Of a stretch of DNA of 64,000 nucleotides, positions 1-64,000 are shown piece after piece. Each line of letters starts with the position of its first letter. Within the stretch, counting starts at the first letter, position 1. The DNA comes from an uncultured Candidatus Izemoplasmatales bacterium (GTDB lineage: Bacteria; Bacillota_I; Bacilli_A; Izemoplasmatales; Hujiaoplasmataceae), in assembly GCA_964483655.1 (NCBI GenBank), contig CAZABW010000003.1:12252-76251 (forward strand). The letters run 5' to 3'. Under the pieces are notes generated by a model. It did no database searches. It saw nothing but the letters and a program-made list of their open reading frames with translations, and had not been told where the DNA came from. Both the position numbers and the translations under genes were made by a program.

Positions 1-281
1 CATTCAATCAAATTCAAGCAGATGTCTTTAATAAAGCTGTGAGTGTTTATGATTCCGCCGAAGCGACTGCTTTGGGCGCGTTAATTGGATCATTAGTTTC
101 CGTTGGGGAATACGCCAGTCATGATCAAGCATTTGAAGCTTTACGTGGAAAAGCAAAGAAGAAGACCTTCCATGCGAATCCCAACCATATTCCTCTGTAT
201 ATCAAACTGATCCGAACGAAGAAACATTTGTATCAAGCCATCAACGATTCGCACATTTATACGTATATGACCTTAAAGTGA
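1..281 (+). CDS. gntK: FGGY-family carbohydrate kinase, C-terminal fragment (gluconokinase-like); 5' end outside window
   Basis: Frame 3 is open from base 3: FNQIQADVFNKAVSVYDSAEATALGA..., a typical FGGY C-terminal motif. A GntP permease gene follows directly, hence the gluconokinase guess. Confidence 0.6.
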   Translation, partial: FNQIQADVFNKAVSVYDSAEATALGALIGSLVSVGEYASHDQAFEALRGKAKKKTFHANPNHIPLYIKLIRTKKHLYQAINDSHIYTYMTLK

Positions 282-390
282 GTGTTCATTTGTAAACATA
301 AATTTATTCTTAACGAACACAATAAAACATATAAAAGTGTAAAAAACTTGTGAAAAGAACAAAAAATAACAAAAATATGTAAAAAAGCGC

Positions 391-418
391 TTGCATTATC
401 GAAATTCTTTGGTAGAAT
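391..418 (+). promoter_or_regulatory. sigma-A-type promoter for the permease gene
   Basis: TTGCAT (391-396), 16-nt spacer, TGg-TAGAAT extended -10 (410-418), about 40 nt upstream of the ATG at 459. Confidence 0.5.
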
Positions 419-458
419 ATGGATTAGTATAAAAAAAATATAAAAGGAGAAGTAAAAC

Positions 459-1883
459 ATGTTAAACGCATTACTTAGCTTAACAGTAACCTACAATGCA
501 ACACAAATGCTAGTTGGTCTTGTTGTCGGTGTCATCGTTTTAATCGTGATGGTTACCATGACTAAGATTCCCGCGTTCGTTGCAATCATCCTTGCAGCAG
601 CATTGGTAGCATTAGTTGGTGGCGTCCCAGGAGGAAGCATTCCTGGAATGATTTCTGGCGGATTCGGTGGAACCCTTGGAACCATCGGGATCATCATTGG
701 ATTTGGTGTCATCATGGGACAAATTTTCGAAGTCTCAGGCGCCGCAGAAAAAATGGCAAGAACCTTTATCAAATTATTCGGTAAAGGCAAAGAAGAATTA
801 GCGCTTGCTCTCACAGGATTTATCGTATCGATTCCAATCTTCTGTGACTCTGCATTCGTCATCCTCTTCCCAATTGCCAAAGCAATCTCCAAAAAAACTC
901 GGAAAAACTTAGTCATGTTAGCTGGAGCTTTAGCTATGGGTCTTGTTGTTACCCACACCATGGTTCCTCCAACTCCTGGCCCTCTAGCTGTCGGTGGATC
1001 CTTCGGCGTTGAAATTGGTACGCTTATTCTTTGGGGTCTCGTACTATCCATCCCAATGACAATTGCTGGACTTCTTTACATCAAATGGGTTTCTAAGTCT
1101 ATCAATATCGTTCCCAATGAACAAGGCGAGTTAGTGCGCTTAGAAGTAGCTGGAGAAAAAGTGTTCGATTTTGACATCAATGAACAACCTTCTCAAAAAT
1201 TACCAAGCACGTGGTTATCCTTCGCTCCGATTTTAGTTCCGATTATTTTAATCGTGTTGAATCAAGTATTAAAAACAGCGGTAACCGGATTTGCATCGAC
1301 TTGGATCGGTGGCGCGTTTGCCTTTATCGGTAGCCCCATTCCTGCGGTTGCTGTCGGGGTCTTAATTGCGATTTACGGACTTGGCTTTGGAATGAAAAAA
1401 GAAGAAGCGTTAAAACATATGGATGCTGGTGTACGTCAAGCTGGGATTATCCTTCTTGTAACGGGTGCTGGTGGATCATTAGGCCGCGTTATTCAAGATA
1501 CAGGCGTTGGCGCAACCATCGCGAATGGAATCGCTGGTTGGGGAATTCCACTTATCTTATTACCCTTCTTAATTGCGACAATCGTTCGTTTCATTCAAGG
1601 TTCTGGAACCGTTTCGTTGGTCACTTCCGCTTCGATTAGTGCTCCGATTTTATTAGCTGCTGGTGCGAACCCTGTGTTCGGTGCTCTCGCTGCGATGGTC
1701 GGTGGAGTCTTCTTCGGATACTTCAATGATTCTTACTTCCATGTTGTCAATCGTTCGATTGGTATTACAGTACCAAAAGAACAACTCAAATTCTGGTCAG
1801 GCGCTACAACTGCTGCTTGGGCCGCTGGATTTATCACTCTTATCATCCTCAATGCCCTTTTAGGTGGCGTTGTCGGCGTATAA
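459..1883 (+). CDS. gntP: GntP-family gluconate:H+ symporter
   Basis: 474 aa, very hydrophobic with Gly/Ala-rich multi-TM segments and a central hydrophilic loop, matching GntP length and architecture. RBS aaaaggaga upstream; next to the kinase fragment. Confidence 0.8.
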   Translation: MLNALLSLTVTYNATQMLVGLVVGVIVLIVMVTMTKIPAFVAIILAAALVALVGGVPGGSIPGMISGGFGGTLGTIGIIIGFGVIMGQIFEVSGAAEKMARTFIKLFGKGKEELALALTGFIVSIPIFCDSAFVILFPIAKAISKKTRKNLVMLAGALAMGLVVTHTMVPPTPGPLAVGGSFGVEIGTLILWGLVLSIPMTIAGLLYIKWVSKSINIVPNEQGELVRLEVAGEKVFDFDINEQPSQKLPSTWLSFAPILVPIILIVLNQVLKTAVTGFASTWIGGAFAFIGSPIPAVAVGVLIAIYGLGFGMKKEEALKHMDAGVRQAGIILLVTGAGGSLGRVIQDTGVGATIANGIAGWGIPLILLPFLIATIVRFIQGSGTVSLVTSASISAPILLAAGANPVFGALAAMVGGVFFGYFNDSYFHVVNRSIGITVPKEQLKFWSGATTAAWAAGFITLIILNALLGGVVGV

Positions 1884-1913
1884 CAATCTTCACACTCCCC
1901 ATAATTCAAGAAG

Positions 1914-1955
1914 AAAAACCTGTTTACACCCCCAAAGTGAACAGGTTTTTCTTTC
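1914..1955 (+). terminator. intrinsic terminator
   Basis: AAAAACCTGTTTAC / GTGAACAGGTTTTT stem (one G-U) with a 9-nt loop and a T-run. Confidence 0.8.
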
Positions 1956-2231
1956 TCTAGGAAATTCTAAGTGCTTATCAATACAAGATACATGTGGGAT
2001 CTGAGAAAGAGCGTAATTCTTCAAACATGATTCAAAATGTTCCCCAGTGCTCTAAGGATAGGGACTATGGGTGTAAATCCACCCAAAAGAACATGCCTGT
2101 TTGGCGTGGAAACGTCTCCAACATGGTGAACAATTGATTCGCTGAGGGGGAAATATGCACCCTTTGTTCTTTTGTGCATTTTGGTTGTGAATGTGTCTAT
2201 TTCATAGTAGAATGAGTTCGAGGTGGTCATC

Positions 2232-2969
2232 ATGAAAAAGCGATCGATGGTTAAAAAAATTATTATCATTTCTTTTGTTGTCGTTATAGCAATTGCCATT
2301 CAATATTTACTTTCAGAAACCAAAGCAACAACGGATGCAATGGTGTATCTCGAATCGAGTGAAACGGTATTCGTAGAAACGAGAAGATTGAATCAAACAG
2401 AGTATGTTTATTTTGAACCGACTGAACTTCCTAATCAGTCCAGTATCATTATTTATCAAGGGGGAAAAGTATCTCATTTAGCCTACGCTAGATTAGCTTT
2501 TTCTTTAGCAGAAGCCGGATTTACAGTATATTTACCGAAGATGTTGTTTTCATTAGCATTTTTTCAAGTTAATCTAGCTGATCAGTTTCTTGATGCGTTT
2601 GAAGCGACTTCTTGGATTGTGTTGGGACATTCCTTAGGAGGGGTAGCCCTGTCCAATGTTGTCGTCGATAATCCTCGATATTCAGGCGCGATTTATTTGG
2701 CTAGTTATCCTTTTGCTAAAGGAAGTTATGATCATCTAACCAGTTTACTCATTCATGCAGAGTTGGATGGACTGACAAGTCAAGAAGATATCGAGTCCAG
2801 ACTTTCCCTTTTACCAGAGGAAAAGCGCCGTTTTGAAGTTATTTTAGGCGGAAATCATGCTGGATTTGGGGATTATGGTTTACAAAAGGGGGATGGATTT
2901 GCTACTATAACAAATGAGGAACAAATCCAACAAACAGTACAACTCATTCTCGATACATTTGGAAGGTGA
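2232..2969 (+). CDS. membrane-anchored alpha/beta-fold hydrolase
   Basis: N-terminal TM helix and a nucleophile elbow GHSLGG. ATG at 2232 sits 6 nt after gaggtgg; the tracked GTG at 2223 is less likely. Confidence 0.65.
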   Translation: MKKRSMVKKIIIISFVVVIAIAIQYLLSETKATTDAMVYLESSETVFVETRRLNQTEYVYFEPTELPNQSSIIIYQGGKVSHLAYARLAFSLAEAGFTVYLPKMLFSLAFFQVNLADQFLDAFEATSWIVLGHSLGGVALSNVVVDNPRYSGAIYLASYPFAKGSYDHLTSLLIHAELDGLTSQEDIESRLSLLPEEKRRFEVILGGNHAGFGDYGLQKGDGFATITNEEQIQQTVQLILDTFGR

Positions 2970-2976
2970 CCATTCC

Positions 2977-3945
2977 ATGAATTTAGTTAAACATCCCATT
3001 TTATTTCAAGGACGAAATAAATCCAAACGCTATTTTGAGGGTTGGTATTATAAATTAGTGAATCGGAAGGCGAATACAACATTAGCTTTGATTCCGGGAA
3101 TTTCTTTGGAAGAGACCAATCCCCATGCATTCATCCAAGTGATATATCAAGAAGGAAAAAGCAAACACCCCCAAACATGGTATTGTCGATTCGAAAAGGA
3201 TGAGTTCCATTATCAAGATCAGCCCTTCATGATTGATATTGGGGGGACTCGTTTTTACCAAGATCGGATGGAACTGGACATTCATGAGATGGATATCGCT
3301 TTAAGTGGAGTCTTGACGTTTACACAGCTGACACCCATCAAAACCAAATTCGGAGAGCCTTCTATCATGGGGCCCTATGCCTATCTATCGTTCATGGAGT
3401 GCTTCCATGGTGTTCTATCGATGAATCACATTATCAGTGGATCGCTCATTTTGAATAGTAAAACGATTGATTTTACAAACGGAAAAGGATACCTTGAAAA
3501 AGACTGGGGAATCTCATTTCCCAAGCAATATGTATGGATGCAATCCAACCACTTTCCAAGAGAAGATGTTTCCATCATGGCATCGGTTGCTCATATCCCC
3601 TTCTTATTTACTGCTTTTGAAGGGTTTATTGTTAATCTGACCATTGGATCAGAGGAATATCGATTTGCGACATACAATGGAGCGACGAAGAAGAAACTAT
3701 TTCAGACAGACCAAGAGGTTCATTTCGTCTTTAAACGAGGGTCGATTACTTTAGAGTTAAAGGCATGGAGTGATACATCAGTTGCGCTCAAAGCACCGAA
3801 AGAAGGGCAGATGGATCATGTGATTAAAGAAGGCATCTCAGGAAAAATCGCTATTACATTACGTGATAAAGAGAACATCATTTATGAAGGTATAGGCGAA
3901 CGTGCAGGCATTGAAATTGCCTTGCTTGAAAAAGCGATCAAATAA
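2977..3945 (+). CDS. tocopherol-cyclase-like family protein (function unknown in bacteria)
   Basis: N-terminal RYFEGWYYKLV resembles the FFEGWYFRV signature of plant and cyanobacterial tocopherol cyclases. ATG at 2977 lies just after the upstream stop; the tracked start at 2914 overlaps the previous gene. Confidence 0.5.
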   Translation: MNLVKHPILFQGRNKSKRYFEGWYYKLVNRKANTTLALIPGISLEETNPHAFIQVIYQEGKSKHPQTWYCRFEKDEFHYQDQPFMIDIGGTRFYQDRMELDIHEMDIALSGVLTFTQLTPIKTKFGEPSIMGPYAYLSFMECFHGVLSMNHIISGSLILNSKTIDFTNGKGYLEKDWGISFPKQYVWMQSNHFPREDVSIMASVAHIPFLFTAFEGFIVNLTIGSEEYRFATYNGATKKKLFQTDQEVHFVFKRGSITLELKAWSDTSVALKAPKEGQMDHVIKEGISGKIAITLRDKENIIYEGIGERAGIEIALLEKAIK

Positions 3946-3966
3946 CCCCAATGAATGGGGTTTTTT
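3945..3966 (+). terminator. intrinsic terminator
   Basis: ACCCCA-atgaa-TGGGGT followed by TTTTTT. Confidence 0.7.
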
Positions 3967-4046
3967 CTTGATTGAATAGGGGAAGTAAGGTATACTATAC
4001 CTGTTATTTGTTTGAACTTAAAAGCAATATTCTAGTGAGGGATCTC

Positions 4047-4526
4047 ATGACTTTTATCAAAGAACACTACAAGATATTCATCATCATGGCATCGTTTTGG
4101 ATTCTACTAACCATGGATTTTACCTTATTTAACATACTCATTGGTCTCGCCGTGAGTTTTTTCGTGAGTTTAGCGAGTAAACGAGTTCTTTTTGAAGAGG
4201 ATCAGTCCTTATTTAAAGGGATTAAAGGATACAAGCTCGTTCCATATTTGTTTAAATTATTTATTGAGATTTTCAAATCCGCCTTTCAGTATGTGCATAA
4301 CGTCATTTCCAGACATTATCAAGTAGTCGTTTTCGAAATGAAATTGAATACGGACGATCCTGTAGTGGTGGGGATTATTGCCAACTCGATTACCTTAACT
4401 CCAGGCACAATAACCATTGAAACGGATGGTTTTACCATAACTGTCATGCAACTAGCAAAACCAGGGATTACCCAAGCCGAGTTGGAACAACCAATTCGTG
4501 ATAACTTTGAAAAATATTTGAAATAG
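4047..4526 (+). CDS. mrpE: Mrp/Mnh-type cation:proton antiporter subunit E
   Basis: ~160 aa with two N-terminal TM helices and the ITLTPGT motif typical of MnhE; first gene of an E-F-G-B-B-C-D array. ATG at 4047 follows gtgaggg. Confidence 0.75.
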   Translation: MTFIKEHYKIFIIMASFWILLTMDFTLFNILIGLAVSFFVSLASKRVLFEEDQSLFKGIKGYKLVPYLFKLFIEIFKSAFQYVHNVISRHYQVVVFEMKLNTDDPVVVGIIANSITLTPGTITIETDGFTITVMQLAKPGITQAELEQPIRDNFEKYLK

Positions 4527-4534
4527 GTGATCAA

Positions 4535-4798
4535 ATGCAGTTTTTAGAGTATACCTTAATTCTTCTTGCGGTGATGATGGCGGTCGCATTTGTTCGTTTA
4601 GCCATTGGCCCGACGATTTGGGATCGTATTTTGATGTTAAATCTCATTTCGATTAAGGTCATTTTATTTGTCGTAATTTATGCTATTTTAAACGAAAACT
4701 TATTGCTTTTAGATATCGCATTGTCCTATGGCATTATTGGTTTCTTAACGATGACTCTATTAGCAAAATTCATTATGACAGGGGGACGTGAAAAATGA
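4535..4798 (+). CDS. mrpF: Mrp/Mnh antiporter subunit F
   Basis: 87 aa, three TM helices, position after subunit E, LAIGPTIWDRIL motif. Confidence 0.75.
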   Translation: MQFLEYTLILLAVMMAVAFVRLAIGPTIWDRILMLNLISIKVILFVVIYAILNENLLLLDIALSYGIIGFLTMTLLAKFIMTGGREK

Positions 4799-5103
4799 TT
4801 TGGATTGGCGTCGTCTTACTTGTCTTAGCTTGGATCTTTTTATTGTTTGGAATGATTGCGGTCTTTCGTTTAAAAAACATCTATGAGCGGATTATTTCCG
4901 CTACTACGATTGACACTGTTGCGGCTTTGTTAGTGATATTTGCCCTCTTTTTCTTTGTGCCTTCCTTTGCCTTCGCCATTCGTTTGATTTTATTAATCCT
5001 ATTCTTGTTTATTACAAATCCGATTAGTTCTCATGTGAATATTCGTTCTGCATTTTTAACCGGTATATCTACAGAGAAGGAAGGAGAAGAGCAACATGAT
5101 TGA
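4795..5103 (+). CDS. mrpG: Mrp/Mnh antiporter subunit G
   Basis: 102 aa, three TM helices, ATGA overlap with subunit F, NPISSH motif typical of MnhG. Confidence 0.75.
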   Translation: MIWIGVVLLVLAWIFLLFGMIAVFRLKNIYERIISATTIDTVAALLVIFALFFFVPSFAFAIRLILLILFLFITNPISSHVNIRSAFLTGISTEKEGEEQHD

Positions 5104-5644
5104 ACTGGTATCGTATCTTCTCCAAATCATCTTAATCGTGATTGCCATTTCGGTTGTTATTCACAAGCGTAATTTCACGATTATCATTTTAATTGCGACG
5201 TTTGGCTTGGTCGCAGCGAGTTTGTATATTATAAATAAAGCGCCTGATGTAGCGATTGCCGAGGTGGCGATTGGTAGCGCGATTATTCCCTTAATCTATG
5301 TCATTTCCATTTCTCGACAACGAGAATTTATTGTCCTCGATCGTACCAATGATGGGTTTATTGAGTATGGCTTTGAACTGTCTGGAGAAGGGTATCAAAT
5401 TTTGAGCGATTTTGTGAAGGAATTTGATTTAAGTTTAAATATTTGCGTTGATATTCAAGGACAAGCTAAAAAATTAATTGAGGAGTTAAATGTCGATTTG
5501 ATTGTAACGAAAGACAATCAAACCAATCAGTATGTGTTTTATGGAAAAGCTTCCAGTGTTTTAATGACGAAACTAAAAAACCAAGTAAAGGACAAACCCC
5601 ATATCAAAATCATCACATTGAAAGAGGAGAAGAAAAATGATTAG
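5096..5644 (+). CDS. DUF4040/MrpA-C-terminal-like membrane subunit (MbhD-like) with a ~105-aa soluble C-terminal extension
   Basis: The N-terminal ~75 aa form three TM helices containing NKAPDVAIAEVAIGSAI (the APDVAxTEAAVG-type signature). The rest is hydrophilic and unassigned. Confidence 0.6.
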   Translation: MIELVSYLLQIILIVIAISVVIHKRNFTIIILIATFGLVAASLYIINKAPDVAIAEVAIGSAIIPLIYVISISRQREFIVLDRTNDGFIEYGFELSGEGYQILSDFVKEFDLSLNICVDIQGQAKKLIEELNVDLIVTKDNQTNQYVFYGKASSVLMTKLKNQVKDKPHIKIITLKEEKKND

Positions 5645-6329
5645 AAGAATCTCCTTGATCGTCTTGCTCGTCGTCATCTTTTTTGGTTTTTTATATTCTG
5701 TTATTGATTTAGAAGCGTTCTTCTCGACCTATGGGAAAGATTATTTCTTTGCGAACGGGTATTTAGAGACTGGCTCTTTAAATCTTGTAACGGGTATTTA
5801 TTTAGATTATCGGTTGTTTGATAGTCTTTTTGAAGCCGGGATTTTAATTGCGGCGGTATCGGGGGTTACCTGGATTTCCCAACATGAGATTACCGAGAAA
5901 AATGCATCCTTCATGCTCGATAAGCAAATCACTCCGGGATTATTCATCACCTTTTCGAGAATGGTGTATCCCTTTATGTTGATGTTTGGAATCTATGTCA
6001 TCTTGTTCGGCCATGTTAGTCCTGGTGGAGGATTCCAAGGTGGCGCGATTGTCGCTACAGCGATTCTAATCTTGTATTATATTGATAGTAAGAAAGCAAC
6101 CTCCATCGACAAGATTCTAACGATTGAGAAGATTTTGTTTCTAACGATTTTAGCAGTAGGTTCGATTTCCTATTTTACGAAAGGCACCTTTTTTACAAAC
6201 CCCTTTGATTTATCTGCCTCAGAAGCAGTTAAATCAATCTATTTAATCACTCTGAATGTTTTAATTGGCATCAAAGTATCCTTAGGGCTTGTGGCGATAT
6301 TCACTGCCTTTCTCAAGGAGGGTCGCTAA
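5637..6329 (+). CDS. mrpB: Mrp/Mnh antiporter subunit B (MbhE/F-like)
   Basis: NLVTGIYLDYRLFDSLFEAGIL and GGGFQGG motifs characteristic of MnhB-domain proteins. Confidence 0.7.
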   Translation: MIRRISLIVLLVVIFFGFLYSVIDLEAFFSTYGKDYFFANGYLETGSLNLVTGIYLDYRLFDSLFEAGILIAAVSGVTWISQHEITEKNASFMLDKQITPGLFITFSRMVYPFMLMFGIYVILFGHVSPGGGFQGGAIVATAILILYYIDSKKATSIDKILTIEKILFLTILAVGSISYFTKGTFFTNPFDLSASEAVKSIYLITLNVLIGIKVSLGLVAIFTAFLKEGR

Positions 6330-6659
6330 ATGTCTCCCATTTTAACTATCATTGTTATATTAATTGGTCTTTATGGACTAGCAACATCTAAAAATATCAT
6401 TAAAAGTGTATTTTGTGTCACGATTATCGAGGCTGGAGTCATCTTGTTATTCTTAAACCTTGGTAATTTGGAAGGGGGATCTATCCCCATTCTTGGCAAT
6501 GTGATAGAAAACATCGTAGACCCCATTCCTCAAGCATTAATGATTACAACGATTGTCATCGGTTCCACCATTACTGCTTTAGCATTGATGCTTTGTATTA
6601 AGATTTTCCATAACTACGGTTCGGTAGAGTGGAAAGAAGTTCTTGGAAGGGAGGAATAA
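6330..6659 (+). CDS. mrpC: Mrp/Mnh antiporter subunit C (NuoK-like)
   Basis: 109 aa, three TM helices, NuoK/MnhC-like size and position. Confidence 0.7.
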   Translation: MSPILTIIVILIGLYGLATSKNIIKSVFCVTIIEAGVILLFLNLGNLEGGSIPILGNVIENIVDPIPQALMITTIVIGSTITALALMLCIKIFHNYGSVEWKEVLGREE

Positions 6660-6661
6660 TC

Positions 6662-8272
6662 ATGCCCTTTGCCTATCAACTTCCCATTTTCTTTGTTTTT
6701 ATCCCAGTCATTTTTGGCGTCATTATTTACTTGTTTAAAAAGCCATGGATCACTTCTCTTTCCTTTCTTGCGCAAATAACTCTCTTCATTGCATTCTTCG
6801 TTTACCATCAATTTTGGTTGACGAATCCTGAGCATCACTTGATTGTCTTTGGGGGGTGGAGTGAACGCATCGGGATTAGTTTTTATGCCGATTCGCTCAA
6901 TTTGACTTTTACCTTATTATCGATTGTCATTTTCTCGATTGTGTTACTCTATTTATTCCAATTTCGTCGTAAAGATCACAAATTCTTATTTTTCTTCTTA
7001 TTTTTAGAAGGGGTTTTCCTCGGAATGATTCAAACGAATGACCTCTTCAATATGTTTGTTTTTTTAGAATTGGTTACCGTCATTGTAACAGTGCTGATTA
7101 GTTATCAAAAAACTGGTCCATCGTTTCAAGCGGGGATTTATTATCTCCTCTTAAATACGGTTGGTGCGCTTTTCTTCCTGATTGGGATTATCTTTTTATA
7201 CAATACCTTTGGAACGATTAATATTTTATTACTAAAAGACTTGATTCCACTTCAAGGTGACCGCACGGTCGTCCAATTTGCCTATATCATTATGATTTCA
7301 GGAATTAGTGTTAAAGCAGCGTTGTTTCCTCTTTTCACATGGCTTCCGAAAGCTCATGGGGTTGCTCAATCAGGCATTAGCGCTCTATTATCTGGTCTCG
7401 TTGTCAAAGGCGCACTTTATGTCTTTATCCGCTTGAATCGGTATATGTATGTGAATGTCCCGCTTCAGTTAAGTGAGTTGTTTTTCTGGTTAGGGGTGGT
7501 GACTGCTCTCGTCGGGGTTGCTTTTGCCATTAGTCAAAAGGATATGAAACAAATCTTAGCGTATCATACGGTATCTCAAGTAGGGATTATGATGATGGGT
7601 ATTTCACAATCCTACCTCACCGCTTATTATGGGGGCGTTCTTCATATAATCAACCATGCTTTATTTAAATCCTTACTGGTTCTAGCAGCTGGGGTATTGA
7701 TTAAACATTATCAAACCAAAAAAGTCTATGAAGTTCGAGGGGTCATGCGAACCTTCCCCTTGATTGGGATTGTCTTAATCGTTGCGATGCTTTCCATCAG
7801 TGGGGCTCCGTTATTGAACGGCTTTGTGTCGAAATCCATGGTCAAATATGCAGTCAAAGGAGATTTCATCAAAGAGTCCCTTTTCTTCTTGATTAACTTA
7901 GGAACGGTGACTTCCTTTATTAAATTCTCAACAGTCTTGTTTGGGCCGAAACAAAATCTAGTCAAACAAAAGAATCCGCTTCAAGATATTTCCATGATTC
8001 TTTTGGCAGTCGGATGTTTAGGAATTGGGCTTTTTTACAAAGAACTTGGTCAGTGGATTTATGGATTAAGCGTCACGGTCAAACTGTGGGAATGGGTGAA
8101 TTTGCTCGACTATGCTATTTTCCTTGCTATCGGTCTTGTTTTCTATCATTTTGTGGTCAAAAAAGATTACAAGCCTTTTCAGTTTTTACGCCACTTTAAA
8201 CTGACGTTTGAGTCGGCCAATTATTTGTTTGTTGCTTACTTAGTGGTTGTTTTACTCGTTGTATTTACATAA
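6662..8272 (+). CDS. mrpD: Mrp/Mnh antiporter subunit D (NuoL/M/N-family proton-conducting subunit)
   Basis: 536 aa, ~14 TM helices, with conserved WLPKAH and SQVG motifs of the NuoN/MrpD family. ATG at 6662 lies 2 nt after the mrpC stop. Confidence 0.8.
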   Translation: MPFAYQLPIFFVFIPVIFGVIIYLFKKPWITSLSFLAQITLFIAFFVYHQFWLTNPEHHLIVFGGWSERIGISFYADSLNLTFTLLSIVIFSIVLLYLFQFRRKDHKFLFFFLFLEGVFLGMIQTNDLFNMFVFLELVTVIVTVLISYQKTGPSFQAGIYYLLLNTVGALFFLIGIIFLYNTFGTINILLLKDLIPLQGDRTVVQFAYIIMISGISVKAALFPLFTWLPKAHGVAQSGISALLSGLVVKGALYVFIRLNRYMYVNVPLQLSELFFWLGVVTALVGVAFAISQKDMKQILAYHTVSQVGIMMMGISQSYLTAYYGGVLHIINHALFKSLLVLAAGVLIKHYQTKKVYEVRGVMRTFPLIGIVLIVAMLSISGAPLLNGFVSKSMVKYAVKGDFIKESLFFLINLGTVTSFIKFSTVLFGPKQNLVKQKNPLQDISMILLAVGCLGIGLFYKELGQWIYGLSVTVKLWEWVNLLDYAIFLAIGLVFYHFVVKKDYKPFQFLRHFKLTFESANYLFVAYLVVVLLVVFT

Positions 8273-8275
8273 AAT

Positions 8276-8308
8276 AAACAGCACATCGGTCGAATCGATG
8301 TGCTGTTT
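8276..8308. terminator. bidirectional intrinsic terminator between convergent genes
   Basis: Perfect 13-bp stem AAACAGCACATCG / CGATGTGCTGTTT, flanked by an A-run upstream and a T-run downstream. Confidence 0.85.
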
Positions 8309-8314
8309 TAATGT

Positions 8315-11095
8315 TTATAGTGTATCGCAACTCAATTTCAAATAACCTTCGATAAATTTCTGAACGAGCTTTTGATCAAACTGGGTTCCTGCACAACGTT
8401 TTAACTCTTTGGCGGCTTCCAGCGTCGTCAATTGCTTGGCATAGGGGCGCTCGGACGTCATGGCTTCATACGCGTCTGCTATTGCAATAATGCGAGCTCG
8501 TAAGGGAATTTTGTTTCCTTTTAAGCCTTTTGGATAGCCCGTTCCATCGATCCGTTCATGATGCGATAAGATATCCTCTGCGATTTCCATGTATTCAACT
8601 GTCGCAGCTAAAATCCGATATCCGGTTTCTGGATGTTTTTTAATTTCATGCCATTCAGAATCTGTTAAGGGCTCTGCTTTATTAAGGATTTGCTCATCAA
8701 TTGCAATCTTTCCAATATCGTGTAAGTTGCCCATCAACCGTAGTAGATTCAGTTCATCTTTCCGCATATTGAGGAGTTGACCCAGCGCGACTGCGTGATT
8801 GGCTACTTGCTTGGAATGAATCTCTTCTCTTGGGCTTTTTAAATATAATGTGGAGATAATCGCTTTCACAGTCTCAGAACGTTTACTAGAAAGTTCGTAT
8901 AACTTCTTATTGTACATGTCGATTTCCGCATGTTTGATGGTATCTTCAATATCCTTCGTGTCATAGCAAGTGGATACCCCGAATGAAACGGAAATCGTAA
9001 TGCCATTGAGAACCATTTTTTCTAACTCGAGGTTCATTCGATCAATCAATTGATTGGATTCTTCGGTGGTGGTTTTTGGAAGGATAAGAACAAACTCATC
9101 CCCACCAATCCGAGCGACGATATCTTGTTCACGTTGGAACTTGTTAAACAAATCCCGAACACGAAGAAGAAGCTGATCACCCGCACCATGGCCAAAGGCA
9201 TCGTTGGTAAACTTCAATCCATTGATGTCTGCCATAATAATGGAAAGCGGCATGTTTTTTACTTGGCGTAAATTCCAAATGCTTTGATCATAGAAGCGCC
9301 GATTATATAAGCCAGTTAAGGGGTCATGATAGGATAAAAACAAGATTTCTTCATCTTTTTTCTTGCGATCGGTGATATCAATGACCACATTCATTAAAAT
9401 CCGCTTATTCGTTTCTGATTTACCAATCACTGCAGAGTAGACATCACAAATAAGGGTCTCTTTATTTTTCTTCAGGATGTTAAACTCGCCAGCATAGCGA
9501 CGATGTTCTTGTTTGAATGAAGTTTCTAATTGTTCTTGGAAATCATCGGGTATCGCCCCAAAGGCGTGTAACCACCAGTCTTCTATCCGTCTTAATTCAT
9601 TGGATGTATATCCCAGTAATTGTTGAAAACGATTATTGATTTGGATGATACTTCCATCCTCATCGGTCATCATTATCGCGATAGGAGCTTCATTGACGGC
9701 ATTTCGAAGTCGGGTTTCACTGGCTTCTAGGCGTTGAAGGGATTCGATTCGTTCGGTGATGTCTGTGATAATAGCCGCGCACTGATTCGGTTTGGGAGAG
9801 TAGAAGGAGTAATGTAAATGACGTTTGGCGACTTGAGAGTAGGCTTCAAACTCCATCGGGCTACCCGTTAGAGCAACGACCGCTAAGGTATCTTTCCATT
9901 TATTATCACTAGTAGGAAACACCTCTTCGCGTGTCTTTCCAATCACATCTTCTAATTTTAAATGAAAGGTTTCTAAGAAAGCATCATTGACGGATAAGAA
10001 ACGAAAACTAATGGGGTTATTTGAATGATCTAAAATCAACTCATGTAAAGCAAGAGATTGTTTCATCCGAGAGATGAGTAAACGATAATCTTCTTCCTTT
10101 TCAAGTAACATTGTCTCCAACACTTTTTGTTGGGTTATTTCTGTCGCGACTACGGCTAATCCGATTATTTTGTTCTGGTCATCAAAAACGGGGCCATAGT
10201 TGTTTTTATAGTAAAGCATCGTTCCATCGACTTCAAATTGACGGAAAATGGTAAATGCTTCACCGCTTAACGCACGATCGTATAATGATTTTGTTTCACT
10301 ACGATCTTCGATATCTTTGATTTGATCTAACAAATTCATTCCAGGATAAACATCGACCAAATCATGTTTGCTCATGAAATCATGATGGTACTTATTAAAG
10401 AAAAGATACTCATATTTCATATTTAAAGCAAAGATAGACGTTTGCTCAGGAGCATCTAATGAGGCTTTCATGAGACTTTGTAAGGTTTTCATTGTCGAAT
10501 CCGCATTGATTCGCTTGAACTGGTTATTCATCGAAATGGAAAGTAATACAGTCAAAATCGGATAAAGCAATAGGACAGGTAAAATAATCCTTGGGACATT
10601 CGTAATCCAGGTACTATAGGGTAGTAAAAATTGGGAAACAATCATAAATATTGATGCGAGAACACCAAGTAAATAATAATAAAGGATGTTGCTCATTTTA
10701 TGAATTTTTTTCCGCAATACTCGCATCGCAATGCCGGCAAGAAGAGCTGTAAAAATGGATGAAATTCCTGCAAATCGTCCGACTCCTCCAATAAAGAAGT
10801 AGCGGTAAACGCTTGCGACTACTGCCGTCGAAATTGCTGTTTCCACAGGGAAGAAAAAGGCGACGACACTGACTAAAACAGTACGTGTATCATAGATTAA
10901 TCCATCCCCAAAATTGAGCGCATTATAGATTATCACAATGACGAAACCACCAAGAAGAAGACCAATAAGAATTTTCTTGACAATGTGCTCTTGTTTAGGA
11001 TTGATGTTTAATGTTGAGATTAAGAACGAACTGGCAAACAATAATAATGCATTGGCCAGTAATTGAACAAAAACTCGAACAAAATCAGGATTCAT
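8315..11095 (-). CDS. membrane sensor: multi-TM N-terminal domain, PAS repeats, GGDEF diguanylate cyclase and HD-GYP phosphodiesterase
   Basis: 926 aa. The N-terminal ~190 aa are hydrophobic (LytS-type 5TM-receptor-like). Contains an intact RIGGDEF with an RxxD I-site (REQD) five residues upstream, plus HDIGK and HHERIDGTGYP (HD-GYP). Confidence 0.85.
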   Translation of the reverse strand: MNPDFVRVFVQLLANALLLFASSFLISTLNINPKQEHIVKKILIGLLLGGFVIVIIYNALNFGDGLIYDTRTVLVSVVAFFFPVETAISTAVVASVYRYFFIGGVGRFAGISSIFTALLAGIAMRVLRKKIHKMSNILYYYLLGVLASIFMIVSQFLLPYSTWITNVPRIILPVLLLYPILTVLLSISMNNQFKRINADSTMKTLQSLMKASLDAPEQTSIFALNMKYEYLFFNKYHHDFMSKHDLVDVYPGMNLLDQIKDIEDRSETKSLYDRALSGEAFTIFRQFEVDGTMLYYKNNYGPVFDDQNKIIGLAVVATEITQQKVLETMLLEKEEDYRLLISRMKQSLALHELILDHSNNPISFRFLSVNDAFLETFHLKLEDVIGKTREEVFPTSDNKWKDTLAVVALTGSPMEFEAYSQVAKRHLHYSFYSPKPNQCAAIITDITERIESLQRLEASETRLRNAVNEAPIAIMMTDEDGSIIQINNRFQQLLGYTSNELRRIEDWWLHAFGAIPDDFQEQLETSFKQEHRRYAGEFNILKKNKETLICDVYSAVIGKSETNKRILMNVVIDITDRKKKDEEILFLSYHDPLTGLYNRRFYDQSIWNLRQVKNMPLSIIMADINGLKFTNDAFGHGAGDQLLLRVRDLFNKFQREQDIVARIGGDEFVLILPKTTTEESNQLIDRMNLELEKMVLNGITISVSFGVSTCYDTKDIEDTIKHAEIDMYNKKLYELSSKRSETVKAIISTLYLKSPREEIHSKQVANHAVALGQLLNMRKDELNLLRLMGNLHDIGKIAIDEQILNKAEPLTDSEWHEIKKHPETGYRILAATVEYMEIAEDILSHHERIDGTGYPKGLKGNKIPLRARIIAIADAYEAMTSERPYAKQLTTLEAAKELKRCAGTQFDQKLVQKFIEGYLKLSCDTL

Positions 11096-11251
11096 ATATT
11101 CACCCCCTCGTTTCTACAGAATTATTCTCTATTATATCAAAAAGATGAATTCAAATCGAGGTTTCCAAGGAAATCATTGAAAATGTTTCTGATTCATCTC
11201 ACCCTTTTCTTCTCCTATGATATGATAATGGTAACAAAAGGAGGGATTCTA

Positions 11252-12499
11252 ATGATCCAAGCATTGGTTTATGGAATGTTAGGTGTTGCATTCCTATACG
11301 AAACGATTTTAGCTTATTTAACATACCGCAATCGCCATCAACCCTTATCCCCTTTGGTTCAAGATATTTATGAGCCTGAGCGGTATAAAAAGTGGTATTC
11401 CTATTTAATGGATACTTTAAAATTTCAAATGGTTCAACGAACCTTACGGTATGGATGGATGCTTCTGTTACTTCTTTTAGGTGTCTTCCCACTGCTTTTT
11501 CAAGGTTTATCAACCCTTGGAGTTGTTCTTGATGTTCAAAATCTACTGTTTTTAGGAATCTATTATTTCTTGGTTTCCTGGTTAGATTGGGGGCTTGATT
11601 ATTATCGGCAATTTGTGATAGAAAAACGATATGGGTTTCATAAAGCCACCCATAAAACCTTCTTCCTGGATAAAGTAAAAGCCACCCTATTGATTTTTAT
11701 CCTCGGGGGTTTATTATCATGGGGAATTATGCGACTTTTAGCAGTGACCAACAATCCGTGGATCCTCATCCTTGTCGTTTGGGGGATTGGGATGATATTA
11801 CAAGTGGTCATCAATCTGCTTTATACCACCGTATTCGTACGAATCTTTAATAAATTAACACCTTTACAAGAAGGATCTTTAAAAGAGAAAATCGAAGCTG
11901 TTGCAGCTCAAACAAACGTTCAAATCAAATCGATTTCGATAATGGATGCATCGCGAAGGAGTGGCAAATTAAATGCCTTTTTCTCGGGCTTTGGCAAGCA
12001 TAAACATGTTGTTTTATTTGACACCCTCGTTGCGACGATGACGGAAGATGAAATCGTGAGTGTCCTAGCCCATGAAATTGGTCATGGGAAGTACAAGCAT
12101 GTGTTTAAAAACATGATTATCTCCGCTGTGATGATGTTGCTATATCTAAGTTTCTTCCTTTATTTAGTCACAAACCCCATCTTTTCTACCGCTTTTGGAT
12201 TTGATGCCACGACCTTTGGATTCGGCATTGTATTATTTAGTATCCTTGTATCTCCCTTTGATTCGCTCTTACAAATTCCTCTTTCGATGCTCAGTCGAAA
12301 ATTCGAATATCAAGCAGATGGTTATGCTGTCTTGATGGGTTATGGAGAAGCGATGCAAGCCGCTTTAAAACAGCTTGCTAAGGCGAATCTCTCCAATTTA
12401 ACCCCCCACCCCATTGTCGTGTCCTTAACATACTCGCATCCCCCGATTCATAATCGGGTTGTAGCGATTCAAGAAAAACTACGGCATATCCAACCATGA
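11252..12499 (+). CDS. M48-family (Ste24/HtpX-like) integral membrane zinc metalloprotease
   Basis: HEIGH zinc motif in a multi-TM protein of Ste24-like length. ATG at 11252 follows aaaggaggg; the tracked start at 11063 overlaps the divergent gene. Confidence 0.75.
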   Translation: MIQALVYGMLGVAFLYETILAYLTYRNRHQPLSPLVQDIYEPERYKKWYSYLMDTLKFQMVQRTLRYGWMLLLLLLGVFPLLFQGLSTLGVVLDVQNLLFLGIYYFLVSWLDWGLDYYRQFVIEKRYGFHKATHKTFFLDKVKATLLIFILGGLLSWGIMRLLAVTNNPWILILVVWGIGMILQVVINLLYTTVFVRIFNKLTPLQEGSLKEKIEAVAAQTNVQIKSISIMDASRRSGKLNAFFSGFGKHKHVVLFDTLVATMTEDEIVSVLAHEIGHGKYKHVFKNMIISAVMMLLYLSFFLYLVTNPIFSTAFGFDATTFGFGIVLFSILVSPFDSLLQIPLSMLSRKFEYQADGYAVLMGYGEAMQAALKQLAKANLSNLTPHPIVVSLTYSHPPIHNRVVAIQEKLRHIQP

Positions 12500-13293
12500 A
12501 AATTGCTATTTTATACTTTTCCGGAACGGGAAATACGTATTATGTCGCCAAAGAGTTTGAGAATCAGTTCCAACAACTCGGATTTCAGTGCGATTTGTTT
12601 CGCTTGGAGGATGGTAATCTCACTTCTGAAACCATTTCAACCTATGATTTGATTGGTTTTGGTGCTCCTGTTTATGGTTCCTCTTTTCCCCATATCGTGA
12701 AAACAAAAATCAAATCTCTTCAAGGACATCAAAGTTGTTTCACCTTTGTAACCCAGATGATGTTTTCCGGTGATGGTGCAGCATATCTTGGAAGACTGAT
12801 CCAAAAGCAAGGATTTCAAAGTCGGTACCAAATTCACATCAATATGCCCAATAATATTACCGATATTAGTTGGCTCACCCGGAAACATCCCCCCTATGAA
12901 GTCATCGCGAAACGCGTCCACCGAAAAGTTGCCTTTCTCATTCACCGCATTCAAACCAATCGACCCTATCGATTGGGATCAAATCCGTTTTCGTTGATGT
13001 TAGGGTTACTTCAACGGTTCCCTTATGAGCATTTTGATCAGCAATCGATGGCTAATCTCATCAAAATTGATGCGAAAAGCTGTATCCAGTGCATGCGTTG
13101 TATTGAACTGTGTCCCGTTCATAACCTCGATTTTGAAGAAAATCAAGTGATGACCAGAGGACATTGTGAAGTCTGTTATCGTTGCTTAAATCATTGTCCA
13201 ACCAAAGCAATCCGAATTGTAGGCAGAAAAGCCCCAAAGCACCCCTATCACGGTCCAACTGCAAACTTTCAAATAGACAATTTAAAAAAATAA
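12496..13293 (+). CDS. flavodoxin-like domain fused to a 2x[4Fe-4S] ferredoxin domain (EFR1-type)
   Basis: N-terminal MKIAILYFSGTGNT (flavodoxin FMN loop). C-terminal CIQCMRCIELCP and CEVCYRCLNHCP cluster motifs. ATGA overlap with the M48 gene. Confidence 0.7.
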   Translation: MKIAILYFSGTGNTYYVAKEFENQFQQLGFQCDLFRLEDGNLTSETISTYDLIGFGAPVYGSSFPHIVKTKIKSLQGHQSCFTFVTQMMFSGDGAAYLGRLIQKQGFQSRYQIHINMPNNITDISWLTRKHPPYEVIAKRVHRKVAFLIHRIQTNRPYRLGSNPFSLMLGLLQRFPYEHFDQQSMANLIKIDAKSCIQCMRCIELCPVHNLDFEENQVMTRGHCEVCYRCLNHCPTKAIRIVGRKAPKHPYHGPTANFQIDNLKK

Positions 13294-13314
13294 AAAAAAT
13301 TGAAAAATAGGTAT

Positions 13315-13360
13315 TGTGTTTTACACAGTAGTATGATATCTTAGTATTGTGCATTGCACA
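13315..13360 (+). promoter_or_regulatory. two 13-nt TGTG-N5-CACA palindromes (candidate PadR operators) overlapping a putative promoter
   Basis: TGTGTTTTACACA (13315-13327) and TGTGCATTGCACA (13348-13360), centres 33 nt apart. They bracket a possible -35 TTTACA and -10 TAGTAT, immediately upstream of the padR RBS. Confidence 0.45.
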
Positions 13361-13376
13361 GTAAGGAGGTGCTACT

Positions 13377-13688
13377 GTGAATTCTCAATTCAAAAAAGGA
13401 ATCATTGAATTATGCGTCATTGCTGTGATTGCGAAAAAAGACATGTACGGATATGAAGTCATCGATACCATTTCATCGGTGTTGGATGTGAATGAAAATA
13501 CCATCTATCCAATCTTACGTCGATTAACCGAACAAGATCTACTCGAGAATTACATAGTCACAACCGCCATTGGCGCGCCAAGAAAGTATTATCGATTAAC
13601 TCCAAAGGGCATCAAACGTTTCGAAGAACTTCGTCAAGAATGGGTTTCATTCTTAGGTGGGGTCGTTCAATTAATAGGGGGTGTATAA
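13377..13688 (+). CDS. PadR-family transcriptional regulator
   Basis: 103 aa winged-helix protein with MYGYEV...ENTIYPILRRL and the C-terminal helix typical of short PadR proteins. GTG start after taaggaggt. Confidence 0.85.
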   Translation: MNSQFKKGIIELCVIAVIAKKDMYGYEVIDTISSVLDVNENTIYPILRRLTEQDLLENYIVTTAIGAPRKYYRLTPKGIKRFEELRQEWVSFLGGVVQLIGGV

Positions 13689-13690
13689 CC

Positions 13691-14788
13691 ATGAAACGAA
13701 TTTTTTTAGAACAATTAGAGGAATTATTATACGAACGTGATTTTACCAACAAAGAAATTAAAGACATCTTAAGTGATTACTCACAAATGATTGATGATGC
13801 CATTGAAAGTGGCAAAACGGAATCAGAAGCGATTGCTAAATTAGGACAACCAAAATACATCGTCCAAGCGCTCGTAGAAGAAAAAAAAGCAACGATTGGT
13901 CCGAAGAAAAAAAGCAAAAATAAAGTGGTTGCGTTAATGCCCTTCATCGCCATTATCTTGTTCTTTGGAATTGGCTTTGGATTGCAAATTTGGCATCCGA
14001 CGTGGCTTGTGTTCTTTTTAATCCCGATGAGTGCGATTGTCTCAGACGCGATAACAAACAAGAAGAACAAGTACTGGTTTACGTCCCTAACTCCCTTTCT
14101 CGCGGTTACCGGATTTCTAGTATTAGGATTTTACTACCGTGCGTGGCATCCAGGATGGTTAATTTTCTTTTTAATCCCTGTTTCAGGGATTTTAGAGCAT
14201 CGTCATCGGAATCTCTTGCATATGCTTACCGCATTATCACCGTTTCTAGCAATCACTGCATTTTTCATCCTTGGAGAATTTGGATTATGGAATCCCGGAT
14301 GGTTAGTCTTCTTGTTGATTCCGATGTTAGGATTACTGAATAAACCCAATAAATCACATGTTTGGGTCGGCGAACTAGCATTCCTGATTGCGATTGGTCT
14401 GTACTTATATATTGGTTATACCTACCAAGCGTTTATGATTGCTTCTGCAGCTTTCTTGATTCCGGTTATTTATCTTGTTCTAGTAGGAGATATAAAAATT
14501 TCCCTATTCAAGGGTGGCTGGGTGGAGAAAATCACCTTTATCGTTGCTTTAATCGTGTATATCGGAATAGGATTATGGACTCAAACTACTTGGCCTTGGT
14601 TGTGGGTTGTCTTCCTAAGCGTTCCTGTTGTTGCGATTCTGAAAGGCGATTCCAAGCAAAAACTAGTAGCGATTTCACCCTTTATCGCCTTAACAATCTT
14701 CATTGTAGTTGGTTTCTTTTTCCAAGCATTCCATATATCATGGCTCGCATTCCTGCTAATTCCCATGATTTCCATCATCAAACAGTAA
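13691..14788 (+). CDS. DUF1700-like N-terminal domain fused to a repetitive polytopic membrane domain
   Basis: The N-terminus (FLEQLEELL...KEIKDILSDYSQMIDDAIESGKTE) resembles the PadR-associated DUF1700 family, followed by ~6 repeats of a TM-hairpin unit. ATG at 13691 lies 2 nt after the padR stop. Confidence 0.6.
   Translation: MKRIFLEQLEELLYERDFTNKEIKDILSDYSQMIDDAIESGKTESEAIAKLGQPKYIVQALVEEKKATIGPKKKSKNKVVALMPFIAIILFFGIGFGLQIWHPTWLVFFLIPMSAIVSDAITNKKNKYWFTSLTPFLAVTGFLVLGFYYRAWHPGWLIFFLIPVSGILEHRHRNLLHMLTALSPFLAITAFFILGEFGLWNPGWLVFLLIPMLGLLNKPNKSHVWVGELAFLIAIGLYLYIGYTYQAFMIASAAFLIPVIYLVLVGDIKISLFKGGWVEKITFIVALIVYIGIGLWTQTTWPWLWVVFLSVPVVAILKGDSKQKLVAISPFIALTIFIVVGFFFQAFHISWLAFLLIPMISIIKQ
13940..14785 (+). 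repeat. intragenic tandem repeats (~40-45 codons each) encoding W(H/N)PGWL(I/V)F(F/L)LIP hairpin units
   Basis: The DNA-level motif tggcatcc/tggaatcc...ttaatccc/ttgattcc recurs at ~13991, 14144 and 14288. Degenerate copies encode TWPWLWVVFLSVP and FHISWLAFLLIP further on. Confidence 0.7.
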
Positions 14789-14813
14789 AGAGGAAGTTTC
14801 TTCCTCTTTTTTT
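14788..14813 (+). terminator. intrinsic terminator
   Basis: AAGAGGAAG-ttt-CTTCCTCTT followed by a T-run. Confidence 0.8.
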
Positions 14814-14866
14814 CACCCTTAAGCGAGTGATTTAAGGAAATATCGAAGTGATTTTCGATCGCCCCT

Positions 14867-14895
14867 TTGAAATAATTGCAGCGGGATGCTACAAT
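14867..14895 (+). promoter_or_regulatory. near-consensus sigma-A promoter of the purine operon
   Basis: TTGAAA (14867-14872), 17-nt spacer, TGc-TACAAT (14887-14895). Confidence 0.6.
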
Positions 14896-14965
14896 AAGAA
14901 CAAATAAGTAGCTAAGACATCACGAATGACACGCCTCAAGAAGCCTTTTTCTAAGTCGAGGTCGT

Positions 14966-15538
14966 ATGATTACAGCCGTCATTCTCGCCGGAGGGAAATC
15001 CACCCGTACCGGTCGCAACAAACTCTTACTACCCCTTCATCATCAGTCTATTCTTCGTCATGCGATTCAATCCATGACGTCATTTGTCGATTCCATCGTG
15101 GTTGTCAGTGGTTTTTACGACCAAGAGATTCGTCAAGAATGCCAAGGCATCGACCGTGTGAAGGTTGTTTATAATCCAAACTATGAGCAAGGCATGTTCT
15201 TATCCGTTCGTCAAGGACTCACCCACAGTGAAGGGGATGTCTTCCTTCTGCCAGGGGATTGTCCCTTGGTACACCCAACTACCATCGAAGCTTTATTACA
15301 AGCGTCAGGTGAGTTACGTGTGCCAATGTATGCGAATCGGTATGGACATCCGCTTTTTTTATCTCAAAAAATGGTCAAGCTCTGTTTGCAAGAACCGCTT
15401 GACTCCAATCTACGAGCATTTCGAAACAAACACCAAGTGGAAACCGTTTCTGTCCTTGATGAACATGTTCTCGATGATATCGATACATTGGAAGAATATT
15501 TACAAATACAAGGGTCAACCTTGGAGGAGGTCGTATGA
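14966..15538 (+). CDS. mocA: MobA/MocA-like molybdenum cofactor nucleotidyltransferase (cytidylyltransferase type)
   Basis: N-terminal AVILAGGKSTRTGRNKLLLP nucleotide-binding loop, 190 aa, first gene of an XDH-family operon. Confidence 0.75.
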   Translation: MITAVILAGGKSTRTGRNKLLLPLHHQSILRHAIQSMTSFVDSIVVVSGFYDQEIRQECQGIDRVKVVYNPNYEQGMFLSVRQGLTHSEGDVFLLPGDCPLVHPTTIEALLQASGELRVPMYANRYGHPLFLSQKMVKLCLQEPLDSNLRAFRNKHQVETVSVLDEHVLDDIDTLEEYLQIQGSTLEEVV

Positions 15539-16335
15539 TTATTCAGGAATGGATTCGTCCAAAACACGTCGCAGAAGCGTATGAAGCATTCACCAAAGAG
15601 GACCGAAAAGCGGTTTTGTTTGGGGGAGGTGCGTGGTTAAAACTAACCCATAAACAGATTGATCTTGCCATTGACTTGCAAGATTGTGTAAAAAGCGAGA
15701 TTGAAGTAAAAGAGCACATGATTTCCATGGGAGCGATGACGCCGCTTGAGGGAATCACGACGCATCCCTACTTGAATGAGTTAGCCTCAGGAATCCTGCC
15801 CCAAGCCTGTAAGGTGGTGATGGGCCCATCGCTTCGAAATGTCGCAACGATTGGCGGGACCATTATGGGGAAATATGGTTTTTCGGATGTGATCCCCGTA
15901 CTACTAGCTTTCGATGCTATTTTGCAATTCCATAAACATGGCAATGTTTGGTTGCGTGAGTTTTTAGAAAGCGGCTTGGATAGCAAAGATATCCTCACTC
16001 ATGTGTTGATTCCGAAAGATTCCGCTATTGGGTATTTTCATTCTATGAAAAAAACGGCACTTGATTTTTCTATTCTCAACATAGCGATTTATAAAACCCC
16101 CCAAATGGATAAAATTGCGATTGGGGCGAGACCTCAAATCGCGATTCGTGCCTATCAAGCAGAGAATTTGTTAAATGAAGCCGACGTCATCGATGAAGCC
16201 TTCTTACAAGAGGTTGTCCAACAAATCATTCTCGAGTGCAAGGTCGGAGGCAATCAAGCAGCATCACAAGAATACCGAACGCAACTATTACAAACCCTTG
16301 CGATGCGAGGATTGAAGGAGGTTTATCATTTATGA
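15535..16335 (+). CDS. FAD-binding subunit of a molybdenum hydroxylase, YgfM-like
   Basis: 266 aa. The N-terminus and the motifs AVLFGGGAWL, MGAMTPL and RNVATIGGTI resemble my recollection of E. coli YgfM rather than canonical XdhB (AGGTD). Confidence 0.65.
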   Translation: MIIQEWIRPKHVAEAYEAFTKEDRKAVLFGGGAWLKLTHKQIDLAIDLQDCVKSEIEVKEHMISMGAMTPLEGITTHPYLNELASGILPQACKVVMGPSLRNVATIGGTIMGKYGFSDVIPVLLAFDAILQFHKHGNVWLREFLESGLDSKDILTHVLIPKDSAIGYFHSMKKTALDFSILNIAIYKTPQMDKIAIGARPQIAIRAYQAENLLNEADVIDEAFLQEVVQQIILECKVGGNQAASQEYRTQLLQTLAMRGLKEVYHL

Positions 16336-16787
16336 GTGTATCCTTTTGGTTGAATCAACGATTGGTTTCCCTCAATCCCGAACCGGGGGAAGTCTTATTA
16401 GATACCTTACGTACGCTAGGTCTTAAAAGTGTTCGCCGTGGGTGTGATCAAATTAGCTGTGGGGTTTGTACAGTCTTGCTCGAAGGAAACATGGTCCCTT
16501 CTTGTTCGGTACTGACTGTTCGAATCGCCAATCAACATGTCACGACTGTTGAAGGGATTGAAACAGAAGCGAAAAAGATTGCGAGTTATTTTGGTTCTGA
16601 AGGAGCCGATCAATGCGGATTTTGTAATCCAGCTTTAGCATTAGCTGTCTATTCTTTAAAACAAAGAAATCCCCAGGCATCTTTAGATGAGATTAAAGAG
16701 TACCTGGTTGGAAATTTATGTCGTTGTACGGGATATCAATCACAACATATCGCAATTCAACGATACTTACAGGAGGAGACGCTATGA
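16332..16787 (+). CDS. [2Fe-2S]-binding small subunit of a molybdenum hydroxylase
   Basis: RRGCDQISCGVCTV (plant-type cluster) and CGFCNP...CRCTGY (second cluster). ATGA overlaps on both sides. Confidence 0.85.
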   Translation: MSVSFWLNQRLVSLNPEPGEVLLDTLRTLGLKSVRRGCDQISCGVCTVLLEGNMVPSCSVLTVRIANQHVTTVEGIETEAKKIASYFGSEGADQCGFCNPALALAVYSLKQRNPQASLDEIKEYLVGNLCRCTGYQSQHIAIQRYLQEETL

Positions 16788-19096
16788 AAGTCGCATCGAA
16801 GCAACACGCATCGATAGATGGACTTGGTATTCTTTTAGGACGTCCTGCCTTTACAGACGATCTCATCGAAGCCAATGCCTTAACGATTGTTGTGAAACGT
16901 TCTCCTCATGCTTATGCACGGATCAAGCAAATTAACACGCTACCTGCAGAAACAATGCCCGGAGTAGAAGCCATTCTCACAAAAGCTGATTTTGCTCGCA
17001 TCGCTTATACTCGTGCTGGACAAGGATATCCAGAACCCTCTCCTCATGATAAATTTGTTTTCGATGATTATGTTCGATATATTGGGGATGAAGTGTGTGC
17101 GGTCGCTGCTATCAATCGTGAAATTGCTCAAGCAGCGGTTGACGCCATTGAAGTAGAATATGAAGTGTTACCTTCCGTCCTTGACTTTGAAAAAGCCATT
17201 GACCATCTCTGTGTCATTCATCCGGAAGAGGATATTTATGAAATGTTTCCCATTGGCTTTGAACCGAAACGAAACATCGCTGCCAGTTATCATATGCACA
17301 TTGGCAACGTGGAAGAAACGTTGGCTCAAAGTGAGATTGTCGTGGAAGAAACGTTCTATACCCAAGCCCAAGCTCACGCTATGATGGAACCCCATGCATG
17401 TAACGCGAGACTCGATTATTTAAATCGTTTAGTCGTCTATTCTACAACACAGACCCCTTTCCATGTACGGCGGATTATCGCGCAAGTTTTAGAGATGCCG
17501 TTGTCTCGTGTTCGTGTCATTAAACCTCGGGTAGGAGGTGGATTTGGGGGAAAACAAGCGATTCATGGGGACATTATTTGTGCCAAAATGACATTAAAGA
17601 CGGGAAAACCAACAAGATTAGTTTACACGCGAAAAGAGGTCTTTGAAGCGACCTATTCTCGTCATCCAATGAAAATCACGATGAAACTTGGTTCTAGTAA
17701 AGAGGGAGTTTTAGAGGCCATCGATTGTCATATTTTAAGTGACACAGGTGCCTATGGAGAACACGCTTTAACGGTCTTTATGGTGGCTGGTTCAAAGGTT
17801 TTACCCCTTTATAATAAAGTCAAGTCCGTTCGCTTTCATGGGAAAGTGGTCTATACCAATAAAACACCTGCAGGAGCATTTCGGGGATATGGAGCGATTC
17901 AAGGGAATTTCGCATTAGAATCGAGTATTGATATCATCGCAAAGAAATGTGGACTTTCCCCCATCGAGTTCCGCAAGAAAAATATGATGTTAGAACAGGA
18001 AACATCCCCAATCTTTGCGATTATGGGAGAAGGCACTGAAGGAACTGCCATGACGATGGAGACCTGTAAATTACCAGAGTGTATACAACGAGGTCACATT
18101 CTTATGGGATGGGATCAACCAAAAACCATTCCCCCCTATCCATACAAACGAGGAAGAGGAATGGCGATTGCGATGCAAGGGTCAGGAATTCCCTACATTG
18201 ATATGGGATCCGCTACGATTAAGTTAAATGATGATGGATTCTTTAACCTCTTAATTGGAGCGACAGAGATTGGCCAAGGAAGTGATACGGTCTTAGCTCA
18301 AATTGCGGCGGAAGGTTTGGAAACGTCTTTAGAGAATATTATCGTTTATTCCTCGGATTCCGATCTCACCCCATTTGATACAGGGGCGTATGCTTCCTCC
18401 ACCACGTATGTTTCAGGCAATGCAGTCCTGCAAGCTGCCCAAACAATGAAAAAACAATTGATCCATGAAGCTGCATTGGTCTTAGAGTGTGAGGATCAAC
18501 AAGTTCAATATGATGGCACCGTCTTTGTGAATCAAAGCAATCAAAATCAGATTACATTGAAAGAACTATCCTCCCGATTGTATTACAACCATGGTCAAAA
18601 ACAATTGATGGTTACGGAATCTTATGTAGGTCATAAATCCCCTCCGCCATTCATGGCTGGATTTTGTGAAGTATTAATCGACACGCAAACAGGTCATATC
18701 CAAGTCGAAAAATATACGAGCGTAGTCGATTGCGGCACCGTCATCAATCCGATGTTAGCGAGAGGACAAGTCGAAGGAGCGATACTCCAAGGAATGGGGA
18801 TGACGCTCTATGAGGAAGCAAATCGGAATGCCAGTGGAAAATTAATCGAAAATGATTTCTTACATTACCGGATTCCCACTCGAAAAGAACTTCCAACCTT
18901 ACTCACAGAGTTTATTGATAGTTATGAACCGTCTGGTCCTTATGGAGCGAAATCGGTTGGGGAAATCGGGATTGATACGCCTCCCGCAGCGATTGCCAAT
19001 GCCATCGAAGATGCGCTTGGCATTCGCTTAACAACATTACCTTTTAGCGCAGAAAAAATTTATTTCGCACTTCAATCAAAGGAGAAAAATCTATGA
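16784..19096 (+). CDS. molybdopterin-binding large subunit, xanthine dehydrogenase family (split XdhD-like)
   Basis: 770 aa with RVGGGFGGK, GAFRGYG and the C-terminal catalytic-Glu motif YGAKSVGEIG. Confidence 0.85.
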   Translation: MKVASKQHASIDGLGILLGRPAFTDDLIEANALTIVVKRSPHAYARIKQINTLPAETMPGVEAILTKADFARIAYTRAGQGYPEPSPHDKFVFDDYVRYIGDEVCAVAAINREIAQAAVDAIEVEYEVLPSVLDFEKAIDHLCVIHPEEDIYEMFPIGFEPKRNIAASYHMHIGNVEETLAQSEIVVEETFYTQAQAHAMMEPHACNARLDYLNRLVVYSTTQTPFHVRRIIAQVLEMPLSRVRVIKPRVGGGFGGKQAIHGDIICAKMTLKTGKPTRLVYTRKEVFEATYSRHPMKITMKLGSSKEGVLEAIDCHILSDTGAYGEHALTVFMVAGSKVLPLYNKVKSVRFHGKVVYTNKTPAGAFRGYGAIQGNFALESSIDIIAKKCGLSPIEFRKKNMMLEQETSPIFAIMGEGTEGTAMTMETCKLPECIQRGHILMGWDQPKTIPPYPYKRGRGMAIAMQGSGIPYIDMGSATIKLNDDGFFNLLIGATEIGQGSDTVLAQIAAEGLETSLENIIVYSSDSDLTPFDTGAYASSTTYVSGNAVLQAAQTMKKQLIHEAALVLECEDQQVQYDGTVFVNQSNQNQITLKELSSRLYYNHGQKQLMVTESYVGHKSPPPFMAGFCEVLIDTQTGHIQVEKYTSVVDCGTVINPMLARGQVEGAILQGMGMTLYEEANRNASGKLIENDFLHYRIPTRKELPTLLTEFIDSYEPSGPYGAKSVGEIGIDTPPAAIANAIEDALGIRLTTLPFSAEKIYFALQSKEKNL

Positions 19097-19728
19097 AAAA
19101 ACATCTATCTCTTATTCTTACTATCGTCTTTTTTGGTTCCATTTGGGGAATCATTGAAGCCACGATTGGGTATGTGCTTCATCTCGGGTTTGTTCCCCCC
19201 TTCCTAGCAGGAAGTCTGTTATTTCCTTTTGCCATGCTACTCTTATCAAAAGCATATCAAGTAACTCAAAATCGACTCTCTGTTGTAGGGATTGGCGTGA
19301 TTGCGGCCTTGATCAAAGGGGTGAATCTATTCTTCCCTTATACGAACGTTTTTAAAATCATCAATCCGATGATTATGATTGTGATGGAAAGTCTTCTTGT
19401 GTTCGTAGTCATTCAAGCTTTTCAAAAAGCATCTTGGCCCAAAAAGGTCGGCTATCTTCTTTTCGCTTCGATTGGATGGAGACTGCTCATGTGCCTTTAC
19501 TTTGGTGTTCAAACGTTGTTGAACCCCAGTTCCGTCGCATTTCAAATTCGTAGTTTCACGAATTTCATCCAATTCACAGTTCTCGAGGGGGGTATTTCAA
19601 GTCTTTTAGCACTCGGTCTGCTCGTGATTGATCATCGACTCCCTGTTCAAAAATGGAATTTTAGTAAGTCCTGGATTCTATCCCCCGCTGTCTTTGCATT
19701 TGCTATCATTTTAACGATACTGTTGTGA
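19093..19728 (+). CDS. uncharacterised 6-TM membrane protein embedded in the hydroxylase operon
   Basis: 211 aa, hydrophobic throughout. ATGA overlap with the Mo subunit, and its stop overlaps or abuts the xdhC-like start. I recognise no motif. Confidence 0.6.
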   Translation: MKKHLSLILTIVFFGSIWGIIEATIGYVLHLGFVPPFLAGSLLFPFAMLLLSKAYQVTQNRLSVVGIGVIAALIKGVNLFFPYTNVFKIINPMIMIVMESLLVFVVIQAFQKASWPKKVGYLLFASIGWRLLMCLYFGVQTLLNPSSVAFQIRSFTNFIQFTVLEGGISSLLALGLLVIDHRLPVQKWNFSKSWILSPAVFAFAIILTILL

Positions 19729-19736
19729 GGGATGCA

Positions 19737-20573
19737 ATGAATGCATTCATGGAGTCATTATATCAGTGGCAAAAAGAAGGACTCGGAGTGGTCATGATTA
19801 GTGTGGTTAAAAAACAGGGAGAAGGCCCAGTAGAAGTCGGTAAAAAACTCATTATCAATGAACTCCATCAAATGGTGGGTACCGTTGGGGGAGGAGCTTT
19901 GGAATACCGAGCCGTTGAAGAAGCGAAAATAATATTGAAAACCAAACAACCAAAACTGGAAACCTATCTCTTACATGAGGGAAAAGTGTATGCTGATCAA
20001 GTGACACTTCCGATGGTATGTGGGGGGGAAGTGAGTTTGTTTTATGAATACATGGGTCACCAAGCTCGCGTGTATTTATTTGGGGCGGGTCATGTGGCGA
20101 AAGCTACCGCAAAGATTTTAAAAACTTTACCCTTTCATATTACCGTGATTGATGATCGTCATGAGGTGATTCAAGGGTTTGAAGATTGTGATCAAGCCGT
20201 TGAAATGGCGTTTGTTCCATTTATTGAGACGATTGGAATCAAGGAAGATGCTTATGTAGTGGTTTGTACACCCAGTCATCAATATGATTATCATGTGATA
20301 AATAAAGTGTTAGAAAAGCAAATCAAACTGCGCTACATCGGGATGCTTTGTTCCCCCGCAAAACTCGCCGATTATTTGGAAAAAACAAAAGCACAGTTTG
20401 GTCCCTCGGTGGATTTAAGCCATTTTTATTCCCCGATTGGCTTAGATTTAGGAGGAGGGTCTCCCGCTGAGATTGCGATTTCAATCACCTCTGAAATCTT
20501 AGCAATTCATCATCAACGCAGCACTCTACGTCATATGCGAGAAAATCTCCATGATTCACTTCGTTACTGGTAA
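19737..20573 (+). CDS. XdhC/CoxI-family molybdenum-cofactor insertion/maturation protein (YqeB-like role)
   Basis: GGGALEYRA in the N-domain and a Rossmann-like LFGAGHVAKA in the C-domain. ATG at 19737 follows gtgaggg; an alternative GTG at 19725 would overlap the upstream stop. Confidence 0.75.
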   Translation: MNAFMESLYQWQKEGLGVVMISVVKKQGEGPVEVGKKLIINELHQMVGTVGGGALEYRAVEEAKIILKTKQPKLETYLLHEGKVYADQVTLPMVCGGEVSLFYEYMGHQARVYLFGAGHVAKATAKILKTLPFHITVIDDRHEVIQGFEDCDQAVEMAFVPFIETIGIKEDAYVVVCTPSHQYDYHVINKVLEKQIKLRYIGMLCSPAKLADYLEKTKAQFGPSVDLSHFYSPIGLDLGGGSPAEIAISITSEILAIHHQRSTLRHMRENLHDSLRYW

Positions 20574-21021
20574 GATTAACTCGGGGAAGACCACCCGACT
20601 CGTTGAACTTTATGAGCGTGATCAATTAGGGGATGGATTTATCGCTTTTAAAGTGATGAAAGGTCATCTTGTGGAACGGTATGATGCACGACAACTCTCT
20701 TCTCATGAAACGTTTCCTTATGTGATTCGTGATCAATTCGATACGGGAACGAAACCAATCCTTTGTCAAATTGGTCCTTACCGCTTTTATGAAGAAGCAA
20801 TCCGTCGGATTGAACGAGAAGTTCGACGGATGATTGAATACTCGATTGAACCGATTTATTTAGATGAAATCGGGATGTTAGAAATTCAAAAACAAGGCTT
20901 CTATTCCATTTTTCAGGAAATGGTCGATTCCCATTTAGATTGTGTGGTGTCTGCTCGACACGACTTAATTCCTCAAATTGTCGAAACGTTTCATATCAAG
21001 CAGTATAAAATCCTCTCTTAA
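20551..21021 (+). CDS. small P-loop NTPase (THEP1/DUF2478-like)
   Basis: 156 aa with Walker A GKINSGKT at residues 7-14 and Walker B IYLDEIG. 23-nt overlap with the xdhC-like gene. Confidence 0.6.
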   Translation: MIHFVTGKINSGKTTRLVELYERDQLGDGFIAFKVMKGHLVERYDARQLSSHETFPYVIRDQFDTGTKPILCQIGPYRFYEEAIRRIEREVRRMIEYSIEPIYLDEIGMLEIQKQGFYSIFQEMVDSHLDCVVSARHDLIPQIVETFHIKQYKILS

Positions 21022-21032
21022 AGGAGACACTT

Positions 21033-22322
21033 ATGTTTGATTCGGTGATTCGAAATGGGTTATGCTGGGTAAACCAAGCATTTATACCTACTCATGTATA
21101 TGTGAAGGATGGCAAAATTGCCAAACTCTCATCCACGGATTTCGAAGCGAAAACAGCCGTGGACGCGTCTGGATTTTTTGTCATTCCTGGCTTAATTGAT
21201 CCGCATACACATTTTGGATTAGTAGGTAAGAATCAAATCAGTAGTGAAGGATTCCATGAAGGGACCAAGAAAGCTCTTCGGGGGGGGATGACCACAATCA
21301 TCGATTTCTTAGAACCCAGTCAAAGTGTGAATGACATTCTGCAAGCTTTCCACATGCGCAAAGAAGCTGCGATGCATTCTCATTGTGATTACACCTTTCA
21401 TGCATGTTTGAAAGAACCCCAGGATTCTTTAGAGTCCATCGTTGAAACCGTTTCACGATTATCACTGAAAAGCATCAAAGTTTTCACAACCTATTCAGAA
21501 AGCAATCGCCAAATCAGTGATCCAAGTTTATATCAGTTATTAAAAGCGACGAAAGCGAAAGATATTCTCGTCACTGCTCATATTGAGAATGATGAACTCA
21601 TCATCAAAGATCCTATGCTTCCCTATCCGATGTTAGGACAGAGTCGCCCGACTCAAGCCGAAACCTTGGAAGCTTTAAAATTAGCTTCTTATGTCAAACA
21701 AACCCAAAGTCAGTTGTATATGGTTCATGTCTCTTCGGGTCAAACAGTCGTCGAATTGATAAAAAAGTATCCCGAACTCATCCATTCTTCGTTTCATCTT
21801 GAATCTTGTCCCCACTATTTTACGTTTCATGATTCCGTGTACACGAAGCCAAACGGATATTTATATGTCATGGCACCGCCCTTACGGAGCCCGTTGGAAC
21901 AGGAACTACTGATTCAAAATTTCCCTTCCATTGAAACGATTGGGACCGATCATTGTCATTATCCCGCTGAAACCAAACATAAAACCCATTTAGCAGAGAT
22001 TCCCTACGGTGTGGGGGGGATTGAACATAGTTTCGCAATGCTTTACACTCAGTTTGGAAACCAGGTGATTGACAAGATGAGCCGCCATGTGGCGAAGTTG
22101 TTTGGACTCCAACGAAAAGGTCAAATTGCAGAGGGGTTTGATGCCGATTTGGTGTTGTTTCAAAAAATCGACCCTACACCCATTCGATCATCAGAAGAAG
22201 ACATCTATGCGGGTCAAAGTGTCAATATCAAAATCCAACAAACGATATTACGGGGCATCACAGTCATGAAAGATGGTCGTGTAAATCCCCATAAAGGACA
22301 GTTTATTGGAGGGATGCGATGA
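21033..22322 (+). CDS. cyclic amidohydrolase, dihydropyrimidinase/hydantoinase family (HyuA-like)
   Basis: DPHTHF metal motif, SIKVFTTY (position of the carbamylated Lys), GTDH; 429 aa. Confidence 0.75.
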   Translation: MFDSVIRNGLCWVNQAFIPTHVYVKDGKIAKLSSTDFEAKTAVDASGFFVIPGLIDPHTHFGLVGKNQISSEGFHEGTKKALRGGMTTIIDFLEPSQSVNDILQAFHMRKEAAMHSHCDYTFHACLKEPQDSLESIVETVSRLSLKSIKVFTTYSESNRQISDPSLYQLLKATKAKDILVTAHIENDELIIKDPMLPYPMLGQSRPTQAETLEALKLASYVKQTQSQLYMVHVSSGQTVVELIKKYPELIHSSFHLESCPHYFTFHDSVYTKPNGYLYVMAPPLRSPLEQELLIQNFPSIETIGTDHCHYPAETKHKTHLAEIPYGVGGIEHSFAMLYTQFGNQVIDKMSRHVAKLFGLQRKGQIAEGFDADLVLFQKIDPTPIRSSEEDIYAGQSVNIKIQQTILRGITVMKDGRVNPHKGQFIGGMR

Positions 22323-23632
22323 AGACGCTCATTCATGCGACAAGCTATGATTTTGCTCAATATAAGGAAGATCAATATATTACATTTGATGAAACCATTC
22401 TTTCAACTGGACTAATGAAGGACTATATCCCTCAGGGAGAAGAAACCATCGATTGTCAAGGACACCTTGTGTTACCAGGTTTTTGTTTACTCCATACCCA
22501 TATTTACTCCACATTTGCTAGAGGGTTGGTGTTGCCCACCCAGATTAAAACATTTCAAGATACCTTAGATCAAATTTGGTGGAAACTTGATCGCAATTTA
22601 GACCTGTCGATGGTCTATCATAGTGGCATTGTTTTTGCCCATCAAGCCTTACGCCATGGGATTACAACCCTGTTTGATCATCATGCGTCTGGTGCGATTT
22701 TAGGAAGTTTAGATGCTTTGAACCAAGCGGTAGTGAAAACGGCTGGGATGCGTGGATGCTTTTGTTTTGAAACTTCCGATCGTTTTTCAATTCCTGAATG
22801 TATCGAAGAGAATCAGACGTTCTATCAACGTCATCAAGATGCTTTCTCTCGAGGAATGTTTGGACTTCACTCCTCCCTTTCTTTATCAGATGAAACCCTT
22901 TTAGAAGTGAAAAAACAATTACGGGAGATGCCCATTCATATTCATGTGGCGGAGTCTTCTTATGAACAAGCCATGGCGCAACATCATCATCACAAACGAG
23001 CTGTAGAACGCTTAGAAGAGTTTTCCCTCATTCAACCCCATTCGCTTTTAGTTCATGGATTATTCTTAAGCGAGAATGAGAAAAAAATTCTAAAACATAG
23101 ACAGGCTCATGTGGTTGTGAATCCGACATCGAATCAAAACAATGGGGTTGGCTTTCCGACGCCAATCGAATTAAACAATGAGGGCATTCCTGTATTGATT
23201 GGGAATGATGGAATGTCTCAAGCGATAACCCCAGAATATAAATCGTTATATCTTCTCACCAAATTAAAACATTTTTCTCCTGAAGCCTATTCATTGGACG
23301 ATTTGAAATCTTCGATTATTCAAGGATATGCTTATACCAGCCAGTGTTTTAACATTCAAGTTGGACGAATTCAGAGCGGGTATCACAGTGATTTGCAAAT
23401 CATTCCCTATGATTATCCCACGCCGTTGAATCAAGAAAATATCATGGGACATCTCGTCTATGGCATGTTTGATGATTGGCGCCCTCGTGATGTCCTCATT
23501 CAGGGAATCTTTCGTCTCAGAAACGGACAAAACGAGGTTTTATTAGAAACGCTCTATCACCAAGCAAAAGCAAGCGCAGTTGCTTGTTGGAATAAAATCA
23601 AGGAGGATCATCATGCTAACGACGAAATTTGA
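22319..23632 (+). CDS. ssnA: SsnA-like aminohydrolase (amidohydrolase superfamily)
   Basis: 437 aa with LLHTHIYS metal motif, HVAES and a C-terminal GNDG; size and context match SsnA of the E. coli ygf region. Confidence 0.65.
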   Translation: MKTLIHATSYDFAQYKEDQYITFDETILSTGLMKDYIPQGEETIDCQGHLVLPGFCLLHTHIYSTFARGLVLPTQIKTFQDTLDQIWWKLDRNLDLSMVYHSGIVFAHQALRHGITTLFDHHASGAILGSLDALNQAVVKTAGMRGCFCFETSDRFSIPECIEENQTFYQRHQDAFSRGMFGLHSSLSLSDETLLEVKKQLREMPIHIHVAESSYEQAMAQHHHHKRAVERLEEFSLIQPHSLLVHGLFLSENEKKILKHRQAHVVVNPTSNQNNGVGFPTPIELNNEGIPVLIGNDGMSQAITPEYKSLYLLTKLKHFSPEAYSLDDLKSSIIQGYAYTSQCFNIQVGRIQSGYHSDLQIIPYDYPTPLNQENIMGHLVYGMFDDWRPRDVLIQGIFRLRNGQNEVLLETLYHQAKASAVACWNKIKEDHHANDEI

Positions 23633-24704
23633 TGGATTCATATTACAAAACCCTTTGCTTCCGGCTTCAGGACCCTTAACAGGAGATGTTGAGAAACTCC
23701 TTTTCTTACAAAATGCAGGATGTGGAGCGTTAGTTACGAAAACCATCTCGACTGCATCTCCTCATATTCCGAAACCATCGATTTATGGAGATAAAGAGTA
23801 TGTTTTTAACTCTGAGTTATGGTCTGAAGTCGATTATCAAACATGGATTGATGAATATCTACCTGCTTTAGTCAAGCAGAAGAATCGCCCTCTCATCGTG
23901 AGTGTTGGGTATTCGAAAGAAGATATGGCGTTTTTAATTCCCAAACTTGATCCGTTTGCGGATGCTTTCGAAATTTCCACTCATTATGTCGGGATTGACT
24001 TATCTGTGATTGAAGCGATTGTAAAAACGATTCGTGCTCACACAGCCAAACCGATTTATATGAAGATTAGTCCCCATATTCCTTCCGTTGAAGCATTTGC
24101 AAAAGTGATTGAACAAGCTGGGGCGAATGGAATTGTGGCGATTAACTCCTTAGGACCTTCGATGAAAATCAACGTGAAGACTCGTTCGATTGAATATGCA
24201 TCAGACCACCATTTTGTTTGGATGAGTGGACCGGTCATCAAACCCATCGCATTAGCAACGGTGTATCGGATTAAACAGGCTTGTCCGAATTTAACTGTTA
24301 TTGGGGTTGGCGGGATTAAATCCGCTGAAGATGTCTTAGAATTTATCCTTGCTGGGGCGGATGCCGTGCAGATGCTCTCTGCTGCACTGATCAAGGGAAA
24401 AGGACTTTATAAAAAAATCATCAAAGATTTACTCCCGACGATGGAACTTCATGGGTTTCACTCCATGGATGAAGTGAAACAAGCTCGTCTTTCACAACGA
24501 CTTTCCTACGAGGGGGTTGTCCCTACCTTAGTCGAAGAAGAATGTATTCGCTGTATGTTGTGTAAGGAAGTCTGCCCTTATTATGCAATTTCCTATTCCA
24601 GCAAGATAGAAATTGACCCACTGATTTGTGCGCGATGTGGGTTGTGTGTGAGTAAGTGTCCGACCCATGCGTTAAAGGGGTATTATGATGAAATCAAAGA
24701 GTAA
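23613..24704 (+). CDS. PreA/dihydroorotate-dehydrogenase-like flavoprotein with a C-terminal 2x[4Fe-4S] domain
   Basis: N-terminal NPLLPASGPL and GVGGI TIM-barrel flavin motifs. C-terminal CIRCMLCKEVCP and CARCGLCVSKCP. Confidence 0.7.
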   Translation: MLTTKFDGFILQNPLLPASGPLTGDVEKLLFLQNAGCGALVTKTISTASPHIPKPSIYGDKEYVFNSELWSEVDYQTWIDEYLPALVKQKNRPLIVSVGYSKEDMAFLIPKLDPFADAFEISTHYVGIDLSVIEAIVKTIRAHTAKPIYMKISPHIPSVEAFAKVIEQAGANGIVAINSLGPSMKINVKTRSIEYASDHHFVWMSGPVIKPIALATVYRIKQACPNLTVIGVGGIKSAEDVLEFILAGADAVQMLSAALIKGKGLYKKIIKDLLPTMELHGFHSMDEVKQARLSQRLSYEGVVPTLVEEECIRCMLCKEVCPYYAISYSSKIEIDPLICARCGLCVSKCPTHALKGYYDEIKE

Positions 24705-26784
24705 TATTAGCGATTCCATTCCAAAACGGGACGCCTCGAGTAAAATCAAAGGACAAGCGAAGTATGTTGGCGATCTCGTCATGGATGGGATGCTCTACGC
24801 GAAGACCCTTCGATCGACGCAAGCTCACGCTCGCTTTACCTGTCATTACCCTTCTTTGCCGGAAGGGTATTTCATCGTCGATGAACAAGATGTTGTGGGT
24901 ACGAACATTGTTAAGATTATATATGATGACATGCCATTTTTTGCTTCTCAAGTTGTTCGTCATGTTGGCGAGCCAATCGCTTTAGTCATTGGCAAAGACA
25001 AGGAAGTCATTTTATCTATTCTTGCCCAAATTCAAGTCACGTATGAAGAACTCCCGGCTGTGTTTGAATGGACCCATTCTGTGGTCCACTATCAATTTCA
25101 AAAAGGAAACCCTGAGTTCGTTTTTTCTCAAGCACATGCCGTTTTTGAACGAACGTATCAAACGGACTATCAAGAACAAGCATACATTGAACCGCAAGGG
25201 ATGCTGGCATATCCGGAAGGAGACAAAATTACCCTGACAGGGTCCATCCAATGCCCGTATTATGTGAAAAACGCATGTCTCCAAGCATTGGGTTGTGAAG
25301 AACATCTTGTTCGTGTCATCCAAGCGGAGGTAGGAGGAGCATTTGGAGGGAAAGAGGAATATCCTTCCATCATTGCTTGTCAACTAGCTACGGCGGTTCA
25401 TAAAATAAAACAGCCGATCCAATTGTTGTTTGAACGAGAAGAAGACATCCTTTCAAGTACCAAACGACATCCCTCAAAGACGACAATGAAAGCTTATTTA
25501 GATGCTTCGAACCAATTGCTTGGACTTGAGGTTCATGTTGGCTTGGATGGGGGGGCGTATATTGGTTTATCTGGCGTTGTTTTAAGTCGCGCTATGATTA
25601 TATCCAGCGGCGTGTACACCATTGCCAACTTAAAAGTAAGTGGCGATGTTTACCAAACGAATACTGTTCCTACAGGAGCATTTCGGGGGTTTGGGGCCCC
25701 GCAAATGGTCTTTGCCATTGAGATGTTTATGGCTCATCTAGCAAAACACCTACATCAAGATATCGATGATTTTAAATATAAGTATTTAGCCAAACAGGGC
25801 GATAAAACATCTACGAGTGGCACGTATCGTGATCCCATTATTTTACCAGACTTAATCCAACAAGCCAAAATCTTAGCGGATTATGATCGTAAGAAAAGAG
25901 ACTACAACTTTTATCCCAAGGGTCATGGCATTGGGATGAGTTTAGTCTACCATGGATGTGGATTCACTGGAAGTGGAGAAGCAAAGCATATCCACGCAAA
26001 GGTACGTTTAGAAAAAGATGAATTCGATGATGTCTGGATTTATACAGCAGCTGTTGATATGGGTCAAGGGATTAAAACAACTTTACCCAAAATAGTCAGT
26101 CATATCTTAAATCGACCCTATGAAACGATTCATTTTGATGCGCCAGATACCGACTTTGTTCCCGATTCTGGACCAACTGTCGCTTCACGAACCACCATGA
26201 TTGTAGGAGGATTGGTGGCTCAAGCCGCAAAAGAATTACTCGATCAGTGGCAAACAGGCATCCGTCAAACAGTCGAAAAATCATATGTCCAGCCCAAGGA
26301 TATCGTTTGGGATGATGAAACCTTCCAAGGAGATGCTTATCCTGCTTATTCCTTTGGGGTTGTGATTGTGGAAGTTTTTGTCGATCCGGATACCTATCAA
26401 GTAGAAGTCAAACAAGTGTATTCGGCGTATGATATGGGGAAAGCGATTGATGAGCGAGTGGTGCTTGGTCAGATTGATGGAGGCCAACTACAAGGCATTG
26501 CCTATGGCTATCTTGAAGTAATGAATCACCAACAAGGTCGAATATTACAAAAGAATTTCACTGATTATATCATCCCCACCGCAGTCGACACGCCATCGAT
26601 GGAACGCGTGATCCTCGACAATCCTTATGCCTTTGGTCCCTATGGAGCGAAAGGAACGGGGGAGTTAACCTTAGTAGGAGGAGCGCCTGCGGTAGCGCTG
26701 GCGATTGAACAAGCGATTCAACGAGAAGTCAATCGAATCCCGATAACACCTGAACGGATTGGAGCGCTGATTCATGATGAGTAA
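24685..26784 (+). CDS. xanthine dehydrogenase molybdopterin-binding subunit (XdhA-like)
   Basis: 699 aa with EVGGAFGGKEE, GAFRGFGAPQ and YGAKGTGELT (catalytic Glu). Confidence 0.85.
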   Translation: MMKSKSNISDSIPKRDASSKIKGQAKYVGDLVMDGMLYAKTLRSTQAHARFTCHYPSLPEGYFIVDEQDVVGTNIVKIIYDDMPFFASQVVRHVGEPIALVIGKDKEVILSILAQIQVTYEELPAVFEWTHSVVHYQFQKGNPEFVFSQAHAVFERTYQTDYQEQAYIEPQGMLAYPEGDKITLTGSIQCPYYVKNACLQALGCEEHLVRVIQAEVGGAFGGKEEYPSIIACQLATAVHKIKQPIQLLFEREEDILSSTKRHPSKTTMKAYLDASNQLLGLEVHVGLDGGAYIGLSGVVLSRAMIISSGVYTIANLKVSGDVYQTNTVPTGAFRGFGAPQMVFAIEMFMAHLAKHLHQDIDDFKYKYLAKQGDKTSTSGTYRDPIILPDLIQQAKILADYDRKKRDYNFYPKGHGIGMSLVYHGCGFTGSGEAKHIHAKVRLEKDEFDDVWIYTAAVDMGQGIKTTLPKIVSHILNRPYETIHFDAPDTDFVPDSGPTVASRTTMIVGGLVAQAAKELLDQWQTGIRQTVEKSYVQPKDIVWDDETFQGDAYPAYSFGVVIVEVFVDPDTYQVEVKQVYSAYDMGKAIDERVVLGQIDGGQLQGIAYGYLEVMNHQQGRILQKNFTDYIIPTAVDTPSMERVILDNPYAFGPYGAKGTGELTLVGGAPAVALAIEQAIQREVNRIPITPERIGALIHDE

Positions 26785-27262
26785 AACAATCGATTTTTAT
26801 CTCAATGGGGTCTTAGTTCGTCATCCTTTTGAGCCCACTCTCCGTTTGATCGATGTTCTCCGTGACCATCACCATCTTCATGGAACCAAAGAAGGGTGTG
26901 GCGAAGGGGAATGTGGGGCTTGCTCGGTATTGATTAACAATGAACTTCATCTAGCTTGTTTAACGCCACTAGGAAATGTTCGCCAAGCCCATGTCCAAAC
27001 CATTGAAGGCTTTTCTACCCAACCGGAGTTTTCTATCATTGAGCAGGCGTTTATTGACGCCGGAGCGGTTCAATGTGGTATTTGTACCCCGGGAATGGTG
27101 ATGGCTGTTTATGCCCTTTTAAAGGAAAACCCTAAACCAACACAAGACCAAATCAAAATCGCCTTAAGTGGAAACCTATGTCGTTGTACAGGGTATAACA
27201 TGATTATTGAGGCGGTTCAACTCGCGATGAAAAGGGGGGAAACCTTATGGCAGAACATGTGA
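26774..27262 (+). CDS. xanthine dehydrogenase [2Fe-2S] subunit
   Basis: GCGEGECGACSV and CGICTPG...CRCTGY motifs; 162 aa. Confidence 0.85.
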   Translation: MMSKTIDFYLNGVLVRHPFEPTLRLIDVLRDHHHLHGTKEGCGEGECGACSVLINNELHLACLTPLGNVRQAHVQTIEGFSTQPEFSIIEQAFIDAGAVQCGICTPGMVMAVYALLKENPKPTQDQIKIALSGNLCRCTGYNMIIEAVQLAMKRGETLWQNM

Positions 27263-28104
27263 TTCCCAAGACCCTTTTAGAAGCGCTAGAATTATTAGAA
27301 CAATCGCCCTATACCATTCTAGCAGGGGGAACAGACGTATTGGTGAAAGCACGTAGATGGGCAGGAACGAAGCGAACCTTCGCTCATCCTGCGATGTTCT
27401 TGCGTGAGATTGAATCATTACACACGATTCAATCGGATTCCCACATCTTAGAAATAGGCGCTTGTGTGTCTTTATCGACAATTGCAAAACACCCTCTCAC
27501 TCCGGCTTTGTTAAAGGAAACCATCACGGAAATAGCCTCACCAGCCATTCGCAATATGGCGACGTTGGGCGGGAATATTGCCAATGCTTCTCCAGCAGCG
27601 GATGGGGTTTTAGCCCTTTGTGCTTTGCAGGCAAAAGTGTTTATCCAATCAGCACAAAAAACTCGACTAATAGCCGTCGAAGAGATTGCCCTAGGACCTG
27701 GAAAAACGCATCTTGCGGCGAATGAACTGATTACAGCGATACATATCCCTTTGCTGGTAGACGATTTTCATGCATTTTACAAAGTTGGAACGAGACGAGC
27801 GGATGCAATTTCGAAAGTTGCTTTGGCGGGATTCGCACAGTTTCATCATCATAAAGTTTCGGAATGGCGACTCTATTTTGGAGCGGTTGGTAAAACCATC
27901 CTTTGGGATCATGAGTTAGATTTTTCGATGTTGGGGAAAACCAAAGAGATGATTTATGACGAGATGGAGGACATCATTTCCAAGTATGCACAAGTTCCCA
28001 CTCCGATTGATGACCAGCGTTCCACGAAACAATATCGCCAACTTGTCGCACGAAACCTAGTCAAAAAATTCATTCGGGAATGTTTAGGTGAAGTAGATGG
28101 ATAA
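27247..28104 (+). CDS. xanthine dehydrogenase FAD-binding subunit (XdhB-like)
   Basis: ILAGGTDVLV and ATLGGNIANASPAAD motifs; 285 aa. Confidence 0.85.
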   Translation: MAEHVIPKTLLEALELLEQSPYTILAGGTDVLVKARRWAGTKRTFAHPAMFLREIESLHTIQSDSHILEIGACVSLSTIAKHPLTPALLKETITEIASPAIRNMATLGGNIANASPAADGVLALCALQAKVFIQSAQKTRLIAVEEIALGPGKTHLAANELITAIHIPLLVDDFHAFYKVGTRRADAISKVALAGFAQFHHHKVSEWRLYFGAVGKTILWDHELDFSMLGKTKEMIYDEMEDIISKYAQVPTPIDDQRSTKQYRQLVARNLVKKFIRECLGEVDG

Positions 28105-29806
28105 AACGACAAGAGACATTATTTTAGGATTACAACCAGCAAAACTTGTACTCAAACATGCCTCTGTGATTCATGTTCATGATGGCACGATTGAAGTTGC
28201 TGATATTGCCATTCATAAAGGAAAAATCGCGGGAATTGGGGAGTATTTTGGAATAAAGGAAGTGGATTGTACTGGTCTTTTCGTTGCGCCGGGGTTCATC
28301 GATGGGCACGTTCACATTGAATCTTCGATGCTCACTCCCAGTCGCTTTGCAGCGCTCGTTTTACCGTTTGGAACGACTTCGGTCATCGCCGATCCGCATG
28401 AAATTGCAAATGTGTGCGGAGTCGAAGGGCTTCGCTTTATGATCGAGGATGCAAAAAGAGCTAATCTCGACATTCACTTTATGATTCCTTCGTGTGTCCC
28501 AGCAACCCCCTTTGAAACAGCAGGGGGACAAATCCGAGTCCAAGATATCCAAGCGTGGAAACAAAAAAAGAAAGTCCTAGGCTTAGGAGAAGTCATGGAT
28601 TACCCGAGTGTCTTATCGCTAGAACCCACGATGATGGCAAAGATTAAAGCGATGAATTCTCGCGTGATTGACGGGCACGCTCCTTCCTTGCAAGGGAAAG
28701 AGTTATCGCTTTACCACGCGATTGGAATCCAAACCGATCATGAAGCCATCACGCAAGAAGAAGCGAAAGAGCGCGTGAAAATCGGGATGTATGTTCACCT
28801 TAGACAAGGATCTCAAACGCAAAATGTACTGGATTTACTTCCTGCCGTCACGCCGGATAACCATCATCGATTCTTATTCTGTAGCGACGATTATCATCCT
28901 GCAGACATACTCGCAAAAGGACATATCAATCACCATGTGAATCTAGCGATCGAGTTTGGAATTCCACCCATGCATGCCATCCGAATGGCAACCATCAATG
29001 CAGCTACTTGTTATGGACTTCATGATGTTGGTTCGATTGAAGTAGGAAAACAAGCGAATTTCATTTTGTTTGATTCCCTGACACACATCGTTCCTAAAGC
29101 CGTGTATTATCACGGAAAACAGGTGAACCAAATTCCTGAAGTACCTCCTTTAAAGAAACCAGATTTTCCAAGTGTCTTTGATACGATTCATCTACCGAAG
29201 CAACCCTTGGATTTTACCCTTCCAGTCTCTTCTCCTTATGTACATGTCATGGGATTGGAAAAGAATAATGTCACAACAACCAATGAAAAGCATCAAGTAA
29301 CCTTAAAAAATGGCTTCTTCGAAAGTGATATCTCACGAGATTTCCTGAAGTGTTGTGTGGTCGAACGTCACAGTGCTTCCGGGCGGATTGGAAAAGCCAT
29401 TGTCAAAGGCTACGGGTTAAAACAGGGAGCGATGGCGATGAGTATCGCCCATGACTCCCATAATATCATCACCATCGGTGTGGATGATGTCTCGATGGCC
29501 ACTGCAGTAAAGCAAATCGAGTCGATAGGTGGAGGGATTGTCATCGCCAATCAACAAGAGATTGTGGCCTTCTTACGCCTTGAAATCGCTGGGATTATGA
29601 CTCAAAAAGATGCCATCCAGGTTAGAAACACCCTCCAAAATATGGAAGAAATCATACGTGAGATGGGGGTCCATCCAGAGATTCAAGATCCCTTCTTACA
29701 ATTAGCATTCTTAGCTTTACCCGTGATTCCGAAGTTGAAACTGACCGATTATGGCTTATTTGATGTCGAAAGGTTTCACTGGACACCTTTAGAATGGGAG
29801 GATTAA
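28097..29806 (+). CDS. ade: adenine deaminase
   Basis: 569 aa with PGFIDGHVHIESS and the overall length of Ade/AdeC. 8-nt overlap with the FAD subunit gene. Confidence 0.8.
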   Translation: MDKTTRDIILGLQPAKLVLKHASVIHVHDGTIEVADIAIHKGKIAGIGEYFGIKEVDCTGLFVAPGFIDGHVHIESSMLTPSRFAALVLPFGTTSVIADPHEIANVCGVEGLRFMIEDAKRANLDIHFMIPSCVPATPFETAGGQIRVQDIQAWKQKKKVLGLGEVMDYPSVLSLEPTMMAKIKAMNSRVIDGHAPSLQGKELSLYHAIGIQTDHEAITQEEAKERVKIGMYVHLRQGSQTQNVLDLLPAVTPDNHHRFLFCSDDYHPADILAKGHINHHVNLAIEFGIPPMHAIRMATINAATCYGLHDVGSIEVGKQANFILFDSLTHIVPKAVYYHGKQVNQIPEVPPLKKPDFPSVFDTIHLPKQPLDFTLPVSSPYVHVMGLEKNNVTTTNEKHQVTLKNGFFESDISRDFLKCCVVERHSASGRIGKAIVKGYGLKQGAMAMSIAHDSHNIITIGVDDVSMATAVKQIESIGGGIVIANQQEIVAFLRLEIAGIMTQKDAIQVRNTLQNMEEIIREMGVHPEIQDPFLQLAFLALPVIPKLKLTDYGLFDVERFHWTPLEWED

Positions 29807-29807
29807 T

Positions 29808-31046
29808 GTGAACCTACAAGGATTTGTTTGTACAACCTGTGGAAAATTTTATTCTTCCTTACCTCAAGGAATGATTTGCGAGGATTGTACACAACAAGGT
29901 ATTTTGGATGTTGTGTATGATTATCAAGCAATCGCAAAGGAATTTCATCCAACAACTCTTCGGTTGAATCCAGATTCTTCGATGTGGCGTTATCTTTCCT
30001 TACTTCCCGTAAAAGAAAAACCAAAACAGGGATTACATGTCGGGGGAACTCCGTTGTATTCATCCCAAGCCTTCGCCAGCCAAGTAGGACTGAAGTCGCT
30101 TTACATTAAGGATGATGGGCTCAATCCTACCGGATCCCTGAAAGACCGTGCCTCCATCGTTGCTTGTGTGAAGGCCATCGAAGAAGGAAAAACGATTCTT
30201 TGTTGTAGTTCGACAGGAAATGCGGCGTCCTCTTTAGCTGGGAATGCGGCGAAACTGGGATTGCAAACCGTCATCTTCGTCCCGAAGCGCATCCCGATCG
30301 GGAAACGAACTCAATTGCAATTATTTGGTTCGCACGTGATTGTCGTAGATGGGGATTATAAGGCTGCATTTCAGTGTTCCAAACAAGCGATTGAGACCTT
30401 TGGCTTTTACAACCGCAACGCGGCAATTAATCCGTTCCTTGTCGAAGGAAAGAAGACAGTGGCTTTAGAAATTGCTGAACAAATGCAGTTTCAAAACATA
30501 GACTGGGTCGTTGTTTCAGTAGGCGATGGCTGTACCATTGCAGGAGTGTATAAAGGATTTTACGATCTGTTCCAGTTGGGGTTGATAAAATCGATTCCCA
30601 AACTTTTAGGGGTACAAGCATCCGGTTGTCGGCCTTTCGTGGATGCTTGGGAACATCAAAGAGATGTACAAGAAAGCGAAGAACAAACCTTAGCTGATTC
30701 GATTGCAGTCGGGATTCCTAGAAATCCCAAGAAAGCAATCCGAGCCATCCAAGAGTCGAAAGGATGTTTTGTGAGTGTTTCGGATGAGGCGATTCTTTCA
30801 ACGATGGCTTTCCTAGGAAAAACAGAAGGTTTATTCGTAGAACCAGCCAGTGCTGCCGGATTCGCAGGGTTAATCGAAGCGTTTCAAAAAGGCATCATCC
30901 GATCGGAAGAGACAGTGGTTGTAATTAATACTGGAAATGGATTAAAAGATATTGAAAATGCGAAAAAGGCGGTTTCAGAGCTCGATATCACACCAAATGA
31001 TTGGGAGTCTGTGAAGCAGCTTTTCCATAAAGAAGGGATACTATGA
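29808..31046 (+). CDS. threonine-synthase-like fold-type-II PLP enzyme with an N-terminal Cys4 zinc ribbon
   Basis: GTG start 1 nt after the ade stop. CTTCGKFY...CEDC ribbon and NPTGSLKDRAS (PLP-Lys motif of the ThrC family). Confidence 0.65.
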   Translation: MNLQGFVCTTCGKFYSSLPQGMICEDCTQQGILDVVYDYQAIAKEFHPTTLRLNPDSSMWRYLSLLPVKEKPKQGLHVGGTPLYSSQAFASQVGLKSLYIKDDGLNPTGSLKDRASIVACVKAIEEGKTILCCSSTGNAASSLAGNAAKLGLQTVIFVPKRIPIGKRTQLQLFGSHVIVVDGDYKAAFQCSKQAIETFGFYNRNAAINPFLVEGKKTVALEIAEQMQFQNIDWVVVSVGDGCTIAGVYKGFYDLFQLGLIKSIPKLLGVQASGCRPFVDAWEHQRDVQESEEQTLADSIAVGIPRNPKKAIRAIQESKGCFVSVSDEAILSTMAFLGKTEGLFVEPASAAGFAGLIEAFQKGIIRSEETVVVINTGNGLKDIENAKKAVSELDITPNDWESVKQLFHKEGIL

Positions 31047-32410
31047 GAACAATACCATTTGGCCCAACCTATGAAGAAATGTTGGACCCAAACAAACAAG
31101 ATCAACGAATCAAAGGGTTGAAAGAACAACACAAAAACGACGAACTACACCCGATTCATCTGTTCGACATCACCTGGAAAAATGCGGAAGGAATGGTTCG
31201 TAAAATCATCTTACCCAAAGAACTGACAGGCGTGGATTGCAATATCGTTGTCTTATTGGGATGCTACTTCCCATCTGGTTCTCACAAGGTGGGACCGGCT
31301 TACTCAACCTTAATTGAAGGATGTGTCGATGGAACGATCATTCCAGGCGAGCATACGATTTTAGGTCCTTCGACAGGGAATTTCGGGATTGGCGTATCGT
31401 ATATTTGTAATCTGATGAAATACGATGCAATTGTGATTATGCCAGATAATATGTCGAAAGAACGATATCTTCGAATTGAGAAGTATGGAGCGAAACTTGA
31501 CTTAACTCCTGGAACCGAAAGTGATGTCATCTTGACCCTTGAACGGACGTATGAGTTAAAGAAAAACCCAAAGAATCGGACTTTAGCTCAGTTTGAACTC
31601 ATGCCCAATTATCGCTTTCACCGTTATGTAACAGGCAATTCCTGTGTTGAAGCAGTGAAAGGCATTGGTAACTCGAGAATTGCATGTTTCACCTCCGCTC
31701 CTGGTAGTGCGGGAACCTTAGCGGCAGGAGATGAAATCAAAGTTCATTTTCCTGAAGCGAAAGTCGTCGCGATTGAACCTTATGAGTGTTCTACTTTAAC
31801 CGATGGCGGCATTGGCCAACATCGGATTGAAGGCATCGGGGATAAAATGTGTACCTTAATTCATAACATCATCAATACCGATTTTGTTTGTATGGTGGAA
31901 GATGATGACTGTGTGAAAGGATTAAAGATTCTTCATGACGCTCCTCATTTATTACAAGAAATTGGCATCTCAAAAGCGACATCATTGGCAATGGTTGACC
32001 TCTTTGGAGTTTCAGGAGTCTGCAATATTTTAGGCGCAATCAAAATGGCGAAATACTTAAAACTCGGCCCGAATGAAAACGTAGTTACAATCGCGACCGA
32101 CGGGTTTGACCGCTATGATTCAGTGATTCAAGATCTCAATCGACGCGTGTTAGAAACCGAAGATTTCGTCTTGCGTCGATGGTTGAAAGACGTCTTCTGG
32201 CAAGCGGACGTTTCCAAAATATTAGATACGAGATCAGAGGAAGCCAAAAACCGCTTATATCTTCAAAAAGAACGAGATTGGCTGAAGTTTGGATATACGT
32301 TGGATTATCTGAATGCAATGAAACACCTTGATTTTTGGAATCAAGAGTATGAAAAGATCCACCATTATAATGAAGCGATACTTTCCTTGCGAAAGGAGCC
32401 ACAAGAATGA
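31043..32410 (+). CDS. fold-type-II PLP enzyme, cysteine-synthase/TrpB/OrtB-like, 455 aa
   Basis: [11 protein letters not shown] (Lys motif), PSTGNFGIG (phosphate loop) and [12 protein letters not shown] overlap with the ThrC-like gene. Confidence 0.6.
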
Positions 32411-33639
32411 ACTATGCTCAAATCTTAGCTTGTGCAAAAAAATATGAAAAAGAAATGGTGAAGTTTCTTCGAGATATGATTGCGATTCCGAGTGAATCAT
32501 CCCAAGAAGAACGCGTCATTCAACGAATCAAAGAAGAAATGATTCATGTTGGCTTTGATCGTGTGGAAATCGATCCCATGGGAAATATCTATGGCTATTT
32601 AGGTTCAGGAAGCCATCTTATTGCGATGGATGCGCATATTGATACCGTTGGCGTTGGGTTATTAAGCAACTGGACTGTCGATCCCTATCTGGGAGCGGAG
32701 GATGAGCACTTTGTCTATGGACGCGGCGCAAGTGATCAAGAAGGCGGAATGGCTTCAATGGTCTATGCGGCTAAAATCATCAACGAACTCGACTTAAAAG
32801 AAGACTACACCCTACTCGTAGTTGGTTCTGTTCAAGAAGAAGACTGTGATGGACTTTGTTGGCAATACATCATCGAAGAACAAAAAATTCGTCCCGAGTT
32901 TGTGGTAATAACGGAACCAACTAGTCTGAATATCTACCGCGGTCACCGGGGTCGGATGGAAATCAAAGTCACAACACAAGGAGTGAGTTGCCATGGCAGT
33001 GCTCCTGAACGAGGCGATAATGCGATTTATAAAATGGCGCGTATCATTCAAGAAGTCGAGGCACTTCACCCTACCTTACAGAGTGACCCCTTTTTGGGAA
33101 AAGGAACGTTAACTGTTTCAGAAATTTTCTTTTCTTCGCCCTCTCGGTGTGCAGTAGCGGATGGGTGTTCGATTTCCATCGATCGACGCTTAACGAAAGG
33201 CGAAGATGATACTTTAGCTCTTTCTCAAATCCGAAATTTACCGAGTGTCAAACAGTATGGGGCTCAAGTGGAAATGTATGACTATGCCCGTCCCTCTTAT
33301 ACGGGATTGGTATACCCAACAAAGTCTTACTTTCCGACCTGGGTGTTAGAGGAAGAACACCTTGCTTGCCAAACCTTAAAACATAGTTATATCCAACTCT
33401 TTGAAGAACAACCTAAAATCGATAAATGGACGTTTTCTACGAATGCAGTATCGATTATGGGTCGATTTGGGATTCCTTGCATTGGCTTTGGTCCTGGACA
33501 TGAAGTCGAAGCCCACGCCCCCAATGAGAAAACCGTAAAACTTGAATTAGTCAAAGCCGCCGCGATGTATGCGACGATTCCCAGCCAGTATTTATCGATG
33601 CTTCAACCCAAAGGAGAGTCATATGGAACCACTATTTAA
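32407..33639 (+). CDS. ygeY: M20-family metallohydrolase, YgeY-like
   Basis: 410 aa with [15 protein letters not shown] and EEDCDG motifs of ArgE/DapE/YgeY-type peptidases; adjacent to a YgeW-like gene. Confidence 0.7.
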
Positions 33640-34606
33640 AGGAAGACACTTTATTACCCTAGAAGAATGGACAAAAGCAGAAATTGATACCTTACTCGAT
33701 GTTTCCAAAGATTTAAAATATAAGTTTCATCATAATGTCCCTACCCCTTATCTCACCAACAAAACAGCTTTCTTAATGTTCTTTGAGCAATCCACTAGAA
33801 CGCGTAATTCGATGGAATCGGGTCTCGCTCAACTAGGGGGTCATGCGACGTTTTTAGATACTTCGATGATGCAAATCTCTCATGGAGAGTCCGCAAAAGA
33901 TACCGCAATTATCTTATCTTCCTATGGTCATGGAATCGCATGTCGAAACTGTTTTTGGCAAGTTGGCAATCAATATTTACGGGAAATGGCAGCGCATTCG
34001 AGTGTGCCGATTATGAATTTACAGTGTGATTTATATCATCCTATGCAAGCGTTAGCAGATTTAATGACGATTCAAGAAGTAAAGAAAACAACACAAAACT
34101 TGAAAGTGTCGATTATTTGGGCCTACGCAACCAGCCATAAAAAACCGATTAGTGTACCCTTATCGCAAATCTTACTATTCCCAAGGTATGGCATGGACGT
34201 GACGCTTGCTTATCCAGAAGGCTATCCCTTACCCGATTGGGCAATCGAGAAAGCCCGGAAAAATGCACTTGAGAATGGCGGATCCTTCCGCATCACCCAC
34301 AACATGGAAGAAGCCTATCGTGACGCCGATATTGTCATTCCAAAAAACTGGGGTTCATGGGTTGCCAATCAATCGACTCAAGTGGTCGATGATCAACTAA
34401 TCAAAAATAAAGCATGGAAGTGTACCCAAGCGATGATGGATTTAGCTGCTCCAGATGTGTGCTATATGCATGCCCTTCCTGCAGACCGAGGCAATGAAGT
34501 CGAAGATGCCGTCATCGACGGGCCCCATTCGATTGTTTATCAAGAAGCAGAGAATCGTCTTCATACAGCGAAAGCGGTCATGGCGATGACGATGGGAAAT
34601 AAGTAA
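33623..34606 (+). CDS. ygeW: YgeW-like carbamoyltransferase (aspartate/ornithine carbamoyltransferase superfamily)
   Basis: STRTRNS carbamoyl-phosphate motif, and HALP in place of the canonical HCLP, near the C-terminus. ATG at 33623 follows aaaggagag. Confidence 0.7.
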
Positions 34607-34611
34607 CTCAT

Positions 34612-34650
34612 AAAAAATGGAGCTAACGGGGGACCGTTAGCTCTCTTTTT
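34612..34650. terminator. bidirectional intrinsic terminator
   Basis: GAGCTAACGG-gggga-CCGTTAGCTC, flanked by AAAAAA and TCTTTTT. Ends the 18-gene operon and the convergent deaminase gene. Confidence 0.85.
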
Positions 34651-35134
34651 AATAAATGGTTTTCGCCTGACTCTGGTACTCCTCAAACAGCACCAAGCAA
34701 TCCTCACGATGTTCGTTTTCTAAATCGAGGATGGTTCGATCTTGCATTCCACCGTTGATAAACTCATACATAAAGTCATCACGGAAACCGATATGAGCCG
34801 CATCCTTTGGCGTGGCGCCATAATAAACTTTCTTGATATTCGCCCAGATAATGGCGCCTAAACACATCGGACAGGGATAACAGGTGGTGTATAGGATACA
34901 ATCAGATAAATCATGAGTCCCTAAATTTTTACTCGCCAAACGAATGGCATTGACTTCAGCGTGAGCTGTGGGATCTTTATCTCCTAAAACGGAATTGGAT
35001 GCGACAGCTACTAAATCTCCATGTTTATCAATAATCGCTGCTCCGAAGGGTCCACCAATATTTAGATTCATGGTTTGACGTGCTTTTTCAATCGCGAGAC
35101 GAATGATTTCTTGGCCTTGGCTATTCGGTTTCAT
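34649..35134 (-). CDS. guaD: guanine deaminase (CDA-fold, GuaD-type)
   Basis: 161 aa with HAEVNAI and PCPMCLGA zinc motifs. Size matches B. subtilis GuaD; purine operon context. Confidence 0.7.
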   Translation of the reverse strand: MKPNSQGQEIIRLAIEKARQTMNLNIGGPFGAAIIDKHGDLVAVASNSVLGDKDPTAHAEVNAIRLASKNLGTHDLSDCILYTTCYPCPMCLGAIIWANIKKVYYGATPKDAAHIGFRDDFMYEFINGGMQDRTILDLENEHREDCLVLFEEYQSQAKTIY

Positions 35135-35279
35135 AAGGTCCTCTTTTCCTTTTTGAAAATGAAAGTGCTTTCAAGATATCTTCATTATACCGAATAAAAC
35201 CGTTTTCCACAATTTGCTGACTGTTTTTTTCTAAAAATTAGTGCTATAATGGATTTACTTTTCAATCAGGGGGATTCCG

Positions 35280-36083
35280 ATGTTCGAAACAAAGAAAGTG
35301 ATTGTGACGAAATACCAAAAGTTATGGCAAAGTCAATTCCAGACATTGGTCACCTTTTTAAAGCCCATTATCTATCCCCATTTCTTAACCATCGAACATG
35401 TTGGCTCGACTGCAGTGGTTGGACTACCGGCGAAACCAGTCATCGATTGTGATGTTTTCGTCCGTGAGGATCAATTCCCATTGATTGAAGCCGCTTTAAT
35501 ACAGGCAGGGTTTACGAATCGTGGCGATTTAGGAATTCCTAAACGAATTGCCTTTTCAGGCCCAGATTTAGGCTTTCGATATCATTTATACGTTTGTTAT
35601 GAAGATTCACCGAATGGTAGGGAACACTTATTATTACGAGAATATCTACGGATGCACCCCGGGGCGAAGAAACGGTATGGGGAATTAAAAGAGCAACTAG
35701 CTTTAATGTATCCCACCGATATTGAATCCTACCTTGACGGAAAAGCAAAGTTGATTCAACATTACTTGAAAAAAGCCCACGATGTCATTTTGTTGGAACG
35801 TCCTGCACGAATCGACGATTTGTTGATCATCCAATCGATTGCGAATCAAAATCATCGAACGTTCGAAGAAGGACATATACTGTCCCCCTCATTTGTCATC
35901 GAATTTCAAGGGAAAGTGATTGCTTATCTAGAAATTCATAGGAATCAAACTCTCGAAGGAATCGCATTTCAGTTTCACTCGATTGGGATTGACTCCAAGA
36001 TTCCGCCTTTACTCAGTCATAAAATCATGGATTTATTTGAAGCGCGACTTGTCACACAAAACCATTTATTTCAACGAATATAA
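35280..36083 (+). CDS. GrpB-family protein with a ~95-aa C-terminal extension
   Basis: IEHVGSTAVVGLPAKPVIDCDV and LLREYLR motifs of GrpB (UPF0157). Total length 267 aa versus ~175 typical. An extended -10 (TGcTATAAT) lies at 35242-35250. Confidence 0.65.
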   Translation: MFETKKVIVTKYQKLWQSQFQTLVTFLKPIIYPHFLTIEHVGSTAVVGLPAKPVIDCDVFVREDQFPLIEAALIQAGFTNRGDLGIPKRIAFSGPDLGFRYHLYVCYEDSPNGREHLLLREYLRMHPGAKKRYGELKEQLALMYPTDIESYLDGKAKLIQHYLKKAHDVILLERPARIDDLLIIQSIANQNHRTFEEGHILSPSFVIEFQGKVIAYLEIHRNQTLEGIAFQFHSIGIDSKIPPLLSHKIMDLFEARLVTQNHLFQRI

Positions 36084-36126
36084 ATCTGTTATCTGGCAAA
36101 GATGAAACAAGAAATGAGGACTCAAA

Positions 36127-36687
36127 ATGGAACGAAGGACATTACATCGTCAACTCTATGACCATGTCCGTGAAGATTGCGATACAGGCTTCTTTGAAAT
36201 AAAGGATCCGGGTTTTCTCTATTTCGACCAAGCAGTGGCCCTTTTAGCCTCCTCCATGCCCCCCTTTGTGAAGGAGAAACAAACGCATGCTCGAGCCGAA
36301 TTATTGTTTTACCTTCACAAACATCATCCCATTTTTTGTTATCTCGAAGGGGGAGTTGTTTTGTTTTTAGTAGGGTATAGTCCGATGGCACAACAACCCC
36401 ATAATTATGAGCTTGTGCCATTGGTTTTCGAATCCACGCTTCCAAGTGAGTTCTATCATACCTTTTTCTTAGAATGGATTGAAGAACGAATAATTTCGCT
36501 TCAAGGTCGTACGACGTTCCATGTTTTCGTCACAAAGCATGACGAAATCCCTCCTCCGATGAAAGCCATTTTGTTCCGTCATGGATATCAAATCATCGAA
36601 AAAGAGGTTGGTTATCAACATCAAATGGATTACCAAATGGAAACAGTGTCGAAACGTTTATTTTCTTCTATCCAATCGATTCAATAA
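36127..36687 (+). CDS. hypothetical protein (possibly a degenerate acetyltransferase fold)
   Basis: 186-aa ORF with RBS gaggactc upstream and no motif I can name. Confidence 0.35.
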   Translation: MERRTLHRQLYDHVREDCDTGFFEIKDPGFLYFDQAVALLASSMPPFVKEKQTHARAELLFYLHKHHPIFCYLEGGVVLFLVGYSPMAQQPHNYELVPLVFESTLPSEFYHTFFLEWIEERIISLQGRTTFHVFVTKHDEIPPPMKAILFRHGYQIIEKEVGYQHQMDYQMETVSKRLFSSIQSIQ

Positions 36688-36779
36688 GCAAATCGATTGC
36701 GAATTTCTCACAATCTTCATAAACTTATGGTATAATAACGCAAGATTGTTAAAATAACCGATGGATGGGAGGCGACAAG

Positions 36780-37448
36780 ATGAAAAAAGAAATGACCGAT
36801 AAGTATTTCCATTCGGATGAAGAGTTTTTTGAAGGAGTCGATGAGACCCTAATCCCAGAAGAAGTCAATCGTGTGGTTGCATTAGAAGAAGTGGAAGATC
36901 CCCACGATGGCTACTTCTTGGTGGAGCCTGAGGACCACCGGTTCTTAGAAGATGCAGCGATGCTCCTACAAATGGTTTATCCCCAATTACTTTATAGTCA
37001 AGAAGAAGCAGAAAGTGAACTACTACGAGTCCATCAAGAAGGTTCTGTTTTCTTAGTCTATTTAGATGCTGGCACCCTATCTGGTATGATTGGAGCGCGT
37101 TTAACCCATGGTTCTACTGGATATGAACTCTATCCCCACGTAGTCAGTCCGGAATACCAAAACAAAGGGATTGGAAGTACGTTGTTGAGTATGTTAGAAG
37201 AAGAGTTATCTCGTCGAGATGGGACCGTGTTATTCTGTGCAGTAGAAGATGAACTCGGTCAAACGAGTTTGTATGGAGAGCGTTTGTTTGATCAAACGAT
37301 CATGCCATTGCATGAAGTGAAAACCACTCAAGATCACCCCTTAGACTATTATCGAAAACGTGGTTTTAAAATTACTGGTGTCATCCCCGATGCATTTGGG
37401 GAAGGTCGACCCGACATTATTCTTTCGAAGACCTTAATCAAAAAGTAA
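36780..37448 (+). CDS. GNAT-family N-acetyltransferase
   Basis: QNKGIGSTLL (GNAT motif A) and a C-terminal YYRKRGF. ATG at 36780 follows gggagg. Confidence 0.7.
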   Translation: MKKEMTDKYFHSDEEFFEGVDETLIPEEVNRVVALEEVEDPHDGYFLVEPEDHRFLEDAAMLLQMVYPQLLYSQEEAESELLRVHQEGSVFLVYLDAGTLSGMIGARLTHGSTGYELYPHVVSPEYQNKGIGSTLLSMLEEELSRRDGTVLFCAVEDELGQTSLYGERLFDQTIMPLHEVKTTQDHPLDYYRKRGFKITGVIPDAFGEGRPDIILSKTLIKK

Positions 37449-37475
37449 AGCGACGCGCAGGCGTCGCTTCTTTTA
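37448..37475. terminator. bidirectional intrinsic terminator
   Basis: AAGCGACGC-gcag-GCGTCGCTT followed by CTTTT; sits between convergent genes. Confidence 0.8.
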
Positions 37476-39263
37476 TTGGATTTTGGAGAAAATACTGAAT
37501 TGATAGCCTGGAATTTGAACGCTTCCATCGCAAATGCAAGTCTCTTTTGTCCAATGATTCCACAGTTTCCCTTGGAAATTCCTGTGTTCAAACGTAGAAG
37601 GATTGGGACTGCGATTGAGGAAAAAGAAGACGTCTTCTTTTTGGAAAACAAGCAGCGAATCGTGTAAGGATAGAAAGGTTAAATCAAGCGATTGGAATGC
37701 ATCAAGTTGAGTATATAGACGATTTAAGGTTTGGAAAAAATGCTTCAGCTCTTGATGTTGCTTGCTTTCTTCCCACATCATGGGTCTTCTATTTTGGGGG
37801 TCTTTTCCACCCATCAGTCCCACTTCATCACCATAATAGACAGAAGGCATACCCGGTAAAGCATACATCATGAAAAACGCTTGCATGACGGAAGGGACAT
37901 GTTTTTCAAAAAGGGTCAAAATTCGTGCTAAGTCATGCGAACCAATGAGATTATACAAAACAACACGTTGTTTTTCTGGATAGTAGTGAAGGTAATCTGT
38001 TAGAGCATCTTGAAAATCAGGAATCCTCATTGTGGAATGCGGGTGAAAGAACTCGGTTAACAACGTTGTTATCGGATAGTTCATGACACTGTCCCATTGA
38101 TCACCTTGTAAAAAGGAGTTGGTTAGATCCCATGATTCCCCAATCAAACAAGCGTTTGGAGAGTGAGATTTGATTGTTTTTCGAAGCATTCGCCAAAAAT
38201 CATGACTAATTTCATTGGCTACATCTAAACGAAACCCGTCCACATTGGCTTGGTCTAGCCAATAAAGCGCGACTTCTTGGAAGGTTTTTTGGATAAGTGG
38301 ATGATCACAATTCACTTTTGGCATCCGATAACTAAAGGCAAACGTTTCATAGGGAATATGATAGTTGACTTCAAAGGGGTTCGTCTGTTTGAAATTTTCC
38401 AAAGATCTTAGATCGATGGTTTCTGATTTCATATAGAACGCTGAGTAATAGGGACTGTTCTTCCCCTTTTGAATCACATCTTGGAAGAAAGGGTGGTGAA
38501 TGGAAACATGGTTGAAGACCAAGTCTAATACAATGCGAATCCCACGGAAATGAGCTTGACGGGTCAGTTCTTGCAAATCTTCTAAACTACCAAAGAGTGG
38601 GTCAATCGTGAAATAATCGATGGTGTCATACTTGTGTGCAGACAAACTTTGAAAGATGGGTGTGAGATAAATCCCATTAAAACCCAACCCTTGAAGATAA
38701 TCGAGTTTGGCCGTGATTCCTTTGAGATTACCACCATAAAATTGATCATTTCGGGGTTCTTGTTGATTCCAGTCACAAAGTCCGACGAAGCGATTATCAA
38801 CATTACAAAATCGATCGGGAAAGATTGAATACCATATCGTTTTCTTCATCCATTCCGGCGCGAGAAAATCGTTTTGAGGGAGTACATAGGGGATATTGAA
38901 GTAATGACCAAGAAAATATTTCCTGTCGGGGTTAGCCCATGTATCGATAAAAGCAAGCGATCCCACTACATAACGACCATCGATGAAAAATGCATATTTT
39001 GCACGTTTGGTTGGTAGGGATACGGTAATTTCATAATAATCATACGTTTGAGTGTTCGCAATCAAAGAAAGCGGCGAACAAGGGTTCTGTTCGCCGCTCC
39101 AAACCATTTCATGATTCGATGTGCGGTGCCAATCAAAAGGATCGCCGTAGAGGAGTTCGACTTGAGAACAAATGGATGCTTTGGTTTTCAGTCGAATCTT
39201 GACGATATGATCCGTGACAATCCACGTGTCAACACGGGGATCATGAAAGAAATCAGAGAGCAT
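37473..39263 (-). CDS. cytoplasmic GH13 enzyme (neopullulanase/cyclomaltodextrinase/maltogenic amylase type)
   Basis: 596 aa with no signal peptide. GH13 regions VLDLVFNH, GFRLDVANE, IGESWD and SHD. Confidence 0.8.
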   Translation of the reverse strand: MLSDFFHDPRVDTWIVTDHIVKIRLKTKASICSQVELLYGDPFDWHRTSNHEMVWSGEQNPCSPLSLIANTQTYDYYEITVSLPTKRAKYAFFIDGRYVVGSLAFIDTWANPDRKYFLGHYFNIPYVLPQNDFLAPEWMKKTIWYSIFPDRFCNVDNRFVGLCDWNQQEPRNDQFYGGNLKGITAKLDYLQGLGFNGIYLTPIFQSLSAHKYDTIDYFTIDPLFGSLEDLQELTRQAHFRGIRIVLDLVFNHVSIHHPFFQDVIQKGKNSPYYSAFYMKSETIDLRSLENFKQTNPFEVNYHIPYETFAFSYRMPKVNCDHPLIQKTFQEVALYWLDQANVDGFRLDVANEISHDFWRMLRKTIKSHSPNACLIGESWDLTNSFLQGDQWDSVMNYPITTLLTEFFHPHSTMRIPDFQDALTDYLHYYPEKQRVVLYNLIGSHDLARILTLFEKHVPSVMQAFFMMYALPGMPSVYYGDEVGLMGGKDPQNRRPMMWEESKQHQELKHFFQTLNRLYTQLDAFQSLDLTFLSLHDSLLVFQKEDVFFFLNRSPNPSTFEHRNFQGKLWNHWTKETCICDGSVQIPGYQFSIFSKIQ

Positions 39264-39264
39264 G

Positions 39265-42057
39265 TTATGCAGGAAGGACTTTTCGTTTCAGAATCAAGAA
39301 TATCGCAACACCGATGACAGCGACGCCCCCACTGACGCCCCCGATAATCCAACCCACAGGAGAAGTATCGCCAATGGCCGGATCTTGAACCATCACGTAG
39401 CTTGCATTCGGTGTTAAGGTAATCCGTTGTCCTCCCTTGAAGGTTTCTAACGGTTCAACCCCAGCATCCTCGCCATTGACTAGGACTTGCCAGCCTCCGT
39501 TTTTCGGTAAGACGAGTTTGATCTCGGTTTGGTTTGCATTATGAATGACAAGTAGTGTTTGTGCATCTTCACTGGTAATCGTGTAAGCAATGATATTTTC
39601 TACATCAGGATAGACAAAGGTTAACCGATCGCGAATCGCTTGTGCGGTAGGTATCCGGAATGCATCGGTGGCTTTCCGTAAGGCAATTAAACCTTGGTAG
39701 TAAGCAAACATTTCTTGTCCATTCTCACTTGCTAAGTGATCCCAACGAAGTTGGTTCACGGAATCAGGAGATTCATAGGAGTTATGATCAAAGCCACGAT
39801 TGTTTTTCCCTGGTTTGGTACGGTTAAACTCATCTCCAGCATGCAAGAAGGAGATTCCTTGCGCGGTTAACACCATGGCGTTACCTTGTTTCATCAAGGG
39901 ATAGAGCAATTCTAATTTGCCCATTTCTTCTAAAGATTGATATAACTTATCATGTAAAGTGTTATTATCATGAGCCGTTACGTAGTTGAGCACTTTGGTA
40001 GGTTCCATATGCCAAACATTTTGAGTGGATAATCCTGTATTTGTGACTTGAGGATGTTGGATTCCACCGACGATTCCATATTTTACCCGATTGGTTCTTG
40101 AAGCATCCGTTAAACCATGAATGTATCCGCCTTCAGTCCGGTTAAAGACAGAACCTTTGACTGCATCGCGGAAATCATCATTAAACGCACCAATAAAAGG
40201 CATATTTTTTAAGTTACTCTTCCCAGCTTGTTGGCTCGCGGGTAATGGAGACGACCCGCCCATCCAAGGTTCACCAAAGATTAAGATGGTTGGATCAATT
40301 GCCCGTAAAGCCGTGGCGATTTGGTTCATCGTTTCGACATCATGAAGCGCCATTAAATCGAAACGGAATCCAGACATATTATATTCTTGAGTCCAGAATA
40401 GTAATGAATCGATCATGAACTTGCGCATCATAACGCGTTCAGAACTCGTTTCATTGCCAGTTCCAGACCCGTTCGAGAACGATCCATTGGCATTCTTCCG
40501 GAAATAATAGCCTGGAACGATTAAGTTAAAGTTCGAATCAGCGGTTAACCCATGATGGTTGTACACGACGTCCATAATGATGCGAATATCTTGGTCATGA
40601 TACGCAGCGACAACTTGTTTGAATTCATGAATTCTAACTAACCCATCATACGGATTTGCGGAGTATGCCCCTTCTAAAACATTGAAGTTTAACGGCATAT
40701 AGCCCCAGTTAAAGGAATTATATCCTTCGGTATTGATTTTGGTTTCATCTAAAACACCGAAATCAAAGAAAGGAATGAGTTGCACATGGGTTACCCCTAA
40801 ATCAATGATGTGATCGAATCCTGTTTTGATGCCTTGGTAGGTCGTTCCACGTTCCATTAAACCAAGGAAACGTCCCCGATTGATTTCCATGCCATTCCAG
40901 GAAGAATGGGTTGTTAAATCCCGAACATGGAGTTCATAAATAATTGCATCGGTCGCATTTGTCATATTATTCGGACGAACACCGTACTCAAATCCAGTTG
41001 GATTGGTTTGAGAAAAATCAACGACGAGGCCACGAATGCCATTGATTCCAGCACTTTTCGCATAAGGGTCAATGGTTTCATGAGTTGCGGAACCGTTGGT
41101 GACGGAATAAGTATAATACGTTCCGTGTAGATTTCCAGCGACTTCAGTATAGAAGGTTCCATTGACATCTTTTGACATGGTAATTTGTTGAGTGGGAACG
41201 TTGGAACCACCAAAATTGGCTGGAGTTCCAGTGTTATAAAGATTTAAAACGACATTCGTCGCAACCGGTGCCCACACCCGGAAACTGGTTTTAGTGGGGT
41301 GAACGACAGCACCTAAGTCATTACCCGTATATCCAAAGACATTTTCAAAAGCTTCTGTGGAATAGATCCCGTCGTAGGTAACAGCTAAGGAACGCTCTAC
41401 ATCATCGGAGAAAGTTCCAAAGAGTTCATAGTTCTTCGCAAAATCGAGTTCACCAGTGATGGTTATCACACCGGTTAATCCCGTAATCGCAACTGAAGTA
41501 ATGCCTACTGAAGCATTATCAGCTTTTACGGCTAGATCGGTTTCAACCATGGCTTCAGTAGCAGAAAAGTAGATTTTATTTAAATCAGTGAAATAAGCTT
41601 GTTTGAATTTTGGCAAATTACTGGGGCCATTCGGATCGTTTAGGAACGTTCCAATGGCAGGGTCGCCTTCCACTAAATAGGCATGGAAGATGCCGTCTGT
41701 TGAAGTGGCGGGGATATTGATGAACCGATCATTATCAATATCTTTTTGACTCCAGTCCGGTTTGCGAACAATAAAACCGATTCTCGTCGCGCCTTCCAGC
41801 GTACCAGTTAATGGCACTTTCGCAACCACACCACCGTAATTATATTCGACGCTGGTATCGTCTGCGACAAACGAGAAAGCAGAACCTTCTTCCGAAGTGG
41901 GCTCGTTTTTCCAAACCCAGATATCCCATGGGGAGTAATCGGCTTGGTAGCGGAAATAGTGGATGTACACTTCCGTTGTTGTTTGAGAAGCAGAAAGAGA
42001 GGGAATAAAGGGGATGGTCATTAAGACCAAAAATAGCGCTATCAATACTTTTTTCAT
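39265..42057 (-). CDS. secreted type I pullulanase (GH13) with N-terminal CBM-like modules and a C-terminal TM anchor
   Basis: Signal peptide MKKVLIALFLVLMTIPF. Motifs YNWGYMP, VVYNH, GFRFDLM, GEPW and AHDN. The C-terminus has a hydrophobic helix plus KRK with no LPXTG. ATG at 42057 follows aaggaggt. Confidence 0.85.
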   Translation of the reverse strand: MKKVLIALFLVLMTIPFIPSLSASQTTTEVYIHYFRYQADYSPWDIWVWKNEPTSEEGSAFSFVADDTSVEYNYGGVVAKVPLTGTLEGATRIGFIVRKPDWSQKDIDNDRFINIPATSTDGIFHAYLVEGDPAIGTFLNDPNGPSNLPKFKQAYFTDLNKIYFSATEAMVETDLAVKADNASVGITSVAITGLTGVITITGELDFAKNYELFGTFSDDVERSLAVTYDGIYSTEAFENVFGYTGNDLGAVVHPTKTSFRVWAPVATNVVLNLYNTGTPANFGGSNVPTQQITMSKDVNGTFYTEVAGNLHGTYYTYSVTNGSATHETIDPYAKSAGINGIRGLVVDFSQTNPTGFEYGVRPNNMTNATDAIIYELHVRDLTTHSSWNGMEINRGRFLGLMERGTTYQGIKTGFDHIIDLGVTHVQLIPFFDFGVLDETKINTEGYNSFNWGYMPLNFNVLEGAYSANPYDGLVRIHEFKQVVAAYHDQDIRIIMDVVYNHHGLTADSNFNLIVPGYYFRKNANGSFSNGSGTGNETSSERVMMRKFMIDSLLFWTQEYNMSGFRFDLMALHDVETMNQIATALRAIDPTILIFGEPWMGGSSPLPASQQAGKSNLKNMPFIGAFNDDFRDAVKGSVFNRTEGGYIHGLTDASRTNRVKYGIVGGIQHPQVTNTGLSTQNVWHMEPTKVLNYVTAHDNNTLHDKLYQSLEEMGKLELLYPLMKQGNAMVLTAQGISFLHAGDEFNRTKPGKNNRGFDHNSYESPDSVNQLRWDHLASENGQEMFAYYQGLIALRKATDAFRIPTAQAIRDRLTFVYPDVENIIAYTITSEDAQTLLVIHNANQTEIKLVLPKNGGWQVLVNGEDAGVEPLETFKGGQRITLTPNASYVMVQDPAIGDTSPVGWIIGGVSGGVAVIGVAIFLILKRKVLPA

Positions 42058-42197
42058 AGAGACCTCCTTGTTTTCGAACTCATTATAGCATGCGAAAAAA
42101 CAAGCGACAATCATTTTGAAATAGAAAAAGGCGTTTGGGAACTGACACCGTTACCATATTGTGTAATAGGTTACAATTTTAGTAAATTGCCAACTCC

Positions 42198-42226
42198 TTG
42201 CAATGAAAACCCTTTAGTGATAAGAT
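42198..42226 (+). promoter_or_regulatory. sigma-A promoter of the maltodextrin transporter operon
   Basis: TTGCAA (42198-42203), 17-nt spacer, TGa-TAAGAT (42218-42226). Confidence 0.55.
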
Positions 42227-42265
42227 AAACTCAAACAAATGTCAACAGACAAAGGAGAAAGACTT

Positions 42266-43603
42266 ATGAAAATGAAATCATTTTTACTACTAGCCTTACT
42301 AGCCATCGTTGCATTCGTCATCGTAGGGTGTACCCCCAAAGAAAAAGCTACGCTTACCATTTGGGTGGGTGCTGAAAGTGCCGATTTTTATCAACTTAAA
42401 ATGGATGAATATGTCGCTGAGTACAACGCAAACAACGACAAAGAATTCCCCTACATCATTGATGTAGTTGCTTCAGACACAGGTTCCGCAGCTGGACGAT
42501 TCTTAGATGACCCCGACGCTGGTCCTGATATTTTTACAGTTGCGCATGACAACTTAGGACGCTTAGTTGCCGGATCATCCGCTATCGCTCCTATTACCTT
42601 ACAACCCCTTTTAGACCAAATCAATGCAGATAACCCAGAAGGATTCTTAAATGTAATTAAGGCAACTGTGGGGGGAACAGAATATACCTTTGGTGTTCCC
42701 TATGTTGCTCAATCCTTAATTCTATACTATAACAAGCAATATTTGAATGAAACCCAAGTTCAAACATGGGAAGGCATTTGGGATGTTGCCAAGACAGAAA
42801 ACAAACGGGCTATGGTTGTAACCGGAACCGATGGATTCAATAACTCTTTCTTGCTCTTATCAAGAAGAGCGAATGATGGATTCACTAGTCTTCGGTTATA
42901 TGAAAATGGCGTTCAAGAAAACACTTTTGGTACAGGCGATGATACCATCTCCGTACTAAAATGGGGTCAACGGTTCTTCATGGACCCTAACGGCGCTGCT
43001 CAAGCATCCAGTTCCGGATGGGAAGTAGAATTAAAAGACGGATTAGCGTTATCGGTGATTGGTGGGGCTTGGCATTTCAATGCCGCTCAATCCGCTCTTG
43101 GAAGTAATTTAGGAATTGCGGTATTACCCCAATTTACCATTACCGCTCAAGATGCCTACGGCACTGTAACGGCTGGAACTGTTTATCAATCCGGTTCATT
43201 CACTGATACCAAGATGTTTGTCATGAAAAAAGGTTCGGATAAAGCCGATGTCTTACAACAAATTCTGCTCTATCTTTCTAGTAAAGAAATGCAAGAATTA
43301 TCTTTCAATGCAGCTGACAACTTACCAGCTTATAAAAACGCTGCTGTAGAGTTTGCCAAAATGCAAGAAAATACCATTGAAGCTGCATTAGCCGCAGCAC
43401 AAGTAGAAATGTTCGCAAACGGCATTCCTCAACCCTTCGGTTTCCAAGCAAGATATAACACCTATTATTATTCCAAAGGGGCTCCTGATTTGATCTTAGC
43501 GATTTTACGGAACACCACCGGTGAATTTTCGACTTTCGAACAAATCAAAGCTCAAATGACAATCGTTGAAACGATTTGGAAAACAGGAAATCAACCTGCT
43601 TAA
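42266..43603 (+). CDS. maltodextrin/oligosaccharide ABC transporter substrate-binding lipoprotein
   Basis: Lipobox VIVGC, ~445 aa, MalE/family-1 SBP-like features, followed by MalF/MalG-like permease genes. Confidence 0.75.
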   Translation: MKMKSFLLLALLAIVAFVIVGCTPKEKATLTIWVGAESADFYQLKMDEYVAEYNANNDKEFPYIIDVVASDTGSAAGRFLDDPDAGPDIFTVAHDNLGRLVAGSSAIAPITLQPLLDQINADNPEGFLNVIKATVGGTEYTFGVPYVAQSLILYYNKQYLNETQVQTWEGIWDVAKTENKRAMVVTGTDGFNNSFLLLSRRANDGFTSLRLYENGVQENTFGTGDDTISVLKWGQRFFMDPNGAAQASSSGWEVELKDGLALSVIGGAWHFNAAQSALGSNLGIAVLPQFTITAQDAYGTVTAGTVYQSGSFTDTKMFVMKKGSDKADVLQQILLYLSSKEMQELSFNAADNLPAYKNAAVEFAKMQENTIEAALAAAQVEMFANGIPQPFGFQARYNTYYYSKGAPDLILAILRNTTGEFSTFEQIKAQMTIVETIWKTGNQPA

Positions 43604-43646
43604 TTAAAACGTTCATGGTATTAAAAATAGAATAAGGGAGAAACGT

Positions 43647-45092
43647 ATGCAAAAAGCAAAAAAAGAACGCATTCGTCCCCTTCCCTTGAACGAGCAATGG
43701 AAGCAGATTGGCTCAAAAATCGCAAAAGGATTTTCCCGAATTGGGAAATCCTTTCAGCGTTTTATTGCCCGTTTTAAAGATGGAAGTGTTGGCACGAAAA
43801 TTAGCCATTTTATTTGTGGATTTGGGAATTTATCAAAAAAACAATACGCAAAAGGAATTTTGTTTCTTGGCCTGCAAGTGATATTTCTCTTATTTATGAT
43901 TTCTTCACCTGAAGTCAATAGTACCCCGTTTGGATGGAAATCGCTTGGAAATATGATTACTTTAGGTACCGAAGCAGGAGATTTATTTAATCCAACCGAT
44001 AACTCCATGTTAATGTTACTCTTTGGAGTTGTAACAGTTGGCGTAATTGCTGTCTTTGTGTTGGTCTACTTTTCGAATATTAAAAGTTCTTATGAAGGCG
44101 ACTTACTCATTCGAAAAGGGAAACGCGTCCCAACATTTAAAGAAGATATCGCTTCTTTGTTTGATTCGCGGTTCCATGTTTTGATGTTAACACCCGCCAT
44201 GCTAGGGGTGTTACTCTTTACTGTTTTACCAACGCTGTTCATGATTTTAATCGCCTTTACCAACTTTGATGCGGAACATGTTCCAGGGCAACATTTAATT
44301 GACTGGGTTGGATTTGCGAACTTCGCTGCGATTTTCCAAGGAACTGGAGAAATCTCAGCACGATTCTTACCTGTCTTAACTTGGACGTTGACGTGGGCGT
44401 TCTTTGCGACTTTCACCAACTACATCAGTGGAATCTTGTTAGCTCTACTCATCAATCGCAAAGGAATTAAGTTTAAAAAGTTATGGCGGACGGTTTTCAT
44501 TTTGACGATTGCTCTACCCCAATTTATTAGTCTCCTTGCGATGCGAAATCTGTTATCGCTTCACGGACCGATTAACTCTGCTTTGGTTCAACTTGGTTTA
44601 TTATCTTCACCGATTGAATTCTTGGGTCAAGCCACCAATGCGATGACAGCTCGAATTACCATTTTAGTCATCAATTTATGGATTGGGATTCCCTATACCA
44701 TGTTAATGACATCGGGAATTTTAATGAATGTGCCTACCGACTTATATGAAGCAGCGATGATTGATGGAGCGACGAAACGACAAGCATTCACAAACATTAC
44801 TGTGCCGTATATCTTATTCGTAACTGCACCTTATTTAATCACTTCCTTTATTGGCAATATTACCAGTTTCAATATTATCTTCTTACTCACCGGAGGAGAC
44901 CCAGTCGTACCTGGATTTAAAGCCGGGCAAACGGATTTATTGGTTACCTGGCTGTATTCTTTAACGATTGAAGAGTCAGAAGTCAATATTGGATCGGTTA
45001 TCGCGATTTTCACATTCTTGATTACCGCAACCGCAACGTTGATTAGCTATAGACGGTCGAAGTCGTATAAAGAGGAGGATGCGTTCCAATGA
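43647..45092 (+). CDS. ABC sugar permease, MalF-like (long N-terminal extension)
   Basis: 481 aa, multi-TM, with the EAA-loop motif EAAMIDGATKRQAF. Confidence 0.8.
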   Translation: MQKAKKERIRPLPLNEQWKQIGSKIAKGFSRIGKSFQRFIARFKDGSVGTKISHFICGFGNLSKKQYAKGILFLGLQVIFLLFMISSPEVNSTPFGWKSLGNMITLGTEAGDLFNPTDNSMLMLLFGVVTVGVIAVFVLVYFSNIKSSYEGDLLIRKGKRVPTFKEDIASLFDSRFHVLMLTPAMLGVLLFTVLPTLFMILIAFTNFDAEHVPGQHLIDWVGFANFAAIFQGTGEISARFLPVLTWTLTWAFFATFTNYISGILLALLINRKGIKFKKLWRTVFILTIALPQFISLLAMRNLLSLHGPINSALVQLGLLSSPIEFLGQATNAMTARITILVINLWIGIPYTMLMTSGILMNVPTDLYEAAMIDGATKRQAFTNITVPYILFVTAPYLITSFIGNITSFNIIFLLTGGDPVVPGFKAGQTDLLVTWLYSLTIEESEVNIGSVIAIFTFLITATATLISYRRSKSYKEEDAFQ

Positions 45093-45982
45093 TGACTACA
45101 AGTACTCCGAAATTCAAAAGTTATAAAGCGAGTGAGCGGACGGGAACGATTATTAGTTATATTATCCTCATCTTGATGTCTTTGATCTGGCTCTATCCGA
45201 TTTTATGGATTATCCTCAATGCATTTCGGACCGAGTTTAATGACCAAGGTCAATTGATTGGGGTGGTTGTATCTCACTACTTCCCAAAACAACTTGGATT
45301 GGATAACTTCATCAAGTTATTTACCGAAACAAGATTTTTGACATGGTTTTTGAATACGTTATTCGTTTCAAGTATTTCGTTTGTTTTATCGACACTTCTC
45401 GTGTTGTGTGTGGCTTACGTGATGAGTAAGTTGAAATTCAAACTTCGGAAGAAAATCTTAAACATTGCGATTATCTTAGGGTTATTCCCAGGATTCATGT
45501 CAATGATTGCGATTTATTACATCTTGAAAGCCCTAGGATTAACTCAAACACTCTTTGCGTTAATCTTAGTCTATTCCGCTGGATCGGGGCTTGGATTTTA
45601 TGTAGCGAAGGGATTCTTTGATATTATTCCGAACTCGCTGATTGAATCCGCTCGGTTAGATGGGGCGACAAATGCTAGAATTTTCACGAGCATTGTTTTA
45701 CCAATTTCGAAACCAATTATTATTTATACTGCTTTGTTATCCTTTACAGGACCATGGATGGACTTTATCTTCGCAAGGGTCATCTTGGGAGAAACCAACT
45801 CCCACTTACATACCGTTGCGGTAGGACTTTATTACATGATTTATGGTCAACGCGTCGACTCGAATGTCTTTACGATGTTTGCGGCCGGATGTCTATTGGT
45901 AGCGGTTCCGATTGTAACACTGTTCTTAGCGATGCAAAAATATTATATCGAAGGTGTCACCGCGGGAGCAGTCAAAGGTTAA
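45089..45982 (+). CDS. ABC sugar permease, MalG-like
   Basis: 297 aa, 6 TM helices, with the EAA-loop motif ESARLDGATNARIF. ATGA overlap with the upstream permease. Confidence 0.8.
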   Translation: MMTTSTPKFKSYKASERTGTIISYIILILMSLIWLYPILWIILNAFRTEFNDQGQLIGVVVSHYFPKQLGLDNFIKLFTETRFLTWFLNTLFVSSISFVLSTLLVLCVAYVMSKLKFKLRKKILNIAIILGLFPGFMSMIAIYYILKALGLTQTLFALILVYSAGSGLGFYVAKGFFDIIPNSLIESARLDGATNARIFTSIVLPISKPIIIYTALLSFTGPWMDFIFARVILGETNSHLHTVAVGLYYMIYGQRVDSNVFTMFAAGCLLVAVPIVTLFLAMQKYYIEGVTAGAVKG

Positions 45983-45986
45983 TCTT

Positions 45987-46015
45987 AAAAACAGACTTGC
46001 GATCAAGTCTGTTTT
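45987..46015 (+). terminator. stem-loop, weak terminator or processing site inside the operon
   Basis: AAAACAGACTTG-cgat-CAAGTCTGTTTT; only four trailing T. Confidence 0.45.
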
Positions 46016-46031
46016 CATTACGGAGGTTCAT

Positions 46032-47624
46032 ATGAAAAAATGGATTGTATTTGTTTTGATGGTGTTCGTTAGTTTCTCCTTAGTAAGTTGTTCTGGGGGG
46101 GAGGCTCGTCTCAAGGTCGGCGAGTTTGATCAAGAAATCCCGAAGGATCACTACCGAGTTTTTTACGAAATATTTGTCGGGGCATTTTCCGATTCCAATG
46201 AAGATGGAATTGGCGATCTGCAAGGATTGATTAATCGCTTGGATTATTTAAATGATGGCGATCCTACTTCGGGGAAAAGTCTCGGCGTGGAAGGGTTATG
46301 GTTGATGCCGATCATGCCTGCCAATAGTTATCATAAATACGATGTTCGTAATTATAAAGGGATTGACTCGAATTATGGTTCTTTAGAAGACTTTCAAACC
46401 TTATTGACCGAAGCAGAAAAACGGGGAATCAAGATTGTTATTGATTTGGTGATTAATCACACTTCCGATCAACATCCCTGGTTTAAAGCAGTACGGACAG
46501 CGATTCAAAACTCTAATATGGAAGAACCCTATATTGATTACTACACGATTGTAAGAGGATCAGAACGGATTCCAGGAAGAACCTATTATCTCATTGCGAA
46601 TGATTATTATTATGAAGGGAATTTCTCGTCCTCGATGCCTGAACTCAATATGGATAGTGACGCTGTGAAAGCGGAACTCGTCGATATCATGGCGTTTTGG
46701 TTAAATATGGGGGTTTATGGATTCCGTCTCGATGCGACGAAATATGTCTATTTTAATGAAACAGCTCGCAATCTCGAGTTTTGGAATTGGTTTATGGCAG
46801 AAGCTAGAAAGATTAAAGAAGATGTGTATGTTGTCGGGGAAACCTGGTCCGCTGATTCGCAAATCATCGATTATTATGAGGCGTTTTATAATTTTGATTT
46901 CGGGATGTCAGGTTCTGGGGGAGCGATTGCAGTTACTGCGAATGGCCGTGACTCCGTGAATTACTATACCCTCTATGTTCAAAATTATCGCAATCTAGCA
47001 AAAGCGAAAAATCCGAACGCTGTCTTGCATCCATTCATCTCGAATCATGATATGAACCGTGCTGCTGGATTCTTAAATCCCACCACAGGTGCGGCACAAA
47101 TGGCTGCCAATTTATACATTTGGAGTAGTGGCGCCCCCTACATTTATTATGGGGAAGAAATTGGTATGAAAGGCTTGCGAGGATCCGAACCGACCGATGC
47201 GAATCGACGGTTAGCGATGCTTTGGGGTGATAAAGATACGGTTCAAGATCCGGTGGGTTCGACGTTTGATCCCGCCAATCAAACCAATGGAACCGTCGCT
47301 GATCAAAAGAAAGACCTCGATAGTTTGTACAATCATTATAAACGTATCATCACTTTACGGTTACAAAATCCGGAAATCGCAAGAGGTCAATATCAATCCA
47401 TTCAATTCAATGGATACCAACAATTTGGTGGTTTCTTAGCCACTTATCAAGGAAGTACAGTTGGAGTCTTCCATAATACTGGCTCCGAACCTCTCACCAT
47501 TCAGCTGTCTCATTTTACTGCTCAAAGTTTTTCCGTGATTCGTGGCTACGCTGGAATGGGGAAAGCAACCTTGAACGGTCAAACTTTAACGATTGATGGA
47601 ATGACTTCCGTTATTATGAAATAG
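46032..47624 (+). CDS. extracellular lipoprotein alpha-amylase (GH13)
   Basis: Lipobox SLVSC. GH13 regions VIDLVINH, GFRLDATKY, GETWS and SNHD. ATG at 46032. Confidence 0.8.
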   Translation: MKKWIVFVLMVFVSFSLVSCSGGEARLKVGEFDQEIPKDHYRVFYEIFVGAFSDSNEDGIGDLQGLINRLDYLNDGDPTSGKSLGVEGLWLMPIMPANSYHKYDVRNYKGIDSNYGSLEDFQTLLTEAEKRGIKIVIDLVINHTSDQHPWFKAVRTAIQNSNMEEPYIDYYTIVRGSERIPGRTYYLIANDYYYEGNFSSSMPELNMDSDAVKAELVDIMAFWLNMGVYGFRLDATKYVYFNETARNLEFWNWFMAEARKIKEDVYVVGETWSADSQIIDYYEAFYNFDFGMSGSGGAIAVTANGRDSVNYYTLYVQNYRNLAKAKNPNAVLHPFISNHDMNRAAGFLNPTTGAAQMAANLYIWSSGAPYIYYGEEIGMKGLRGSEPTDANRRLAMLWGDKDTVQDPVGSTFDPANQTNGTVADQKKDLDSLYNHYKRIITLRLQNPEIARGQYQSIQFNGYQQFGGFLATYQGSTVGVFHNTGSEPLTIQLSHFTAQSFSVIRGYAGMGKATLNGQTLTIDGMTSVIMK

Positions 47625-47651
47625 GTTACCTATGTATTTTTGCTTGCTTGA

Positions 47652-47693
47652 TTGACGATTTTATGCATTAGTGATAAAATAAAAGCGCTAACA
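47652..47693 (+). promoter_or_regulatory. sigma-A promoter with an overlapping catabolite-responsive element (cre)
   Basis: TTGACG (47652-47657), 17-nt spacer, TGa-TAAAAT (47672-47680). TAAAAGCGCTAACA (47680-47693) matches 13 of 14 positions of TGWAANCGNTNWCA. Confidence 0.5.
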
Positions 47694-47728
47694 AAATAAA
47701 AAATATATCTTTAGAGGAGAAGAAGAAA

Positions 47729-48304
47729 ATGAAACGTATCGTTTTAATGTTCGTTGCTGTGTTTGCGGCATTAGCATTAGTTGCTTGTGCAACAACTACA
47801 ACAGAAGCACCAATCCTTGCTCGTGCTGACAAAGATTTTTATGTAACTGGAAACTTCAATGGCTGGGACACCAAAGCTGACTTCAAAATGGAAGCTATCC
47901 GTGTAACTGACGCTCGCGTTGCATCCATCGCTAGCCAATTAACAGGCGCAACTGCTCTTTATATTATGGAAATCACATTACCAGCTGAAGCTGCTGGATG
48001 GGATATTACCTACAAAATTGATGGCGTTGATACTGTATTCGATGGCAACCTCACCGTTAAAGTCATCCGTACTCCTATTGATGATCCTGACACCAGAGAT
48101 TTCTGGGCTCAAAATCCAGAAAGTGGCGCAATCACCAATTTAACACCAGCTACACTTTACATGCCAACATTCCAAGCTGAAAACACAGATGGAACTGGAG
48201 ATCACAACTCCAACCCCGTTGCTAAGGCTGCTGGAACCTATTATGCAGTATTTGCAGAATTTGGTTCAACTTCCAAAGCAATGGCTTTAATCGTAAAACC
48301 ATAA
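47729..48304 (+). CDS. small surface lipoprotein, possible glucan-binding module
   Basis: Lipobox LVAC followed by TTTT. FYVTGNFNGWD resembles the GSFNNW-type motif of starch/glycogen-binding modules. High-expression-like codon usage and a strong RBS ggaggag. Confidence 0.45.
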   Translation: MKRIVLMFVAVFAALALVACATTTTEAPILARADKDFYVTGNFNGWDTKADFKMEAIRVTDARVASIASQLTGATALYIMEITLPAEAAGWDITYKIDGVDTVFDGNLTVKVIRTPIDDPDTRDFWAQNPESGAITNLTPATLYMPTFQAENTDGTGDHNSNPVAKAAGTYYAVFAEFGSTSKAMALIVKP

Positions 48305-48323
48305 TCGAGACATTCAACTAGTT

Positions 48324-48354
48324 AGAACCTTGTTCGCAAGGTTCTTTCTTTTTT
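48324..48354 (+). terminator. intrinsic terminator
   Basis: AGAACCTTG-ttcg-CAAGGTTCT followed by TTCTTTTTT. Confidence 0.85.
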
Positions 48355-48433
48355 GGCGAATTTCGGCTTTCATCTTGTCTCAAAAGGGTCTCCTTGTTAT
48401 AATGGACTTGAATAAAAGAATAGGGGAGGTCCT

Positions 48434-48967
48434 ATGCGGTTATTTATTGCTATCCTGTTCCCAGAAGAAATAACTCAATATATTCAAGGGGTCCAAGAAG
48501 AGTTGCGTGCTCAAAGTAAACAAGGAAACTTTATTGAAATGAGTAATATGCATTTAACCGTTATCTTTTTAGGTGAAATGGAAGCGACTCGCCTAAACCA
48601 TGTGAAAGAAGCGATGCGGAAGATTACTGTACCGTCTTTTTCAGTGTTAATTCAAGATATTCAATCCTTTAAAACCCAAGAGGGAAGACTTTATTACCTC
48701 TCAGTGAAGAAGAATGACCAGTTAGAAACGATTGTCGAAGAATTAAATGATGCCTTGAGTAAGTTTGGATTTGATATTTCCGACAGAGAATATAAACCCC
48801 ATATTACTTTAGCAAGAGAAGTGCTCTTACTAGATGATTCCATTTCCTTAAAAAGCGAGCTGGTTCAACCGAAACGGATGGACGTCGAAAAAATCTCTTT
48901 AATGCGAAGTGATCGCATCGATGGAAAAGTGGTATATAAAGAAATTGCTTCCAAGCATTTACCTTAG
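48434..48967 (+). CDS. thpR: RNA 2',3'-cyclic phosphodiesterase (2H family, ThpR/LigT)
   Basis: Two HxT/S motifs, HLTVIFLG and HITLAR; 177 aa. Confidence 0.8.
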   Translation: MRLFIAILFPEEITQYIQGVQEELRAQSKQGNFIEMSNMHLTVIFLGEMEATRLNHVKEAMRKITVPSFSVLIQDIQSFKTQEGRLYYLSVKKNDQLETIVEELNDALSKFGFDISDREYKPHITLAREVLLLDDSISLKSELVQPKRMDVEKISLMRSDRIDGKVVYKEIASKHLP

Positions 48968-48975
48968 GAGTTCTT

Positions 48976-49338
48976 ATGCAAGATGTCATTCATTTTTATA
49001 AAACCCAAGATTTAACGAAAGTAAAGGCCTTCTACGAATCCATCCTAGGCCTTTCTCTTTATCTTGACCAAGGCAGTTGTTTGATTTATCATTTAAATGG
49101 ATATGGAAAAATCGGCTTTTGTCTTCACCATCCTAAAGAAATGAATGATTCGACTTGTATTACTTTTGTCTATTCATCAAAAGAAGAAGTCGATGATATG
49201 GCAGTTTCATTCACTTCTAAGGGCTTAGTTTGTACGGATTGCAAAGTCAATCCAACGTATCATATTTATCATTTCTTCCTTCGAGACAACGAAGGAAGAT
49301 TACTAGAGTTTCAAACATTTTTGGAGGGAAAACGATGA
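48976..49338 (+). CDS. VOC/glyoxalase-fold family protein
   Basis: 120 aa; beta-alpha-beta-beta-beta-like pattern and DNEGRLLEF near the C-terminus. Weak assignment. Confidence 0.4.
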   Translation: MQDVIHFYKTQDLTKVKAFYESILGLSLYLDQGSCLIYHLNGYGKIGFCLHHPKEMNDSTCITFVYSSKEEVDDMAVSFTSKGLVCTDCKVNPTYHIYHFFLRDNEGRLLEFQTFLEGKR

Positions 49339-49844
49339 AATTAATACCCTATAAAGGCATCTTACCGAAAATTGATCCCAGCGTTCTCATTCTAAACGGT
49401 AGTTTTATTAGTGGGGATGTCACGATTGAAAAAAACGTCAATATCTGGTTTAACGTATCAATCCGTGGGGATATGGACCGTATTACGATTGGAGAAAACA
49501 CGAATATTCAAGATAACGCGGTCATTCACGTCAATACCAATACCCCAACCGTGATTGGAAAAAATGTTACCGTCGGCCATAATGCCATCATCCATGGCGC
49601 AACAGTGGGTGATAACTGTTTAATTGGGATGGGTTCGATTTTACTCGACCATAGTATCGTTGAAGAAGGCGCTATGGTTGGCGCAGGGTGTTTGGTTCCG
49701 CCTGGAAAAGTCGTCCCAAAAGGGATGCTCGCGATTGGGAATCCAATGAAGATAGTTAGACCTTTAACCGAGGCTGAATTGCAAGCGAATCAACGGAATA
49801 TCCAAAGTTATTTGGATTTAGCGAGGGAATATGAAAAAACGTAA
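49335..49844 (+). CDS. gamma-carbonic-anhydrase-like left-handed beta-helix protein (YrdA/PaaY type)
   Basis: Hexapeptide repeats and NIWFNVSIRGD...IGENTNIQDNAVIH...VGHNAIIHG. ATG at 49335 overlaps the previous stop. Confidence 0.75.
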   Translation: MKLIPYKGILPKIDPSVLILNGSFISGDVTIEKNVNIWFNVSIRGDMDRITIGENTNIQDNAVIHVNTNTPTVIGKNVTVGHNAIIHGATVGDNCLIGMGSILLDHSIVEEGAMVGAGCLVPPGKVVPKGMLAIGNPMKIVRPLTEAELQANQRNIQSYLDLAREYEKT

Positions 49845-50457
49845 AATCGAACAAACTCCTCTCGAAAAGGAGTTAATTCGTTATGTCGAAGCACTCCATG
49901 CGGAAGACACTTCTGGGCATGATTTTTTCCACATTCAACGCGTGGTCCAAATGGCAAAACATCTTGCGAAGAAGCAGAACATTGATAATAAAAAATTATT
50001 GCTTTTATCGTATCTTCATGATGTCGATGATCCGAAGATGGTGGGGAATAGTCAAGGATCCTCACGGGCTTTGGACATTATGAAAACATGCAAAATCGAA
50101 GAAGTACTTGCCTTTAATATTCAATCTGAAATATCAAAGATGAGTTATAGCGCCCATCAAGCAGGCTCACGCGTAGAAAGTATCGAAGCGAAGATTGTTC
50201 AGGATAGTGACCGCTTAGATGCAATTGGCGCAATTGGGATTGCTAGAGCTTTTACGTATGGGGGGAGTAAACGCCGCGTGATGTTCGAAGGTAGTTTCAA
50301 TGATGAAACTTCCATTGCTCATTTCTACCGGAAGTTGTTACATCTTGAACAATTAATGAATACCAAACAAGCCAAAAAAATCGCTAAAAAGCGAACGAAA
50401 TTGATGAGAAAGTATTTAAAAGCATTTCATGAAGAGTGGTCGATTATTACCAAGTAA
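49831..50457 (+). CDS. HD-domain phosphohydrolase
   Basis: H...HD...D motifs (FFHIQRV, LHDVDD, DSDRLDA); 208 aa. Confidence 0.7.
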   Translation: MKKRKIEQTPLEKELIRYVEALHAEDTSGHDFFHIQRVVQMAKHLAKKQNIDNKKLLLLSYLHDVDDPKMVGNSQGSSRALDIMKTCKIEEVLAFNIQSEISKMSYSAHQAGSRVESIEAKIVQDSDRLDAIGAIGIARAFTYGGSKRRVMFEGSFNDETSIAHFYRKLLHLEQLMNTKQAKKIAKKRTKLMRKYLKAFHEEWSIITK

Positions 50458-50504
50458 TCCTCCCTTTTTTTTATTTTTCGAATCAAAAACGCGCTTTTGC
50501 TGGC

Positions 50505-50533
50505 TTGACAACGCTTTCATAATCCCTTATAAT
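50505..50533 (+). promoter_or_regulatory. consensus sigma-A promoter of the lysine fermentation operon
   Basis: TTGACA (50505-50510), 17-nt spacer, TATAAT (50528-50533). Confidence 0.7.
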
Positions 50534-50544
50534 GGAGGTACAAT

Positions 50545-50712
50545 TTCATGTTTCACAGAGGAGCGATTACTCTGGTAGATCATTGATGATAATAAGCTGA
50601 ACCTTAGAGGCAATGATTCAAGGAGGGTAGTCGCCGAAAGAGAAAAATCGTTCATATTTTTGCTCTTGGTGACGGTGCGAAGCACCCCCACTGCCATTTC
50701 GATGGAGCGCTG
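50545..50712 (+). promoter_or_regulatory. lysine riboswitch (L-box) aptamer-like leader
   Basis: Contains AGAGGAGCG (50557-50565), AAGCTGAA, GGGTAGTCGCCGAAAG, CACTGCCA and GGAGCGC, in the same order as the conserved L-box blocks. A 10-bp helix pairs 50563-50572 with 50625-50634. Local hairpins GGTGC-gaa-GCACC and CCAT-ttcg-ATGG. Confidence 0.7.
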
Positions 50713-50742
50713 TTATATTCAATTGAATATAGCAGTTTTTTT
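50710..50742 (+). terminator. leader terminator (riboswitch expression platform)
   Basis: CTGTTATATTC-aatt-GAATATAGCAG (one G-U) followed by TTTTTTT, 20 nt before the first ORF. Confidence 0.75.
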
Positions 50743-50762
50743 ATTATAAAAAGGAGGATCGT

Positions 50763-51191
50763 ATGTCATTTTACCCCATTGAAGCGATTGTATTGAACCA
50801 AAGCGGAACCGTCACGAAAACATTTTCTGAAGCGGATGTGATTGAGTTCGCTCGAGTTACCGGGGATCAAAACCCCGTTCACCTTCATGAAGAATACGCC
50901 AAAACCACGATGTTTCAACGTCGGATTGTTCATGGTTTTTTTGTTGGTAGTTTGTTCTCTCAAATTATCGGCACCAATTTCCCTGGTCTTGGGACAGTAT
51001 ATACGTTCCAAAGTATGAAATTTACTCGTCCTGTTTATTTGGACGATACCATTACAGCTACTGTCACTGCGAAAGAGATTATTCTAGAGAAGAATCGTGT
51101 CTTGTTAGAATGTGTTGCGAAAAACCAACACGGTGAGATTGTCATCATTGGTGAAGCGACAGTTATGCCACCAAAAGGAGTTCAACAATGA
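50763..51191 (+). CDS. MaoC-like (R)-specific enoyl-CoA hydratase/dehydratase (hot-dog fold)
   Basis: 142 aa with TGDQNPVHL and IVHG motifs. Confidence 0.75.
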   Translation: MSFYPIEAIVLNQSGTVTKTFSEADVIEFARVTGDQNPVHLHEEYAKTTMFQRRIVHGFFVGSLFSQIIGTNFPGLGTVYTFQSMKFTRPVYLDDTITATVTAKEIILEKNRVLLECVAKNQHGEIVIIGEATVMPPKGVQQ

Positions 51192-51835
51192 AGCACATCG
51201 ATTGGAATACATGTAAAGGACTTTTTAAAGACGGACAATCCATCTTAATCGGTGGTTTTTTAACCAATGGAACTCCAGAAGCATTGATTGATTGCCTACT
51301 AGAAAGCAATGTGAAACATTTAACCATCATCGCCAATGATGGGGGATACGAACATCAAGGAATTGGTAAACTGATTCAAAATGGCCAGGTAGACCATTTG
51401 ATGGCTTCCCATATTGGAACCAATCCTTTAGCAGGAAAACTGATGCAAGAAGGATCTCTCAAGATTACGCTCATCCCTCAAGGAACTCTGATCGAGCAAA
51501 TTCGTGCTGGGGGAGCGGGATTAGGGGGCATATTAACCCCTACGGGTATTCATACTATTGTCGAAGAGGGCAAACAAGTTATCCATGTCAATGGACAAGA
51601 TTATTTATTAGAGTTGCCCATTAAGGCAGATCTTGCCTTCATTGGGGGCTGTATCGCCGATCAGTATGGCAATTTAACCTATTTTGCTTCGCAACGCAAC
51701 TTTAATCCGATTTTAGCACTAGCCGCTGAAACGGTGATTGCATCACCGCTTTCAAGAGTTGATACCCATGACCCTGAATGTGTCATTACCCCTCATGTCT
51801 TAGTCGATTATTTGTTGGAGGTTCATCATGGATGA
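51188..51835 (+). CDS. atoD: 3-oxoacid/acetoacetate CoA-transferase subunit A
   Basis: 215 aa with ILIGGF...GTPEALI at the N-terminus. ATGA overlap; paired with a B subunit. Confidence 0.8.
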
Positions 51836-52466
51836 GAAAACGATTATTGCGAAACGGATTGCGAGAGAACTTCATGATGGCAACTTAGTCAATTTAGGTA
51901 TTGGCATCCCAACCCTTGTTGCGGATTATATTGAAAGCCACCAACATATTACCTTTCAAGCTGAAAATGGAATATTAGGGTTAGGACCCATCCAAGAAAG
52001 TCCGACAGGAATGGTCAATGCTGGAGGAATCCCAGCGAGTATCTTACCAGGTGGAGCCTTTATTGATTCTGCGATGTCGTTTTCTTTGATTCGCGGTGGT
52101 CACATTGATGTCACAGTTCTTGGTGCGCTCGAAGTGGACTCAGAAGGCTCGATTGCATCGTGGATTATTCCTGGAAAAAAAGTCCCCGGTATGGGGGGAG
52201 CCATGGATTTAGTCGTTGGCGCGAAGAAAGTGATTATCGCAATGACCCACACGAATAATGGCAAGCCAAAAATCCTAAAGAAATGCCAACTACCTTTAAC
52301 CGCCTATAAACAAGCCAACTTGATTGTAACTGAAATGGCTGTGATCGAGGTAGCTGAAACCGGATTGATCTTAAGAGAAGTCCATCCAGATAAAACAATC
52401 GAAGAAGTTGTCCAATTAACAGGCGCAACATTAGATATATCGAATGTAGGAGTGATGAATGTATGA
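51828..52466 (+). CDS. atoA: 3-oxoacid/acetoacetate CoA-transferase subunit B
   Basis: 212 aa with NLGIGIPT and the catalytic-Glu motif AENG. Confidence 0.8.
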
Positions 52467-52849
52467 ATGAAGTCGTAAAAATCCGGTTACGGATGTCTCA
52501 AGCAGATGCCCATTATGGTGGTGATTTAGTCGATGGAGCCCGGATTCTAGGGTTATTTGGGGATGTCGCTACCGAGCTTTTAATTCGCTTGGATGGCGAT
52601 GAAGGGTTATTTCGGGCCTATGAAATGGTCGAGTTTCTAGCTCCTGTTTATGCGGGAGACTATCTAGAAGTAGAAGGAGAGATTACCCATATTGGCAATA
52701 CCTCCCGTAAAATGAGTTTTATCGCAAAAAAAGTCATTGCGAAACGAAATGATATCTCTGTTTCTGCGGCGGATTTTCTAACTGAACCCATCCTGGTAGC
52801 GAAAGCCATTGGTACGTGTGTAACGCCCAAGGATGTCAAACGCAAATGA
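52463..52849 (+). CDS. kal: 3-aminobutyryl-CoA ammonia-lyase (hot-dog fold)
   Basis: 128 aa; size and position directly upstream of kce/kdd/kamA match the lysine fermentation kal gene. Confidence 0.65.
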
Positions 52850-53673
52850 TGGAGAAATTAATCATTACTTGTGCCATCACCGGGGCAGAAGTGACCAAAG
52901 AACAAAACCCAGCTGTTCCTTATACCAAAGAAGAAATTGCCTTGGCAGCGTATGAAGCTGCTCAAGCGGGAGCGGCGATTATCCATTTACATGCTCGTGA
53001 AGAGGACGGAACTCCTACCCAAAGAAAAGAACGATACCAGGAGTTTATCGAAGCGATTCGAAAGCGATGTGGTGATGTCATCATCCAAGTTTCAACTGGC
53101 GGAGCCGTTGGGATGAGTCGGGATGAACGGCTTGATGTTCTGAAGCTCAATCCGGAGATGGCAACTTTAGATTGTGGCACTTTAAACTTTGGGGGCGATG
53201 ATATTTTTGTCAACACTGAAAATGATATTATCTACTTCGCTGATATGATGCAAAAACAAGGGATTCACTATGAGTGTGAATGCTTTGAAAAAGGACATGT
53301 GGATACCGTCTTACGATTACAAAAATGGGGTCATATTACCCAACCCCTACGCTTTAGTTTTGTTTTAGGCGTACGCGGTGGGATGAGTGGCGAAAGCCGG
53401 GATTTCCATTTCTTACGTGAATCCATTCCTAGTGATGCGACCTTTAGTGTGGCAGGGATTGGTAAATATGAATTCTCACTAGCCGAAGAATCGATTCGTA
53501 GTGGGGGTCATGTTCGTGTTGGGCTAGAAGATAATCTCTTTATTGAAAAGGGTGTTCTAGCGAAAAGCAATGCCCAGTTGGTTCAAAAAGTCGTCGCAAT
53601 CGCTTCCAAGTATCATCGTGAGATTGCTTCTGTGGAAGAAGCAAGAGCCATATTAAAGTTGAGGAGGAATTAA
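52846..53673 (+). CDS. kce: 3-keto-5-aminohexanoate cleavage enzyme (BKACE/DUF849 family)
   Basis: N-terminal [23 protein letters not shown] and [11 protein letters not shown], typical of BKACE TIM barrels. ATGATG junction with kal. Confidence 0.8.
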
Positions 53674-53674
53674 G

Positions 53675-54718
53675 ATGCAAGGTTGTCGCTATGGAACCCA
53701 TCGGGTGATGGAACCCAAAGGAGTATTGCCTCAAGCTGCCCAAAAAATTGATTCCACGATGACGATTTATGATAATGAACTCCTCATCGATGTAGAGACT
53801 TTAAATATTGATAGTGCTTCTTTTACCCAACTAAAACAAGCTTGTGGAAACTCGATAGAAGCATTAAAAGAAATGATTATGGAGATTGTCTCTAGTCGCG
53901 GGAAAATGCAAAATCCCGTTACCGGTAGTGGCGGGATGTTGCTAGGGAAAATCGCTCAAATTGGACGAAATTTCAAAACTGATCTCCAACTTGGAGATGA
54001 AATCGCAACACTTGTTTCCTTATCCCTGACCCCGTTAAAAATCGATGAAATACTGGCCATTGATTTATCCAACGATCAAGTTCGGATTAAGGGCCAAGCC
54101 ATTCTTTTCGAAAGTGGAATTTTCGCAAAAATTCCTCAAGATTTAGATCGTTATGTTGTCTTAAGCGCTTTAGACGTAGCTGGAGCTGCGATGCAAACCA
54201 AGCACCTTGTAAAATCAGGTGATTCGGTCTTAATCCTTGGAGCGGCAGGGAAGAGTGGGTTACTTTGTTCCTTACAAGCGAAGCTCTCAGCAGGTCCCAA
54301 GGGCAATGTTATCGGGATTATTTATGAAGAAAAACAACGAGTTGAACTACAGACGCTTCAAGCGTGTGACCATATTATCGTCGCCGATGCACGAAATCCG
54401 ATTGCGATTTTAGAGGCAGTAAAAGCCGTAAATCACGGTGAAAAAGTTGATGTAACAATCAACGTTGTTAATGTACCTAATACCGAAATGTCATCCATCT
54501 TACCGACTAAAGATAGCGGGAAAGTCTATTTCTTCAGTATGGCAACCTCGTTTCAAAAAGCTGCTCTAGGTGCAGAAGGGATCGCCTCAGAAGCCACGTT
54601 ATTGATTGGAAATGGCTATTCCAGTGGACACAGTGAATGGACACTAAATTTACTACGCAATCATCCTACGCTTCTTAAAATCTTTCAAGCGCGTTATGGA
54701 AAGGAGTCTTCCAAATGA
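53675..54718 (+). CDS. kdd: L-erythro-3,5-diaminohexanoate dehydrogenase
   Basis: 347 aa. N-terminal MQGCRYGTHRVMEPKGVLPQ resembles known Kdd N-termini; Rossmann ILGAAGKSG; operon position. Confidence 0.75.
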   Translation: MQGCRYGTHRVMEPKGVLPQAAQKIDSTMTIYDNELLIDVETLNIDSASFTQLKQACGNSIEALKEMIMEIVSSRGKMQNPVTGSGGMLLGKIAQIGRNFKTDLQLGDEIATLVSLSLTPLKIDEILAIDLSNDQVRIKGQAILFESGIFAKIPQDLDRYVVLSALDVAGAAMQTKHLVKSGDSVLILGAAGKSGLLCSLQAKLSAGPKGNVIGIIYEEKQRVELQTLQACDHIIVADARNPIAILEAVKAVNHGEKVDVTINVVNVPNTEMSSILPTKDSGKVYFFSMATSFQKAALGAEGIASEATLLIGNGYSSGHSEWTLNLLRNHPTLLKIFQARYGKESSK

Positions 54719-55971
54719 TTATCACCAACGATTCTTATTTAGAACGAAAGAAACATTTATATCCTCATGTTACAGACGAACAATGGTCTTCTTGGCACTG
54801 GCAAGTCAAGAACCGACTTCAAACCGTGGAGGAACTGGAAGCCGTTCTCCCACTAACTGTAGAACAAAAGCAACATATCAAAGGGGTCTTAGGAAAATTC
54901 CGGATGGCGATTACTCCTTATTATCTTTCCTTAATTGATCCAAATAATCCTCACTGCCCCATCCGAAAACAAGCCGTTCCCGGTTTTGAGGAGTTAGTGA
55001 TTGGGAAACATGATATGACCGATCCCTTAGCAGAAGATATTGATAGTCCTGTACCTGGATTAACCCATCGTTATCCAGACCGGGTCTTATTCTTAATTAC
55101 CGATATGTGCTCGATGTATTGTCGCCATTGTACGAGAAGACGCTTTGCGGGACAAATGGATCATGCGATGCCGGAATCACGAATTGATCAAGCAATCGCT
55201 TATATTCGTGCCAATCCTCAAATCCGCGATGTATTACTGTCGGGGGGCGATGCGTTATTAGTGAGTGACGCCTTTTTAGAAAGTATCATCCAAAAACTGC
55301 GCCAAATCGATCACGTGGAAGTGATTCGAATTGGTACGAGAACCCCGGTTGTCTTACCGCAGCGGATTACCCCAGAACTGGTCAACATGTTAAAGAAATA
55401 TCATCCTATTTGGGTGAATACTCATTTTAATCATCCCGACGAGATTACCAAAGAAAGCAAAGCAGCGATTGATTTATTAGCGGACGCTGGCATTCCTTTA
55501 GGCAATCAATCGGTTTTACTAGCAGGTATCAATGACTGCGTCCATGTGATGCGTAAACTCGTTACCAAACTAGCGCACATTCGTGTTCGTCCTTATTACA
55601 TCTACCAATGTGACTTATCGATGGGAATCGAACATTTCCGAACGCCTGTTTCCAAAGGAATCGAAATCATTGAGGGACTTCGTGGCCATGTCAGTGGATA
55701 TTGTGTCCCAACCTTTGTGGTGGACGCTCCTGGCGGGGGAGGTAAAATCCCGGTTATGCCCAATTACCTTATTTCACAAGCGCCTGGAAAAACGATTTTA
55801 AGAAACTTTGAAGGCGTTATCGCTACCTATTATGAACCTACTCATTATGAAGAAACTTGCCAATGCGAAGCTTGCCAAGGGAAAGACGCTAACTTATCTG
55901 TTCCTCTCGGAGGCGAACATCATTCTTCACGATTAGAAAGAAGGGAAGAACTATCCAACAAGCATTCTTAG
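54715..55971 (+). CDS. kamA: L-lysine 2,3-aminomutase (radical SAM, PLP)
   Basis: CSMYCRHCTRRR cluster motif, LSGGDAL, PYYIYQCD; 418 aa. Confidence 0.9.
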   Translation: MIITNDSYLERKKHLYPHVTDEQWSSWHWQVKNRLQTVEELEAVLPLTVEQKQHIKGVLGKFRMAITPYYLSLIDPNNPHCPIRKQAVPGFEELVIGKHDMTDPLAEDIDSPVPGLTHRYPDRVLFLITDMCSMYCRHCTRRRFAGQMDHAMPESRIDQAIAYIRANPQIRDVLLSGGDALLVSDAFLESIIQKLRQIDHVEVIRIGTRTPVVLPQRITPELVNMLKKYHPIWVNTHFNHPDEITKESKAAIDLLADAGIPLGNQSVLLAGINDCVHVMRKLVTKLAHIRVRPYYIYQCDLSMGIEHFRTPVSKGIEIIEGLRGHVSGYCVPTFVVDAPGGGGKIPVMPNYLISQAPGKTILRNFEGVIATYYEPTHYEETCQCEACQGKDANLSVPLGGEHHSSRLERREELSNKHS

Positions 55972-55991
55972 ACCAAATCAAACCCTATCAT

Positions 55992-56987
55992 GTGATCTCG
56001 ATTGTCGGAAATGCGAAAAACGCAGGTAAGACAACGGTTTTAAACACGCTTATTGAAGCCTATCAACATGACCCGATTGCGATAACATCGATTGGTTTGG
56101 ATGGGGAAATGCTTGATCAAATCACACGTCTACCGAAACCGCGTATTACGGTTTACCCAGGAATGCTCGTCGCCACCGCAAAGGATACCTTGCGTCAAGC
56201 GACCGCGGATTACGATGTGATTGAAACGTTAGATATCTCCTCTGCCCTTGGGCCAATTGTGATTGTCTTGGTTCGAAGTCTTGGTCATATGATTTGCGCA
56301 GGACCCTCTCAAATACGACAATTAAAAAAACTCGTATGTCGATTGAAACAGATGAATTTAACCAAGATTTTCATAGATGGCGCGTTTGCACGCCAACAAT
56401 TAAGTCGACTTGGCGATGCGACCATTCTTTGTGTAGGAGCTTCGAGTGCTTACCAAGATGATCAAGTCATTCAAAAATCATTGACCCTGATACACAAATT
56501 TTCACTTCCGGGGTTGCCCATGAAGTATCAAAACTTACCCCCTGTGGAAGAGGTTGTTGGACTCGATGAAGGGGGAAATATTCTTGATTTACCGTTTGAC
56601 TCAACGATTTCGATTCAAGTGGAAACGGTAAAGAAAATTCCGGTTCATACCATCAAAGCAATCTATTTTCCTCATGCTGTGAGTGAATCCTTTTGTCAAG
56701 CATGGTTGAGTCAAAAGAAACTTCATACGATTGCTTGGATGATTCAAAGTCCATCTCACTTGATTTGTTCGGAGCGGACCTTTGAAAAACTCCGTCAGAT
56801 TGACCAATCGATTTTCTGTCAATACCCTGTCCATGTTGTTTGTGTCTGTTATAATCCCTTTCGCCCTAATGGCGAAGCAATGAACTCTCAGTGGTTTTAT
56901 CAGGAACTACGTAGTCAAATCGAGTATCCCGTCTATAATGTCTTACATCCCGAGGTATCTTATGAATCAATTGACTCTCTCTCATGA
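55992..56987 (+). CDS. uncharacterised protein with an N-terminal P-loop-like motif
   Basis: GTG start, 331 aa. Residues 5-14 are VGNAKNAGKT (Walker-A-like, MobB-style). Its 3' end overlaps the kamD start by 26 nt. Confidence 0.55.
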   Translation: MISIVGNAKNAGKTTVLNTLIEAYQHDPIAITSIGLDGEMLDQITRLPKPRITVYPGMLVATAKDTLRQATADYDVIETLDISSALGPIVIVLVRSLGHMICAGPSQIRQLKKLVCRLKQMNLTKIFIDGAFARQQLSRLGDATILCVGASSAYQDDQVIQKSLTLIHKFSLPGLPMKYQNLPPVEEVVGLDEGGNILDLPFDSTISIQVETVKKIPVHTIKAIYFPHAVSESFCQAWLSQKKLHTIAWMIQSPSHLICSERTFEKLRQIDQSIFCQYPVHVVCVCYNPFRPNGEAMNSQWFYQELRSQIEYPVYNVLHPEVSYESIDSLS

Positions 56988-58515
56988 ACGCATTCAAGAA
57001 TGTCGGAAACTAGCGAAGAAAATCGCAACCGATGTGCAATATTTTATCGACCAACATACCACGAAAACCGTTGAACGAGCGATTTTGCGGATGCTTGGTG
57101 TCGATGGGGTGGATGCGCAAGAAGTTCCCATTGTGAATCGTTTGGTCGATCACTTAGAAGAACAAGGAAAACTGGCAGATGGGATTTCCATTTGGATAGC
57201 GACTAGGATGAAATCTCAACGAAAAACCTTAGAAGCAGTGGTCCAGGATTTTATCGAACGCGATATCTCGTTCGTGGAAGGGGATCTAATCCCTCAAAGT
57301 GAAGCGATGAACTTGTTACTTCCTTATGTGGATCGTTCGCTAGATACTGTATTACGAAATAAACAAATTCGCCAAGAACAATTAGCAAAGTCCCCTAAAA
57401 AAACTACCGAGCTCTATGTTATTGTCGCAACAGGAAACATCCATGAAGATGTCAAACAAGCCAAGGCCGCTGCAGAAAGTGGCGCTGATATTATCGCTGT
57501 CATTCGGACAACCGGACAATCCCTCCTCGATTATGTTCCCTATGGGCTAACCACCGAAGGGTTTGGAGGAACATATGCAACCCAAGCGAATTTCAAACTC
57601 ATGCGCAAAGCCCTTGATGAAGTAGGAGAAACCTTAGGGCGTTATATCAAACTCGTCAATTATGCTTCGGGATTGTGCATGCCAGAAATCGCCGCAATGG
57701 CTGCTTTGGAACGTCTGGATGTGTTATTAAATGATTCCATGTATGGGATTATTTTCCGTGACATCAATATGAAACGGACCTTCGTAGATCAATTCTTTTC
57801 ACGCCGAATCAATGCGTTTGCTGGGATTATCATAAATACAGGAGAAGATAATTATTTAACAACAGCTGATGCCATTGACGAGGCTCATACGGTGTTAGCT
57901 TCTCAATTTATCAACGAACAATTTGCTTTTTTAGCGAAATTAAAAGAAGAACTGATGGGGTTGGGACATGCTTTCGAAATTGATCCTCATGTGAAAAATG
58001 GCTTTTTATATGAAATTGCTCAGGCGCAAATGGCCCGCCAAATCTTCCCGAAAGCGCCGTTAAAATACATGCCGCCAACCAAGCACATTAACGGAAATAT
58101 CTTCCGTGCTTATCAACAAAACACTTTATTTAATGTCGCAACGCAAATGACCAATCAATCGATTCATTTGTTAGGTATTTTAACCGAAGCCATCCACACG
58201 CCATTTTTAAGCGATCGTCATCTTGCCATTCAAAATGCTAAAATGATTCAAACAACGATGGCAGATTTCGCAGATGAGATCGAGTATAAGCGCGGAGGAA
58301 TCATCGAATCACGAGCGCAAGAAGTGCTTGAAAAAGCGCATGAGTTATTAAAGAATATCGCTAAAGATGGACTTTTCAACAGTTTAGAAAAAGGTGTTTT
58401 TGCGAATGTGAAACGATCTCCTGATGGAGGAAAAGGATTACTGGGAGTGAAGGAAAAAAGTCCACATTACTTCAATGTCATACTGGATCGAATGGAGGCT
58501 TACGATGCTAATTAG
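56962..58515 (+). CDS. kamD: lysine 5,6-aminomutase alpha subunit
   Basis: ~517 aa from the ATG at 56962. The N-terminus (...KLAKKIATDVQYFIDQHTT) resembles C. sticklandii KamD as I recall it; followed by the B12-binding subunit. Confidence 0.8.
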   Translation: MNQLTLSHERIQECRKLAKKIATDVQYFIDQHTTKTVERAILRMLGVDGVDAQEVPIVNRLVDHLEEQGKLADGISIWIATRMKSQRKTLEAVVQDFIERDISFVEGDLIPQSEAMNLLLPYVDRSLDTVLRNKQIRQEQLAKSPKKTTELYVIVATGNIHEDVKQAKAAAESGADIIAVIRTTGQSLLDYVPYGLTTEGFGGTYATQANFKLMRKALDEVGETLGRYIKLVNYASGLCMPEIAAMAALERLDVLLNDSMYGIIFRDINMKRTFVDQFFSRRINAFAGIIINTGEDNYLTTADAIDEAHTVLASQFINEQFAFLAKLKEELMGLGHAFEIDPHVKNGFLYEIAQAQMARQIFPKAPLKYMPPTKHINGNIFRAYQQNTLFNVATQMTNQSIHLLGILTEAIHTPFLSDRHLAIQNAKMIQTTMADFADEIEYKRGGIIESRAQEVLEKAHELLKNIAKDGLFNSLEKGVFANVKRSPDGGKGLLGVKEKSPHYFNVILDRMEAYDAN

Positions 58516-59239
58516 ACCTTATGGAGATACTTTAGATGATGGCAAGATTCAAATCAGTTTTAGCTTGCCATTGGAATTATCAGCTCATTCGATAGAAGTA
58601 GCGAAACAGTATTCGGAACAACTTCAACTTGTGGATGTAAGTATTGTTCATGCGGAATCATTAGGAAAAGGTTTTAGCTTTTACATCGTCTATGGAAGGT
58701 CAACAATCGCCATTGACCCAACCAAGATTACCGTTCAAGACGTGGAAACGACAGCCCTGAGTAAAGAAGAAATTGAACAACTCATTCAAGATAAAATTGG
58801 TCGTGATATCGTTATTATAGGGGCATCTACAGGCTCGGATGCTCATACCGTTGGAATTGATGCAATTATGAATATGAAAGGCTATGCCGGTCATTATGGC
58901 TTGGAACGATACCATCATATCCAAGCGCATAATCTTGGATCCCAAGTTCCAAATGAATGGTTTGTGAAACAAGCCAAAGAGCTTCATGCAGATGTTTTAT
59001 TGGTGAGTCAAACGGTTACCCAAAAAGAAGTTCATATTAAAAATTTAATCGAATTAGTCGAACTGTTAGAAGCCGAAAATATGCGTGATCAAGTCATCTT
59101 GATTTGTGGCGGAGCCCGAATTACCCATGAACTAGCCAAGGAACTTGGGTATGATGCGGGATTTGGACCAGGGAAATTCGCTGAAGATGTCGCTACATTT
59201 GCGGTCATGGAGCTCATTAAGAAGCAATCGAATTCATAG
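58505..59239 (+). CDS. kamE: lysine 5,6-aminomutase beta subunit (cobalamin-binding)
   Basis: RPYGDTLDDGKIQISFSLPL at the N-terminus and the DxHxxG base-off B12 motif (GSDAHTVGIDA). 11-nt overlap with kamD. Confidence 0.85.
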   Translation: MLIRPYGDTLDDGKIQISFSLPLELSAHSIEVAKQYSEQLQLVDVSIVHAESLGKGFSFYIVYGRSTIAIDPTKITVQDVETTALSKEEIEQLIQDKIGRDIVIIGASTGSDAHTVGIDAIMNMKGYAGHYGLERYHHIQAHNLGSQVPNEWFVKQAKELHADVLLVSQTVTQKEVHIKNLIELVELLEAENMRDQVILICGGARITHELAKELGYDAGFGPGKFAEDVATFAVMELIKKQSNS

Positions 59240-59279
59240 TTCGATGGATGGATTTTGTACCTTATTCACCGAATGACAG

Positions 59280-59308
59280 AAAAAAAACACGCAAAGTCGT
59301 GTTTTTTT
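59280..59308 (+). terminator. intrinsic terminator of the lysine operon
   Basis: AAAAAAACACG-caaagt-CGTGTTTTTTT. Confidence 0.85.
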
Positions 59309-59347
59309 CTTCGAGTTATCTTTTCAATCTCGATAGATGGGTATAGA

Positions 59348-59857
59348 ATGAAGAAGGATGTGATAATGATGAAACGACTCGTTCTTTGTTTGGGGTTGCT
59401 TTTGGTTTTATTCGGTTGTCAAACAACAACAACAACAACAACTGCTTCCTTAGAACCGACCTCCACTGGCATGTATGCAATCTATCGACAACAAGTTTAC
59501 CTTCATTTCAAAGATTTTAGTTTGGATGAGTTTACTTTGGATGTTTTTTGGGCTGAAGATTATGAAACGATTGTCATCGATTCACAGTTAGAAGCGTTGT
59601 GTCAAGCCACTTTAAATCCCTTCGTTACCGACTGGGACAGTTTACAATTTATGCCAGGGATGGCAGAGTTTGATGTGAAAGCTCGTTGGGTGTGGACCAA
59701 AGACAATCAAGTCGCTACAATCGAATATCAATTATCTTTTCAAGATATCTACTACCTTGTCATTAGCTATCAAAATCAGGACCTCATCACACATAGCGCT
59801 ACCTTAACAGGGGACATGATCCCTCGAGATTTATTATCTACCCTGTTGCCTGAATAG
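59348..59857 (+). CDS. lipoprotein of unknown function
   Basis: Lipobox LVLFGC followed by a poly-Thr linker. The start must lie after the terminator; ATG at 59348, 59366 or 59369 are all possible. Confidence 0.55.
   Translation: MKKDVIMMKRLVLCLGLLLVLFGCQTTTTTTTASLEPTSTGMYAIYRQQVYLHFKDFSLDEFTLDVFWAEDYETIVIDSQLEALCQATLNPFVTDWDSLQFMPGMAEFDVKARWVWTKDNQVATIEYQLSFQDIYYLVISYQNQDLITHSATLTGDMIPRDLLSTLLPE
59422..59442 (+). repeat. (AAC)7 trinucleotide microsatellite encoding the poly-Thr linker
   Basis: Seven perfect AAC units, read in frame as ACA/ACT Thr codons immediately after the lipobox Cys-Gln. Confidence 0.9.
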
Positions 59858-59884
59858 GTATCATAAAGTTCATTCAAGGAGGGG

Positions 59885-61195
59885 ATGTCATTGAGGCACT
59901 CTCGAAAAGAACGGTTTGAACAAACACAGCGTGCACGCTGGCTTTCGAATCTATTTACTGTGTCCATGAGCGTTGTTGTCGTCGCCGTTGTGTTATTACT
60001 TCCTGAAGCCAATGCCTATGCCCAGCTCATGGATGTGTTTGCTGATCAAAACTCGATTTACTACCAAGTCTATTCGGTTCAACTCCCTAGTGAAGCTAAA
60101 GTGCCTTCAGTCCGTTTAGTAGTGGAAAGTCAGTTTGAGACAATCACCGAAGAACTTCCCGATGGGGACGTTCAAGGACGAATATCTAATTTGCGAGAGA
60201 ACACCCAATATCAGGTAAAACTCGTCGGCAATAAGGGGTTTGGCGATTATCTCATGGATCAAATGACCATTCGTACCATCGCAAGTCCTCAAGTCCGGTT
60301 GTTTTTAGAAACGAGTTCACTCCCAGATTCAGAAGAAGTATGGGTAAGTGGTCATTTCATTGGAGAATTGCCCACCGATGGTACGTTGTCTCTTTGGATG
60401 GCTGTGGGATATGGCAATCAGGTTCCTTACAGAGACGATTATGAGCCGATTGACTTTACGGACTCCGCCTTTGAACTCTCTCCAATGTATGCTTATGGCC
60501 AAACCTTATTTTTTCTGCTAGACTGGACCAATTCTGAAAATGTGACAACCATCTTGGTTCAAAATACGTTGCGATTAGTTCAAGAATCGATGCACTCTTT
60601 GTATTTGAGTGCACTAGGACCCCATCATCTTGGTGTTCATGCATATCCTCCTTCTGATTTAGGGAGTCATGTTTCCCTTGAACTTCGTGTTCTTGAAAAA
60701 AGCCGGATCCTTCATAAAAAAGTGATTTCGTTCTCATCACAGGACCACTATGAATCCCCTGACCCCCATTTCTTTTTCGGTCTAAAACAAAATACTCTTT
60801 ATATTCTGGAACTATGGGCAAGGTATTATGACGCTATTTTAAATCGTCAGATTGAGAAGCGAATCGATCAAATCGAAGTATTTACCCCTCCCCTCTTTCA
60901 GATTCAAATTCTTGAAGTCTTTCAAGAGGGAGCGAAATGGGAGGTTATTGTCAATGACCCTTCTTCAGTGTTACAGGAAACTCAAGTCATGATCCACTTT
61001 CTTGAAACCAATCAACACTATTTTGCCTCCCTTGTATTGCAAGAACAAGTGGATGGAACGATGAAAGCCGTTATTCAGGTTCCAAACGCATCGGTAGGTG
61101 CGTATGAAATGCAGATTGTCGCTACGATAGCCCTTGAAAATGAAGTCAGTTATTTCATGGTTGAACTAACCAGGAAGGAAGGAATTTACGAATGA
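59885..61195 (+). CDS. single-pass membrane protein with about four extracellular beta-sandwich-like modules, function unknown
   Basis: Basic cytoplasmic N-terminus and one TM helix (VSMSVVVVAVVLLLP). Then ~95-aa segments with FN3-like endings (NTQYQVKLVG, NTLYILELWA). RBS aaggagggg. Confidence 0.55.
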   Translation: MSLRHSRKERFEQTQRARWLSNLFTVSMSVVVVAVVLLLPEANAYAQLMDVFADQNSIYYQVYSVQLPSEAKVPSVRLVVESQFETITEELPDGDVQGRISNLRENTQYQVKLVGNKGFGDYLMDQMTIRTIASPQVRLFLETSSLPDSEEVWVSGHFIGELPTDGTLSLWMAVGYGNQVPYRDDYEPIDFTDSAFELSPMYAYGQTLFFLLDWTNSENVTTILVQNTLRLVQESMHSLYLSALGPHHLGVHAYPPSDLGSHVSLELRVLEKSRILHKKVISFSSQDHYESPDPHFFFGLKQNTLYILELWARYYDAILNRQIEKRIDQIEVFTPPLFQIQILEVFQEGAKWEVIVNDPSSVLQETQVMIHFLETNQHYFASLVLQEQVDGTMKAVIQVPNASVGAYEMQIVATIALENEVSYFMVELTRKEGIYE

Positions 61196-62151
61196 AACAT
61201 TGGAAGGAAATGAGTCGGTCAAAACGAATCTGGATGATCGGGTTACTGGTGTTAATTTTACTTCTTTTGATTGCGAGTTCTTTAGCAAGTGTCTTGTTTC
61301 CAAATACGTTATTTTCTCAAGTGGTAGATCAAAGCATTGGCAAATTTTTTAATCTCTTTGGCTTTTTTGTGGACAATTATGTCAGACTTTTGGAAACAGC
61401 GACGATTATTTTCTTTGTTTGGTTGATTGCGAAAGTGATTCAATTTCTCATTCAAATCACCACGAACAAATCACAACGATCCCAAACCGTCGGTGCTTTA
61501 TTTTCCTCCATCATTAAATATGGATCGGTACTTCTTATGGTATTTTTGATTCTTGCTGCTTGGGGAGTTCAAACGCAAACGTTGTTAGCTGGTGCTGGGA
61601 TTTTAGGTCTCGCATTATCCTTTGGAGCACAAAGTTTAATTGAGGATGTCATTAGTGGTTTATTCTTAATCTTTGAGCGACAATTTCAAGTGGGCGATGT
61701 CATTCAGATTGATTCGTTTCGAGGAACGGTGATTGAAATCGGGATTCGAGCCACTCGATTTGAAGATTTGAATGGGGACATTAAAATCGTCAATAACTCA
61801 GATATTAGAGGAGCCATCAACACCTCAGCTCATTTATCTTTAGCGATTTGCGATGTCTCAGTTAGTTATGGAGCGAATTTAAAAGAAGTCGAGCAAGTCA
61901 TTTTAGATGCTCTACCAGACATCAAAAACCAAATTCCAGACATTCAGGAAGGCCCAACGTATCGCGGGGTTCAATCGTTAGGAGAATCCAGCGTCGTTTT
62001 ACGTGTCGTTGCGAAAGCCCCAGAAATGAAGAAATATCAAGTCACTCGGGATTTAAACCGTGCTATCAAACTACTTTTTGATGAAAAAGGCGTCCAAATT
62101 CCATTTCCCCAATTGGTGGTTCATATGGAGTCGGAAGTGAAAAAAGACTAG
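61192..62151 (+). CDS. MscS-family mechanosensitive channel
   Basis: 319 aa, three TM helices followed by GAQSLIEDVISGLFLIFERQFQVGDVI, the conserved MscS pore/beta-domain motif. ATGA overlap with the upstream gene. Confidence 0.85.
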   Translation: MKHWKEMSRSKRIWMIGLLVLILLLLIASSLASVLFPNTLFSQVVDQSIGKFFNLFGFFVDNYVRLLETATIIFFVWLIAKVIQFLIQITTNKSQRSQTVGALFSSIIKYGSVLLMVFLILAAWGVQTQTLLAGAGILGLALSFGAQSLIEDVISGLFLIFERQFQVGDVIQIDSFRGTVIEIGIRATRFEDLNGDIKIVNNSDIRGAINTSAHLSLAICDVSVSYGANLKEVEQVILDALPDIKNQIPDIQEGPTYRGVQSLGESSVVLRVVAKAPEMKKYQVTRDLNRAIKLLFDEKGVQIPFPQLVVHMESEVKKD

Positions 62152-62169
62152 CCCATGCTAGTTTTTTTT
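62141..62169 (+). terminator. intrinsic terminator
   Basis: AAAAAGACTAGC-ccat-GCTAGTTTTTTTT; the stop codon lies inside the stem. Confidence 0.75.
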
Positions 62170-62264
62170 CACATTGAGGTTTTCTGCTTTTTTCTCGAAC
62201 CGATATTTGATACAATATGTTAAACAAGATTTGATTAACGATTCCATCCAGAGAGGTAGACGCC

Positions 62265-62804
62265 ATGAAAAACGAACCCCTAATTCGAAATATTTCCACG
62301 ACGACCGGAGATAAAGGCACCACCCAAAATTATTCTTCTGAAACCCTGAAGAAAACTGATTTGTTATTTGAAGCGCTCGGTGCAATGGATGAGTTATCCA
62401 GCCATTTAGGATTGTGTTATCACTATACGCAAGAACTTGATTTGATGCAAATTCAACGAATCTTACAAACGATTAACTCCTTACTGGCTACAAATCCAAA
62501 AACCGACGCTTCTCGATATGAAAAACTAACGAAAGTAACAGAAGAAGATATTGCTTGGCTCGAGTCCTTAGGTGAAATGATGCTTCAAAAAAAACCTCTC
62601 GAACCTCGGTTTGTTTTGCCTGGTAGTGAATCGACACTTCCCGGAGCCTATGTTGATGTAGCGAGAGCGGTGTGTCGTCGCTGTGAGCGACAAGTGATTC
62701 GATTTCGCGATCAAGCAGAACGTGAGGATTTACATAAACCACTCATCTTCTTAAATCGTTGTTCGGATTATCTCTTTTTACTCGCTCGTTCATTCTTAGA
62801 ATAA
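62265..62804 (+). CDS. pduO: PduO-type ATP:cob(I)alamin adenosyltransferase
   Basis: TTTGDKGTT near the N-terminus, ALGAMDELSSHLG and LPG motifs; 179 aa. Confidence 0.85.
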   Translation: MKNEPLIRNISTTTGDKGTTQNYSSETLKKTDLLFEALGAMDELSSHLGLCYHYTQELDLMQIQRILQTINSLLATNPKTDASRYEKLTKVTEEDIAWLESLGEMMLQKKPLEPRFVLPGSESTLPGAYVDVARAVCRRCERQVIRFRDQAEREDLHKPLIFLNRCSDYLFLLARSFLE

Positions 62805-62812
62805 TAATCTTT

Positions 62813-62854
62813 GAACCGTCTTCATCTCTTTCGATGGAAGATGGTTCTTTTTTT
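62813..62854 (+). terminator. intrinsic terminator
   Basis: GAACCGTCTTCATC / GATGGAAGATGGTTC stem (one bulge, one G-U) followed by TTTTTTT. Confidence 0.75.
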
Positions 62855-62952
62855 AAATCGTCTCTGAAATGAATCGAATCAAGCGAAACGGTGGTATCTT
62901 TTACTATAGTAAAGTGGTATAATACTTTTTTAGTGGGTCTGTGAAATAGTCT

Positions 62953-62981
62953 TTGAAAGCCAAAATCCGCTGTGTTATAAT
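62953..62981 (+). promoter_or_regulatory. sigma-A promoter of the glutamate mutase operon
   Basis: TTGAAA (62953-62958), 17-nt spacer, TGt-TATAAT (62973-62981). Confidence 0.65.
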
Positions 62982-63021
62982 ATTATTATAAAAACGCTTA
63001 CAAACAAAGAGGTAGCTTATA

Positions 63022-63426
63022 TTGAAATCAATTGTAATCGGCGTCATTGGAGCCGATGTTCACGCAGTAGGAAACAAGATTATTGAATATACGTTAAATA
63101 ATGCCGGCTATAATGTCATTAACATCGGCGTGCTTTCATCTCAAGAAGATTTCATCAATGCGGCCATCGAAACCAATGCCGATTTAATCATGGTTTCTTC
63201 GCTTTATGGTCACGGTGAAATCGACTGTCGAGGCATGCGCGATAAATGTGTGGAAGCCGGCATTCCCAATATATTACTCTATGTTGGTGGGAATATTGTC
63301 GTTGGAAAACAAGATTTTGATGAAGTTCGGAAACGCTTTTTTGCGATGGGATTTAACCGCGTTTACGCCCCAGGAACCAACATTGATCAGGCTTTAGCTG
63401 ACATTCGTACGGACTTAGGAGAGTAG
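63022..63426 (+). CDS. glmS: glutamate mutase (methylaspartate mutase) small, cobalamin-binding subunit
   Basis: TTG start after aaagagg. 134 aa with [11 protein letters not shown] (DxHxxG) and [13 protein letters not shown]; close to clostridial GlmS/MutS as I recall it. Confidence 0.9.
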
Positions 63427-63427
63427 T

Positions 63428-64000
63428 ATGGCGCTCTATTTGCTTATTGATTTCGGATCAACATTTACGAAATTAACAGCAGTATCCACCGAAGTACGTG
63501 ATATCATCGCTACGTCGCAACACTATACAACCGTAGAGACAGATATCACCATCGGGTATCAACATGCTTTGGATATGCTTCACGAGCGGCTTGGCTACAA
63601 GCCGCATTTTGATGAAATCATTGCTTGTTCTTCCGCGGCGGGTGGCTTAAAAATGGCTGCGATTGGGTTAGTGGAAGAATTAACTGTCGAAGCAGCGAAA
63701 CGGGTTTGTCTAGGGGCTGGAGCGAAAGTCGATTTAGTCTTTAGTCATCACTTAAATAAAAGTGAAGTACGCTTAATCCAAGAAAAAAAGATTGATATCA
63801 TCCTCTTAGCGGGGGGCGCGGATGGTGGAAACAGTGAATGCGTTCTATTTAATGCCAACATGCTTGGGGAAATGGGTGTAGCGATTCCGATTGTTTATGC
63901 TGGAAATAAATCTTGTCAAGACGAAATCAAAGACATTTTTGAGAAGTATCATCTCGATGGGTATTTCGCAGACAATGTGATGCCTAAGATTAATCAGTTA
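63428..64000 (+). CDS. glmL: glutamate mutase accessory/reactivating protein GlmL (MutL), N-terminal part; 3' end outside window
   Basis: Frame is open from the ATG at 63428 to the window end. MALYLLIDFGSTFTKLTAV (ASKHA phosphate-1 motif), SSAAGGLKM, LAGGADGGN. Confidence 0.8.
   Translation, partial: MALYLLIDFGSTFTKLTAVSTEVRDIIATSQHYTTVETDITIGYQHALDMLHERLGYKPHFDEIIACSSAAGGLKMAAIGLVEELTVEAAKRVCLGAGAKVDLVFSHHLNKSEVRLIQEKKIDIILLAGGADGGNSECVLFNANMLGEMGVAIPIVYAGNKSCQDEIKDIFEKYHLDGYFADNVMPKINQL

Follow-up and report, generated by a model that had tools for sequence, protein, structure and literature searches.

The window analysed here, a 64-kb stretch of DNA from an uncultured Izemoplasmatales bacterium, raises the question of whether one operon can encode a complete route of anaerobic purine degradation when several enzymes of the best-studied version of that route are missing. 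A sequence-only reading of this DNA had proposed an anaerobic purine/urate operon that matches the E. coli ygeW-xdhD region in gene content and encodes either a minimal or a variant pathway in which most reactions were still unassigned. The last point is outdated, as two studies published in 2025, covering E. coli, C. difficile, and C. sporogenes, have reconstituted the pathway of this region and identified it as the 2,8-dioxopurine (reductive urate) route (PMC12507026; bioRxiv 10.1101/2025.04.24.650524). Family assignments, motifs, and synteny support the remainder, and it is the variant side that holds, with UacX apparently standing in for YgfK and a pair of PLP enzymes for YgeX. In our view this operon is likely to carry a variant 2,8-dioxopurine (reductive uric acid) pathway that is self-contained and leads from free purine bases to pyruvate.

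The ORF listing and junction table place 18 consecutive genes (g01 to g18) on the + strand at 14966–34606, and these constitute a real, tightly packed operon. It is bounded 5′ by a promoter with a TG-extended -10 box (14867–14895, + strand; TTGAAA-17-TACAAT, 10/12 matches) and 3′ by a bidirectional intrinsic terminator (34612–34650, both strands) common to the operon and guaD, limits that the promoter and terminator scans and the ORF listing confirmed. The promoter was the top + strand match of its scan and is kept in a close relative (L007); two more distant loci (L008, L009) have TG-extended -10 boxes 5′ of mocA. The terminator, identified by folding energy and scan, has a core at 34619–34644 with an 11-bp stem containing 6 G-C pairs that scored on both strands, and folds at -21.3 kcal/mol (z = -7.3 versus shuffles). 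Upstream, a hairpin at 14787–14815 (+ strand; AAAGAGGAAG-TTT-CTTCCTCTTT then TTTTT, read directly from the sequence, its stem also found by the terminator scan) closes the preceding PadR/HAAS unit and marks the 5′ limit of the operon. An Rfam search of the operon 5′ UTR returned no match, and its fold was not significant (z = 0.49).

Overlaps occur at 14 or 15 junctions, seven of them ATGA-type overlaps of 4 nt and seven longer (8–23 nt), and the widest gap, between g07 and g08, is 11 nt; g14 and g15 are separated by 1 nt. Whether g05 and g06 overlap depends on the g06 start: GTG 19725 gives a 4-nt overlap and ATG 19737 an 8-nt gap, the ATG being the start picked by gene callers for the g06 equivalent in the homologous locus L007; with this ATG, the 14 overlaps and gaps of 1, 8, and 11 nt counted earlier are reproduced. 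A GGAGG-like Shine-Dalgarno sequence lies ahead of most start codons. Signals that might split the unit were looked for, and matches inside it were at chance level for both promoters (31 found versus 40.7 +/- 6.5 expected) and terminators (22 versus 18.6 +/- 5.6). A single transcript in this organism is a prediction, backed by the synteny of relatives with differing flanks and by published co-induction.

The whole architecture recurs in relatives with different flanking genes. In the published transcriptomes of two cultured relatives, clusters of 19 genes (Xianfuyuplasma coldseepsis) and 18 genes (Hujiaoplasma nucleasis) are co-induced (PMC8397711; PMC10470597), the former in situ and with thiosulfate (PMC8397711) and the latter with added DNA/RNA (PMC10470597). 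Both appear to be the same cluster as that described here, the match resting on product list and gene count and not on sequence. This deaminase/XDH locus of Izemoplasmatales had been noted earlier by Wasmund et al. (PMC8289736). From gene content, motifs, synteny, and the co-induction in relatives we infer all catalytic assignments below, those of g15, g16, g05, and g07 being the most tentative. NCBIfam curated cut-offs were passed only by adenine deaminase, YgeY, and, misleadingly, ThrC; for SsnA, HyuA, both Mo subunits, MocA, XdhC, and the carbamoyltransferase the expected families ranked top with scores below those cut-offs. HMMs and comparison with E. coli leave most of the earlier labels standing, namely MocA, the two FAD/FeS/Mo sets, and the XdhC-like, hydantoinase-like, SsnA-like, and PreA-like proteins, and likewise adenine deaminase, two PLP enzymes, and YgeY.

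Free bases would enter the route through two deaminases, yielding hypoxanthine and xanthine. Adenine deaminase (g14, 28097–29806) scores 581.9 bits against TIGR01178 (cut-off 472.5) and would convert adenine to hypoxanthine. The gene converging on the operon 3′ end from its own transcript (g19, 34649–35134, − strand) had been read as a guanine deaminase (guanine to xanthine), which is borne out by the 161-aa CDA-fold product, for which B. subtilis guanine deaminase ranks first among solved structures (1wkq/1tiy, E = 5e-38); such a gene also lies at the cluster end in L003, L006, L090, and L091. Hypoxanthine and xanthine would then be converted to urate by the second molybdenum enzyme, a predicted xanthine dehydrogenase. 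Its Mo subunit (g11, 24685–26784) has PucD (347 bits) and Se_dep_XDH (306 bits) as top HMMs, both under cut-off, and lacks the XdhD insertions. Its GGAFGGKEE, FRGFG, and GTGE motifs fall where bovine XOR has E802, R880, and E1261, giving an XOR-type Glu/Arg/Glu triad. The 2x[2Fe-2S] subunit of this enzyme (g12, 26774–27262) and its XdhB-like FAD subunit (g13, 27247–28104) were assigned by HMM and are 41% and 30% identical to E. coli XdhC and XdhB, respectively.

The first molybdenum enzyme (g02–g04) is predicted to be an XdhD/YgfM-type urate 6-dehydroxylase that would remove the 6-oxo group of urate to give 2,8-dioxopurine. Sequence comparison marks its Mo subunit (g04, 16784–19096) as XdhD-type, a putative urate/2,8-dioxopurine enzyme (DOPDH): identity to E. 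coli XdhD is 36.5% over the whole Mo domain (494 bits) versus 32% to XdhA (386 bits), and in the alignment g04 has two XdhD-only insertions missing from XdhA and Mo2, including the E606-bearing one (FAIMGEGTEGT versus LGAIGEGKAPT). E. coli XdhD carries its FeS part and Mo subunit on one fused polypeptide, whereas here the 2x[2Fe-2S] subunit, recognized by HMMs and E. coli comparison, has its own gene (g03, 16332–16787). The FAD subunit (g02, 15535–16335) is YgfM/XdhB-like, with E. coli YgfM as top match (25%, E = 5e-17); it falls below cut-off for both XdhB and YgfM-family HMMs, and its orthologues carry Pfam FAD_binding_5 and CO_deh_flav_C. Both molybdenum cofactors would be matured by a MocA-type cytidylyltransferase (g01, 14966–15538; TIGR03310 132 bits, cut-off 186; DVU_1551 family 149 bits; 25% identity to E. 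coli MocA) together with an XdhC-family maturation/insertion chaperone (g06, 19725–20573, or possibly from ATG 19737; Pfam XdhC_CoxI and XdhC_C).

The sequence-only reading had also attached a selenium-dependent label to these hydroxylases, and this was not borne out. Identity of g06 to YqeB (28%) is confined to YqeB residues 1–253, so that it matches only the generic XdhC half and lacks the YqeB C-terminal domain, and its identification as YqeB was rejected. The neighboring P-loop NTPase (g07, 20551–21021) belongs to the THEP1/NTPase_1 family (PF03266, E = 1.5e-7; weak match to 1ye8) and was rejected as YqeC (hhalign probability 0.1). Neither protein matched TIGR03309 or TIGR03172 even at E <= 10; as positive controls, E. 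coli YqeB and YqeC match these models at 417 and 241 bits. Selenium dependence is unsupported because the YqeB C-terminal domain, YqeC, and SelD were not found in the 64-kb window. Between Mo1 and XdhC lies a gene for a 7-helix membrane protein (g05, 19093–19728) whose family is undescribed; it had no match in Pfam or NCBIfam, and only 32 homologues were found, all without names. Its AF2 model (pLDDT 89.6) has one plausible fold match, the ECF S component 5edl (TM 0.50–0.53, probability 0.94, E = 0.5), and the protein is possibly an ECF-type S component. The g05 and g07 genes always occur together; this membrane protein/NTPase pair beside XdhC is a feature without prior description and may form an accessory module for uptake or for cofactor supply.

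Reduction of the 2,8-dioxopurine ring would fall to the product of g10 (23613–24704), which combines a DHO_dh FMN domain with 2x[4Fe-4S] (Pfam PF01180 and Fer4). C. difficile UacX has this architecture and has been described as a YgfK replacement (PMC12507026), and at three syntenic loci (L006, L015, L022) the g10 slot holds a full-length YgfK. The protein earlier labeled PreA-like is more exactly a predicted UacX, a 2,8-dioxopurine reductase whose presence explains the absence of YgfK. The reduced compound would then lose its six-membered ring to an SsnA-like amidohydrolase (g09, 22319–23632; NF005540 331.6 bits, cut-off 444; TIGR03314 310.9 bits, cut-off 455.5; next family at only 114 bits; 31% identity to E. 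coli SsnA), the predicted ring-opening enzyme at this step. The five-membered hydantoin ring would be opened to 2,3-diureidopropionate by a HyuA-like cyclic amidohydrolase (g08, 21033–22322; TIGR02033 222 bits, cut-off 393; 27% identity to E. coli HyuA), whose gene always adjoins ssnA.

One ureido group is then predicted to be phosphorolysed to carbamoyl phosphate by a 327-aa carbamoyltransferase (g18, 33623–34606), a short ‘mini-YgeW’ without prior description that is conserved at 72–97% among relatives. The two 2025 papers differ on which ureido group leaves first with YgeW (PMC12507026; bioRxiv 10.1101/2025.04.24.650524). The earlier YgeW-like label is upheld by signature motifs, with WAYxxSxxKPxSVP and PK[NS]W where OTC has GDGNNV and DVWxSMG, and HALP in place of HCLP, but HMMs rank the protein as ornithine carbamoyltransferase-like and below all curated cut-offs (OTC 257 bits, cut-off 281; YgeW 197 bits, cut-off 453). 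Carbamoyl phosphate could yield ATP through a carbamate kinase encoded elsewhere, the gene for which adjoins the cluster in L018, L034, and L069. The other ureido group would be hydrolysed by YgeY, an M20 amidase (g17, 32407–33639), giving 2,3-diaminopropionate. The absences listed earlier (carbamate kinase, YgeX, YgfK, a recognisable purine permease, a dedicated regulator, and selD) were confirmed for the whole 64-kb window, in which neither yqeB nor yqeC was found either; the YgeX position, however, proved to be filled by a conserved ThrC-like/CysK-like pair.

This pair, a feature without prior description, consists of two fold-type II PLP enzymes. The ThrC-like g15 (29808–31046) has an N-terminal CxxC...CxxC zinc ribbon and passes TIGR00260 (211 versus 167 bits), which would appear misleading: in those g15-type copies of the cluster in which the respective motif could be located, NPxR[IL]EGQKT of ThrC is NPx[LM]xEGKK and PVGNAGN is [SP]VGDG (SVGDG in most), and the phosphate-binding Arg is lost in g15. 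The CysK-like g16 (31043–32410), 455 aa long and extended at both termini, scores 126 bits against the cysKM HMM (cut-off 344); the core of its AF2 model resembles CysK and beta-cyanoalanine synthase structures (TMt 0.75–0.82), and the family is 70–76% conserved across Izemoplasmatales/Bacilli MAGs. The pair occurs in about 20 related loci, including a Clostridia MAG with shuffled gene order (L003), and never alongside YgeX, which was seen in one related locus only (L024), where both PLP genes are missing. In the E. coli-type pathway YgeX alone suffices at this stage; here g15 is predicted to act in the conversion of 2,3-diaminopropionate to pyruvate, with g16 as its partner or second step, the two jointly replacing YgeX and releasing ammonia.

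These assignments compete with a mosaic interpretation in which only the first two thirds of the operon (Mo enzymes, deaminases, amidohydrolases) serve purines and the last four genes are co-transcribed amino-acid biosynthesis genes for threonine synthase, cysteine synthase, an ArgE/DapE deacylase, and ornithine carbamoyltransferase. Two Izemoplasma papers annotate them so (PMC8397711; PMC10470597), g15 exceeds the threonine synthase cut-off, cysteine synthase and ornithine carbamoyltransferase models rank top for g16 and g18, and the top PDB matches are ThrC, CysK, and OTC. We regard this as improbable, since g17 scores as a YgeY equivalog (TIGR03526 667 bits, cut-off 321.5; 66% identity to E. 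coli YgeY), g18 falls under the OTC cut-off with YgeW motifs in place of SMG and HCLP, g15-type copies have lost the ThrC Arg and GNAGN, and g16, far under the CysK cut-off, has extra domains. Moreover, all four genes stay with ssnA/uacX under shuffled gene order (L003, L028, L029), and the g16 family lay in this cluster in 4/4 sampled contexts. Classical clostridial purine fermentation (xanthine through 4-ureido-5-imidazolecarboxylate and formiminoglycine to glycine) or a reductive pyrimidine pathway of the PydA/PydB/PydC type would draw on the resemblance of g10 and g08 to PydA/PreA and dihydropyrimidinase, on g17 being an amidase, and on the comparison of these loci with those of purinolytic clostridia by Wasmund et al. 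(PMC8289736). We give either very little credence: formiminotransferase, cyclodeaminase, and glycine reductase genes were not found in the 64-kb window, purine deaminases and xanthine dehydrogenase sharing the operon speak against a pyrimidine role, and the XdhD-type enzyme with its E606 insertion, SsnA, the close YgeY match, and the one-slot swap of YgfK and UacX are hallmarks of the 2,8-dioxopurine route.

A different ending is possible, though we think it rather unlikely, in which the route runs as proposed as far as the ureido-propionates and the PLP pair then does something other than a plain deamination of diaminopropionate to pyruvate. The pair might combine a D/L-diaminopropionate racemase with an L-specific lyase, inverting the stereochemistry, or catalyze a beta-replacement that directs the C3 unit to serine/cysteine, in which case carbon and nitrogen from purines would be salvaged and not fermented. 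Two enzymes are present where one YgeX would do, and the modeled g16 core suggests a beta-substituted-alanine synthase fold. Relatives of ThrC and CysK normally act on L-substrates. The pathway intermediates are (R)-configured (bioRxiv 10.1101/2025.04.24.650524), at odds with that habit, and the induction of the homologous X. coldseepsis cluster by thiosulfate points the same way (PMC8397711). So does the distribution of g16, which is found in every locus with the short carbamoyltransferase (the window, L003, L005, L006, L018, L029, L090, L091) and is missing where YgeW is long (L027, L035). However, plain functional replacement of YgeX accounts equally well for the mutual exclusion, and the sampled loci are phylogenetically narrow, comprising two main lineages.

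On the proposed 2,8-dioxopurine route, the four electrons released by xanthine dehydrogenase from hypoxanthine would equal the four used by Mo1 and UacX, making the route redox-neutral. The host, a wall-less-type anaerobe, most likely ferments adenine, guanine, and urate to pyruvate, and would do so with several substitute enzymes.

The operon at 14966-34606 probably encodes a 2,8-dioxopurine-type route of purine catabolism leading to pyruvate. It consists of 18 consecutive plus-strand genes in the ORF listing (g01 to g18), on whose 3' end a guanine deaminase gene converges (g19, 34649-35134, minus strand; 161 aa, best match the B. subtilis guanine deaminase). If the starts favored by homology are used, 4-nt ATGA overlaps account for seven gene junctions and longer overlaps (8-23 nt) for another seven, and two more are gaps of 11 nt and 1 nt; the junction of g05 (membrane protein) and g06 (XdhC-like) is a 4-nt overlap with a GTG start or an 8-nt gap with the ATG at 19737, the latter being the gene caller's choice in a homologous locus. 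The listing and the junction table reproduce the gene count and junction figures of the sequence-only reading, which had predicted a single transcription unit for purine and urate catabolism. The top plus-strand promoter match of the region is a TG-extended TTGAAA-17-TACAAT at 14867-14895, 5' of which stands the hairpin and T-run of the preceding gene, and a bidirectional terminator, scored on both strands, lies at 34619-34644 (fold -21.3 kcal/mol, z = -7.3). Internal promoters or terminators that would split the unit, a prospect raised by the same reading, were also sought, and such matches within it are at or below shuffled-sequence level. The 5' UTR yielded no Rfam match and no significant structure, and a riboswitch or leader was rejected.

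The other genes of the window are unrelated in function (Mrp antiporter, GGDEF-HD sensor, M48 peptidase, PadR/HAAS, GrpB, GNAT, amylases, maltodextrin ABC transport, and lysine fermentation), and no carbamate kinase, selD, purine permease, or purine regulator was found within its 64 kb. The PadR/HAAS genes (13377-14788) were rejected as regulator of the operon, as they are not kept upstream of the cluster in the more distant relatives L008 or L009. An EFR1-type flavodoxin-[4Fe-4S] ferredoxin fusion (12496-13293), co-transcribed with the M48 peptidase, would be a plausible low-potential electron carrier; as electron donor to the UacX-type reductase of the operon it was set aside, since its own unit is terminated separately and, among the relatives, only the close one, L007, keeps the gene at this position. 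An inverted repeat (ATCGAA-N6-TTCGAT, 14842-14859) ends 8 nt 5' of the operon -35 box and could be an operator; its right arm is not kept in L007. A sensor of the 5TMR-LYT/PAS/GGDEF/HD-GYP type (8315-11095, minus strand) is encoded a few kb upstream, likewise in L007 (1-2000), and a shorter 5TMR-LYT/GGDEF/HD protein is encoded immediately upstream of the cluster in L008 (3615-5618). This recurrence may be coincidence or may mark a conserved regulatory neighbor.

The operon had been likened to the E. coli ygeW...xdhD region, most reactions of which were taken to be unassigned; this view is outdated, the pathway having been reconstituted in two 2025 studies (PMC12507026; bioRxiv 10.1101/2025.04.24.650524). 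Urate is converted to 2,8-dioxopurine by XdhD-YgfM, the equivalent in C. sporogenes being DOPDH, encoded by xdhAC, and the next reduction, of 2,8-dioxopurine, falls to YgfK or to UacX, the PydA-like FMN/[4Fe-4S] protein of C. difficile; two ring openings by SsnA and HyuA give 2,3-diureidopropionate (PMC12507026; bioRxiv 10.1101/2025.04.24.650524). YgeW turns one ureido group into carbamoyl phosphate, from which YqeA makes ATP, YgeY takes off the other, and YgeX converts 2,3-diaminopropionate to pyruvate and ammonia (PMC12507026; bioRxiv 10.1101/2025.04.24.650524).

The operon proteins were searched against profiles with NCBIfam curated cut-offs and compared directly with E. coli K-12 proteins. 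The searches that the sequence-only reading had proposed place the ORFs best in their expected families, though mostly under the curated cut-offs: only the adenine deaminase g14 (TIGR01178, 581.9 bits, cut-off 472.5), the YgeY protein g17 (TIGR03526, 667 bits, cut-off 321.5; 66% identity to E. coli YgeY), and the threonine synthase model for g15 are exceeded. Sub-equivalog scores for most of the genes are as expected for a divergent lineage. Two sets of FAD, FeS, and Mo subunits are encoded, g02-g04 and g11-g13. In the first, g02 is 25% identical to E. coli YgfM, and the Mo subunit Mo1 (g04) is closer to XdhD (36.5% over the whole Mo domain) than to XdhA (32%), scoring 575 bits with TIGR03313, a model that includes a fused FeS domain and has a cut-off of 1102. 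In an alignment of Mo1, the second Mo subunit Mo2 (g11), E. coli XdhD and XdhA, and orthologs from three relatives, Mo1 carries two insertions otherwise found only in XdhD, one of which holds E606 (FAIMGEGTEGT vs LGAIGEGKAPT), a residue proposed to orient urate (PMC12507026). XdhA and Mo2 have a 10-residue gap at the E606 insertion, the GEG motif being missing too. In Mo2 the motifs GGAFGGKEE, FRGFG, and GTGE supply Glu, Arg, and Glu, respectively, at what we take to be the positions of bovine XOR E802, R880, and E1261; the first of these is Gln in Mo1, XdhD, and XdhA. Because Mo1 has the XdhD-only insertions and Mo2 the XOR-type Glu/Arg/Glu set, g02-g04 are assigned as the putative urate/2,8-dioxopurine enzyme and g11-g13 as the putative xanthine dehydrogenase.

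The 363-aa product of g10 combines PF01180 (DHO_dh) with two 4Fe-4S (Fer4) motifs and lacks an FAD/NADPH domain, which is exactly the UacX architecture. In the otherwise syntenic loci L006, L015, and L022 the same slot is filled by a 1003-aa YgfK, and there is good evidence that UacX and YgfK are equivalent reductases. It is correct, as had been remarked, that the operon has no YgfK, yet this sharing of one slot explains the apparent gap, a UacX-type protein standing in its place. The SsnA-like g09, whose family (IPR017700/TIGR03314) is the marker of the pathway, scores 331.6 and 310.9 bits (cut-offs 444 and 455.5) with the next family at 114, and is 31% identical to E. coli SsnA. The HyuA-like g08 (TIGR02033, 222 bits, cut-off 393; 27% identity to E. 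coli HyuA) is adjacent to ssnA, an arrangement conserved among related loci.

The last gene, g18, encodes a carbamoyltransferase of 327 aa, the size of an ornithine carbamoyltransferase (OTC) and about 70 aa shorter than YgeW. The OTC model ranks above the YgeW models (TIGR00658, 257.3 bits, cut-off 280.85; YgeW HMMs, 197 and 180 bits, cut-offs 453 and 500, so that the YgeW equivalog test is failed), and identity to E. coli YgeW is 37%. In the alignment, the OTC motifs GDGNNV and DVWxSMG are replaced by a YgeW-like WAYxxSxxKPxSVP motif and PKNWGSW, the counterparts of which in YgeW are WAYSPSYGKPLSVP and PKSWAPY; HALP stands where OTC has HCLP, and the ornithine-binding DxxxSMG is not present. 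The YgeW motifs (WAYxxSxxKPxSVP, PK[NS]W) are retained in most of the orthologs that could be checked, and g18 is the most conserved protein of the operon (72-97% among relatives). With its score under the TIGR00658 cut-off, the OTC motifs lost, and YgeW motifs present, assignment as ornithine carbamoyltransferase was rejected, and on its motifs g18 is best described as a probable short YgeW-type enzyme without the YgeW insertions.

No YgeX ortholog is present in the window; identity of the two PLP enzymes g15 and g16 to YgeX is only 24% and 22% and covers only a part of each protein. The ThrC-like g15 has an N-terminal CxxC...CxxC zinc ribbon and passes the threonine synthase model (TIGR00260, 211.3 bits, cut-off 167.1). 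Its motifs were compared with four crystallized threonine synthases: in place of the invariant NPxR[IL]EGQKT, the window and every one of the 15 related loci in which this motif could be found have NPx[LM]xEGKK, and in place of PVGNAGN, the window and the 14 related loci in which that motif could be found have [SP]VGDG, mostly SVGDG. In the T. thermophilus enzyme the Arg of the first motif binds the substrate phosphate, and the GNAGN loop likewise belongs to the phosphate site. Having Leu or Met in the position of this Arg, g15 is probably not a threonine synthase, although it passes TIGR00260. Bacterial threonine synthases (TIGR00260; T. thermophilus 1UIM, Aquifex 2ZSJ) share with g15 the fold, the PLP lysine motif, and about 35-40% similarity, but g15 differs from them in the extra zinc ribbon, in the Arg to Leu/Met and GNAGN to GDG(C/T) changes, and in its purine-catabolism context. 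In the model of the CysK-like g16 (455 aa) the core can be overlaid on CysK and on beta-cyanoalanine synthases (TMt 0.75-0.82), and no structural match was found for its N-terminal (about 55 aa) and C-terminal (about 90 aa) extensions. Members of the g16 family from many MAGs of Izemoplasmatales, Acholeplasmataceae, and Bacilli show 70-76% identity, and the four genomic contexts sampled for the family are all clusters of the present kind.

Among all fetched loci, a YgeX ortholog occurs in L024 only, where both PLP genes are missing. Of the fetched loci, 18 have the ThrC-like gene and 12 the CysK-like gene, and L090 and L091 have both in addition; the former also occurs without the latter in clusters with a long YgeW (L035), and every locus with the short carbamoyltransferase has the CysK-like gene, although the numbers are small and the lineages few. 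That the pair takes the place of YgeX is argued chiefly from the mutual exclusion of YgeX and the PLP genes, and we lean slightly toward a simple replacement. Candidate chemistries for a different ending are a diaminopropionate racemase with an L-specific lyase, or a beta-replacement giving serine or cysteine. Family-level searches with PF00291 would silently score these genes as YgeX.

The sequence-only reading had also attributed selenium-dependent-hydroxylase-type content to the operon, a label that was not borne out. Used as positive controls, E. coli YqeB and YqeC matched TIGR03309 (417 bits) and TIGR03172 (241 bits). The XdhC-like g06 had no TIGR03309 match at E <= 10, aligns only with the N-terminal XdhC-like half of YqeB (28% identity), and was rejected as YqeB for want of the C-terminal domain, which was found in none of the fetched loci. 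The product of g07, a THEP1/NTPase_1 P-loop protein, had no TIGR03172 match and was rejected as YqeC (hhalign probability 0.1, nothing shared beyond the P-loop). The operon thus has a plain XdhC and, with selD also absent from the window, none of the selenium-trait markers. No sequence signature separates selenium- from sulfur-dependent enzymes; in C. sporogenes both DOPDH and XDH require SelD, and every cluster-bearing strain of a gut collection also had YqeB, YqeC, and SelD (bioRxiv 10.1101/2025.04.24.650524).

The family of g05 comprises only 32 unnamed proteins. No Pfam or NCBIfam match was obtained, not even at E <= 10 with the full set of 25 family members, and membership of a known transporter family was rejected. 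The model has seven helices (pLDDT 89.6), and its only plausible fold match, a borderline one, is the ECF S component 5edl (TM about 0.5, probability 0.94, E = 0.5); no Pfam S-component match was found for g05 and no Ecf genes in the window. This fold hints, weakly, that g05 may be the missing uptake component. Both g05 and g07 are present in 12 loci (the window, L007-L009, L011, L014, L018, L021-L023, L025, and L026) and both are absent from three otherwise syntenic ones (L010, L015, and L034), independently of whether an XdhC gene lies between them. This joint presence and absence suggests that they form a two-gene functional module, for which a role in transport or maturation has about an even chance. 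If g05 and g07 do stand in for YqeB and YqeC, the urate dehydroxylase would be selenium-independent or differently matured.

In a scan of GTDB species genomes the SsnA-like protein had a single match, in a distant Clostridia MAG (39% identity), and a look-up of identical proteins gave only metagenome contigs of 7 kb and 3 kb, at 98% nucleotide identity. The sample of related loci comprised 80 SsnA-centered metagenome loci together with genome and contig loci, their genes being classed by tblastn against window and E. coli proteins. More than a dozen share the order MocA-FAD1-FeS1-Mo1-(membrane-XdhC-NTPase)-HyuA-SsnA-UacX/YgfK-Mo2-FeS2-FAD2-Ade-ThrC*-CysK*-YgeY-carbamoyltransferase, where asterisks denote the PLP pair. 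Protein identities in these recurring loci fall to about 35-60% and the flanking genes differ, so that the boundaries of the unit are marked out. In a Clostridia-MAG lineage (L003, L028, and L029) the same catalytic genes, including both PLP genes, occur in another order. Carbamate kinase genes, whose products are 52-59% identical to E. coli YqeA, stand divergently upstream of mocA in L018 (2103-2957, minus strand) and L034 (2-604, minus strand) and beside the PLP genes in L069 (392-1249); in the genome of the window this linkage has been moved or lost. Gene order is common to the operon and the sequenced relatives L006, L008, L009, L011, L025, L026, L090, and L091. Some relatives, unlike the window, have YgfK for UacX, no membrane/NTPase pair, a LigT-like 19th gene, or an adjoining carbamate kinase.

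That LigT-like 2H phosphoesterase gene lies directly 3' of the carbamoyltransferase in L006 (region 13575-21359), L090, and L091, followed by Exo_endo_phos, TraX, YjeF, hexapeptide transferase, HD protein, unknown protein, and MscS genes. The window keeps the order of LigT (48434-48967), the hexapeptide gene (49230-49844), and MscS (61192-62151), with a GrpB/GNAT/amylase-pullulanase/maltodextrin-ABC block (35280-48304) separating the operon from LigT and a lysine-fermentation block inserted further on; the backbone seems conserved, with the maltodextrin-type and lysine blocks as two inserted islands. A lysine riboswitch (RF00168, 64.6 bits, 50548-50720) is directly upstream of the lysine fermentation operon (50763-59239, plus strand), which encodes MaoC dehydratase, CoA-transferase A/B, thioesterase, beta-keto acid cleavage enzyme, lysine 2,3-aminomutase, and lysine 5,6-aminomutase alpha/beta. 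As this operon is catabolic, the riboswitch would need to act as a lysine-ON switch, opposite to the usual biosynthetic off-switch.

With the E. coli K-12 region (ygeW-ygeX-ygeY-hyuA-yqeA and mocA-ygfK-ssnA-ygfM-xdhD) the operon shares an XdhD-type hydroxylase with FAD partner, SsnA-like and HyuA-like proteins, YgeY, MocA, a carbamoyltransferase with the YgeW signature, a nearby guanine deaminase, and the predicted intermediates and pyruvate end product. It differs in being one 18-gene operon rather than several transcription units, in having separate FeS and Mo genes where XdhD is fused, in UacX for YgfK and the ThrC-like and CysK-like pair for YgeX, and in a carbamoyltransferase of 327 aa without YgeW insertions; it also lacks carbamate kinase, YqeB, YqeC, a permease, and a sigma-54 regulator. 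The guanine deaminase has a CDA fold rather than the amidohydrolase fold of E. coli, and a putative xanthine dehydrogenase and an adenine deaminase are encoded inside the operon, unlike in E. coli. The uricolytic clusters of C. difficile and C. sporogenes (UacX, UacY; XdhAC = DOPDH) likewise belong to anaerobic Bacillota, and C. difficile shares the UacX-type FMN/[4Fe-4S] reductase in place of YgfK. In contrast, both Mo enzymes of the window have FAD subunits, whereas the clostridial ones have none and do not use NAD(P)H (PMC12507026; bioRxiv 10.1101/2025.04.24.650524). C. difficile employs the hydrolase UacY for YgeW while the operon retains a carbamoyltransferase. The clostridia, unlike the operon, keep YgeX; they also carry YqeB, YqeC, and SelD and are selenium-dependent (bioRxiv 10.1101/2025.04.24.650524).

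In the proposed pathway, g14 and g19 would deaminate adenine and guanine, Mo2 would oxidize hypoxanthine and xanthine to urate, and Mo1 would convert urate to 2,8-dioxopurine, which UacX would reduce further before ring opening by SsnA and HyuA. The carbamoyltransferase g18, with an unlinked carbamate kinase, would keep one carbamoyl group as ATP; YgeY would free diaminopropionate, and g15 and g16 would convert it to pyruvate and ammonia. From hypoxanthine the route would be redox-neutral, four electrons leaving and four entering, and because both Mo enzymes have FAD subunits an NAD(H) shuttle between them is conceivable.

Clusters of this kind have been met before in Izemoplasmatales, where both purine deaminases were found co-localized with xanthine dehydrogenase genes (Wasmund et al. 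2021, PMC8289736). In Xianfuyuplasma coldseepsis zrk13, 19 locus tags (G4Z02_01105-01195) rose together in expression, both with thiosulfate and in situ, with products annotated as Fe-S protein, XDH-related, guanine and adenine deaminase, NTPase, nucleotidyltransferase, aminohydrolase, 'ornithine carbamoyltransferase', 'cysteine synthase', and 'threonine synthase' (PMC8397711). In Hujiaoplasma nucleasis zrk29, 18 locus tags (HF295_00920-01005) were induced by DNA/RNA (PMC10470597). Matched by product list and gene count, we infer that both are homologs of the operon. Induction of the zrk13 cluster by 100 mM thiosulfate was left unexplained by its authors (PMC8397711); the supply of sulfur to the sulfurated Mo cofactor (XdhC), or else the CysK-like enzyme, may be the link. 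As the 2,8-dioxopurine pathway appeared in print only afterward, neither paper tied its cluster to it, and the last genes were read as amino-acid metabolism.

A role of these last genes in ordinary amino-acid biosynthesis, in keeping with those annotations, is contradicted by the motif losses in the encoded enzymes, by the equivalog score of YgeY, and by the retention of the genes in the lineage with shuffled order. The classical clostridial formiminoglycine purine route and a reductive pyrimidine route are each contradicted by the gene content. Within the 2,8-dioxopurine-type reading, a chemically different ending of the pathway via the PLP pair is rather unlikely. We entertain only tentatively the proposal that the pair and g18 form a new enzymatic disposal of the C3-N2 core and that, separately, g05 and g07 are a new uptake or cofactor-maturation module in place of YqeB/YqeC.

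With the pathway known and the locus already seen in Izemoplasmatales, this is not a new kind of system. What is new is a complete base-to-C3 unit with UacX, a short YgeW-type enzyme, an undescribed ThrC-like/CysK-like putative replacement of YgeX, a likewise undescribed membrane/NTPase pair, and no YqeB/YqeC; a search of the available literature found no published description of the PLP-pair variant or of the other substitutions. The operon itself would not surprise a specialist, but it points to three well-defined gaps, open to testing, in a pathway worked out as recently as 2025: the substitute for YgeX, the fitness of a 327-aa carbamoyltransferase for YgeW's job, and the maturation of the two Mo enzymes in a unit that has neither YqeB nor YqeC. 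For the engineering of urate-degrading probiotics, versions that are compact, FAD-linked, and possibly selenium-independent could be useful. The definition of the 2,8-dioxopurine pathway comes from gut bacteria; the operon indicates a complete single-unit version, from base deamination to a C3 product, in free-living Izemoplasmatales-type anaerobes known to degrade DNA in sediments, and gives a mechanistic reading for clusters that were strongly induced but left uninterpreted in two transcriptome studies.

Follow-up and report, generated by a model that had tools for sequence, protein, structure and literature searches.

Which enzymes complete purine breakdown in a gene cluster that has no ygeX? 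The reductive uric-acid pathway was elucidated as recently as 2025, from work on E. coli, C. sporogenes and C. difficile, and its published cluster comprises xdhD-ygfM, ygfK/uacX, ssnA, hyuA, ygeW/uacY, yqeA, ygeY and ygeX. YgeX (DpaL), the 2,3-diaminopropionate (DAP) ammonia-lyase of the E. coli and C. sporogenes uric-acid clusters, takes the terminal step on an amino-acid intermediate; the E. coli enzyme accepts both isomers (Li et al.). YgeX is a fold-type-II pyridoxal phosphate (PLP) enzyme, and its gene neighbors ygeY and a carbamoyltransferase gene in reductive purine clusters. We analyzed a 64-kb stretch of Izemoplasmatales DNA (the window) in which a complete reductive (2,8-dioxopurine) purine-degradation cluster at 14966–35134 encloses two adjacent genes for PLP enzymes, one ThrC-like and one CysK-like (together, the pair). 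A tblastn search with E. coli YgeX found no ygeX anywhere in the window; the only match, 25% identical over 175 aa, lies inside the ThrC-like gene.

The window follows the published cluster in the order of its chemistry and likewise encodes homologues of XdhD, UacX, SsnA, HyuA and YgeY. An XdhD-type molybdoenzyme, a UacX-like ring reductase, SsnA, a HyuA-like protein, YgeY and a carbamoyltransferase are encoded together, all on the forward strand. The XdhD-like enzyme and its maturation genes fill 14966–21021, as recognized by tblastn (XdhD 36.5% identical to E. coli) and by Pfam and NCBIfam matches: mocA (14966–15538), the FAD (15535–16335), 2Fe-2S (16236–16787) and Mo (16718–19096) subunits, an unknown ORF (19093–19728), an XdhC/YqeB-like gene (19725–20573) and an NTPase-like gene (20551–21021). 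There follow a HyuA-like cyclic amidohydrolase of the D-hydantoinase/dihydropyrimidinase family (21033–22322; TIGR02033 222 bits, cut-off 393; 27% identical to E. coli HyuA) and an SsnA-family aminohydrolase (22319–23632; PRK07203 332 bits, cut-off 444; 31% identical to E. coli SsnA). The next gene encodes a UacX/PydA-like reductase with a DHO_dh domain and 2x[4Fe-4S] (23580–24704; Pfam), a position held by YgfK in some related loci; the UacX concept is that of Li et al. A second xanthine-dehydrogenase-type enzyme (24685–28104; Pfam and NCBIfam matches) consists of Mo (24685–26784), 2Fe-2S (26774–27262) and FAD (27247–28104) subunits, and an adenine deaminase (28097–29806; TIGR01178 582 bits, cut-off 472) precedes the pair. 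At the far end, on the reverse strand, lies a cytidine-deaminase-fold deaminase (34649–35134; dCMP_cyt_deam_1, E 4e-25). This gene probably encodes the small guanine deaminase found with clusters of this kind, a guanine specificity that we infer; a deaminase-family gene occupies the equivalent position in loci L002–L004, and such loci have been described with two purine deaminases (Wasmund et al.).

The pair sits between the adenine deaminase gene and ygeY. The ThrC-like gene (29808–31046, forward strand, 412 aa) has a GTG start, with a GGGAGG Shine-Dalgarno sequence 6–8 nt upstream and the adenine deaminase stop (29804–29806) just before it. The CysK-like gene (31043–32410, forward strand, 455 aa) has an ATG start. 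ATGA overlaps connect the first gene with the second (31043–31046) and the second with ygeY (32407–32410). Both products are fold-type-II PLP enzymes, with Pfam PALP matches at E 9e-79 for the ThrC-like and E 2e-20 for the CysK-like protein. The former bears an N-terminal Cys4 zinc ribbon (C8-x2-C11...C24-x2-C27) and the motif NPTGSLKDRAS; the latter carries HRIEGIGD. The initial annotation had described both ORFs as fold-type-II PLP enzymes, the zinc ribbon and NPTGSLKDRAS motif of the first and the ATGA overlap between the two genes, and our analysis confirms them. It had also placed a YgeY-like gene directly after the pair, and the overlapping M20 ureido hydrolase gene there (32407–33639, forward strand) is ygeY, its product scoring 667 bits against TIGR03526 (cut-off 321) and being 65% identical to E. 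coli YgeY.

The carbamoyltransferase downstream departs from the published cluster. The initial annotation had called it YgeW-like, a label that HMM scores contradict: the 327-aa protein (33623–34606, forward strand) is OTC-like, with the OTC model TIGR00658 as its best match (257 bits, cut-off 281), whereas two HMMs of the knotted carbamoyltransferase YgeW give 197 bits against 453 and 181 against 500. We rejected it as a YgeW equivalog by this distinction in HMM score; identity to E. coli YgeW is 37%. Its true start is likely the ATG at 33623, the mechanical ORF beginning at 33569. Carbamate kinase YqeA had no tblastn match in the window. Compared with the published cluster, the window has an OTC-like transferase for YgeW, the PLP pair for YgeX and no carbamate kinase.

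The pair contains no DpaL orthologue. Against PRK08206 (cut-off 276) the CysK-like protein reaches 26.6 bits and against TIGR03528 (cut-off 532) 18.7 bits, and DpaL models are absent from the 25 best families of the ThrC-like protein, the lowest of which scores about 57 bits. The YgeX loop, TTDGNHGRG in E. coli and Desulfitobacteriaceae, reads SSTGNAASS in the ThrC-like and PSTGNFGIG in the CysK-like protein; Asp120 of the TDGNHG loop is the DpaL base. The missing motifs had been pointed out in the initial annotation, and the HMM scores agree. The pair differs from YgeX in other ways: no orthology links them, identity is about 25% over a partial match, two proteins stand in the place of one, and their partner is an OTC-like rather than a YgeW-type transferase. 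Li et al. scored "YgeX" by Pfam PF00291, a criterion under which the genes of the pair would pass for YgeX, and surveys based on the 2025 work treat any PF00291 protein near ssnA in this way.

The association of the pair with purine degradation is widespread and specific. We found the CysK-like gene in about 359 species-representative genomes and counted its neighbors in the best 80 loci. All 80 lie within a reductive purine cluster. In 75 of them the sequence reaches far enough upstream to show the preceding gene, and in 74 of these 75 that gene is the ThrC-like one. The end of the ThrC-like gene runs 1–8 nt into the start of the CysK-like gene in 45 of 79 loci, and the genes are at most 8 nt apart in most others. 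This arrangement is not chance. The setting is purine degradation and not threonine or cysteine biosynthesis. Either a threonine or cysteine context with no purine link, or a DpaL orthologue in the pair, would have counted against the initial annotation; since the purine linkage is specific and no DpaL orthologue is present, its proposal stands on both points. It had further placed the pair in the slot where ygeX is expected. That holds for the 75 of 80 loci without ygeX within 10 kb but needs qualifying for the other five, which carry ygeX besides. The pair mostly stands in for YgeX but is no simple replacement for it. The gene for YqeA is present in 9 of the 80 related loci.

The type of transferase changes with the terminal enzymes. 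An OTC-like transferase (65–87% identical) is encoded in 63 of 64 pair-containing loci and YgeW in none. Among 80 metagenome loci seeded with ygeX, 22 encode a YgeW-type transferase 60–69% identical to E. coli YgeW, and none encodes the OTC-like transferase or either PLP protein. The pair co-varies with transferase type, a point absent from the initial annotation; common descent or block co-transfer, instead of chemistry, could produce this pattern.

Mixed clusters show the pair and ygeX side by side. Five Desulfitobacteriaceae-type loci carry a true ygeX, its product 50–55% identical to E. coli YgeX. Desulfitobacteriaceae clusters are mosaics, with E. coli-like ygfK, ssnA and hyuA, yet with a transferase and pair like those of the window. 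Both PLP genes occur with ygeX in L043, L047, L059 and L067 and without it in L057. Locus L073 combines the CysK-like gene with ridA and ygeX and lacks the ThrC-like gene; it has a clean 145-nt spacer. YgeX and the ThrC-like gene are seemingly interchangeable in Desulfitobacteriaceae-type loci; about six related loci bear on this interchange, and a single MAG on the state with CysK-like and ygeX only. A ridA gene accompanies ygeX and never the pair alone.

The ThrC-like protein has a threonine synthase fold around an altered active site. Its AlphaFold2 (AF2) model (pLDDT 89.8) retrieves class-I threonine synthases in Foldseek (2zsj, 2d1f and 1uim; E about 1e-29 to 1e-30, TM 0.83–0.86), followed by serine/threonine dehydratases. 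Identity to these class-I enzymes (1uim/1v7c, 2zsj, 2d1f, 6cgq) is 32–36%, and the PLP lysine motif NPTGS(F/L)KDR and the STGN loop are common to all. In threonine synthase, T88, S155, R160 and N188 (T. thermophilus numbering) are the substrate-phosphate ligands. All four are invariant in an alignment of five solved threonine synthases, in which we checked the numbering, whereas the ThrC-like protein has A139, A206, L211 and D240 in their places. Its relatives vary little or not at all at the A139, A206 and D240 positions, and most of them have Leu at that of L211; Asp297 and R305-N306 are additional invariant residues that set the family apart from class-I threonine synthases. So does the added zinc ribbon, whose C8, C11, C24 and C27 are invariant across 20 relatives. 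The genomic context differs as well, being purine catabolism and not hom-thrB-thrC. We also rejected cysteate synthase (CapA2): the TIGR03844 score is 108.5 bits (cut-off 325), and identity to the CapA2 structure 9k3c is only 19%.

Because all four phosphate ligands are replaced, the name threonine synthase is probably a misannotation of the family, as judged from its sequences. Public sources call the pair "threonine synthase" and "cysteine synthase", and the ThrC-like protein does pass the thrC model TIGR00260 (211 bits, cut-off 167) while falling short of PRK08197, its best full-length model (280 bits, cut-off 303). Were these names correct, two biosynthetic enzymes would ride in a purine operon and assimilate its nitrogen or carbon. 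We regard this as very improbable given the replaced ligands and the purine clusters in 80 of 80 loci. Furthermore, as far as we noticed, the neighboring genes with listed families include none for homoserine kinase, homoserine dehydrogenase or serine acetyltransferase, and the CysK-like protein reaches only 125 bits against the cysK model, for which the cut-off is 351.

The CysK-like protein is a strongly conserved and enlarged member of the cysteine synthase fold. A CysK/beta-substituted-alanine synthase (BSAS) core at about residues 60–360 lies between a conserved N-terminal segment and a helical C-terminal extension (358–451). CysK/BSAS enzymes are the top Foldseek matches of its AF2 model (pLDDT 78, pTM 0.85), in which both extensions are structured and have no counterpart among solved structures. 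An alignment of 18 relatives drawn from several phyla has a mean column identity of 83%. The protein retains K82, S110-T111-G112-N113, Q183, G221-S-A-G-T225 and S324; all but Q183 align with CysK motifs invariant in the 18 relatives, namely the PLP lysine, the Asn loop, the Gly-rich phosphate loop and the Ser that bonds the pyridine N1. It shares core fold and cofactor motifs with CysK, CysM and other BSAS enzymes, including the O-ureido-L-serine synthase DcsD (3x43), yet is only 21–29% identical to them. Its cysK score is about a third of the cut-off, and the cysKM (126 bits against 344) and cysM (85 against 394) scores fall short as well. The roughly 300-aa single-domain CysK/CysM architecture is not that of this 455-aa protein, which carries 60 additional aa at the N-terminus, a helical C-terminal extension of 95 aa and an inserted stretch at about residues 287–320. 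At the active-site rim NYRFHR replaces NPxNPxxH and GIGDKM replaces GIGAGF.

The initial annotation had likened this protein to cysteine synthase, TrpB and OrtB. Cysteine synthase likeness is borne out by the closest sequences and folds; TrpB likeness is not, no TrpB appearing among the NCBIfam matches or the 60 best PDB sequence matches. Membership of the SbnA family was rejected too (66.6 bits, cut-off 350). An OrtB-type PLP thiolase, performing CoA-dependent C–C cleavage of a keto-amino acid, would fit the PALP fold and the size (about 450–470 aa). With CysK enzymes as the best homologues and no OrtB model among the NCBIfam matches, we consider it scarcely credible. An OrtA-like ORF is absent, as had been noted, and an adjacent ortA would have no room since genes overlap the CysK-like gene on both sides. 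The thiolytic cleavage suggested earlier loses its footing likewise, the loci carrying no CoA-dependent genes and the pathway containing no beta-keto amino acid.

We propose that the two PLP enzymes form a module of their own, dedicated to the amino-acid end of a distinct and widespread version of the reductive purine/uric-acid pathway, and we give this reading, with the route below, a probability of roughly 0.4. What sets this variant apart is the joint inheritance of three genes, those for the OTC-like transferase, the long CysK-like protein and the zinc-ribbon ThrC-like protein, next to an ordinary ygeY. The identity of the proteins, their conservation, gene context and co-variation and the altered active site are observed; every substrate and reaction in the route is one that we infer. 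HyuA would yield 2,3-diureidopropionate, from which YgeY would take off the 2-ureido group to give 2-amino-3-ureidopropionate (albizziin). This compound, the C3 homologue of citrulline, would be phosphorolysed by the OTC-like transferase to DAP and carbamoyl phosphate. The ThrC-like protein, its phosphate pocket rebuilt with two Asp, would then eliminate ammonia from DAP to form pyruvate, which is the job of YgeX. The two published E. coli schemes disagree over which ureido group YgeY removes, and the logic of albizziin and OTC would be weaker if it removes the 3-ureido group.

In the proposed route the CysK-like protein would add an extra step specific to this variant and tied to the OTC-like transferase. 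Our preferred guess for it is inversion of D-albizziin or D-DAP to the L form, which a transferase of OTC origin and a lyase of ThrC origin would each presumably require. No racemase is known in the CysK clade. Fold-type-II racemases (serine racemase, aspartate racemase 5ybw) share the PLP fold with the pair and appear among the structural neighbors of the ThrC-like model, but they belong to the dehydratase branch and not the CysK branch, and neither protein has a sequence feature that identifies a racemase. Two-base racemisation within fold type II has precedent (PMC6411801), and the likeness of the pair to racemases is a functional speculation.

A serial division of labor is unlikely to be the answer, but it comes near to the first proposal for the locus. 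The CysK-like protein would use water or sulfide to displace the beta-amino group from DAP, or the ureido group from albizziin, and the ThrC-like protein, as a serine dehydratase or cysteine desulfhydrase, would turn the resulting serine or cysteine into pyruvate, with sulfide recycled. Beta-replacement is the typical chemistry of CysK enzymes, to which the protein is closest in sequence and fold. H2S-producing CysK homologues and O-ureido-L-serine synthase are among its structural matches, the latter indicating that the CysK/BSAS fold can bind a ureido-bearing beta-substituent and so handle ureido groups. The resemblance of the ThrC-like model to serine/threonine dehydratases points the same way, and thiosulfate induces the whole cluster in X. 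coldseepsis, which the route above does not explain and which hints at sulfur chemistry. Yet two enzymes would do the work of one lyase with no energetic gain, a ThrC-like pocket with two new Asp is less suited to a hydroxyl or thiol than to a cationic or ureido group, and both the co-variation with the OTC-like transferase and locus L073, with CysK-like and ygeX but no ThrC-like gene, would be left unexplained.

Conserved gene order raises the prospect that the two proteins work as one. In an obligate hetero-oligomer converting DAP or albizziin to pyruvate, one subunit would be catalytic and the other would activate it, gate it or channel aminoacrylate. The conserved stop/start overlap and the absence of ridA beside the pair alone agree with this, as do the unusual conservation of the CysK-like protein and its structured, unmatched extensions. 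Three unrelated contexts, the purine clusters and the non-purine loci L086 and L172, place the long CysK-like gene beside another PLP gene, and the partner in L172 has an N-terminal Cys-rich segment, as in the purine clusters. Given these non-purine loci, obligate partnership is no worse a fit than two independent steps. We nonetheless hold the hetero-oligomer to be quite improbable: neither protein has lost its PLP lysine or any cofactor-binding motif, L073 has the CysK-like gene without its partner, and L174 has the long CysK-like gene alone. Cloacimonadota relatives (34% and 39% identical) both lie in a purine cluster but are non-adjacent, with XDH genes between them and the CysK-like gene grouped with a transferase and carbamate-kinase block.

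A bolder form of the module reading is possible, if doubtful. Here the CysK-like protein would catalyze a reaction new to its clade, either stereoinversion of D-albizziin or D-DAP or one performed only as a hetero-oligomer with the ThrC-like protein. It would mark an "OTC-type" branch, distinct in stereochemistry or mechanism, of the pathway used by Izemoplasmatales, Acholeplasmataceae, Erysipelotrichaceae, Desulfitobacteriaceae and Cloacimonadota, and the module would have been reused on other substrates in L086 and L172.

Many anaerobes run a terminal module different from that of E. coli. The roughly 359 species-representative genomes combine an OTC-like transferase with two uncharacterised PLP enzymes and include seafloor DNA degraders (Izemoplasmatales) as well as genomes labelled as rumen and gut Erysipelotrichaceae, digester bacteria, Desulfitobacteriaceae and Cloacimonadota. 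A homologous cluster in Hujiaoplasma nucleasis is induced by DNA and RNA (PMC10470597). Cultured strains carry the cluster (X. coldseepsis zrk13, H. nucleasis zrk29 and Desulfitobacterium spp.), so the question is directly testable. If our reading is true, it would correct thousands of entries now named "threonine synthase" or "cysteine synthase", and the pair would bear on the order of ureido-group removal and the stereochemistry of the C3 intermediates. It would also offer alternative parts for engineered urate-lowering probiotics, and the CysK clade may gain a new reaction.

Two overlapping PLP-enzyme genes lie within a purine catabolic cluster on the plus strand. The first (29808–31046) has a GTG start and encodes a 412-aa ThrC-like protein carrying a Cys4 ribbon (C8-x2-C11 ... 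C24-x2-C27) and the motif NPTGSLKDRAS; the second (31043–32410) starts with ATG and encodes a 455-aa CysK-like protein carrying HRIEGIGD. Pfam assigns both to the PALP family. We confirmed the initial annotation of the two ORFs in its coordinates, Cys4 ribbon, motifs and ATGA joint (31043–31046), in which the ThrC-like TGA stop overlaps the CysK-like ATG. Another ATGA at 32407–32410 couples the CysK-like ORF to the next gene, ygeY, and the ThrC-like ORF starts 2 nt past the stop of its upstream neighbor, with a GGGAGG Shine-Dalgarno sequence ahead. An exact look-up of the CysK-like sequence returned no identical record. Matches to the window occur in anaerobic-digester and sludge metagenomes.

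The genes around the pair form a single reductive purine/uric-acid pathway cluster (14966–34606, plus strand), as assigned by Pfam and NCBIfam searches and by tblastn queried with the proteins encoded in the E. coli ygeV-uacT region. Li et al. and Liu et al. (2025) established this pathway, in which urate passes through 2,8-dioxopurine, its dihydro form and ureidomethyl-hydantoin to 2,3-diureidopropionate, which then yields a mono-ureido intermediate, 2,3-diaminopropionate (DAP) and, through the DAP ammonia-lyase YgeX (DpaL), pyruvate. The cluster begins with mocA and the FAD, 2Fe-2S and Mo subunits of an XdhD-like enzyme (36.5% identical to XdhD), and continues with an unknown ORF, an XdhC/YqeB-like maturation factor, an NTPase-like ORF, a HyuA-like amidohydrolase of the D-hydantoinase family, SsnA, a UacX/PydA-like reductase, a second three-subunit xanthine dehydrogenase (XDH) and adenine deaminase. 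The ThrC-like and CysK-like genes follow, and YgeY (65% identical to E. coli YgeY; TIGR03526 667 bits, cut-off 321) and a carbamoyltransferase close the series. Across the 64-kb window, tblastn detected neither YgeX nor the carbamate kinase YqeA; the only match to YgeX was 25% identity across a 175-aa stretch of the ThrC-like gene. The kinase is thus missing from the window despite a carbamoyl-phosphate-forming transferase, and yqeA lies within 10 kb in only 9 of the 80 best loci carrying the CysK-like gene.

Several neighboring features are worth recording in their own right. The two XDH-type enzymes (14966–19096 and 24685–28104) are separate three-subunit assemblies, both scoring below every equivalog cut-off; the first, XdhD/XdhA-like, probably serves as the 2,8-dioxopurine enzyme, and the more divergent second probably oxidizes hypoxanthine and xanthine. 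Two small ORFs in the molybdoenzyme maturation block, one without a Pfam or NCBIfam match (19093–19728) and one with a weak NTPase_1 match (20551–21021), recur in related loci such as L006, L022 and L071. Facing the cluster end on the minus strand, a 161-aa protein of cytidine-deaminase fold (34649–35134), with family members at the equivalent position in loci L002–L004, is probably a small guanine deaminase, although NCBIfam points weakly to TadA. An Rfam scan placed a lysine riboswitch (RF00168, 64.6 bits) at 50548–50720 on the plus strand, upstream of the ORFs from 51188, and none of the purine or xanthine type ahead of the cluster. A starch/pullulan utilization block of alpha-amylase-family genes, pullulanase and a sugar ABC transporter (37473–47624) bears no relation to the purine cluster.

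Linkage of the pair to purine genes is consistent across genomes. A scan of one genome per species gave 359 loci encoding a CysK-like relative, and in all 80 of the closest the gene sits inside the same purine cluster, bearing out the expected linkage. By record title, these 80 loci represent Izemoplasmatales, Acholeplasmataceae, Mariniplasma, Erysipelotrichaceae, Vallitaleaceae, Gemmiger, Desulfitobacterium, Desulfosporosinus, Acididesulfobacillus and others. Of 75 loci with sufficient sequence, 74 have the ThrC-like gene immediately ahead of the CysK-like gene; the stop of the one and the start of the other overlap in 45 of 79, and at most 8 nt separate them in most others. A Cloacimonadota purine cluster encodes a 34% identical CysK-like relative and a 39% identical zinc-ribbon ThrC-like relative that retains the VGDGC, ADSIAV and PRN motifs, together with YgfK, YgeY, three OTC-like transferases and carbamate kinase. 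There, XDH genes separate the two PLP genes, and the CysK-like gene adjoins the transferase and kinase block, so the association of the pair with purine genes survives deep divergence and gene rearrangement. In that locus (L087, 3317–6866) the three OTC-like paralogs, sharing 65%, 38% and 36% identity with the window's transferase, directly follow one another ahead of the kinase, a hint that phosphorolysis there may extend to more than one ureido group. We put the probability of a role for the pair in purine degradation at about 0.9.

Outside purine clusters, some relatives of the CysK-like gene also have a PLP partner. At L086 a 41% identical relative is divergent from an adjoining ThrC-like gene, and at L172 a 40% identical relative overlaps an upstream 504-aa PLP gene with an N-terminal Cys-rich segment, the two adjoining a TRAP transporter and a radical-SAM gene. 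A third relative (L174) stands alone, without a PLP partner, and more distant members occupy unrelated gene contexts. The repeated placement of the long CysK-like gene beside a second PLP gene in unrelated contexts, the overlap of the two genes in the purine clusters and the extensions of the CysK-like protein described below favor a rival explanation in which the two proteins form an obligate hetero-oligomer.

The earlier proposal, made from its position, that the pair simply takes the place of ygeX needs correcting. Five related loci possess a true ygeX, whose product carries TTDGNHGRG and shares 50–55% identity with E. coli YgeX, and four of them, L043, L047, L059 and L067, also have the whole pair. 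All are Desulfitobacteriaceae-type clusters; L043 reads uacT-ssnA-ThrC-like-CysK-like-ridA-ygeX, a sigma-54 regulator, then ygeY-transferase-yqeA-hyuA. The fifth, from a Desulfosporosinus MAG (L073), has ssnA, a clean 145-nt spacer and then CysK-like-ridA-ygeX, with no ThrC-like gene traceable within 21 kb, and Desulfitobacterium sp. Sab5 (L057) has the pair and lacks ygeX. The observed states are therefore all three genes, ThrC-like with CysK-like, and CysK-like with ygeX; across these few, related genomes the CysK-like gene looks constant, and the ThrC-like gene and ygeX look interchangeable. A RidA/YjgF-family gene lies immediately upstream of ygeX in L043 (11564–11941), L059 and L073, and none was seen in those of the 80 loci that have the pair without ygeX. 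Li et al. scored 'YgeX' by PF00291 in their neighborhood survey, by which ThrC-like and CysK-like genes would count as YgeX; genes resembling threonine or cysteine synthase go unmentioned in both 2025 pathway papers.

What co-varies with the pair is the type of carbamoyltransferase. The transferase gene (33569–34606, plus strand) likely starts at ATG 33623 behind AAAGGAGAG, giving 327 aa as in relatives. It had been called YgeW-like, a label that did not hold at the equivalog level (197 versus 453 bits and 181 versus 500 bits); its best model is ornithine carbamoyltransferase (257 bits, cut-off 281), and it shares 37% identity with E. coli YgeW. An OTC-like transferase 65–87% identical to the window's is present in 63 of 64 pair loci with sufficient downstream sequence, and a YgeW-type enzyme in none of the 64. 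Among 80 YgeX-seeded metagenome loci, 22 have a transferase, in all 22 of the YgeW type (60–69% identical to E. coli YgeW), and none has either PLP gene; each sample consists of the 80 top matches to a single query, and the loci are phylogenetically non-independent. The Desulfitobacteriaceae clusters are mosaics, with E. coli-like ygfK, ssnA, hyuA and xdhABC and a window-like transferase and pair, which indicates that transferase and pair move as a unit.

The ThrC-like protein retains the threonine synthase fold and has lost its phosphate site. Its nearest solved structures are class-I threonine synthases (E 4e-63 to 2e-55), onto which its AF2 model (pLDDT 89.8, pTM 0.91) superposes with target-normalized TM 0.83–0.86. 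It scores 211 bits against TIGR00260 thrC (cut-off 167) and 280 against full-length PRK08197 (cut-off 303), and public sources name its relatives 'threonine synthase'. We aligned it to five solved ThrCs, using T. thermophilus chain numbering. All five keep the blocks S-T-G-N-T, N-S-x-N-x-x-R-x-E-G-Q-K-T and G-N-x-G-N, which contain T88, S155, R160 and N188, presumably the residues that hold the substrate phosphate in the 1v7c substrate-analog complex. In the window protein these positions are instead A139, A206, L211 and D240. A139, D240 and the Cys4 ribbon do not vary across 20 ThrC-like relatives, A206 hardly does, and most of them have Leu at position 211. Unlike in ThrC, the Thr of TIATAI is replaced by a new invariant Asp297, and P-x-S-W by P-R305-N306-P. 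Loss of an Arg and three hydroxyl/amide donors with gain of two Asp is what would be expected if the distal substrate group had changed from phosphate to ammonium or ureido. Cysteate synthase was rejected as an identity (108 bits, cut-off 325), and DpaL models were not among the 25 best families.

The CysK-like protein belongs to a long, uncharacterized family. Its best solved relatives are CysK enzymes (E ~1e-27), and it keeps the PLP lysine K82, the S-T-G-N loop, Q183, G-S-A-G-T and S324. It differs from CysK in its active-site rim, with NYRFHR and GIGDKM in place of the CysK motifs, and adds a conserved 60-aa N-terminal segment, an insertion near 287–320 and a helical C-terminal extension. 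Foldseek recovered only CysK/BSAS cores, with O-ureido-L-serine synthase at rank 25, and no match to the extensions. Models for cysK, cysKM, cysM, SbnA, CBS and DpaL reach at most 126 bits against cut-offs of 344–510. The database names, threonine and cysteine synthase, are thus contradicted: although public records apply them, the ThrC phosphate site is lost, the HMM scores of the CysK-like protein are sub-threshold and the genes sit in purine clusters. An OrtB-like thiolase has no support, and no OrtB model appeared among the NCBIfam matches.

Conservation is high within the purine type (72–75% identity from Izemoplasmatales to Desulfitobacterium; mean column identity 83%), and an exhaustive representative search returned only 99 representatives with E < 1e-30. 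Ten full-length representatives at 27–41% identity bear only generic names, which is why we regard the family as uncharacterized, and NCBIfam gives them the identical sub-threshold CysK models. C94, C122, C249 and C270 are invariant in purine-type proteins; a family-wide metal site is unlikely, since relatives at 27–41% identity do not conserve the cysteines. Three Rosetta-stone fusion candidates were uninformative, being a tandem plant CysK duplicate (P0163), an apparently frameshifted high-GC sequence (P0203) and a protein with an unrelated ABC-transporter ATPase domain attached (P0178). A long member of 562–571 aa (P0142/P0298) is annotated in the anaerobic metamonad Aduncisulcus paluster.

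The transferase type suggests a division of labor between the two enzymes. YgeW is a knotted transferase whose structural relatives, the N-acetyl- and N-succinyl-ornithine transcarbamylases, use N-alpha-acylated substrates, a preference that fits 2,3-diureidopropionate, itself N-alpha-carbamoylated. An unknotted OTC-type enzyme is expected to require a free L-alpha-amino acid, and albizziin (2-amino-3-ureidopropionate) is the C3 homolog of citrulline. From these two considerations we infer the order YgeY, OTC-like transferase, ThrC-like enzyme. YgeY would open the sequence by taking off the 2-ureido group, which leaves albizziin; the OTC-like enzyme would phosphorolyse albizziin to DAP and carbamoyl phosphate; and the ThrC-like enzyme would remove DAP by beta-elimination, in the role of YgeX. 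The CysK-like enzyme would then meet the extra need of the OTC route, the simplest candidate being D-to-L inversion of an intermediate. We know of no other PLP reaction on albizziin that leaves the ureido group for the transferase. Inversion is suggested by the D-stereospecificity of E. coli HyuA, a D-hydantoinase-type enzyme (Li et al.), together with the R configuration proposed in the literature for pathway intermediates. Such a scheme would account for the presence of two enzymes, their co-variation with the transferase, the interchangeability of ThrC-like and ygeX, and the Cloacimonadota CysK-like gene beside the transferase block. Together the pair probably covers the YgeX step; that the ThrC-like protein is the lyase we judge an even bet, and an epimerase or racemase role for the CysK-like protein is a tentative proposal that could easily prove wrong.

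Expression data show induction of related clusters in two cultured strains. In the izemoplasma X. coldseepsis zrk13, thiosulfate and in-situ deep-sea incubation each markedly raised expression of the cluster G4Z02_01105-01195, the two PLP genes among it (PMC8397711); the paper's supplement has no table naming the two genes. The models proposed here leave the thiosulfate induction unexplained. Together with the chemistry of the CysK clade it counts toward a rival route, in which beta-replacement would first yield serine or cysteine, to be dehydrated or desulfhydrated in turn. H. nucleasis zrk29 has a 'threonine synthase' that shares 58% identity with the window's ThrC-like protein, and DNA/RNA induced its cluster HF295_00920-01005 (PMC10470597). 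Metatranscriptome contigs contain short pieces of both PLP genes at very low depth, weak evidence at best that both are transcribed.

The reductive pathway itself is known; a terminal module with two PLP enzymes appears to be new. Wasmund et al. noted deaminase-XDH loci of Izemoplasmatales without addressing the PLP genes, and the module is undescribed in Li et al., Liu et al., the commentary on these and the Izemoplasma papers examined (including PMC10470597 and PMC8397711). Two uncharacterized enzyme families make up the module, and there is a fair prospect that their chemistry is new.

Follow-up and report, generated by a model that had tools for sequence, protein, structure and literature searches.

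A predicted lysine-inducible riboswitch, with a terminator overlapping P1, upstream of a lysine fermentation operon in an uncultured anaerobe

The window analysed here, meaning the whole 64 kb stretch of DNA at its full length, contains an intergenic leader that separates a phosphohydrolase gene from the first gene of a long catabolic operon. The transcription and translation signals of this leader are the following.

50458-50765, + strand: intergenic leader, between the HD-type phosphohydrolase gene (49831-50457) and the MaoC-type hydratase gene (50763-51191)
50505-50533, + strand: sigma-70-type promoter, TTGACA-17 nt-TATAAT, 12/12 match to the consensus
50709-50736, + strand: intrinsic terminator hairpin from the terminator scan, 12 pairs including an outer G.U, loop AAUU at 50721-50724
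50736-50742, + strand: terminator U-tract of seven U (sequence and terminator scan)
50750-50765, + strand: ribosome-binding site AAAGGAGG (50750-50757) and ATG (50763), from the sequence

A perfect TTGACA-17-TATAAT promoter occurs as a single copy in the 64 kb window, where 0.03 copies would be expected by chance. It is conserved in two syntenic relatives obtained from exact-protein look-ups (L083 and L084), in which the whole interval from promoter to ATG is almost invariant, with changes located in loops, and the spacer further upstream diverges. From the promoter position we infer a transcription start near 50540. An earlier interpretation made from the letters of the DNA, hereafter the sequence-only reading, had described a 230-nucleotide leader after a consensus promoter; the promoter stands, but the leader measures about 223 nucleotides when counted from this start. 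The intrinsic terminator is placed between the aptamer described below and the start codon (50709-50736, then U7). Its hairpin, which comprises only three G-C pairs, has a folding energy of -13.3 kcal/mol when taken alone, and it is present in the unconstrained minimum-free-energy fold of the leader. The ribosome-binding site is unpaired in both of the leader conformers considered below.

The operon follows this leader on the same strand.

50763-51191, + strand: MaoC-type (R)-specific enoyl-CoA hydratase, first gene (Pfam PF01575, E 2.1e-21)
51188-52466, + strand: CoA-transferase subunits A (51188-51835) and B (51828-52466) (Pfam PF01144; NCBIfam TIGR02429, TIGR02428)
52463-52849, + strand: kal, 3-aminobutyryl-CoA ammonia-lyase (NF052388, 188.5 bits, cut-off 160)
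52816-53673, + strand: kce, 3-keto-5-aminohexanoate cleavage enzyme (NF052387, 409.1 bits, cut-off 382)
53675-54718, + strand: kdd, 3,5-diaminohexanoate dehydrogenase (NF052381, 254.9 bits, cut-off 200)
54715-55971, + strand: kamA, lysine 2,3-aminomutase (TIGR03820, 622.5 bits, cut-off 525.4)
55992-56987, + strand: kamB, reactivase subunit (NF052386, 258.5 bits, cut-off 210)
56938-58515, + strand: kamD, lysine 5,6-aminomutase alpha subunit (NF052384, 808.2 bits, cut-off 600)
58475-59239, + strand: kamE, lysine 5,6-aminomutase beta subunit (NF052385, 369.3 bits, cut-off 280)

The claim that the leader controls lysine catabolism is supported by seven enzymes, Kal, Kce, Kdd, KamA, KamB, KamD and KamE, all of which exceed their NCBIfam equivalog cut-offs, and by the tight packing of the genes from 50763 to 59239, which overlap or sit at most 20 nucleotides apart. 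Judged by these matches, the operon covers the 3,5-diaminohexanoate route of lysine fermentation completely, and a catabolic operon of this kind is expected to be induced by its substrate. The MaoC-type hydratase does not belong to the enzymes usually listed for lysine fermentation. We found it as the first gene after the riboswitch here and in 11 other lineages (L051, L073 and L087-L096), down to 42% identity; this conserved lead position of a gene from outside the usual list suggests a role with crotonyl-CoA or 3-hydroxybutyryl-CoA.

Two ORFs directly after kamE (within 59255-61195) encode a lipoprotein-like product, with a signal peptide ending in LFGC, and a protein of 436 amino acids with a single N-terminal hydrophobic anchor; neither has a match in Pfam or NCBIfam. 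The next gene, overlapping by 4 nucleotides, encodes an MscS-like channel. Further downstream (62265-63426), a gene for the S subunit of methylaspartate (glutamate) mutase opens a glutamate mutase cluster and is accompanied by one for a PduO-type cob(I)yrinic acid a,c-diamide adenosyltransferase. Since lysine 5,6-aminomutase also depends on B12, functions of B12-dependent amino-acid fermentation are clustered in this part of the window. A purine-degradation cluster at 13640-35000 includes two xanthine-dehydrogenase-type molybdoenzymes, an adenine deaminase and a dihydropyrimidinase/allantoinase-like amidohydrolase; no purine riboswitch scored above the Rfam threshold anywhere in the 64 kb. The rest of the window carries genes for purine and starch degradation, with a GC content of about 41%, and this predicted gene content fits an anaerobic fermenter.

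The leader aligns with the Rfam lysine riboswitch family, RF00168, over the full length of the covariance model (positions 1-182 of 182). The cmscan match reaches 64.6 bits, compared to a gathering score of 30, with an E-value of 1.4e-14 over the whole window and of 8.6e-17 when the local region is taken by itself, and it is the sole above-threshold Rfam match in the 64 kb. The elements of the aptamer are listed below.

50548-50720, + strand: lysine riboswitch aptamer (L box / LYS element, RF00168), five-way junction with helices P1-P5 (cmscan)
50557-50565, + strand: L-box block AGAGGAGCG, from the sequence
50594-50601, + strand: L-box block AAGCUGAA, from the sequence
50625-50640, + strand: L-box block GGGUAGUCGCCGAAAG, from the sequence
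50689-50696, + strand: L-box block CACUGCCA, from the sequence
50704-50710, + strand: GGAGCGC block, from the sequence
50563-50572/50625-50634, + strand: P2 helix, 10 bp with two G-U pairs, from the sequence
50694-50705, + strand: P5 hairpin, CCAU-UUCG-AUGG, from the sequence
50598-50602, + strand: L2 loop bases UGAAC, complementary to GUUCA of L3; predicted loop-loop tertiary contact
50650-50654, + strand: L3 loop bases GUUCA, partner of L2

The sequence-only reading had proposed a lysine riboswitch on the basis of ordered L-box blocks, a GGAGCGC motif, a 10-bp helix and a UUCG-capped hairpin. Each of these lies where it had been placed, with the minor correction that the C ending GGAGCGC and the C of the CUGU that follows are one and the same base, 50710. 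The identification itself is upheld by the significant, full-length match to the covariance model, by the complementarity kept between L2 and L3 and by the covariation of P1-P5 across relatives. In the cmscan alignment, the conserved core nucleotides (AGAGG, GCCGAA, CUG-CA and UGGAG-GCU) all match the Rfam consensus. RNAalifold recovered helices P1-P5 from 19 related aptamers, with compensatory changes in 33 of 42 pairs. The predicted L2-L3 duplex has 5 bp and an energy of -4.9 kcal/mol, a value that describes complementarity only; the same complementarity is kept by other sequences in relatives (UGGC/GCCA, AUAAGC/GCUUAU, CGGGU/GCCCG and GGCAA/UUGCC), and this contact is needed for function in the lysC leader of B. 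subtilis (PMC3082890). As to a possible P2-L4 contact, P4 has the consensus length and L4 retains adenines (GAA, 50679-50681). The P2 internal loop, where loop E and K-turn motifs may lie, reads GGUA/CAAGG against AGUA/GAAAG in the consensus. By its sequence, this aptamer is a typical RF00168 member.

The expression platform consists of two strands of P1, the second of which is shared with the terminator.

50553-50558, + strand: P1 5' strand UCACAG, from the covariance-model alignment; its P1 pair CG<->UA covaries across relatives
50710-50715, + strand: shared strand CUGUUA, both P1 3' strand and part of the terminator 5' arm, the switching element (covariance model and terminator pairing)

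The pairing of ACAG (50555-50558) with CUGU (50710-50713) that had been claimed earlier is present in the sequence; in the covariance model P1 is longer, at 50553-50558/50710-50715, and contains one C.U mismatch. Its whole 3' strand of six nucleotides falls inside the terminator 5' arm, the terminator beginning 1 nucleotide ahead of it, and P1 and the terminator are not separated by any stretch able to form an antiterminator. The two structures are therefore mutually exclusive, so that a P1 stabilised by its ligand must oppose termination.

How are the two states balanced? In nearest-neighbour calculations the leader reaches -60.6 kcal/mol in the terminator conformer and -45.8 kcal/mol with P1 enforced; the former is thus favoured by about 15 kcal/mol and termination is the default state. 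When 50710-50715 are removed, the terminator drops to a stub of -1.7 kcal/mol, seven nucleotides from the U-tract. P1 itself comprises four contiguous pairs and one more past the C.U mismatch, for a duplex energy of -2.4 kcal/mol. Given such a weak P1 and the advantage of the terminator, read-through would have to depend on stabilisation by the ligand and tertiary contacts and on kinetics, with a decision window of about 27 nucleotides (50715 to 50742). Unconstrained ViennaRNA folds of the leader did not reproduce the native P1 register. We attributed the helix that they offered as an alternative (GUUUCA 50550-50555 with UGGAGC 50703-50708) to the limited ability of the energy model to handle a five-way junction. 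A distal extension of P1 (CAAUU 50541-50545 with AAUUG 50721-50725) is weakened by a loop change in L083 and L084, and we did not count it.

We consider it very probable, from this arrangement of the sequence, that the leader is a lysine riboswitch with ON logic acting on transcription termination; here we infer that lysine binds, that control is kinetic (co-transcriptional) and that the response is positive. By default, the nascent RNA would form the 12-bp hairpin at 50709-50736 followed by U7, and the polymerase would halt about 20 nucleotides before the first gene. Abundant lysine would bind the five-way-junction aptamer (50548-50720) during its emergence and stabilise the short P1 (50553-50558 with 50710-50715). 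P1 would then hold the base of the terminator 5' arm, leaving only a 5-bp A-U-rich stub apart from the U-tract, and the polymerase would read through into the lysine-fermentation operon, from the MaoC hydratase to kamE. Read-through would be decided by a kinetic race over some 27 nucleotides (50715-50742). The net effect would be that lysine, as the substrate, induces its own fermentation to acetate, butyrate and ammonia.

Relatives of the operon were collected in three ways. Kal homologues were aligned and one genome per species was scanned, from which 80 loci were taken for the riboswitch search; the closest Kal among these species-representative genomes has 77% identity. A strict regular expression for the core motifs caught just 5 riboswitches in related loci, and an iterated nhmmer profile was used instead. 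With this profile, we found a lysine riboswitch on the kal strand in 9 of the 80 loci, all confirmed by Rfam (52.8-88.2 bits). A metagenome scan with the first gene of the operon yielded ten loci, every one with a lysine riboswitch just upstream (10/10). The exact-protein look-ups that gave L083 and L084 also gave a more distant relative, L086. Once near-identical copies were removed, 19 independent leaders remained, all Rfam-confirmed. All collected leaders precede Kal-Kce-Kdd-KamA operons, often with the MaoC and CoA-transferase genes first. The fetched loci contained no OFF-type lysine riboswitch, and the contrast with this type is drawn from the literature.

Outside Fusobacterium, all leaders (17/17) present a hairpin that abuts a U-tract, with energies from -6.5 to -21.5 kcal/mol, and that uses four to six of the six P1 3' nucleotides; in many of them it also spans the conserved GGAGAGC core. 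The shared strand covaries with both of its partners: where it reads CUGU, its partner is ACAG in P1 and either ACAG or GCAG in the terminator, and where it reads CUAU, both partners are AUAG. Such a pattern would be expected from selection that preserves two alternative pairings for the same strand. The ON-switch geometry put forward by the sequence-only reading thus gains from the P1 strand lying within the terminator arm, from the stub of -1.7 kcal/mol, from the overlap in 17/17 leaders and from this three-way covariation. On balance we lean towards the leader being a working natural lysine-inducible antiterminator, and towards the same design being the usual way in which many uncultured anaerobes control lysine fermentation (17/17 outside Fusobacterium). 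If so, the leader would be well suited as a first model and would offer Gram-positive hosts a compact lysine-inducible part, given its single terminator that fully overlaps P1.

The two Fusobacterium leaders (L058:9707-9960 and L060:9722-9960) are without a simple terminator overlapping P1. About 45 nucleotides downstream of P1 they carry CCUCUAUUUUUU, complementary to the 5' end of the aptamer, AUAAAAAAUAGAGG, which comprises the P1 5' strand and the AGAGG core. The complementarity extends over 14-16 bp (-15.8 and -18.0 kcal/mol), and a partial pairing with the UGGAG of the 3' core is also possible. As predicted from these pairings, the Fusobacterium leaders are a different expression platform for the same operon type, one less obvious than that of the window.

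Does the switch need the pairing of the shared strand, or merely the proximity of a bound aptamer? An ON switch could act mainly by a steric 'tug-of-war' antitermination at the exit channel of the polymerase, with sequestration of the P1 strand secondary. Ligand-stabilised structures directly upstream of terminators are reported to suppress termination without any sequence overlap, also naturally in Gram-positive ZTP riboswitches (bioRxiv 10.64898/2026.06.17.733018), and the spacer here is zero, P1 alone is very weak, and the overlap in L086 covers only 4 of 6 nucleotides. However, the overlap recurs in 17/17 leaders and the shared strand covaries with both partners, which argues that selection acts on the pairing itself and not just on adjacency. 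We regard a mainly steric mechanism as unlikely. The two mechanisms are not exclusive: suppression by a ligand-bound aptamer abutting the terminator would add to strand sequestration, with the same sign.

The ON switch by strand sequestration that we favour would take lysine as its ligand. Could the aptamer sense a related compound instead, such as beta-lysine or another pathway intermediate, so that the operon would be induced by an intermediate? Beta-lysine is the first product of the pathway. Variant specificity is known from other riboswitch classes, one example being an 8-oxoguanine-sensing variant of guanine riboswitches (PMC10556655). Yet the junction nucleotides that are highly conserved in the Rfam consensus all match here, the score stands well above threshold and no variant mark distinguishes this subset in the alignment. 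Moreover, in the crystal-structure work as cited in PMC3082890, a tight pocket recognises both charged ends of lysine. We hold this alternative to be very improbable.

Least probable of all is a non-switching element (a constitutive attenuator with a relic aptamer), or one repressing through Rho or mRNA decay as in E. coli lysC: a thermodynamically always favoured terminator would suit it, and the E. coli case (PMC10946432) indicates that translation, decay and Rho are all possible routes of action for lysine riboswitches, but a relic would not retain a 64.6-bit full-length match, kissing loops and near-invariance across relatives, a constitutive terminator would render the 9-kb catabolic operon behind it useless, mutually exclusive P1 and terminator cannot yield lysine-promoted termination, and the ribosome-binding site is unpaired in both conformers.

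The lysine-ON reading is not without precedent. Barrick & Breaker 2007 (PMC2258182) state that certain lysine riboswitches have ON logic and bury pieces of terminator stems, and credit this to Rodionov et al. 2003. A 2017 survey (PMC5584792) lists the kal/kce genes of C. sticklandii, F. nucleatum and Thermoanaerobacter as preceded by lysine riboswitches, which it terms positively regulated, citing a review. The early comparative-genomics prediction of activating LYS elements that the sequence-only reading had mentioned can thus be traced, through the credit given in the former article, to Rodionov et al. 2003 (NAR 31:6748), and the survey concurs. The ON design is known, then, as a prediction from genomes made in 2003, and the leader in the window is a clean further example. 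The searchable full-text literature yielded no experiment that tests a natural lysine ON switch; this body of text excludes most subscription journals, which makes the negative result weak evidence.

With the LYS elements before lysine-catabolism genes (kamA, kal-kce) in Thermoanaerobacter tengcongensis, Fusobacterium nucleatum and Clostridium sticklandii, the window element shares the aptamer family, the pathway, the predicted sign and the burial of the terminator stem. It differs from them in that MaoC-type hydratase and CoA-transferase genes lead the operon and in its origin, an uncultured anaerobe with a GC content of about 41%. The lysC leader of B. subtilis resembles it in the five-way junction and, as predicted for the window element, in the L2-L3 contact and the ligand-stabilised P1; the P2-L4 contact of lysC may have a counterpart here (PMC3082890 for the lysC features). 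In lysC, however, P1 serves as an anti-antiterminator: with lysine present, a terminator located separately downstream can form, and the biosynthetic gene is repressed (PMC3082890). A catabolic switch may also be set to respond at a higher lysine level than lysC. The window element is without an antiterminator layer and its P1 competes directly with the terminator, so that the sign is reversed with respect to lysC. The same logic is found in the adenine pbuE/ydhL and glycine gcvT ON riboswitches, where the ligand buries a terminator stem and genes for efflux or degradation are turned on in excess (PMC2258182; PMC11477304). Their aptamers and ligands are unrelated, and the lysine aptamer is much larger, about 170 nucleotides, so that the decision hinges on a long structure folding before the last 27 nucleotides are transcribed.

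An artificial counterpart exists as well. In 2015, Zhou & Zeng (ACS Synth Biol 4:1335) reportedly selected an engineered lysine-ON riboswitch from an OFF switch and so obtained lysine-induced expression from a lysine aptamer. Compared with theirs, the window element is natural and is predicted to act via an intrinsic terminator.

Textbooks treat lysine riboswitches as OFF switches, and these RNAs are also antibiotic targets. In the catabolic ON version, the same aptamer would have been rewired simply by deleting the antiterminator layer. The current picture is unchanged, this design having been predicted two decades ago, and the gain lies in a broader and cleaner comparative case, wider than the species named in the cited papers, with a single terminator wholly overlapping P1 and a three-way covariation. 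The fermentation of lysine to butyrate, acetate and ammonia matters for anaerobes of the gut and mouth. A natural lysine-ON element, once validated, would serve as a lysine biosensor or inducible part, for which only engineered versions are cited, and would also provide a large-aptamer test case for kinetic (co-transcriptional) control.

Some of the related leaders show further variations. In a Lachnospiraceae MAG (L080:9739-9905), the lysine aptamer is followed by three tandem terminators whose 5' arms repeat the P1 3' string CUAUUG, and in an Oscillospiraceae MAG (L054:5684-5830) by two, whose 5' arms repeat the P1 3' string GAAGCGCUAU. These tandems look as if a unit made of the 3' core, the P1 strand and the terminator had been duplicated. 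P1 can hold the first terminator copy only. A 'relay antitermination' along the tandems is unsupported: at equilibrium, the later terminators (second and third) still fold even when P1 is sequestered.

A contig binned with an uncultured Bacteroidales MAG (L051:7169-7342) carries a lysine riboswitch of 70.4 bits with the same terminator overlap and the same order of MaoC, CoA-transferase and Kal genes as the window. The other Bacteroidales kal loci in our set have no riboswitch, and either a binning error or horizontal transfer could account for this one. The L080 locus also has an FMN riboswitch (L080:2855-2991, 104.9 bits), about 6.6 kb upstream of its lysine riboswitch and unrelated to the switch discussed here.
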